A stretch of 20,844 nt of DNA from Candidatus Xenobia bacterium (lineage in GTDB: Bacteria > Vulcanimicrobiota > Xenobia > Xenobiales > QWHO01). The notes beneath the pieces were generated by a model. That model had not been told where the DNA came from and ran no database searches. It worked only from the letters and a program-made list of their open reading frames with translations. A program made the translations under genes and the position numbers. Below, piece after piece: positions 1-20,844 of the stretch; position 1 is the stretch's first letter; every line of letters starts with the position of its first letter. The stretch covers positions 1 to 20,844 of the forward strand of contig BTUM01000116.1 in the NCBI GenBank assembly GCA_045863235.1, read 5' to 3'.

Positions 1-1
1 C

Positions 2-496
2 TTCGCGCCCCCGGCGCCGGCGGCTGACTTCGGCCAGTCCAGCTTCGCGCCCCCGGCGCCCGCGGCTGACTTCGGCCAGTCCAGCTTCGCGCCCCCGGCG
101 CCCGCGGCTGACTTCGGTCAGTCCAGCTTCCCGGCCCCAACGACCGACTTTGGCGCTCCCGCGCCTGCGGCCGACTTCGGTCAGTCTGGTTTCCCGGCCC
201 CGACGACCGACTTTGGCGCTCCCGCGCCTGCGGCCGACTTCGGTCAGTCTGGTTTCGCATCCCCAACCAGCGACTTTGGCGCTCCCGCGCCTGCGGCCGA
301 CTTCGGCCAGTCGGGTTTCGCATCCCCAGCGAGCGACTTTGGCGCTCCCGCACCGGCGGCCGACTTCGGTCAGTCCGGCTTCCCCGCCCCAACGACCGAC
401 TTTGGCGCTCCCGCGCCGGCGGCCGACTTCGGCCAGTCCGGCTTCCCCGCCCCAACGACCGACTTTGGCGCTCCCGCGCCGGCGGCCGACTTCGGG
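2..496 (+). repeat. Coding tandem repeats: 3 x 42 bp (FAPPAPAADFGQSS), then ~6 x 63 bp (FPAPTTDFGAPAPAADFGQSG)
   Basis: 42-bp units start at 2, 44 and 86. 63-bp units start at 128, 191, 254, 317, 380 and 443 (last one partial). Unit lengths are multiples of 3 and most differences are synonymous. Degenerate [DE]FG copies continue to ~1340. Confidence 0.93.
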
Positions 497-3400
497 TCCA
501 GTTTTCCCCCCCCGGCGCCTGCGGCCGACTTCGGCCAGTCCAGCTTCCCCCCCCCGGCGCCGGCCTCCGACTTCGGCCAGTCCGGCTTCGCCGCCCCCCC
601 GGCGACCGACTTCGGCCAGTCTGGCTTCGCCCCCCCGGCGGCCGACTTTGGCGCTCCCGCGCCGGCGGCTGACCTCAGTCCATCTCCGGCGGCCGAGTTC
701 GGCTCCTCCTTCGGTGTCCCCCCGGCGGACTTCGGCGCCCCGCCAGCAGCCGATTTCGGCTCCAGCTTTGGTGCCCCTCCGGCGGCCGAATTTGGCTCCA
801 CCTTCGGGGCCCCGACCGGCGAGTTCGGCCAGGCCACTTTCGGCTCCACTGAGCCGGTAGCCGAGGCGCCTGCCAGCGACTTCGGCTCCCCCTTTGGCGC
901 CACGCCCACCTCGGACTTCGAAGCCGCTCCCTCCGCCTTTGGCGCGCCTTTTGGCGAGAGTGGCTTTGGTGCTCCTCCCGAGGCCTCCGCGCCGCCCGAC
1001 TTCGGATTCAACGCTCCTCCCGCGAGCGAAGCCGAGTTTGGCTCCTTCCAGATGCCCTCCGTTCCGGGGGCTGACGCGGCTGTGCCCGAGGCCCCCTTTG
1101 GCGGTCCCACCGGCTTTGGGACCTTCCCTGAAGTGGGTGAGCCAGGCGGCTTCTCGGGTGGCTCCACCTTTGGCGAGCCCGGTGAGGTTGCGCCCGCCAG
1201 TCCCGAGGGCTTTGCTGCCGACAACACCTTCGGCGCGCCCTTCGGGGCCGAGTTCACCGCGCCCGAGTCGGCCTTCGACTCCGAGCCTGCTGGCCCGGCC
1301 CAGTTCGAGTCCGAGCCGGCCGAAGTGGCCTTCGGAGACAACCCGTTCGCCACGTCCGCCGCCCCCGCCATGGACTTCCAACTCGACCTGCCTCCACTGC
1401 CTGTCGTGCCTCTCGTGCCCCCGGTCACCGAGCACGGTCCGGCCGCTGGTCAGCTGTGGAGTCCTCCGCCTCTGCTCTATCTCAAGGACCAGGCTCTGCG
1501 CGACAGCATCAAGGGTCAGCTCGAGCTGCCTCCCAACTCTGGCGTCTTCGCCTGGGAGCCCCTCCCGCGCGTGGACAGCGCTTATCTCGAGGAGGTGGCT
1601 GCCCAGCACCAGATCATCCTGAAGGCCAGCAAGCAGGCCGCGGCCATGCCCACCCCGGGCAGCTGGGCCGTGGGCTCGGCCTTCGGCGAGAGCTCTGCTG
1701 CCGTTTCGGGCGGCAGCTTCCTCGAGCGCGTGCAACTGGCCGGCGGCCGTAAGGCCGAGGCGGCTGGAGGCGCCGCTCGCAGTGTCGAGGGCGGAACTCT
1801 GGCCGAGCGCCTGGCCGCCCGCCAGAAAGCCGAGCAGGAGGCCGCTGAGGCGGTCCATCCGGAGTTGCTGCCCCCGCAGGTGGAGGCCCCTCTCGAGCTG
1901 TCCGTGCCCGAGGTCGCGCCCGAGCTGGCTCTGGCTCTGGAAGTGCCTCAGCTGGAAGTCCCCCAGCCCGAGCCCCTGGCCCTCGAGCTCCCGTCAGAGC
2001 CCGTCGTTCTCCAGGAGCCCGAGCCCGAGATCCCGCAGCCCGAGCCTGAGCCGGAGCCCGAGCCCGAGGTGCTCGTCTCCCTCAGCATCGAGCAGGAGTC
2101 TCCCGCCGACCACGTGGCCCGCAGCCAGGAGATCCGCAACCAGGCTCAAGATCTGGATGTCACCACGGCCATCAACCTCTACCGCCGGGCCATCGAGGAG
2201 CAGCCCGAGAACCTCGTGCTGCGCACCGACCTGGCCGACATCCATATGAACTATGGCCTGCTCGACGACGCGGTGGTCCAGTACCGCCAGATCGTCATGC
2301 GCAAGCCCCAGTCGGTCAGCCTGCGGCACAAGCTGATTCAGGCTCACCTTTGGAACGACAACTTCGACGAGGCGGCGGCGACTCTGATCGAGGTGGCCGA
2401 CATCCTGATCGAGCACAAGATGAACCAGGAAGCGCTCGACTCCCTGCAGATCGTGCTCAGTCTCGACCCGCACCATTTCGAGGCTCGTCACAAGCTGGTG
2501 GACCGCTTCAACCAGATGGGTCAGAGTAATCTCGCGGCCCACCATCTGCGCCAGCTGGCCGAGGGCGCCCTCACCAAGGGCAACGTCGAGCTGGCCATCA
2601 GCGCGTTCAACCAGCTCATGGAGATCTCCGACGATCCCAGCCTGGAAGATCGCCTGGCCCAGGTCTACGAGTCCCAGGGCAATCAGGAAGAGGCCCTGCG
2701 CCACCTGCGCAACCTCAGCCATCGCTACCAGGAAGCGCAGCGCTGGGAGGACGCGGCCAACGTCACCGAGCGCATCATCGCCCAGGACCCCGACAACCTG
2801 GAGATGCGCCGCAGCCTGATCGCTACCTACGAAGGGCTCAAGTGGCACGACAAGGTGGTTGCCCAGCAGTTCGAGCTGGCCAACTTCTACTATCGCCAGG
2901 GCGACCTCAACCAGGCCCTGGAGCTTTTCGAGACCGTGGTCCAGAGCCGTCCGGACTTCCACGAGGCCCGTCGCGGCCTGGCCGACGTTTACCTGGACGT
3001 GGGCCGCATCGAAGAAGCCATCAAGCACACCGACACGTTGACCCAGCACTATCTGGCCACCATGGATCACCAGACCGCCATCGCGCTCTACGCGCGCCTG
3101 GTGGATGCGCTGCCCGAGAACACCGAGTTGCGCGAGAAGCTGATCAAGTTCTACGAGGTCGCTCAGGACCCGCAGAACGCCCTGGCCCAGTGGCTGATCC
3201 TGGCCGAGTTGCACGAGCAGAACGCCCGCCACGAGCAGGCCGTCACCGCCTATCGCAAGGCGCTCGACCTGGACGAGTCGCGCGACGACCTGCACTATCG
3301 GCTGGCCCTGCTCTACTCCGACCCGCTCTCCAATCCGACCGCAGCTCTGCAAGAGCTGCAGCGCGTGCACGAGCTCAACCCCGGGCACGTGGACGCCATG

Positions 3401-3961
3401 GAGCGCTACGTGCGGATGCTGCTCGCCTCTGGCAAGGCCAAAGAGGGCTCGGAAGTCATCTTGAAGCTGGAGAAAGCCAACAAGAACGGGGCTCGCGTGC
3501 GCCAGTCCGTGCTCGACGAGTTCCGAGACAAGATCGAGGCCGATCCCACCGACCTTCGCACTCGTTTCACCTATGGCGAGACCTGCTTCCACCTGCAGGC
3601 CCTGGACATGGCCATCGAGCAGTTCCAGTTCACCCGCCGCGATCAGGCTTACGAGCTACCTTCCTACAACATGCTCGGGATGTGCTTTGCCGAGAAGACC
3701 GGCTTCAACATGCTCGACCTTGCGATCAAGCAGTTCCGCAAGGGCCTCGAGACCAAGGGCCACTCCGAGCAGGACTATCTGGAGCTTCGCTACAACCTGG
3801 CCATGCTCCAGTACCGCAACAATCGTCTCCAGGAAGCTCTGCAGGAGCTGAAAGACTGTTATGCGGTGGACATCGCCTATCGCGACGTGCGCGAGTGGAT
3901 ACGCCGCATCGAGTCCGAGATCGCCGGTGGACCCAAGGTTCCGCCCAGCCGCTTGAAGTAA
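2..3961 (+). CDS. Large TPR protein (5'-partial, at least 1319 aa): FG-repeat low-complexity N-terminal region, Glu/Pro linker, TPR solenoid, SgmX-like C-terminal TPR cap
   Basis: I translated the frame of ORF 1052..3961 back to base 2 without meeting a stop (FAPPAPAADFGQSSF...), so the real start lies upstream of the window. TPR-like helical pairs run from ~2110 (e.g. AINLYRRAIEEQPENLVLRTDLADIH). The protein ends ...LRYNLAMLQY...CYAVDIAYRDVREWI. Confidence 0.9.
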   Translation, partial: FAPPAPAADFGQSSFAPPAPAADFGQSSFAPPAPAADFGQSSFPAPTTDFGAPAPAADFGQSGFPAPTTDFGAPAPAADFGQSGFASPTSDFGAPAPAADFGQSGFASPASDFGAPAPAADFGQSGFPAPTTDFGAPAPAADFGQSGFPAPTTDFGAPAPAADFGSSFPPPAPAADFGQSSFPPPAPASDFGQSGFAAPPATDFGQSGFAPPAADFGAPAPAADLSPSPAAEFGSSFGVPPADFGAPPAADFGSSFGAPPAAEFGSTFGAPTGEFGQATFGSTEPVAEAPASDFGSPFGATPTSDFEAAPSAFGAPFGESGFGAPPEASAPPDFGFNAPPASEAEFGSFQMPSVPGADAAVPEAPFGGPTGFGTFPEVGEPGGFSGGSTFGEPGEVAPASPEGFAADNTFGAPFGAEFTAPESAFDSEPAGPAQFESEPAEVAFGDNPFATSAAPAMDFQLDLPPLPVVPLVPPVTEHGPAAGQLWSPPPLLYLKDQALRDSIKGQLELPPNSGVFAWEPLPRVDSAYLEEVAAQHQIILKASKQAAAMPTPGSWAVGSAFGESSAAVSGGSFLERVQLAGGRKAEAAGGAARSVEGGTLAERLAARQKAEQEAAEAVHPELLPPQVEAPLELSVPEVAPELALALEVPQLEVPQPEPLALELPSEPVVLQEPEPEIPQPEPEPEPEPEVLVSLSIEQESPADHVARSQEIRNQAQDLDVTTAINLYRRAIEEQPENLVLRTDLADIHMNYGLLDDAVVQYRQIVMRKPQSVSLRHKLIQAHLWNDNFDEAAATLIEVADILIEHKMNQEALDSLQIVLSLDPHHFEARHKLVDRFNQMGQSNLAAHHLRQLAEGALTKGNVELAISAFNQLMEISDDPSLEDRLAQVYESQGNQEEALRHLRNLSHRYQEAQRWEDAANVTERIIAQDPDNLEMRRSLIATYEGLKWHDKVVAQQFELANFYYRQGDLNQALELFETVVQSRPDFHEARRGLADVYLDVGRIEEAIKHTDTLTQHYLATMDHQTAIALYARLVDALPENTELREKLIKFYEVAQDPQNALAQWLILAELHEQNARHEQAVTAYRKALDLDESRDDLHYRLALLYSDPLSNPTAALQELQRVHELNPGHVDAMERYVRMLLASGKAKEGSEVILKLEKANKNGARVRQSVLDEFRDKIEADPTDLRTRFTYGETCFHLQALDMAIEQFQFTRRDQAYELPSYNMLGMCFAEKTGFNMLDLAIKQFRKGLETKGHSEQDYLELRYNLAMLQYRNNRLQEALQELKDCYAVDIAYRDVREWIRRIESEIAGGPKVPPSRLK

Positions 3962-3976
3962 CGGAGAGAGCGTACC

Positions 3977-6900
3977 ATGGCCGACAACACCCTTGAGCAG
4001 TGGATTCAGCACGCCGACGCCCTCGCCACCCAGGGACGCTGGGACGATGCGCTGGCGGTCTATCACCGCATCCTCGAGCACGACCCGCGCAATCTGGACG
4101 TGCGCGAGCGCGTCATCAGCATCTCCATCAAGAAGGCTGACTATCAGGAGGTCATCCACCAGCACATGACCTGCGCCGAGATCTTCCGCGTGGACGGCGA
4201 TCCCGAAGCGGCCATCGACTGCTACGACAAGATCCTGCGCCTGGAAGAGACCGTCCAGAACAAGGGAGCCGCCATCAAGCCCGGTCAGGGCGATGATCTC
4301 AGCCACGTGCAGGCCCTGGTGGGCCAGTTCAAGCCCGAGATCTTCTACCAGATCGGTCGCTTCAACCTCGAGCGTCAGGCCGTGGACGTGGCCTTGCAGT
4401 ACCTGCGCAAGAGCCACGAGCTGCACCCGGGCCGCTGGCAGACCCACATGGCCCTGGGCCAGGCCTACATGGAGAAAGAGCTCGACAAGGAAGCCATCGG
4501 CGAGTTCCAGGAGGTCTTGCGCCTGGCCCCCGAGGAGTCGGCGCAGGCCTACGAGATGCTGGGCGAGGTCTTCGTGCGCCAGGGCCGCTCGCCCCACACC
4601 ACCATGGTGTGGTTCCAGCACGCCGGCGAGTTCTACCTCAAGAAGGGCCAGCTCGACGACGCCGTGCGCACTTATGAGCGCATCCTCACCCTCGACCCGA
4701 GCAACCGCGACATCATCAACCATCTCGGCGAGCTCTACCTCAAGCAGGGTGCCCGTGAGAAGGCCGTTCAGGTCTACTTCACCCTGGCCCAGATGTACGA
4801 GCCCGAGGGAGTGCTCGACAAGGTCCTCCAGCTTTACGAGAACATCATCCAGCTCGATCCTGGTAACGAGCACGCTCGCAACAAGCTGATCGCCATTTAC
4901 CAGGGCATCGTCGAGCGCGACCCCTCCAACTTCGGCATGCGCATGCGATTGATCGAGGCTTTGCAGCAGCGTGGCATGACCGCCGAGGCCGTGCGCCACT
5001 ACTTCGCCATCGCCCAGAGCCACATCGAGCGCGGCATGCTCGACGACGCCGTCAAGGTCTCGCGCAAGCTGCTCGAGCTCGACCCCAACAACGTCCAGGC
5101 CCGCGAGATCCTGGGCGACATCTACCTCAAGAAGGACATGCCCCAGGAGTCCATGGACATGTTCCAGCAGGTGGTCAAGATCCACCGTGCCCGGGGCGAC
5201 GAGAACGCGGCCCTGGAGGCCCAGCAACGCCTCATTCAGCTCTTCCCTCAGGCCTCCGAGCTGATCTACCAGGTGGCCATCTCGCTCAAAGAGCAAGGCA
5301 ACTACCAGGGGGCTCTGCACGAGCTCGAGCGCATCCTGGCCGACAAGCCCACCGACATGGCCGCCCACGTCTACCGCTCCGAGTGCTTGCGCGCGCTCAA
5401 CAAGTTCCCCGAGGCCATCCAGGCTTACGCCCACATCCTGACGGCCGACCCTTACAACGTGGATGTGCGCAAGAACCTCATCGACGCCCTGATCGTCATC
5501 CAGCGGCCCGACGACGCCTCCATCCAGGTGGATCAACTGGTCCAGCTCAAGGTGCCCGAGCCCGAGCGCCTCACCTACCGCCACCGCATCCTGCAGTTGC
5601 ACCTGGACAAGAACAACCTCGAGAAGTTCGAGCTCGAGCTCAAGAAGCTGCCCGACCAGGACGAGCAGAAGCTGGTCTTCCACAAGGAGATGGTCAAGCG
5701 CTATCTCGACGCCGGCAACCTGGAGAAGGCCTTTGAGGGTCTGCCGCAGATCCCGCGCTCGGACCGCGAGCGCAACCGCCTGGTCACCCGGATGCTCGAG
5801 ATCCCGCTGGCCAGCGGGGACCTTGAGACAGCCGCGGCGGCCATCTACCGCCTGCCCGAGGACGATCCTCTGCGCCTCTCCTTCCAGCGCCGCCTGGTGC
5901 TGAGCTATCTCGACGCCGGCCGGCTCGACGAGGCTGCCTCCGAGTGCAACCGCCTGCCCGAGAACGACGAGGCTCGTCCCGGCTTCACCCAGCGCCTGAT
6001 CGCCGCATTTTTGCAGAGCGGTCGGCTGGATCAGGCCACCGAGGAGATCAACCGCCTGGCCGAGGGCGATCCTTTGCGCATCTCCTTCATGGGGCAGCTG
6101 ATCGAGGCCTATCTGTCGGCCGGCGACCTGGATCGGGCCGCCCAGGAGGTCGCCCGGCTCGACGCCGCCGACGAGATTCGGCCCCAGTACGGGCGCCGCA
6201 TCATCCAGGCCTACCTCAATGCCGGTCGCTTCGAGGAGGCCGAGCGCGACATCTTCGCCCTGGACGACGAGGACCCCGAGAAGCGCTCCTTCCTGCGCCT
6301 GCTGGCTCAGAAGTTCCTCACCATGGGCGAGCTCGAGCGCATGCGCGAGATTGTCATGAAGATGCCCGACGACATGGAGGAGAAGCACCAGTACCTCGAC
6401 GGTCTGGTGCACAACTACCTCGACCAGGGCGACCTGGTGCGGGCCCGGGCCGAGATCTACCACATGGCCGAGATGGTCAGCGGCCAGGGCAACCACCAGG
6501 AGGCCGAGCGTCTCTATCGCGAGATCCTGGCCTACCATCCCGGCGATGTCGAGATCCGCCTGCGCTTGTCCCAGGAGATCGCCGCTCAGGGCGAGATGGA
6601 GCGCGCCCGCGAGGGGATGCTGGTGCTGGCCGGCCGTTTCCATCGAGAGGGGAATGCCACCAGCGCGGCCGACATTTACACCCGCATCCTCGACCTTGAC
6701 CCGCGCAACCTCAATGCCCGCTACAAGCTGGGCTCGCTCTGGGCCCAGCAGGGCCAGACCGCGCAGGCACTGGAGCAGTTCTCCACCCTGGCCAAGGTCT
6801 ACCTCGAGCAGAACCTGCACGAGGTGGCCCAGCGGGTGCTCTATCGCATCCTCAAGCTCGACCCCAAGGACATTCCTCACCGGCGCCAGATGATCGGCCT

Positions 6901-8425
6901 TCTGATCCGCAATCTGCGCTTTGACGACGCGACCAAGCATTACCGCCAGCTCATGACGATCTACCTCGAGCGGGGCGAGGTCGACGAGGCCCTCAGCTGC
7001 GTGCGCGAGATCATCAACCTGCAGCCGCTCAACCTCGAGCTTCGTCAGTCGCTGGGCGTCATGTTTCTCAAGGCCGGCTTCCTCGAGCAGGGCCAGAACC
7101 TGCTCGAAGAGCTGTTCCAGAGCTATCGCGAGAAGAACGACGTGGAGCGCCAGCTCAAGACCCTGGGCACCCTGGTGGAGTCCTTCGAGGAGAACGAGCA
7201 GTGGGAGAGCGCTCTTGAGTATCGCGAGCGGGTGGCCGACCTTTTGCGCGACACCGAGCAGTGGCCGCGCGCGCAAGCCGAGTACCTTCACATCCTGCAG
7301 GGTTACCTGAATCGGGGCCATAAGGAGCAGGCCGATCCCATCTTCGTCAAGATGATCGACGGCGCGTTCCGCGACCGTTCGGTGCACGAGTTGATCCATG
7401 TGCTCGAGTCGCTCGAGGAGCAGTTGCGCGAGTCCGACCGTCCGGCTGTGGCCCTGGTCGTGCGCGAGCGCCTGGCCACGGTCATGGAGCGCATGGACGA
7501 TTGGGATCGGGCCCTGGCCTTGCTCGACTCGGTCTCCAACCTCTACCTCGAGATGGGCGACGTCGAGCAGGGTCTCACCTTCCGCCGTCGCGCCGCCGAT
7601 CTGGCCCTCAGCCACGAGCGCACCGACCAGGGCATCGAGCACCTTTTCCTGCTGGCCCAGTCGCTCATCGAGCAGCGGGGCCTGGAGGCGGCCCGTCCCG
7701 TGCTGGACGAGCTGCGCCGGACGGCAGCCGGCGACGTTCGCTTCCTGGAGCGCGTGGCCGACGTGGTCTTCAGCCAGGGACTCTTCGAGGAGGCGCGTCC
7801 CATCTACCACGAGGTGCTCGAGATGGAGCCGGGACGCCCCGAAGCCCTCTCTCGGATCGCCATCATCTATGCCCGCGAGGGCCGGCTGGAAGAGGCTGCC
7901 GGAGTGGCCAAGCAGATCTTTGCCAAGGGCCTGGTGCCTATGATCATCGAGGAATACAAGCACGTCACCGGCTACAAGCCTCACGACGCCGGCTCTCACA
8001 TCCGCCTGGGCCAGTTCTACCAGCAGCTCGGCTTCCTGGAGGAGGCCATCTCCGAATTCCTGGCCGCCTCTCAAGACCCGGCCAAGTTGCTCTTGTCCTA
8101 CAACCACCTGGCCCTCTGCTTCAGCCAGCAGGGCTATCGCAAGCTGGCCATCCGCCAGTTGCAGAAGGCGCTCGACCTGCCAGGTTTCGAGGAGGAGGAC
8201 CTGCTCGAGACCCGGTTCAACATGGCCAACGCGCTCGAGGAGGAGGGCCTCCACAAGGAAGCGCTGGGTGCCTTCCAGGAGTGCTATGCGGTGGATATTC
8301 GCTACCGCGACGTGGCCCAGCGCATCGAGCGGATCCTGGAGATCATGCAATCGAACGGGGGAGGGAGCGGGGAAATGCAAGCTGACGGTCCTCCCGAGGA
8401 GGACCTGGAAGGCCTGATGGGGTAA
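3977..8425 (+). CDS. Very large TPR protein (1482 aa) with an SgmX-like C-terminal cap and an internal 34-aa repeat array
   Basis: ATG preceded by a GGAGAG SD-like motif, 15 nt after the previous stop. Dozens of TPR-like units (e.g. DDALAVYHRILEHDPRNLDVR). The C-terminus SHIRLGQFY...SYNHLALCF...TRFNMANAL...CYAVDIRYRDVAQRI parallels that of the upstream protein. Confidence 0.93.
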   Translation: MADNTLEQWIQHADALATQGRWDDALAVYHRILEHDPRNLDVRERVISISIKKADYQEVIHQHMTCAEIFRVDGDPEAAIDCYDKILRLEETVQNKGAAIKPGQGDDLSHVQALVGQFKPEIFYQIGRFNLERQAVDVALQYLRKSHELHPGRWQTHMALGQAYMEKELDKEAIGEFQEVLRLAPEESAQAYEMLGEVFVRQGRSPHTTMVWFQHAGEFYLKKGQLDDAVRTYERILTLDPSNRDIINHLGELYLKQGAREKAVQVYFTLAQMYEPEGVLDKVLQLYENIIQLDPGNEHARNKLIAIYQGIVERDPSNFGMRMRLIEALQQRGMTAEAVRHYFAIAQSHIERGMLDDAVKVSRKLLELDPNNVQAREILGDIYLKKDMPQESMDMFQQVVKIHRARGDENAALEAQQRLIQLFPQASELIYQVAISLKEQGNYQGALHELERILADKPTDMAAHVYRSECLRALNKFPEAIQAYAHILTADPYNVDVRKNLIDALIVIQRPDDASIQVDQLVQLKVPEPERLTYRHRILQLHLDKNNLEKFELELKKLPDQDEQKLVFHKEMVKRYLDAGNLEKAFEGLPQIPRSDRERNRLVTRMLEIPLASGDLETAAAAIYRLPEDDPLRLSFQRRLVLSYLDAGRLDEAASECNRLPENDEARPGFTQRLIAAFLQSGRLDQATEEINRLAEGDPLRISFMGQLIEAYLSAGDLDRAAQEVARLDAADEIRPQYGRRIIQAYLNAGRFEEAERDIFALDDEDPEKRSFLRLLAQKFLTMGELERMREIVMKMPDDMEEKHQYLDGLVHNYLDQGDLVRARAEIYHMAEMVSGQGNHQEAERLYREILAYHPGDVEIRLRLSQEIAAQGEMERAREGMLVLAGRFHREGNATSAADIYTRILDLDPRNLNARYKLGSLWAQQGQTAQALEQFSTLAKVYLEQNLHEVAQRVLYRILKLDPKDIPHRRQMIGLLIRNLRFDDATKHYRQLMTIYLERGEVDEALSCVREIINLQPLNLELRQSLGVMFLKAGFLEQGQNLLEELFQSYREKNDVERQLKTLGTLVESFEENEQWESALEYRERVADLLRDTEQWPRAQAEYLHILQGYLNRGHKEQADPIFVKMIDGAFRDRSVHELIHVLESLEEQLRESDRPAVALVVRERLATVMERMDDWDRALALLDSVSNLYLEMGDVEQGLTFRRRAADLALSHERTDQGIEHLFLLAQSLIEQRGLEAARPVLDELRRTAAGDVRFLERVADVVFSQGLFEEARPIYHEVLEMEPGRPEALSRIAIIYAREGRLEEAAGVAKQIFAKGLVPMIIEEYKHVTGYKPHDAGSHIRLGQFYQQLGFLEEAISEFLAASQDPAKLLLSYNHLALCFSQQGYRKLAIRQLQKALDLPGFEEEDLLETRFNMANALEEEGLHKEALGAFQECYAVDIRYRDVAQRIERILEIMQSNGGGSGEMQADGPPEEDLEGLMG
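5648..6463 (+). repeat. Eight exactly periodic 34-aa (102-bp) protein repeats, consensus LPxxDxxRxxFxxxLIxAYLxAGxLDxAxxEIxR
   Basis: Units begin LPDQD (5648), IPRSD, LPEDD, LPEND, LAEGD, LDAAD, LDDED and MPDDM (6362 = 5648 + 7 x 102), with no indels. Confidence 0.85.
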
Positions 8426-8436
8426 CATCACTTCCA

Positions 8437-9441
8437 ATGTCTCCGTCCCGAACCCTGGCAATGGCTGGCTGGCAGCGTCGTTTACTGGCGCTGTCCCTGG
8501 TTGTTTGGCTCAGCCAGAGTCCCGCCCTGGCAGAGGAAGGCGCCGTCAACAGCCTGACGCCGCACCTGGACACGCTCTGGCTGGCCCTGTACGTCCTGCT
8601 GGGGGCGCTGGTGGCGCTGATTCTCTGGGAGGTCATCGATCGGATGCCGCGCCGCGTGAAGATCGACGCCGCCGTGGCCTTGCCGGAGCCTGAGAACGAC
8701 TACATCGACCCCACCAAGATGAAGTTTGCCGAGCCTGCCAGGCCTGCCGCCCCCGTGCCCACGAGTTTCGCCCCCCCGCCGCCGCCCGCCGAGCCGATGG
8801 CTCGGCCCCCGGCCGCTCCGCCGCCGCCGCCCGCTGCAGACGACGACAATCCTTTCCGCAAGCTCTCCAAGCTCGGTGGCGAAGACGATTCGCCCCTGGC
8901 TCCGGCTCGGCCCCCGGTGCCTCGCAGCGAGCCGGCCAGCATTCCCGTGCCGGCTGCTCCCGCGCCCTCGCCTGCCTCCTCGGGGCTGGGCGATTCCGGG
9001 GGGAGCTCGGGGGGATGGGCTGACCTGCTTCAGCGCGTGCGCGCCGGCGAGCCCGGCAGTGGCAGCGCCAGCGAAGACTCCGGCAGCATGCCAGGCCGGA
9101 GCGCCATGCCTCCCATGACCGAGGTGGAGTCGGCCCCCTCCTCGAGCACGGCCGCCTGGGAATCGCTGCTCAAGAAGTCGGCCAACGATGTGGGGCCGGC
9201 TCCCGATACCTCGACCGTGGGCGGGGGCGATTTTCAGCCACGCTCCATCAAGCTCGGTGGGGGCGGGGGCGAGGAGGCTCCGGTGGTGGATCCCCTGCGG
9301 ATGGCCCTGGACAACCCGTCCTCCGACCCGGACGAGAACCTTCCCGATTTCGTCAAGAAAGCGACCCGCACGATCGCGCTCGATCTGAAGAAGGGTGGCG
9401 AGCAGACGCCTCCGCCGCCGATGCCCAAGACGGAGGGCTAG
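8437..9441 (+). CDS. Hypothetical single-pass membrane protein: signal peptide, one TM helix, Pro/Gly/Ser-rich disordered tail
   Basis: RRLLALSLVVWLSQSPALA|EE resembles a Sec signal with an A-L-A cleavage site. LWLALYVLLGALVALILWEVI is a TM helix. The gene fills the gap between neighbours (11 nt and 6 nt). Alternative ATG at 8461. Confidence 0.8.
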   Translation: MSPSRTLAMAGWQRRLLALSLVVWLSQSPALAEEGAVNSLTPHLDTLWLALYVLLGALVALILWEVIDRMPRRVKIDAAVALPEPENDYIDPTKMKFAEPARPAAPVPTSFAPPPPPAEPMARPPAAPPPPPAADDDNPFRKLSKLGGEDDSPLAPARPPVPRSEPASIPVPAAPAPSPASSGLGDSGGSSGGWADLLQRVRAGEPGSGSASEDSGSMPGRSAMPPMTEVESAPSSSTAAWESLLKKSANDVGPAPDTSTVGGGDFQPRSIKLGGGGGEEAPVVDPLRMALDNPSSDPDENLPDFVKKATRTIALDLKKGGEQTPPPPMPKTEG

Positions 9442-9447
9442 GTATCG

Positions 9448-10374
9448 ATGGCGGTTACCACGGAGGCAGGCTTGGAGTTACCCAAAGGAAATCCCCTCAT
9501 CGAGGACATCGCGCTGCAGCATCACGACGTGAGCGAGATGCTCAACAACCTCGAGCAAGACGAGTTTACCGGCTACGTCAAGTTCGAGGCAGCCGGTAGC
9601 CTGCGCGGCTATTTCTTCTTCAATCACGGCACCATCTTTCGGGCCGTGGAGATGGAGCGAGCCGACGCCACCCCCATCGTCCGCATGGTTCCGCGCTTGA
9701 TGAACCGCACCAAGTCCTACCATGAGGTCTCCACCTCGAGCTACGTCATGTCTCCGAGGCTGGTCAACGTGCTGGGCTCCATGTTCGCTTTCAAGCCCCT
9801 CTTCATCGATTATGAGGTCAAGCGCAAGGAGCTCAAGAAAGTGCTCGGCAAGATCGAGCAGGACGAGTACTCCGGCATCATGCGCGTGCAGCTTCCCGAC
9901 GAAGCCGTCTTCCTCTTGATGGAGCGGGGCACCCCTGTGATCGATCAGTTCGCCAAGCGCTACGGAGACGTGCTGTGCGGCACCGAGGCGGTTTCCAACC
10001 TGCTCGACTACATCCACAAGAACGGCTCCACCATCCAGGTGCACGTCGAGAAGGCGGGCGAGATCGAGTATCGCGTCAAGCGGATCGAGGAGGACCTGGA
10101 CAAGATCAAGCAGTTGATCGTCAAGAACGACGCCGGCTTCCTGCGTGCCCAGGACATCGTCAAGGTGGCCGAGGAGATCGTGCGCGACTGGGGTTACGAT
10201 CTCAAGTCCACCTTCACCGTCGAGATGGAGACCTCCACGGGCCAGATCTTCGAATACAAGTGCCAATCCGGCAAGAAGCTGGCCGGCTACGTTGGTCTGC
10301 ACACCAACATGATGAAGTCCATGGGTTTGAACGAGGGCGACGTGGTCAACATTCGTCCCCTCAGCGCCTCCTGA
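9448..10374 (+). CDS. Tandem PATAN/DUF4388/DUF2226-like domain protein (possibly RomY/co-GAP-like) with a C-terminal CDC48-N/double-psi-barrel-like segment
   Basis: Internal duplication: PLIEDI..DVSEMLNNLEQDEFTGYVKF..GYFFFNHG versus PLFIDY..ELKKVLGKIEQDEYSGIMRV..VFLLMERG. The C-terminal VGLHTNMMKSMGLNEGDVVNIRP resembles the 'lgl.eGD.V.i.p' strand motif of CDC48_N-type barrels. The CDS is solid; the family label is recalled, not searched. Confidence 0.7.
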   Translation: MAVTTEAGLELPKGNPLIEDIALQHHDVSEMLNNLEQDEFTGYVKFEAAGSLRGYFFFNHGTIFRAVEMERADATPIVRMVPRLMNRTKSYHEVSTSSYVMSPRLVNVLGSMFAFKPLFIDYEVKRKELKKVLGKIEQDEYSGIMRVQLPDEAVFLLMERGTPVIDQFAKRYGDVLCGTEAVSNLLDYIHKNGSTIQVHVEKAGEIEYRVKRIEEDLDKIKQLIVKNDAGFLRAQDIVKVAEEIVRDWGYDLKSTFTVEMETSTGQIFEYKCQSGKKLAGYVGLHTNMMKSMGLNEGDVVNIRPLSAS

Positions 10375-10375
10375 G

Positions 10376-11632
10376 CTGAGCCGCTCTGCGCGCAGCCTGC
10401 TGTTCCTGGTCCTGGTGCTGGGCGTCCTGCTGCGGGTCAGCCTGTTCGAGCTGGTTCCCCGGGCCACCGTAGGCGACATCTACCACCACGTCCTGCTGGC
10501 CAGCAACCTGCTGCAGGGGCACGGCTACTCTCACAGTCCCGCCCCACCCTACTACCCCGACCTGCAGCGCCCACCGGCCCTGCCCCTGGTGCTGGCCGGC
10601 GCCCTCGCCCTCAGTCAGCTCAGTGCGGTTCCCGCGCCCATCTTGATGCTGGTGCTGCAGACCGCCCTCGACCTCGGCACCGGCCTGATCCTCTACCGGC
10701 GCCTGCGCCAGCTGGCGCCACAACTCGCTTTGCCGGCCCTGGCCCTGTACCTTCTGAGTCCCTATCCGGCCTTCTTCCCCAGCCTGGCCCTGACCGAGTG
10801 CCTGGCGGGCTTTCTGCTCATGGCCACCCTGGATCGGGCTCTTGTCCTGGCCAGGGCTCCCACCGCCGGGGGGGCGGCTCTGTTGGGCTCCCTGGCTGGC
10901 CTTTTGATCCTGACCCGCCCGGCCCTCTTGCCGGTGGCGCTGCTGGCCCTGCTCGCCTCGCGTCGCCAGCTCCCCCTGGCCCTCTTGACCTGCGCTCTGC
11001 TCTTGCTACCCTGGACCGTGCGCAACGCCACCGTTCCGGGTGGGCGTCCCACCCCCATGCTGGTGAGCGGCATGGGCATCACCCTCTGGTTCGGGGTGAC
11101 CTTCGACGGTGGGGTCCACCTGACCGGCCGCCCTCCTGCCGGCGAGGCCGAGTTCCAGCGTTACCTTCTCCAGTGGCGTCGCGGCCAGGACCTGCCTCCC
11201 GAGGAGGTCATGGCCATCGATCGACAGCTTTCGGCTCTGGCCGTGCAGGCCATCCGGAGCAACCCGGCCGCCTACCTGGCTCACGTCGTGGCCCAGGCGG
11301 GCCGGCTCTGGTGGGCGGCCGACGACGGCCTGGTCAACTACGATGCGGCCCGCGTACCCCCGGAGCGCCTCCAGCTCCTCTATGTGGTCTCTCAGACCTG
11401 CCAGCGCATCCTGGTGGTCCTGGCGGCCGGGGGGCTGCTGGTGGGGGGGCGCAGACTGTGGCCCCTCTGGCTGCTGCTGGCTGTGGTCAGCCTGCCCTAC
11501 TGCCTCATCCACGTCGAGGCCCGCTACCTCCTGGCGCTCGAGCCCGTGCTGGCGGGTCTGGCGGCAGCCTTTCTCTGGTGGCTGAAGGAAACCCTCACTC
11601 GAGCGAGAACCCGGAATCAATCCGCGCGCTGA
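10376..11632 (+). CDS. GT-C fold polytopic glycosyltransferase (ArnT/PMT/GT39-like)
   Basis: Many hydrophobic helices plus motifs RPPALPLVLA (cf. RxPGYPLFLA), LTECLAGFLL, LTRP, LLPWTVRN and EARYLL. The ORF track starts at GTG 10415. An in-frame CTG at 10376, 1 nt after the upstream stop, would complete the first TM helix (SRSARSLLFLVLVLGVLLR). Confidence 0.75.
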   Translation: MSRSARSLLFLVLVLGVLLRVSLFELVPRATVGDIYHHVLLASNLLQGHGYSHSPAPPYYPDLQRPPALPLVLAGALALSQLSAVPAPILMLVLQTALDLGTGLILYRRLRQLAPQLALPALALYLLSPYPAFFPSLALTECLAGFLLMATLDRALVLARAPTAGGAALLGSLAGLLILTRPALLPVALLALLASRRQLPLALLTCALLLLPWTVRNATVPGGRPTPMLVSGMGITLWFGVTFDGGVHLTGRPPAGEAEFQRYLLQWRRGQDLPPEEVMAIDRQLSALAVQAIRSNPAAYLAHVVAQAGRLWWAADDGLVNYDAARVPPERLQLLYVVSQTCQRILVVLAAGGLLVGGRRLWPLWLLLAVVSLPYCLIHVEARYLLALEPVLAGLAAAFLWWLKETLTRARTRNQSAR

Positions 11633-11667
11633 ATGCGAGACGCGGCTTTATTTGTGAGGGGAAGTCT

Positions 11668-12024
11668 TTGTCCGAACTGGCCAGAGTGCTGGAAAACTTT
11701 TGTCGCCTGGATGGGGTGCAGGGTGCCCTCATTTTGAGCGCCGACGGGGCGCTGGTGGATAACCATGCCCCCTCCGTGGGCGAGCTGGAGCCTCTGGTCC
11801 GGCTCGTTTCCCAGAGCCTTTCTCTGGGACGGCAGGCGGCCGACTCGCTGGGGAAGTCGCCCGTGAATCACCAGTATCTCGAGTTCGCGCACATGCAGAT
11901 CACCTCAGAGATTTTGAAAAACCAGAACGTCCTGGTGGTTTGCGCCAAGACCGGTGCCAATCTTGGCCGAATCCGTTTGGAGATCAAGAAGACCAAGCCC
12001 GACGTTGAGAAACTGCTCGGGTAA
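11668..12024 (+). CDS. Roadblock/LC7 domain protein (MglB/MglC-like), 118 aa
   Basis: The true gene is the 3' end of track ORF 10798..12024: TTG at 11668 preceded by a GAGGGG SD. Sequence LARVLENF..LDGVQGALILSADGALV...LVVCAKTGANLGRIRLEIKK matches the Roadblock/LC7 pattern. Confidence 0.85.
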   Translation: MSELARVLENFCRLDGVQGALILSADGALVDNHAPSVGELEPLVRLVSQSLSLGRQAADSLGKSPVNHQYLEFAHMQITSEILKNQNVLVVCAKTGANLGRIRLEIKKTKPDVEKLLG

Positions 12025-12041
12025 ACGAGAGGGACGCCAGC

Positions 12042-12419
12042 TTGCCGAAGAAAGTCTTGATAGTCGACGATGAGCCTCACATTGTCGAAGTTGTCCGGGT
12101 GTGCCTGGAGGACTCGGGCCTCGAGCTCATGGAGGCCGCGGATGGAGAGCACGCACTCGATTTGACCCGGCAGGCCCATCCCGACCTGGTCATTCTGGAC
12201 GTGATGATCCCCAAGATGGATGGTTACGCCGTCTGCCGTGAGATCAAGGCCGACCCCGCCACCCGCTCCATCCCGGTCATCTTGCTGACCGCCAAGGGTC
12301 AGGCAGCCGACATCGAGGAAGGCCAGCAGGCCGGTGCCGATTCCTACCTGACCAAGCCCTTCAGCCCTCTGAAGCTACTGGCCGAGGTCTATCGCCACCT
12401 CAGCCTGGGGATTCCGTAA
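12042..12419 (+). CDS. Single-domain response regulator (receiver only, CheY-like)
   Basis: KVLIVDDE acidic pocket, PDLVILDVMIPKMDG with the phospho-acceptor Asp, ILLTAK, and GADSYLTKPF. TTG start with a GAGAGGG SD. No output domain. Confidence 0.95.
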   Translation: MPKKVLIVDDEPHIVEVVRVCLEDSGLELMEAADGEHALDLTRQAHPDLVILDVMIPKMDGYAVCREIKADPATRSIPVILLTAKGQAADIEEGQQAGADSYLTKPFSPLKLLAEVYRHLSLGIP

Positions 12420-12430
12420 ACCGCCCAGCG

Positions 12431-13966
12431 GTGGCCATCCGCGAAGGCGAGCGCCGTTCCCGCGACCAGCTCGTAGCCCTCTACGAGATCGGTCGAGCTC
12501 TCAACTCGACCCTCGAGTTAGGCGAGGTGCTCTCCCGCATCCTGGACATGCTCTTACCCCTCTTTGAGGCCGAAGCCGGCTCCATTATGCTGGCCGAGGA
12601 GGATGTGCTCACCATCGGCGCCGCCACCGGCCTCTCCCCCGAGATCATCGCCCGTACCCGGGTCAAGCGGGGCGAGGGGATCGCGGGCTGGGTGGCCCAG
12701 ACCGGCGAGCTGTTGCTGCTCAACGGCAAGGTGACCGACCCGCGTTTTACTCACCTGGTGGAGCGGCCCGACGAGATCACCTCTTCTCTGTGCGCCCCGC
12801 TGCGCCATCGCGAGCAGATCACCGGGGTGCTCATGCTGCGCCGCAGCGAGCCGTCCAGCTTTACCGTCGACCAGTTGGACTTCTTCCAGTCGGTGGCCGA
12901 CCAGGCTGCCCTGGCCATCGAGAATGCCCGCCGGGTGGAGCAGGTCGAGCGCGAGCGCCAGAAGTCCGAGGCCATCTTGCGCTCCATGGCCGACGGCGTG
13001 CTGGTGACCGACGCCAACGGCCTGATCGTGCACGCCAACCCCGCGGCTCTCAGCCTGTTCGGTCCCAACCTGACCGACCGGCAACTGCCGGGCCTGATTC
13101 CCAACCTGGCTTATCAGCACATTCTCGGTCAGGTGGCCCGGGGCCGGCCCTACGAGAGCGAGGTGCGGGTGGGTCCCGAGCAGCTCTTGCGCGTCAGCGT
13201 CACCGCCCTGGGCCTGGCCGAAGGCTCGCCCGAGGGCCTGGTCCTCTTGTTCCATGACGAGACCGAGCGAGCCCGCATCGAGCGCATGAAGTCCGAGTTC
13301 TTGTCCATGGTCAGCCACGAGCTCAAGACCCCCATCACCACCATCCAGGCTTTTCTCGAGCTGTTGATCTTCCGCGAGTTCCCCCTCGAGCGTCGGCGCC
13401 ACTTTCTCGAGATCAGCCTGCAGGAAGGCCGACGCCTGCAGAAGCTGATCGAGGACATCCTCGAGCTTGCCCGCATGGAGTCTGGTCGCTTCCGGCTCCA
13501 CAAGTCGCGTTGTCAGTTCCAGGATCTGGTGCGCTCCGTCCTGCCCGGCTTTGTGGAGCGCTTCCCGCTGCACAGCTTCGTGCTCGAGGCCGGGGCTGGT
13601 CTGCCCACCCTGGAGGCCGACCCCATGCTCTTGACCCAGGTGCTGACCAACTTGCTCTCCAACGCCGTCAAGTACTCGCCCGACGGGGGCGATGTGCGCG
13701 TCAAGGTCGAGGCCAGCGGCGATCGGCTCATCTGTTCGGTGTCCGACCAGGGAATCGGCATCGAGAAGGATAAGATTCCCTATATCTTCGAGAAGTTCTA
13801 CCGTGTGGACAACTCGCTTACCCGCGAGACGGGCGGCACCGGGCTCGGCCTGGCCAACGCTCGCTACATCGTAGAAAGTCACGGCGGCTCGATCTGGGCC
13901 GAGAGTGAGCCGGGCCGGGGCACCACCTTCACGGTGGCGCTTCCGCTCCAGACCAGTGAGGTGTAG
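12431..13966 (+). CDS. Cytoplasmic sensor histidine kinase, GAF-PAS-HisKA-HATPase_c
   Basis: GAF (GEGIAGWVAQTGE...SSLCAPL...ADQAALAIENAR); PAS (ILRSMADGVLVTDANGLIVHANPAA); H-box SHELKTP; N-box NLLSNAVKYS; G1 DQGIGI; F-box IFEKFYRV; G2 GGTGLGLA. No TM helix. Confidence 0.95.
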   Translation: MAIREGERRSRDQLVALYEIGRALNSTLELGEVLSRILDMLLPLFEAEAGSIMLAEEDVLTIGAATGLSPEIIARTRVKRGEGIAGWVAQTGELLLLNGKVTDPRFTHLVERPDEITSSLCAPLRHREQITGVLMLRRSEPSSFTVDQLDFFQSVADQAALAIENARRVEQVERERQKSEAILRSMADGVLVTDANGLIVHANPAALSLFGPNLTDRQLPGLIPNLAYQHILGQVARGRPYESEVRVGPEQLLRVSVTALGLAEGSPEGLVLLFHDETERARIERMKSEFLSMVSHELKTPITTIQAFLELLIFREFPLERRRHFLEISLQEGRRLQKLIEDILELARMESGRFRLHKSRCQFQDLVRSVLPGFVERFPLHSFVLEAGAGLPTLEADPMLLTQVLTNLLSNAVKYSPDGGDVRVKVEASGDRLICSVSDQGIGIEKDKIPYIFEKFYRVDNSLTRETGGTGLGLANARYIVESHGGSIWAESEPGRGTTFTVALPLQTSEV

Positions 13967-13969
13967 CCC

Positions 13970-15394
13970 ATGCTGACGACCGACGAGTCCAACCAGACCG
14001 CGCTCGAGTCCATGATCGAGCGCTTTCGCGCCGTTCTGGTTCAATCGCCTCAGAATCCCACCGTGTTGCTTGGCTTTGCCGAGGCCAACCTGCGTCGGGG
14101 CCGCCGACTGGAGGCGCTGCAGGCTTACCAGAAGGTGCTCGGACTCACTCCCGACGTGAGCGACGCCCACCTGGCGGTGGCCGAGATCTATCTGCTCCAT
14201 GGACTGCCCCTGGAGGCCTATGAGGAGCTGCGCAAGGTCTTCGAGATCGAGCCCGGCCGCCCCGAGGCTCACCTGTTGCTGCACGAGATTGAGCCCCTGG
14301 CGCCCGTTCCCCACGCCCTGGAGTACCTGCGGGCTCGTTTTCCGACCGAGTTGCAGGTCGCCGAGACCCGCTCGCGCCTGACCCTGGAGGTCGAGCACCT
14401 GGTGCGCGAGGTGGAACAGCTGAAAGAGACGGGCGAGGGTCCCAACTCCGAGCCCGTGGCCGCCTACCACCTCGAGCAGGCCCGCAAGCGCCTCAGTCGC
14501 ACCCAGCACCTGCTGAGCCTGCTGGAGACCCTGCCCCTCTACAGTGGCGAGCCCGAGATGCCGCGGCCGGGCGCCATGCATCCAGGCGACACCGAATCTT
14601 ATGACGCTCAGCCCGAGATGCCCGACCACTCCATCGGGGAGACGGGCTACGAGACCCAGGAGCTGCTCGAGCCTTCCTACGAGACTCCCGTGCTCGAGAG
14701 CGAGCCGGCCTACCAGGTCTTTGAGCCCGTGCCAGAGCTCGGCCAGGAGCCCGAGTCAGAGTTCGGCCAGGAGTCCGAGCCAGAGCTCGAGCCTCGAGAG
14801 GACTCCGAGTCCTACGAGGAGTTGGCCCCCGAGCCAGAGGCTGCCGGTGAGAGTGACATCGAAGACTTCTTCCAGAGCCTGGCCCTGGGCGGCGAGCCTG
14901 AGTCCGACGAGGTGGCAGAGTCGGAGCCCGAGCTGGTGCAAGAGTCCGAGCCGGTGGCGACCGAGCCCGAGCCCGTCCTCGTCGAGCACACCGGGCCTGC
15001 TGGTCTTTCGCCCGAGCGCGTGAGCTACTACGAATCCATCGCCCCCGCCATGCGCGAGGCAGTGGACGATCTCTTGCGCACCCGCGGGCTGACCTCCATC
15101 TTCGTGGTCTCCTCCGACGGGCACGTGGTGGCCCACCAGTCTCGTGACAGTGTGACTCCCGAGCAGATGGGCGAGCTGGTGCTGCAGATCCAGAGCTGTC
15201 TGCGCGAGTTCGGCAACGAGCTGGCCTACTGGGCCCTCGAGTGCGAGGGCGGCATCGTGCTCTTGCAGCAGCTTGACGAGCGCCACGGTCTGGTGGCCGT
15301 GGGCCAGCCCGGAGCCAGCTTCGCCATGATCCGCCTCAACCTCGACAGGGCCCGCCCCCGGCTGGCCGAGCCCCTGGCCTCTGCTCCCGACTGA
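13970..15394 (+). CDS. TPR + acidic Glu/Pro linker + C-terminal Roadblock/LC7 fusion protein
   Basis: N-terminal TPRs (EALQAYQKVLGLTPDVSDAHLAVAEIY). An E/P/S-rich linker spans ~14550-14990. From ~15050 the sequence is Roadblock-like: MREAVDDLLRTRGLTSIFVVSSDGHVVA...LVAVGQPGASFAMIRLNLDRARPRLAE. Confidence 0.85.
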   Translation: MLTTDESNQTALESMIERFRAVLVQSPQNPTVLLGFAEANLRRGRRLEALQAYQKVLGLTPDVSDAHLAVAEIYLLHGLPLEAYEELRKVFEIEPGRPEAHLLLHEIEPLAPVPHALEYLRARFPTELQVAETRSRLTLEVEHLVREVEQLKETGEGPNSEPVAAYHLEQARKRLSRTQHLLSLLETLPLYSGEPEMPRPGAMHPGDTESYDAQPEMPDHSIGETGYETQELLEPSYETPVLESEPAYQVFEPVPELGQEPESEFGQESEPELEPREDSESYEELAPEPEAAGESDIEDFFQSLALGGEPESDEVAESEPELVQESEPVATEPEPVLVEHTGPAGLSPERVSYYESIAPAMREAVDDLLRTRGLTSIFVVSSDGHVVAHQSRDSVTPEQMGELVLQIQSCLREFGNELAYWALECEGGIVLLQQLDERHGLVAVGQPGASFAMIRLNLDRARPRLAEPLASAPD

Positions 15395-15395
15395 G

Positions 15396-16931
15396 CTGAG
15401 CACTCTGGAAGCGCGCCTGAGCGCGCTCTACCTCGGGGCGCTCCGGCTGGCGGTGCTGGGGGCCCTGGTGTTCGTGGTGTTCTTCCCGGCCATCCCGGCC
15501 ATCGACCTCTGGTTCTGGAACCCCGCCGCTCCGGGAGCCCAGGCGGTCCGGCTGAACCCGCTCGGCATCCTGCTCGACATCCTGCACAACACCGACTCCG
15601 GCGGTCAGCAGGCCTCCGGCACCGGGCTGTTGCGCGGCGTGGTGCTGGTGGCCGGCGGCCTCTGGCTCATGCGGCTGCGCCGACTTCCCCCCCGGCTGGC
15701 CCCCCTGGTGCTGTGCGGCCTGGTTTTCCTGGGCGTGGCCCTGATTTCCAGCCTGCGCTCGAGCCACGTGCACGACGCCCTGCTGAGCTGGCTCGACTAC
15801 GTCGTCGTCTGGCTGGCCTTTCTGATTGCCGCTGACCTCACCTGCGAGCTCCAGCACGCCGGATGGAGCGTCTCCACCGCCCTGGCTCGCCTTCTGGTCG
15901 TCACCGCCGCCTTCGTCATGCCGGCGGCCATCGTGCGCTTCATGGTGGACGTGGGCAAGGACTACGGAGCCATGTCCGGCTCCTTCTACCAGCCAAACAT
16001 GTTCTCGTCTTATCTCGAGTTCGCGCTGGGAGCGGGCCTTGCGCTCTACCTGGCCCGCCCCCCGGGTGTCGCCCCGTCCCCATCCCCCCAGCCGCGCCCG
16101 CTCTTCAGCGCCAGCTTCTGGCCCTGGCTGGCCGGGGGCGTCCTGGTGAGCGTCATCGTGGGACTTTACCGCTCCTACTCCCAGGGCGCCTGGATCGTGT
16201 CCTGGGCCATCCTGTTGCTGGTGCTGGCCCTGCTTGCCCCCCATCGCCCCTGGCTCCGCTATCTGTTGACCTGCCTGGCCATCCTGGCTCTGGCTGCGCT
16301 GGCCGCTCTCGGTTTCCGCTCCTTCAGCCCCCTGCTGGCCCTGGCTGCGCTGGGACAACTGGCCCTGCTCTTCTGGCTGCTCCGCCCCCTGTCGCCCCCC
16401 ACCACCCTGTATCTCGTCGTGCTGGCCCTGGCCGCCTTCCTGATGGCGCGCCAGGTCGTGCCGCTGGTGGCCAAGGTCGATCCCACCGAGCGCGCCCTGA
16501 CCGTGGCCCGGGGCACCGACGTCAACGTCCACGCCCGCTTCGTCTTCTACCGGGGGGCCCTGAGGATCTTCGCTCAGCATCCCCTGCTGGGGGTTGGTCC
16601 CCAGGGCTTCCAACGCTACTACCCCCAGTATCAAGAAGACGTGATCTACTTCTCCAAGTTCAGCCACTGCATCTGGCTCACCATCTTGTGCGAGACCGGC
16701 CTGGCCGGCTTTCTGCCCGTCCTGGCGGGCACCGGCTGGGCATTCTGGATGGCCCTGCGCTGGCCCGGTCGAGCCCCCGCCCGGGCCGGGTTGCTGGCCG
16801 GCGCCACCGGATTCCTGGTCCACTCCACCTTTGACGTGCAGTGGGAGTTTCTGGCCCTACCCCTGACCCTGGCCGTGGTGGCCGGGGTGCTGGTGGGCGA
16901 GGTGGTCGAGGAGGCTCCTCTTGGCGACTGA
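15396..16931 (+). CDS. O-antigen ligase-like (Wzy_C/WaaL/O-oligosaccharyltransferase family) membrane protein
   Basis: Polytopic, with motifs GSFYQPNMFSSYL, SYSQGAW, RFVFYRGALRIFAQHPLLGVGPQGFQRYY, SHCIWLTILCETGLAG and FLVHSTFD. Track start is GTG 15453; an in-frame CTG at 15396 follows the upstream stop by 1 nt. Confidence 0.85.
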   Translation: MSTLEARLSALYLGALRLAVLGALVFVVFFPAIPAIDLWFWNPAAPGAQAVRLNPLGILLDILHNTDSGGQQASGTGLLRGVVLVAGGLWLMRLRRLPPRLAPLVLCGLVFLGVALISSLRSSHVHDALLSWLDYVVVWLAFLIAADLTCELQHAGWSVSTALARLLVVTAAFVMPAAIVRFMVDVGKDYGAMSGSFYQPNMFSSYLEFALGAGLALYLARPPGVAPSPSPQPRPLFSASFWPWLAGGVLVSVIVGLYRSYSQGAWIVSWAILLLVLALLAPHRPWLRYLLTCLAILALAALAALGFRSFSPLLALAALGQLALLFWLLRPLSPPTTLYLVVLALAAFLMARQVVPLVAKVDPTERALTVARGTDVNVHARFVFYRGALRIFAQHPLLGVGPQGFQRYYPQYQEDVIYFSKFSHCIWLTILCETGLAGFLPVLAGTGWAFWMALRWPGRAPARAGLLAGATGFLVHSTFDVQWEFLALPLTLAVVAGVLVGEVVEEAPLGD

Positions 16932-17814
16932 GCGCTCCTCCTGGAGCATCCGACCCCGGCTGCTGGTGCAGTTTGTGCTGGCCACCCTCCTCTTCGCCCT
17001 GGCCTACGCCAACTTTCTGGCCATCTTCAGCGAGGTGGCCCAGCGCAACGGACTGGCCCACGCCAACGCCCGCCACTACGACAAGGCCGAGCAGGCCTAT
17101 CGCCAGGCGCTGCTGCTCGACCCGCTCTGGGGGGAGAACTATCGCCACCTGGCCCTGCTGCTGCTCAGCCAGCTCACCCCCGAGTCCCCGGCCGAGTTGC
17201 GCCAACAGGTGTTGGATCTTTCCCAAGTCGCGGTGCGGCTCGACGGCCACCGTCCCGTCACCCAGAGCCTGCTCGGTCAGGTCAAGGCCGAGCTCGGTGA
17301 TCTGCAGGGCGCCCGCCAGGCCTATCTCAGGGCCCTGGAGCTCGACCCGGTCAACTATCCCGCCTTCTATATGGAGCTGGCCAATTTGGAGGCCCGCAGC
17401 GGCAACTCCCAGCGCGCCGGAGAGCTGCTCGAGCTCGCTCGCCAGCGCTTCCCCATCGACAGCCTGGACAAGATGCTCGACTTCCGCGCCGAGGCCATTC
17501 GCGAGCCGCTCAGCATGATCTACGCCGCTTCCGGAGCCCGTGAGAACCCCGCCCTCCACCCCGCAGCCGCCGAACCTTACTTCAAGACCGCACTGTTTCT
17601 CTACAAGAACAACGCTGACGCTCTCTTCGGCCTGGGGGTGGCCCAGCTCAGCCAGGGCCGTGTGAAAGAGGCCATCGCCTCCCTCGAGAAGGTGGACAAG
17701 CTGGTGCCCGACTTTGTCCCCTGCCTGAGCTACCTGCAGCAGGCCTACCTCGCCGACGGCCAGCGCGACAGGGCGGCGGCTGTCGGAGCGCGGCTCGAGA
17801 AGCTGCAGCCCTGA
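16921..17814 (+). CDS. Membrane-anchored TPR protein
   Basis: TTG with GAGGAGG 6 nt upstream, overlapping the previous gene by 11 nt. N-terminal hydrophobic helix LLVQFVLATLLFALAYANFLAIF. TPRs such as AEQAYRQALLLDP and ARQAYLRALELDP. Confidence 0.85.
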   Translation: MATERSSWSIRPRLLVQFVLATLLFALAYANFLAIFSEVAQRNGLAHANARHYDKAEQAYRQALLLDPLWGENYRHLALLLLSQLTPESPAELRQQVLDLSQVAVRLDGHRPVTQSLLGQVKAELGDLQGARQAYLRALELDPVNYPAFYMELANLEARSGNSQRAGELLELARQRFPIDSLDKMLDFRAEAIREPLSMIYAASGARENPALHPAAAEPYFKTALFLYKNNADALFGLGVAQLSQGRVKEAIASLEKVDKLVPDFVPCLSYLQQAYLADGQRDRAAAVGARLEKLQP

Positions 17815-18083
17815 CGATGCTCGTGGGCCGCCAGGAAGAGCGCGGAGGGCGCGGAGAGAAGTGGCCGACATCTGTTCGAGTGGTCGACTGGAAATAGCTG
17901 CGGTGTTCGATTCTTGAACCGCCGGTTCATAACCCGGCCCGAGGCCGGGGGTAACCAGCACGGGGAGCTTGCTGGACCGGGGGAGCTCTCGTGGCGCTCA
18001 ACGATCAAGCGCGGACAGGGCAGGGAAGGCCACGCACACGTCGGTAAAGTTTTTTTCAGCTCCACAAGCTAGTCTACAGTGCA

Positions 18084-19739
18084 ATGGTTTCGACCCCCAC
18101 CGGATGGGGGCCGGCTGTACCCTGGTTCAATCCGGCGCGCCCCAGCGTGTCCACGCCCGAGCCGCGCCTGAAGGACATGGTGTGCCTTTCCGGTCCCGCA
18201 AAACCCTCGCGCCCGTGGTACAACCGGCTCAAGGACTGGGCCTTCGGCTCGACCCGGCAGGCCGCGCTGGATCAGGTGCCGGCGCCCGCTCAGCCCGTGC
18301 GCGTCGCCCTCCAGCAGGCCCCGGCGGAACAGCGCCAGCAGCCCCCGCCCCCGGTCAAGTCCGACCAGGCCCCGCAAGAGATCCTGGCCAGTCTGCAAGG
18401 CATGCGTCCTGGAGAGCGCGTCCAGCAGTTGGCGACCGCCTACTCCGCGCTCCAGTCCACATGCCCCCAGCACGTCGAGCTGGCCAGGACAGCGTCCAGG
18501 GCGGCCGACGACAACGAGCCGCTGGGCCTGTTCGCGGTGGCCGTGTTGCGGGCCGGCCTGGAGGGCAAGTCCCTCGAGGAGGCGGCTCTGGCGGGACTGG
18601 ATGCGATCCCCTCCGGCTACCCGTCCAACGCGGCCAGGATCGGCCTGGCGGTGGCCCAGAACCTCCCCAGCCAGCAGCTGGCCCGGGCCGCGGTCCAGGC
18701 GGTGGAGGACAGCACCGTCAAGAACTGCCTGATCCGCGCCGGCCTCCAGTCGACCGGCAAGCCTGCGGGACAGCGGGCACTGGCCATGCTCGAGGCCATT
18801 CCGGGCAACTACCCCTCCAACAAACGCATGGCCAGCGATGCGCTCATGAAAGAGCTTTCCCAAGATCCGGAGCTCGGGCCCGCGATCAAGCTCGCGAGCA
18901 AGCTGGGCAGGGCGTGCGACGATGCCAGCCTGCCCTCCGAGATCCACCTGACAATTCTGAAGAAACGCCTGCAAGGCGAGCAGAACCCGGGCAAGCTGGC
19001 CATGGCCGGCATCGCGAGCATCTCGAGCAACTACCCCTCCAACCGCTCGATGGTCGTGCGTGCCGCCATCGAGGAGCTGCAGGACGACCCCAACCTGGCC
19101 GGCTACGCCCGCCTGGGAAAGAGCATGACGAAGGCCCTGGAGGATAGCAAGCTGGCCGCCCCGATTGGCCTGAGCGTGATCGAGAGCGGCCTGGGCAATC
19201 TCACCCTGGCCCAGACCGCCAGAGCCGCGATGGACGTCATTCCGTCCAGCTACCCGACCAACAAGAACCTGGTCGGAAAGGCCGTGCTCCAGGCTCTGGC
19301 CGAGTCTCCGGACGTGCAGCTGGCCCAGAGGATGGTCGACGGCAGCGACGACACGGGCTGCCAGAATGGAATGATCCTGGCCGCGCTCGAGATCGTGACG
19401 GGCGAGCAAAAAGACCCCCTGGTCGTGACCGGGCAGAAACTGCTGGCCACCATCCCCAGCAACTATCCGACCAATCGCAAGAACGTCGGGAACGCCCTGC
19501 TCAAGCAGTTGCGCACGCACTACACCGACCCGGATGCCCGGGCCAAGATCGATCGGGCTCTGCAATCTCCGGGGGAGATCGATGCCGTCCTCCAGGAGCT
19601 GGTGAACAGCAAGACCGCGGCGGAGGAGGTCGCAGCCCTGGCGGGCGCGGTCACGGGAAAGGAGAACAAAGCCGGCATCGAAGAGCGCGGCTCGGTGGTC
19701 GTCATCGGCGGAGTCCGGGTCAAGGTGAAAAGTCAGTAA
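18084..19739 (+). CDS. Hypothetical alpha-helical repeat protein (551 aa) with five I[PS]xxYP[ST]N repeats
   Basis: Long ORF with strong GC3 bias, preceded by an AT-richer intergenic segment. The repeat motif occurs at 18606, 18798, 19020, 19239 and 19452. Confidence 0.85.
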   Translation: MVSTPTGWGPAVPWFNPARPSVSTPEPRLKDMVCLSGPAKPSRPWYNRLKDWAFGSTRQAALDQVPAPAQPVRVALQQAPAEQRQQPPPPVKSDQAPQEILASLQGMRPGERVQQLATAYSALQSTCPQHVELARTASRAADDNEPLGLFAVAVLRAGLEGKSLEEAALAGLDAIPSGYPSNAARIGLAVAQNLPSQQLARAAVQAVEDSTVKNCLIRAGLQSTGKPAGQRALAMLEAIPGNYPSNKRMASDALMKELSQDPELGPAIKLASKLGRACDDASLPSEIHLTILKKRLQGEQNPGKLAMAGIASISSNYPSNRSMVVRAAIEELQDDPNLAGYARLGKSMTKALEDSKLAAPIGLSVIESGLGNLTLAQTARAAMDVIPSSYPTNKNLVGKAVLQALAESPDVQLAQRMVDGSDDTGCQNGMILAALEIVTGEQKDPLVVTGQKLLATIPSNYPTNRKNVGNALLKQLRTHYTDPDARAKIDRALQSPGEIDAVLQELVNSKTAAEEVAALAGAVTGKENKAGIEERGSVVVIGGVRVKVKSQ

Positions 19740-19916
19740 GCCCGGATGACCTTTCTCCCCCATGGCGTGCTTGACGATGATTTCAGTCCGATGATCGGCC
19801 CGCTACCGAGGGGGCTCGAGCCATCGCGATGACCAGCGGAGGCGGCCGGGTCGTGATCGAGCCGGGAGACGGTCAGGTCGCAGGCCTTCCCGAGCCGCGG
19901 ACAGCGGAGCCCGCGA

Positions 19917-20330
19917 ATGAAGCGCTCTCGCCTGCGCGAGCACCCCGAGCAGGTCCCCCAACCGGAACGCGACCTGATGGCGGGGGAGGACAAGCAGCTC
20001 TCCGTGACCGAGATCGCCGGGCTCGACCTGGCGCCGGTTCGACTCGTGACCCTGTCCGCGTGCCAGACCGCGCTGGCCGAGCGCGACCCGGAAGTAGGCG
20101 CCGAGCTGACCAGCCTTTGCGTTCGCGGGCAGCCCTCGCTGGTCGCCAGCCTGTGGAAGGTGTCCGACCGCAGCACCCACACGCTGATGCTGGAGTTCTA
20201 CCGCCAACTCGCGGCGGGGAAGCCGCGAGCCGAGGCCCTGCGCCTGGCCGAGCTGGCCCTGCTCGGCCAGCCGGAGACGACCCACCCCTACCACTGGGCG
20301 GGCTTCGAGCTGCTGGGAGACTGGCGTTAG
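19917..20330 (+). pseudogene. C-terminal fragment of a CHAT (caspase-like peptidase) domain, probably a pseudogene
   Basis: LSVTEIAGLDL..VRLVTLSACQTAL, PSLVASLWKVSD..T..LMLEFYRQL and HPYHWAGFELLGDWR are hallmark CHAT C-terminal motifs. The catalytic His half is not in this ORF, and the 'AFxxAG' segment lies out of frame. Confidence 0.75.
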
Positions 20331-20413
20331 TGCAAGAGCTGGCGCGGTTCTGTTCGAGAGGACTTTCGCTCTGAGCCGCAAGAAACCCCGACATTGAAGC
20401 AGGTTCAAGTCAA

Positions 20414-20844
20414 ATGCAGCTCACCCTCGATCCTTCTGCCGAGCAGCTGACCTGTCGCCTGACCCCGAGCGGAAGGCTCGAGGTCTCCGGGGGCGGGGGG
20501 CGCATCGTTGCCGCCTTTGCAGCCGGGCGGGGCGAGGGCATCCTGCACCTTGCCCTGAAAGAGCACTCCGCCGACCTGCCCCCGAGCCTGGCGTTCTGGC
20601 GCGCGGTCGGGCAAGCCTATCTGGCCCGGGTCTGCAGCGCGATCGAGCCGGACGATCCTTACACGGCCATCCTTCCCGATCTGCCAGCGAGCGAGCTCGA
20701 GGCCATGGTCGAGGCCGTGCCGCCCGGTCCAGGGATCGAGCGCTTGACTCCAGAGCTTCTCAAAGGCTGTCTCCACGACATGGGGTCGGCCCTGGTCGCC
20801 GCGACCCGGGCCCCCCCCCACCGGCAGCAGGGCGGCGTGGCACG
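20414..20844 (+). CDS. 5' part of a probable SNF2-family helicase (3'-truncated by the window end)
   Basis: Absent from the ORF track because it has no stop. Manual translation gives MQLTLDPSAEQLTCRLTPSGRL...AAFAAGRGEGILHLALKE...LPPSLAFWRAVGQAYLARVC...VPPGPGIERLTPELL. This resembles the N-terminus I recall for SWIM-associated bacterial SNF2 ATPases (LTP.G.L..AF..G.G.GLL.L..LPP.L.WR). Helicase motifs would lie outside the window. Confidence 0.6.
   Translation, partial: MQLTLDPSAEQLTCRLTPSGRLEVSGGGGRIVAAFAAGRGEGILHLALKEHSADLPPSLAFWRAVGQAYLARVCSAIEPDDPYTAILPDLPASELEAMVEAVPPGPGIERLTPELLKGCLHDMGSALVAATRAPPHRQQGGVA

Follow-up and report, generated by a model that had tools for sequence, protein, structure and literature searches.

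A block of TPR, PATAN and Roadblock genes in the main type IVa pilus operon of Vulcanimicrobiota

Results

Gene Organization of the Locus

The window analyzed here (20,844 nt) is an entire contig of a Xenobia bacterium from a large, uncultured branch within the Vulcanimicrobiota (Eremiobacterota); a preliminary description, made from the sequence alone, had suspected a non-myxobacterial lineage, which the taxonomy check confirmed. An ORF scan of the window identified 11 ORFs, all on the plus strand, at positions 2–17814 (Table 1), with the left end of the contig falling inside g1. The intergenic gaps are 15, 11, 6, 1, 35, 17, 11, 3, 1 and −11 nt, and ORF positions and gaps agree exactly with the at least 11 co-oriented genes described previously, provided that CTG starts are assumed for g5 and g10; if the first GTG starts (10415 and 15453) are used, the gaps before these genes become 40 and 58 nt. 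The domain content reported earlier was recovered: both TPR giants, a stand-alone and a TPR-fused Robl_LC7 domain, DUF4388, a receiver, a soluble kinase and Wzy_C.

Table 1. Genes of the block, with the features or searches on which each assignment is based.
Gene	Assignment	Position	Strand	Basis or remark
g1	3' part of TPR giant	2..3961	+	C-terminal TPR array, SgmX-like three-TPR cap at end
g2	All-TPR protein, 1482 aa	3977..8425	+	C-terminal cap same as g1
g3	Candidate membrane anchor	8437..9441	+	Hydropathy; positional orthologues of same layout
g4	Tandem PATAN (DUF4388/DUF2226-like) and double-psi beta-barrel	9448..10374	+	Structure model, PF14332 family matches
g5	Multi-pass membrane protein, probable GT-C glycosyltransferase	10376..11632	+	Start possibly GTG 10415
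g6	Stand-alone Roadblock/LC7, MglB-related	11668..12024	+	PF03259, profile search
g7	Single-domain receiver, accessory	12042..12419	+	D9/D10/D53 intact
g8	Soluble GAF-PAS-HisKA-HATPase histidine kinase (H296), accessory	12431..13966	+	Domain search, hydropathy
g9	N-terminal TPR, acidic linker, C-terminal Roadblock	13970..15394	+	PF03259
g10	Wzy_C membrane half of gene fused to g11 in relatives	15396..16931	+	Start possibly GTG 15453
g11	Membrane helix and TPR half of same ancestral gene as g10	16921..17814	+	Domain search, hydropathy

No promoter- or terminator-like site was found at 17700–18150. RNA contigs give a weak hint that the whole block forms one transcript; those from two runs end near 15,600, upstream of the Wzy_C gene. 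Cover in runs X9 and X10 is almost nil past approximately 16,200, which proves nothing on g10 and g11, and run X2 may contain DNA, because its cover extends to the gene downstream of the block.

The Block Continues the Main Type IVa Pilus Operon

The gene string makes up the distal section of the operon for the main type IVa pilus, and not a stand-alone Mgl-type operon. Upstream and in the same direction, on contigs C136 and C145, lie pilB-T-C-sigF-pilA-D-M-N-O-P-Q, the gene set expected of such an operon (pilB, pilT, pilC, pilin, pilD, pilMNOP and pilQ), with PilP assigned from position alone. Contig C145 carries pilA-D-M-N-O-P-Q and the first 867 codons of g1, which are outside the window, and shares a 44-nt in-frame overlap with the window start; the join between C136 and C145, which have no sequence overlap, was drawn from relatives. 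Among the 16 relatives with DNA in view, the nearest recognized gene 5' of g1 is pilQ in 13; g1 does not follow pilQ in G007, G045 and G067. The suspected pilus connection, for which pilB and pilT were to be sought and both are present in the upstream operon, is thus stronger than had been guessed, as the genes continue the pilus operon. One genome without the module (G076) has a pilM-N-O cluster, and such pili can therefore exist module-free.

Conservation Across the Phylum

The core of the block consists of the two TPR giants, the candidate membrane anchor, the tandem-PATAN and barrel protein, the two Roadblocks and the Wzy_C-TPR enzyme, and it very probably serves the pilus. A neighborhood check in relatives revealed conserved synteny, the order of the module being kept in most families of the phylum: of 24 loci from relatives, 22 have g6 after g4, and all 22 have g9 after these. 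In a sample of 201 phylum genomes, in which related genomes are not independent, we found g4 in 65, the g1 N-terminal domain in 63 and both in 61, and a g6-type Roadblock in 67; each of the three was found in 0 of 132 genomes of families f15, f20 and f21. The g4 gene has moved out of the operon in family f13. A two-gene cassette with only a g1-N-like TPR gene and a g4 paralogue is present in all 6 of 6 genomes of one genus, and probably arose by a single duplication event. The available parts of two publications (PMC11484240 and PMC9259500) contain nothing on this locus.

The two-component pair of the preliminary description is present, as the g7 receiver and the g8 kinase, which has no predicted membrane helix, but it is optional and not part of the core. 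Of 22 loci, 9 carry the pair within the block. Genomes that have lost the kinase (G007 and G017) have a decaying receiver, and family f3, with reduced genomes of 2.2–2.9 Mb, has kept the module and lost both genes. This persistence, together with the fixed position after pilQ, would suit an assembly or chaperone scaffold without polarity or switching, in which the TPR giants and g4 build or stabilize the motor, or select a motor paralogue, and the Roadblocks are structural. The own genome encodes one strong pilQ, whereas PilB-like frames scoring above 440 bits number seven and PilC-like frames at least 14, so that a selection of motors would be needed. We nevertheless regard such a scaffold as unlikely, because Roadblock, PATAN, receiver and SgmX-like caps are spatial-signaling parts in every studied case cited, and because of the kinase and receiver found within the block and the decay of the receiver once its kinase is lost.

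Glycosyltransferase Genes

Two GT-C enzymes had been suggested. The second, g10, matches PF04932 (Wzy_C) at 55.6 bits (cut-off 31.7) in a multi-pass membrane protein with approximately 11 predicted helices. With regard to pilin as the acceptor (PglL/TfpO type), the Wzy_C_2 match of g11 (24.3 bits) is below the cut-off of 28.5. Together, g10 and g11 form a single Wzy_C-TPR gene in 16 of the 17 relatives where it was found, and this gene closes the block in 17 of 22 loci. The Wzy_C domain, the helices and the C-terminal TPR part resemble those of Wzy_C O-oligosaccharyltransferases and O-antigen ligases; unlike these, the gene is split into two overlapping ORFs in the own genome and in G001. An assembly error as the cause of the split was rejected; an RNA-run contig shows the split as well.

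The g5 gene is not core. It is a genus-level insertion, present at this site only within its own genus (4 of 5 genomes) and missing from most relatives. Searches of Pfam and the PDB with g5 itself gave no match; a 35%-identical homologue passes PF13231 (PMT_2) with 26.6 bits against a cut-off of 26.1. Within this genus, sugar-related genes are acquired at the g4–g6 junction.

One could read the block as serving mainly surface glycosylation or envelope biogenesis, with the TPR proteins scaffolding transferases and the pilus link reflecting co-regulation. The terminal position of the Wzy_C-TPR gene and the acquisitions at the g4–g6 junction fit this reading, and the RNA contigs ending near 15,600 are a weak hint of different Wzy_C expression. 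It is most improbable, given that g1, g2, g4, g6, g9 and the g3 tail are predicted from hydropathy to be cytoplasmic, that most relatives lack g5, and that the satellite cassette duplicates the TPR-PATAN pair alone.

The TPR Giants and Their Likeness to SgmX

Including the part on C145, g1 encodes a protein of approximately 2170 aa (1174–2263 aa in full-length orthologues), with an N-terminal TPR domain outside the window, a long acidic, Pro/Gly-rich disordered linker and a C-terminal TPR array. The large TPR protein SgmX of Myxococcus has this layout too, its N-terminal TPR block being joined by a Pro-rich linker to C-terminal TPRs; g2 is without such a linker. Residues 11–200 of g1 align with positions 9–198 of the SgmX model, and the g2 cap aligns with positions 901–1014 of 1065 (E 1.9e-4; best family member 5e-14). 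The SgmX model matches 24 of 29 caps with the best E-value of any family, and generic TPR families match as often (MamA 26/29, PilW 25/29), so the similarity to SgmX appears partly generic. Cap searches of the PDB, the Atlas and a large protein set returned nothing beyond generic TPRs and proteins of the clade itself. Of the "two SgmX-like TPR giants" described before, the caps show a partial resemblance to the C-terminal three-TPR (M) domain of SgmX, and neither protein is near the family cut-off of NCBIfam NF052243 (1800 bits), g2 scoring 157 bits and the full-length g1 of G004 55 bits. We rejected an "FG scaffold" as a conserved part of the module, as had been suggested, since the number of FG per g1 linker ranges from 0 to 60 among 12 relatives and the repeats are lineage-specific.

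The Candidate Anchor g3 and the PATAN-Barrel Protein g4

The g3 protein has a signal-peptide-like start, one predicted membrane helix (residues 49–67) and a disordered tail ending in an RTI(A/S)LD motif, and matches nothing in Pfam or NCBIfam; these features make it a candidate membrane anchor. The polar hubs FimV and HubP combine long acidic disordered regions, with aromatic repeats, beside TPR domains and a membrane anchor. In contrast to these, the putative anchor and the TPR-linker protein are encoded here by different genes (g3 and g1), and a LysM domain was found in neither.

Structural modeling of g4 (pLDDT 91.5) predicts two tandem PATAN domains followed by a C-terminal double-psi beta-barrel (residues 219–306), which resembles the CDC48A N domain (Z 13.0, rmsd 2.0, 84 aligned) and takes the place of the C-terminal receiver of PatA-type proteins. 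At E ≤ 0.01, PF14332 is matched by 32 of 36 g4-family members; the own g4 reaches 24.6 bits (cut-off 25) and was missed by the genome-wide family search. The assignment to the PATAN family, which is also that of its Atlas cluster (PatA_N), agrees with the preliminary description, whereas "RomY-like" found no support: RomY's N-terminal domain (residues 8–89) matches no characterized model, and PATAN is named 0 times in the available text on that protein (PMC9481161). Looking up the clusters of distant g4 homologues yielded no informative names.

A Predicted Complex of g1 and g4

A complex model of the g1 N-terminal domain with g4 scored 0.77 (best of three controls 0.00), with at least 94% of contacts agreeing among runs and a partner pLDDT of at least 86. 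Of the solved complexes, 116 of 157 reach the mark for such scores, as do 2 of 215 mismatched pairs (rough counts, because own alignments were used); 7 of 44 neighboring-gene pairs picked blind passed it as well. The model supports binding of the g1 N-terminal TPR domain to the first PATAN domain of g4. Compared against all other residues, buried ones included, the 20 interface positions of g4 are far more conserved (entropy 0.83 vs 1.62; 0 of 20,000 random draws as low), and repeat 1 invariably carries the polar residues N15, D27 and N34, whereas the equivalent sites of repeat 2 vary. For g1, the interface positions show no greater conservation than the remainder of the domain (entropy 1.50 vs 1.61; 28% of random draws as low). 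Folded alone (pLDDT 88.0), the tandem-PATAN part gave no Foldseek match at E ≤ 0.001. The best VIA match (Z 6.2, rmsd 3.0, 81 aligned) falls in the range of common arrangements. This gives no indication that a similar solved complex underlies the score of the g1–g4 model, although one may exist.

The Roadblock Proteins

Both g6 and g9 score above the PF03259 (Robl_LC7) cut-off, and profile searches with both match MglB structures, for g6 the chains 6h5b and 6izw (E 3e-9), in agreement with the MglB relationship suggested earlier. In MglB, the small helix-2 residues A64 and G68, which bind MglA, are required for GAP action (PMC3199381), and the basic KRK face (K14, R115, K120) binds MglC (PMC10329633). 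We mapped g6 onto MglB by one HMMER alignment, which for this patch covers g6 and leaves out g9. In the 21 rows of the g6 family, the positions of A60, G61, A64 and G68 are all variable: that of A64 is Q in 6, S in 3 and A in 1, and that of G68 is Q in 10, A in 3 and G in 1. A-G-A-G is kept in 21 of 22 MglA-coupled MglBs, a set picked by a pattern that fixes neighboring positions. At the two residues mapped, the basic four-helix face is retained, with R115 in 21/21 and K120 in 18/21 of the g6 family, and R or K at these positions in 18/19 and 19/19 of the g9 family. Judged from these alignments, the stand-alone Roadblock has lost the patch by which MglB binds MglA and keeps the adaptor face.

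Search for MglA and Other Small GTPases

In the own genome (97.6% complete), no MglA was found by TIGR00231 (22 matches), by a motif scan, or by HMM scans that covered all 73,495 frames exhaustively, one with a group-1 profile of 35 sequences and one with a group 2/3-type profile; PF03029 gave just weak P-loop matches. A motif scan of viral contigs gave nothing. The group-1 profile was built, from metagenome contigs, because MglA was absent from the best 60 PDB matches of a conservon GTPase single query and the group 2/3-type profile. The latter scores the 35 group-1 MglAs at 10.8–36.7 bits.

The sample of 201 genomes yielded one real group-1 MglA (G034, E 1.6e-73), on a contig other than that of the module, and 5 other MglA-like small GTPases. 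An MglA-like match is present in 6 of the 65 module-bearing genomes, and never inside the module. Beyond the own genome MglA is to be read as "not found", its absence being unproven, since the cross-genome searches scored no more than 16 candidates per genome and missed a Rab-like 162-aa GTPase of G013 that was found via PF00025. The class-wide PF00025 search was not counted as evidence because of its insensitivity (0 of 14 controls at E 1e-9). Two matches were set aside as not MglA: a 605-aa frame of G104 from the group-1 search (E 5.7e-6) and an EF-G-like match of the group 2/3-type profile in G151.

The absence of an MglA-family GTPase from the genome, which the preliminary description had itself named as speaking against its Mgl-type reading, is thus what the own genome presents. 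For such a switch to operate, MglA would have to be encoded elsewhere (unassembled, very divergent, or as another P-loop protein), be regulated by the Roadblocks and bind the TPR caps. The caps do align with that end of the SgmX model which binds MglA, triads of PATAN, MglA and Roadblock genes exist on a Thermus plasmid, the genome is slightly incomplete and the cross-genome searches are non-exhaustive. We consider a switch of this type very unlikely in view of the exhaustive own-genome scans, the scarcity of MglA among module-bearing relatives, and the lack of the MglA-binding small residues in the unconserved GAP patch of g6.

Discussion

Taken together, we propose that these genes form a module accessory to the main type IVa pilus machine, a GTPase-free scaffold that would place and license the motor; as a whole, this mechanism seems to us somewhat on the probable side. 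Located behind pilQ in the operon of the main pilus, the genes are co-inherited. The g3 protein would tether the assembly to the inner membrane, g1 and g2 would make up an extended TPR scaffold like that of SgmX in Myxococcus, and in the model the g1 N-terminal TPR domain binds the first PATAN domain of g4. By analogy to cyanobacterial PATAN proteins, g4 may then license extension by contacting PilB, the PilC cytoplasmic domain or both, and its Cdc48-N-like barrel may offer a second docking face. The Roadblocks, probably dimeric, would be structural adaptors of the MglC kind rather than GAPs, working through the basic four-helix face. Where present, the GAF-PAS kinase and the receiver would replace the input of MglA-GTP and FrzS in Myxococcus. 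The Wzy_C-TPR enzyme would be co-transcribed but stand outside the switch, and may glycosylate pilin or another part of the envelope. We infer polar location, motility and motor binding.

The Myxococcus polarity module comprises MglA, MglB, MglC, RomR/RomX and RomY, and its pilus branch SgmX, FrzS and SopA. The block shares with the M. xanthus module the MglB-related Roadblocks, a receiver domain and the link to type IVa pili, and the N-terminal TPRs of SgmX activate pili (PMC9811614). It differs in that no MglA was found and the Roadblock GAP patch is lost, in that its parts are encoded within the pilus operon with two TPR giants, and in the addition of the candidate membrane anchor, the PATAN-barrel protein and the Wzy_C-TPR gene.

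A PATAN-family domain is also found in cyanobacterial PatA-type regulators (PixE, PixG and PilG), and these domains bind the N-terminal part of PilB1 and PilC's N-terminal domain (bioRxiv 10.1101/2021.06.11.447907). If our inference holds, both systems would exert GTPase-independent control of the pilus motor (bioRxiv 10.1101/2021.06.11.447907), and the TPR-PATAN protein pair is a possible link to that motor. Unlike the cyanobacterial proteins, g4 combines a pair of PATAN-like repeats with a double-psi barrel, lacks a receiver, is modeled in contact with a TPR scaffold and lies outside any chemotaxis-like operon. As in the PATAN(DUF4388)-MglA-Roadblock triads, one of which is on a Thermus thermophilus plasmid and which are also described in PMC4316618, the PATAN gene adjoins a Roadblock gene, but the intervening GTPase gene is missing and g4 abuts g6 in relatives.

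If true, Roadblock, TPR and PATAN parts can control a pilus without the GTPase thought central to the Mgl system, and the question of how SgmX brings PilB to the pilus machine becomes testable in a model organism. That a whole clade uses a GTPase-less MglA/SgmX-type switch (adaptor Roadblocks, an acidic and disordered scaffold and, where it occurs, two-component input), and that the TPR-PATAN contact is a general missing link for PilB loading by SgmX-type activators, is a tentative extension that we hold to be possible and rather doubtful. The proposal would also give a role to orphan MglB-like proteins, of which 328 of 749 were listed as uncoupled and none as characterized (PMC4316618). For those studied since, MglC and Snodgrassella mglB-3, the host genomes have MglA.

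Genomic context of the block

The window, which is contig C116 of the Candidatus Xenobia bacterium genome in its full length, carries eleven co-oriented ORFs (g1–g11) spanning positions 2 to 17814, and the gaps between them in the preliminary description were reproduced. Their Pfam domain content is listed in the table. The nearest named records of g4 are 97% (titled Eremiobacteraeota) and 93% (titled Vulcanimicrobiota) identical, and Burkholderiales labels on two short g4-matching contigs were taken as errors.

In the relatives G004 and G013, one contig holds pilT, pilC, a SigB/F-type sigma factor gene, the pilin gene, pilD, pilM and pilQ, followed by g1. On the G013 contig pilB is also visible, and pilN-O-P were recognised in G004 and not in G013. 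In the genome under study, contig C136 carries pilB, pilT, pilC and the 5' end of the sigma gene, and contig C145 the remainder of the sigma gene, pilA, D, M, N, O, P, Q and codons 1–867 of g1. C145 and the start of the window share 44 nt in the same reading frame; between C136 and C145 there is no sequence overlap, and they are joined by analogy with relatives only. Based on the same gene order in relatives and the overlap of C145 with the window, the block (the conserved core g1, g2, g3, g4, g6, g9 and a Wzy_C-TPR gene) forms the distal end of the main type IVa pilus operon. The gene string proposed earlier as a stand-alone Mgl-type operon is thus real and conserved, but it continues a pilus operon, in a genome without MglA, and does not form a unit of its own. 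The genome has one strong copy of pilQ and many PilB, PilT and PilC paralogues. The sigma factor gene between pilC and the pilin gene occurs in several relatives and was not seen in G030 or G010.

The MshEN c-di-GMP motif, which we take to start with Arg and to lie at the PilB N-terminus, has D or E as its first residue in the PilB of this operon (6 genomes), which hints that c-di-GMP may not be the input of the module.

RNA contigs from two sequencing runs of different studies span about positions 1,500–15,600 of the window, with the next gene scarcely covered; among those listed, there are bridges across g1/g2, g2/g3, g3/g4 and g6/g7/g8. They give a weak hint that the block is expressed and do not prove a single transcript.

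Coordinates and content of the features discussed (C, contig of the genome under study unless a relative, G, is named; L, locus)
Feature	Location	Strand	Content
g1	window 2–3961	+	TPR
g2	window 3977–8425	+	TPR
g2 repeats	window ~5530–6400	+	residues ~520–800; ~8 regular 34-residue helical repeats
g3	window 8437–9441	+	no Pfam match
g4	window 9448–10374	+	DUF4388, slightly below cut-off
g4–g6 junction	window 10375–11667		insertion hot spot
g5	window 10376–11632	+	no Pfam match
g6	window 11668–12024	+	Robl_LC7
g7	window 12042–12419	+	REC
g8	window 12431–13966	+	GAF-PAS-HisKA-HATPase
g9	window 13970–15394	+	TPR, Robl_LC7
g10	window 15396–16931	+	Wzy_C
g11	window 16921–17814	+	TPR
Repeat protein	window 18084–19739	+	551 aa; six or seven S/G-N/S/G-Y-P-S/T-N repeats; no Pfam match; outside conserved block
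Short ORF	window 19917–20330	+	CHAT protease C-terminal part only, in-frame stops upstream; probably a remnant
Open-ended ORF	window 20414–20844	+	no Pfam match
Sigma factor gene	C136:12383 to C145:453		SigB/SigF type
Sigma factor gene	L040:2057–2890		SigB/SigF type
PilB N-terminus	C136:7935–8100		MshEN motif position
Second Roadblock operon	C68:4865–11364 (L264)	-	no GTPase; 1235-aa TPR frame, 851-aa two-Roadblock frame, 115-aa Roadblock
CheW locus	C36:39687–42015		one CheW, one CheW-containing long frame
mglA-mglB pair	L260:3–1751 (G034:C187)		group 1
Rab-like small GTPase	L107:1486–1971 (G013:C6)		162 aa; Rup-like; beside kinase and receiver genes, unlinked to module
g1 paralogue	L284:7282–10107 (G007:C11)		stand-alone, 942 aa
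g1 paralogue	L285:7272–9101 (G030:C15)		stand-alone, 610 aa

Conservation across the phylum

Gene g4 is present in 40 of 41 close genomes. A sample of 201 genomes of the phylum yielded g4 in 65, the N-terminal domain of g1 in 63 (61 genomes have the two together) and a g6-type Roadblock in 67. Families f15, f20 and f21 (132 genomes) gave no match to any of the three; outside these families, 65 of 69 genomes carry g4.

Loci mapped with profiles were those of g4 in 24 relatives and those of g1 in two f13 genomes. Of the 16 loci with the DNA upstream of g1 in view, 13 have pilQ as the closest recognised gene on that side (exceptions: G007, G045 and G067). Gene g4 is followed by g6 in 22/24 relatives' loci; the order is interrupted in G030, and in G057 g4 stands alone with the remainder of the block still behind pilQ. 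All 22 loci with the g4–g6 order have g9 downstream. The junction itself holds g5 only in 4/5 genomes of the genus (G000–G003), an insert of ~4.7 kb with a sugar epimerase-like gene among its contents in G004, inserts of 2.4–2.7 kb in G034, G036 and G039, and a transposase-like gene in G030. Positional orthologues of g3 have a signal-like start, a single helix ending W-E and a disordered tail.

A Wzy_C-TPR gene lies downstream in 17 of these 22 loci, as a single fused gene in 16. The g10/g11 split is biological, because G001 (91% DNA identity, gapless) and a contig of RNA run X2 have the same split. We consider it highly improbable that the block is a glycosylation platform. Of the 22 loci, nine have both receiver and kinase, two the receiver only (with decayed motifs), two the kinase only and nine neither. 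That the block is a purely structural assembly scaffold is rather unlikely.

Search for MglA and features of the Roadblock proteins

An Mgl-type switch with MglA elsewhere in the genome had been envisaged. Exhaustive HMM scans of this genome (8.36 Mb, 97.6% complete; 73,495 frames of at least 60 aa) used one profile of 35 group-1 MglAs and another of five group 2/3-type GTPases and yielded no MglA. The best matches were a LepA-like frame (18 bits) and an Era/Der-like frame (30 bits). TIGR00231 gave 22 matches; those inspected belong to large GTPases of translation, ribosome biogenesis or other kinds, and a single frame, EngB-like, comes near 200 aa.

In the set of 201 genomes, a single real MglA was recovered with the group-1 profile; it is accompanied by an MglB (the sole group-1 pair found) and lies at a contig edge in G034 (11-kb contig). 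The group 2/3-type profile picked up five small GTPases, spread over G031 and four f13 genomes. MglA-like matches occur in 6 of 65 g4-bearing genomes, and the module itself holds none. As no more than 16 candidates per genome were scored in these cross-genome searches, which overlooked the Rab-like GTPase of G013, MglA outside the genome under study counts only as not found among those candidates. That a hidden GTPase drives the block is very unlikely.

The g6 profile matches Myxococcus MglB (E 3e-9). On this alignment, the helix 2 positions A60, G61, A64 and G68 of MglB are variable, with mostly large residues, in 21 g6 orthologues, and read A-G-A-G in 21 of 22 MglBs adjoining MglA on metagenome contigs, which were selected by a pattern fixing neighbouring positions. 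Excerpts of published work report that A64/G68 substitutions weaken MglA binding and GAP action (PMC3199381) and that the R115/K120 face binds MglC, not MglA (PMC10329633). In g6 the R115 position is invariant (21/21) and K120 is kept in 18; both positions are basic in g9. The Roadblocks thus look like adaptors whose GTPase face has been lost.

The long-frame Roadblock of the C68 operon is also found in G001, G013, G025, G030, G034, G039, G047, G049, G055 and G060, adjoined by a short Roadblock in several of them.

The TPR proteins g1 and g2

The giants had been called SgmX-like. The g1 layout is that of SgmX, and the C-terminal cap common to g1 and g2 matches the SgmX model in 24 of 29 cases (g2 cap at positions 901–1014 of 1065); however, neither protein reaches SgmX by family score, and MamA and PilW match as many caps. 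According to excerpts of PMC9811614, pilus activation by SgmX resides in its first eight TPRs, binding of the FrzS receiver in the middle ones and MglA binding in the final three. Candidate partners of the present caps may be g7, a Roadblock or the g3 tail.

The g1 linker (12 relatives) is 218–1310 aa long, acidic and mostly Pro-rich, with 0–60 FG. A short basic motif, K-P-x-L, occurs in 1–4 copies in 10/12 relatives, within otherwise unalignable acidic sequence (including the part on C145). The whole g2 protein passes the PPR model TIGR00756 (45.9 versus 20 bits). Its length, ~1460 aa in its own order against ~1150–1250 aa in other classes, suggests that the repeats have expanded.

The PATAN protein g4 and its modelled contact with g1

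DUF4388/PatA_N is matched by 32/36 g4 family members. The g4 model (pLDDT 91.5, pTM 0.85) comprises two similar alpha/beta repeats, a helix and a barrel that resembles double-psi beta-barrels such as the CDC48A N domain (Z 13.0, rmsd 2.0, 84 aligned), a fold likeness that alone says nothing of function. A search of 1.84 billion representatives gave only 34 matches at E <= 1e-30, and matches weaker than these mostly cover the PATAN part alone, so the PATAN-barrel fusion seems near clade-specific.

All 6 genomes of a genus labelled g4 have a second copy of gene g4 directly behind a ~320-aa gene that corresponds to the g1 N-terminal TPR domain only, and this pair was therefore chosen for complex modelling. 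The g1 N-domain–g4 model scored 0.77 (median, three runs), against 0.00 for the best of 3 controls; the score mark, reached by 116/157 solved complexes versus 2/215 mismatched pairs, is rough here, own alignments having been used. Contact agreement between runs was at least 94% and partner pLDDT at least 86. The model supports, and does not show, binding of g4 by the g1 N-domain. In the predicted contact, the g1 loop A50-V51-R52-G53 lies against the first PATAN repeat of g4. G53 and P90 of g1 are invariant in 18/18 rows; conservation is strong on the g4 side and does not extend to the g1 side overall. The stand-alone g1 paralogues of G007 and G030 keep the A-x-R-G loop.

Proposed mechanism and relation to known systems

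We propose that a membrane-anchored TPR scaffold presents the PATAN adaptor to the pilus motor, that Roadblock adaptors would hold the scaffold together, and that a soluble kinase may tune it in some lineages. Of this picture, the genomic linkage and the lack of MglA in the genome under study are shown, and the g1–g4 contact is modelled. The binding to the motor, the polarity and the order of signalling are inferred by analogy with SgmX and with cyanobacterial PATAN proteins, as presented in excerpts of bioRxiv 10.1101/2021.06.11.447907.

The block appears to work like the SgmX/MglC/PATAN layer of pilus control but does not belong to the Mgl module. Excerpts of PMC4316618 document PATAN genes in the vicinity of MglA/MglB as well as numerous orphan MglBs. 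Bdellovibrio has two SgmX-like TPR proteins together with MglA (excerpts of PMC11025332). In Snodgrassella, whose genome has MglA, the orphan MglB-3 influences pilus motility (excerpts of PMC11112851). The matches listed from the open-access full-text literature showed neither this module nor a TPR-PATAN complex. The CheW locus on C36 is chemosensory and could provide input to the module.
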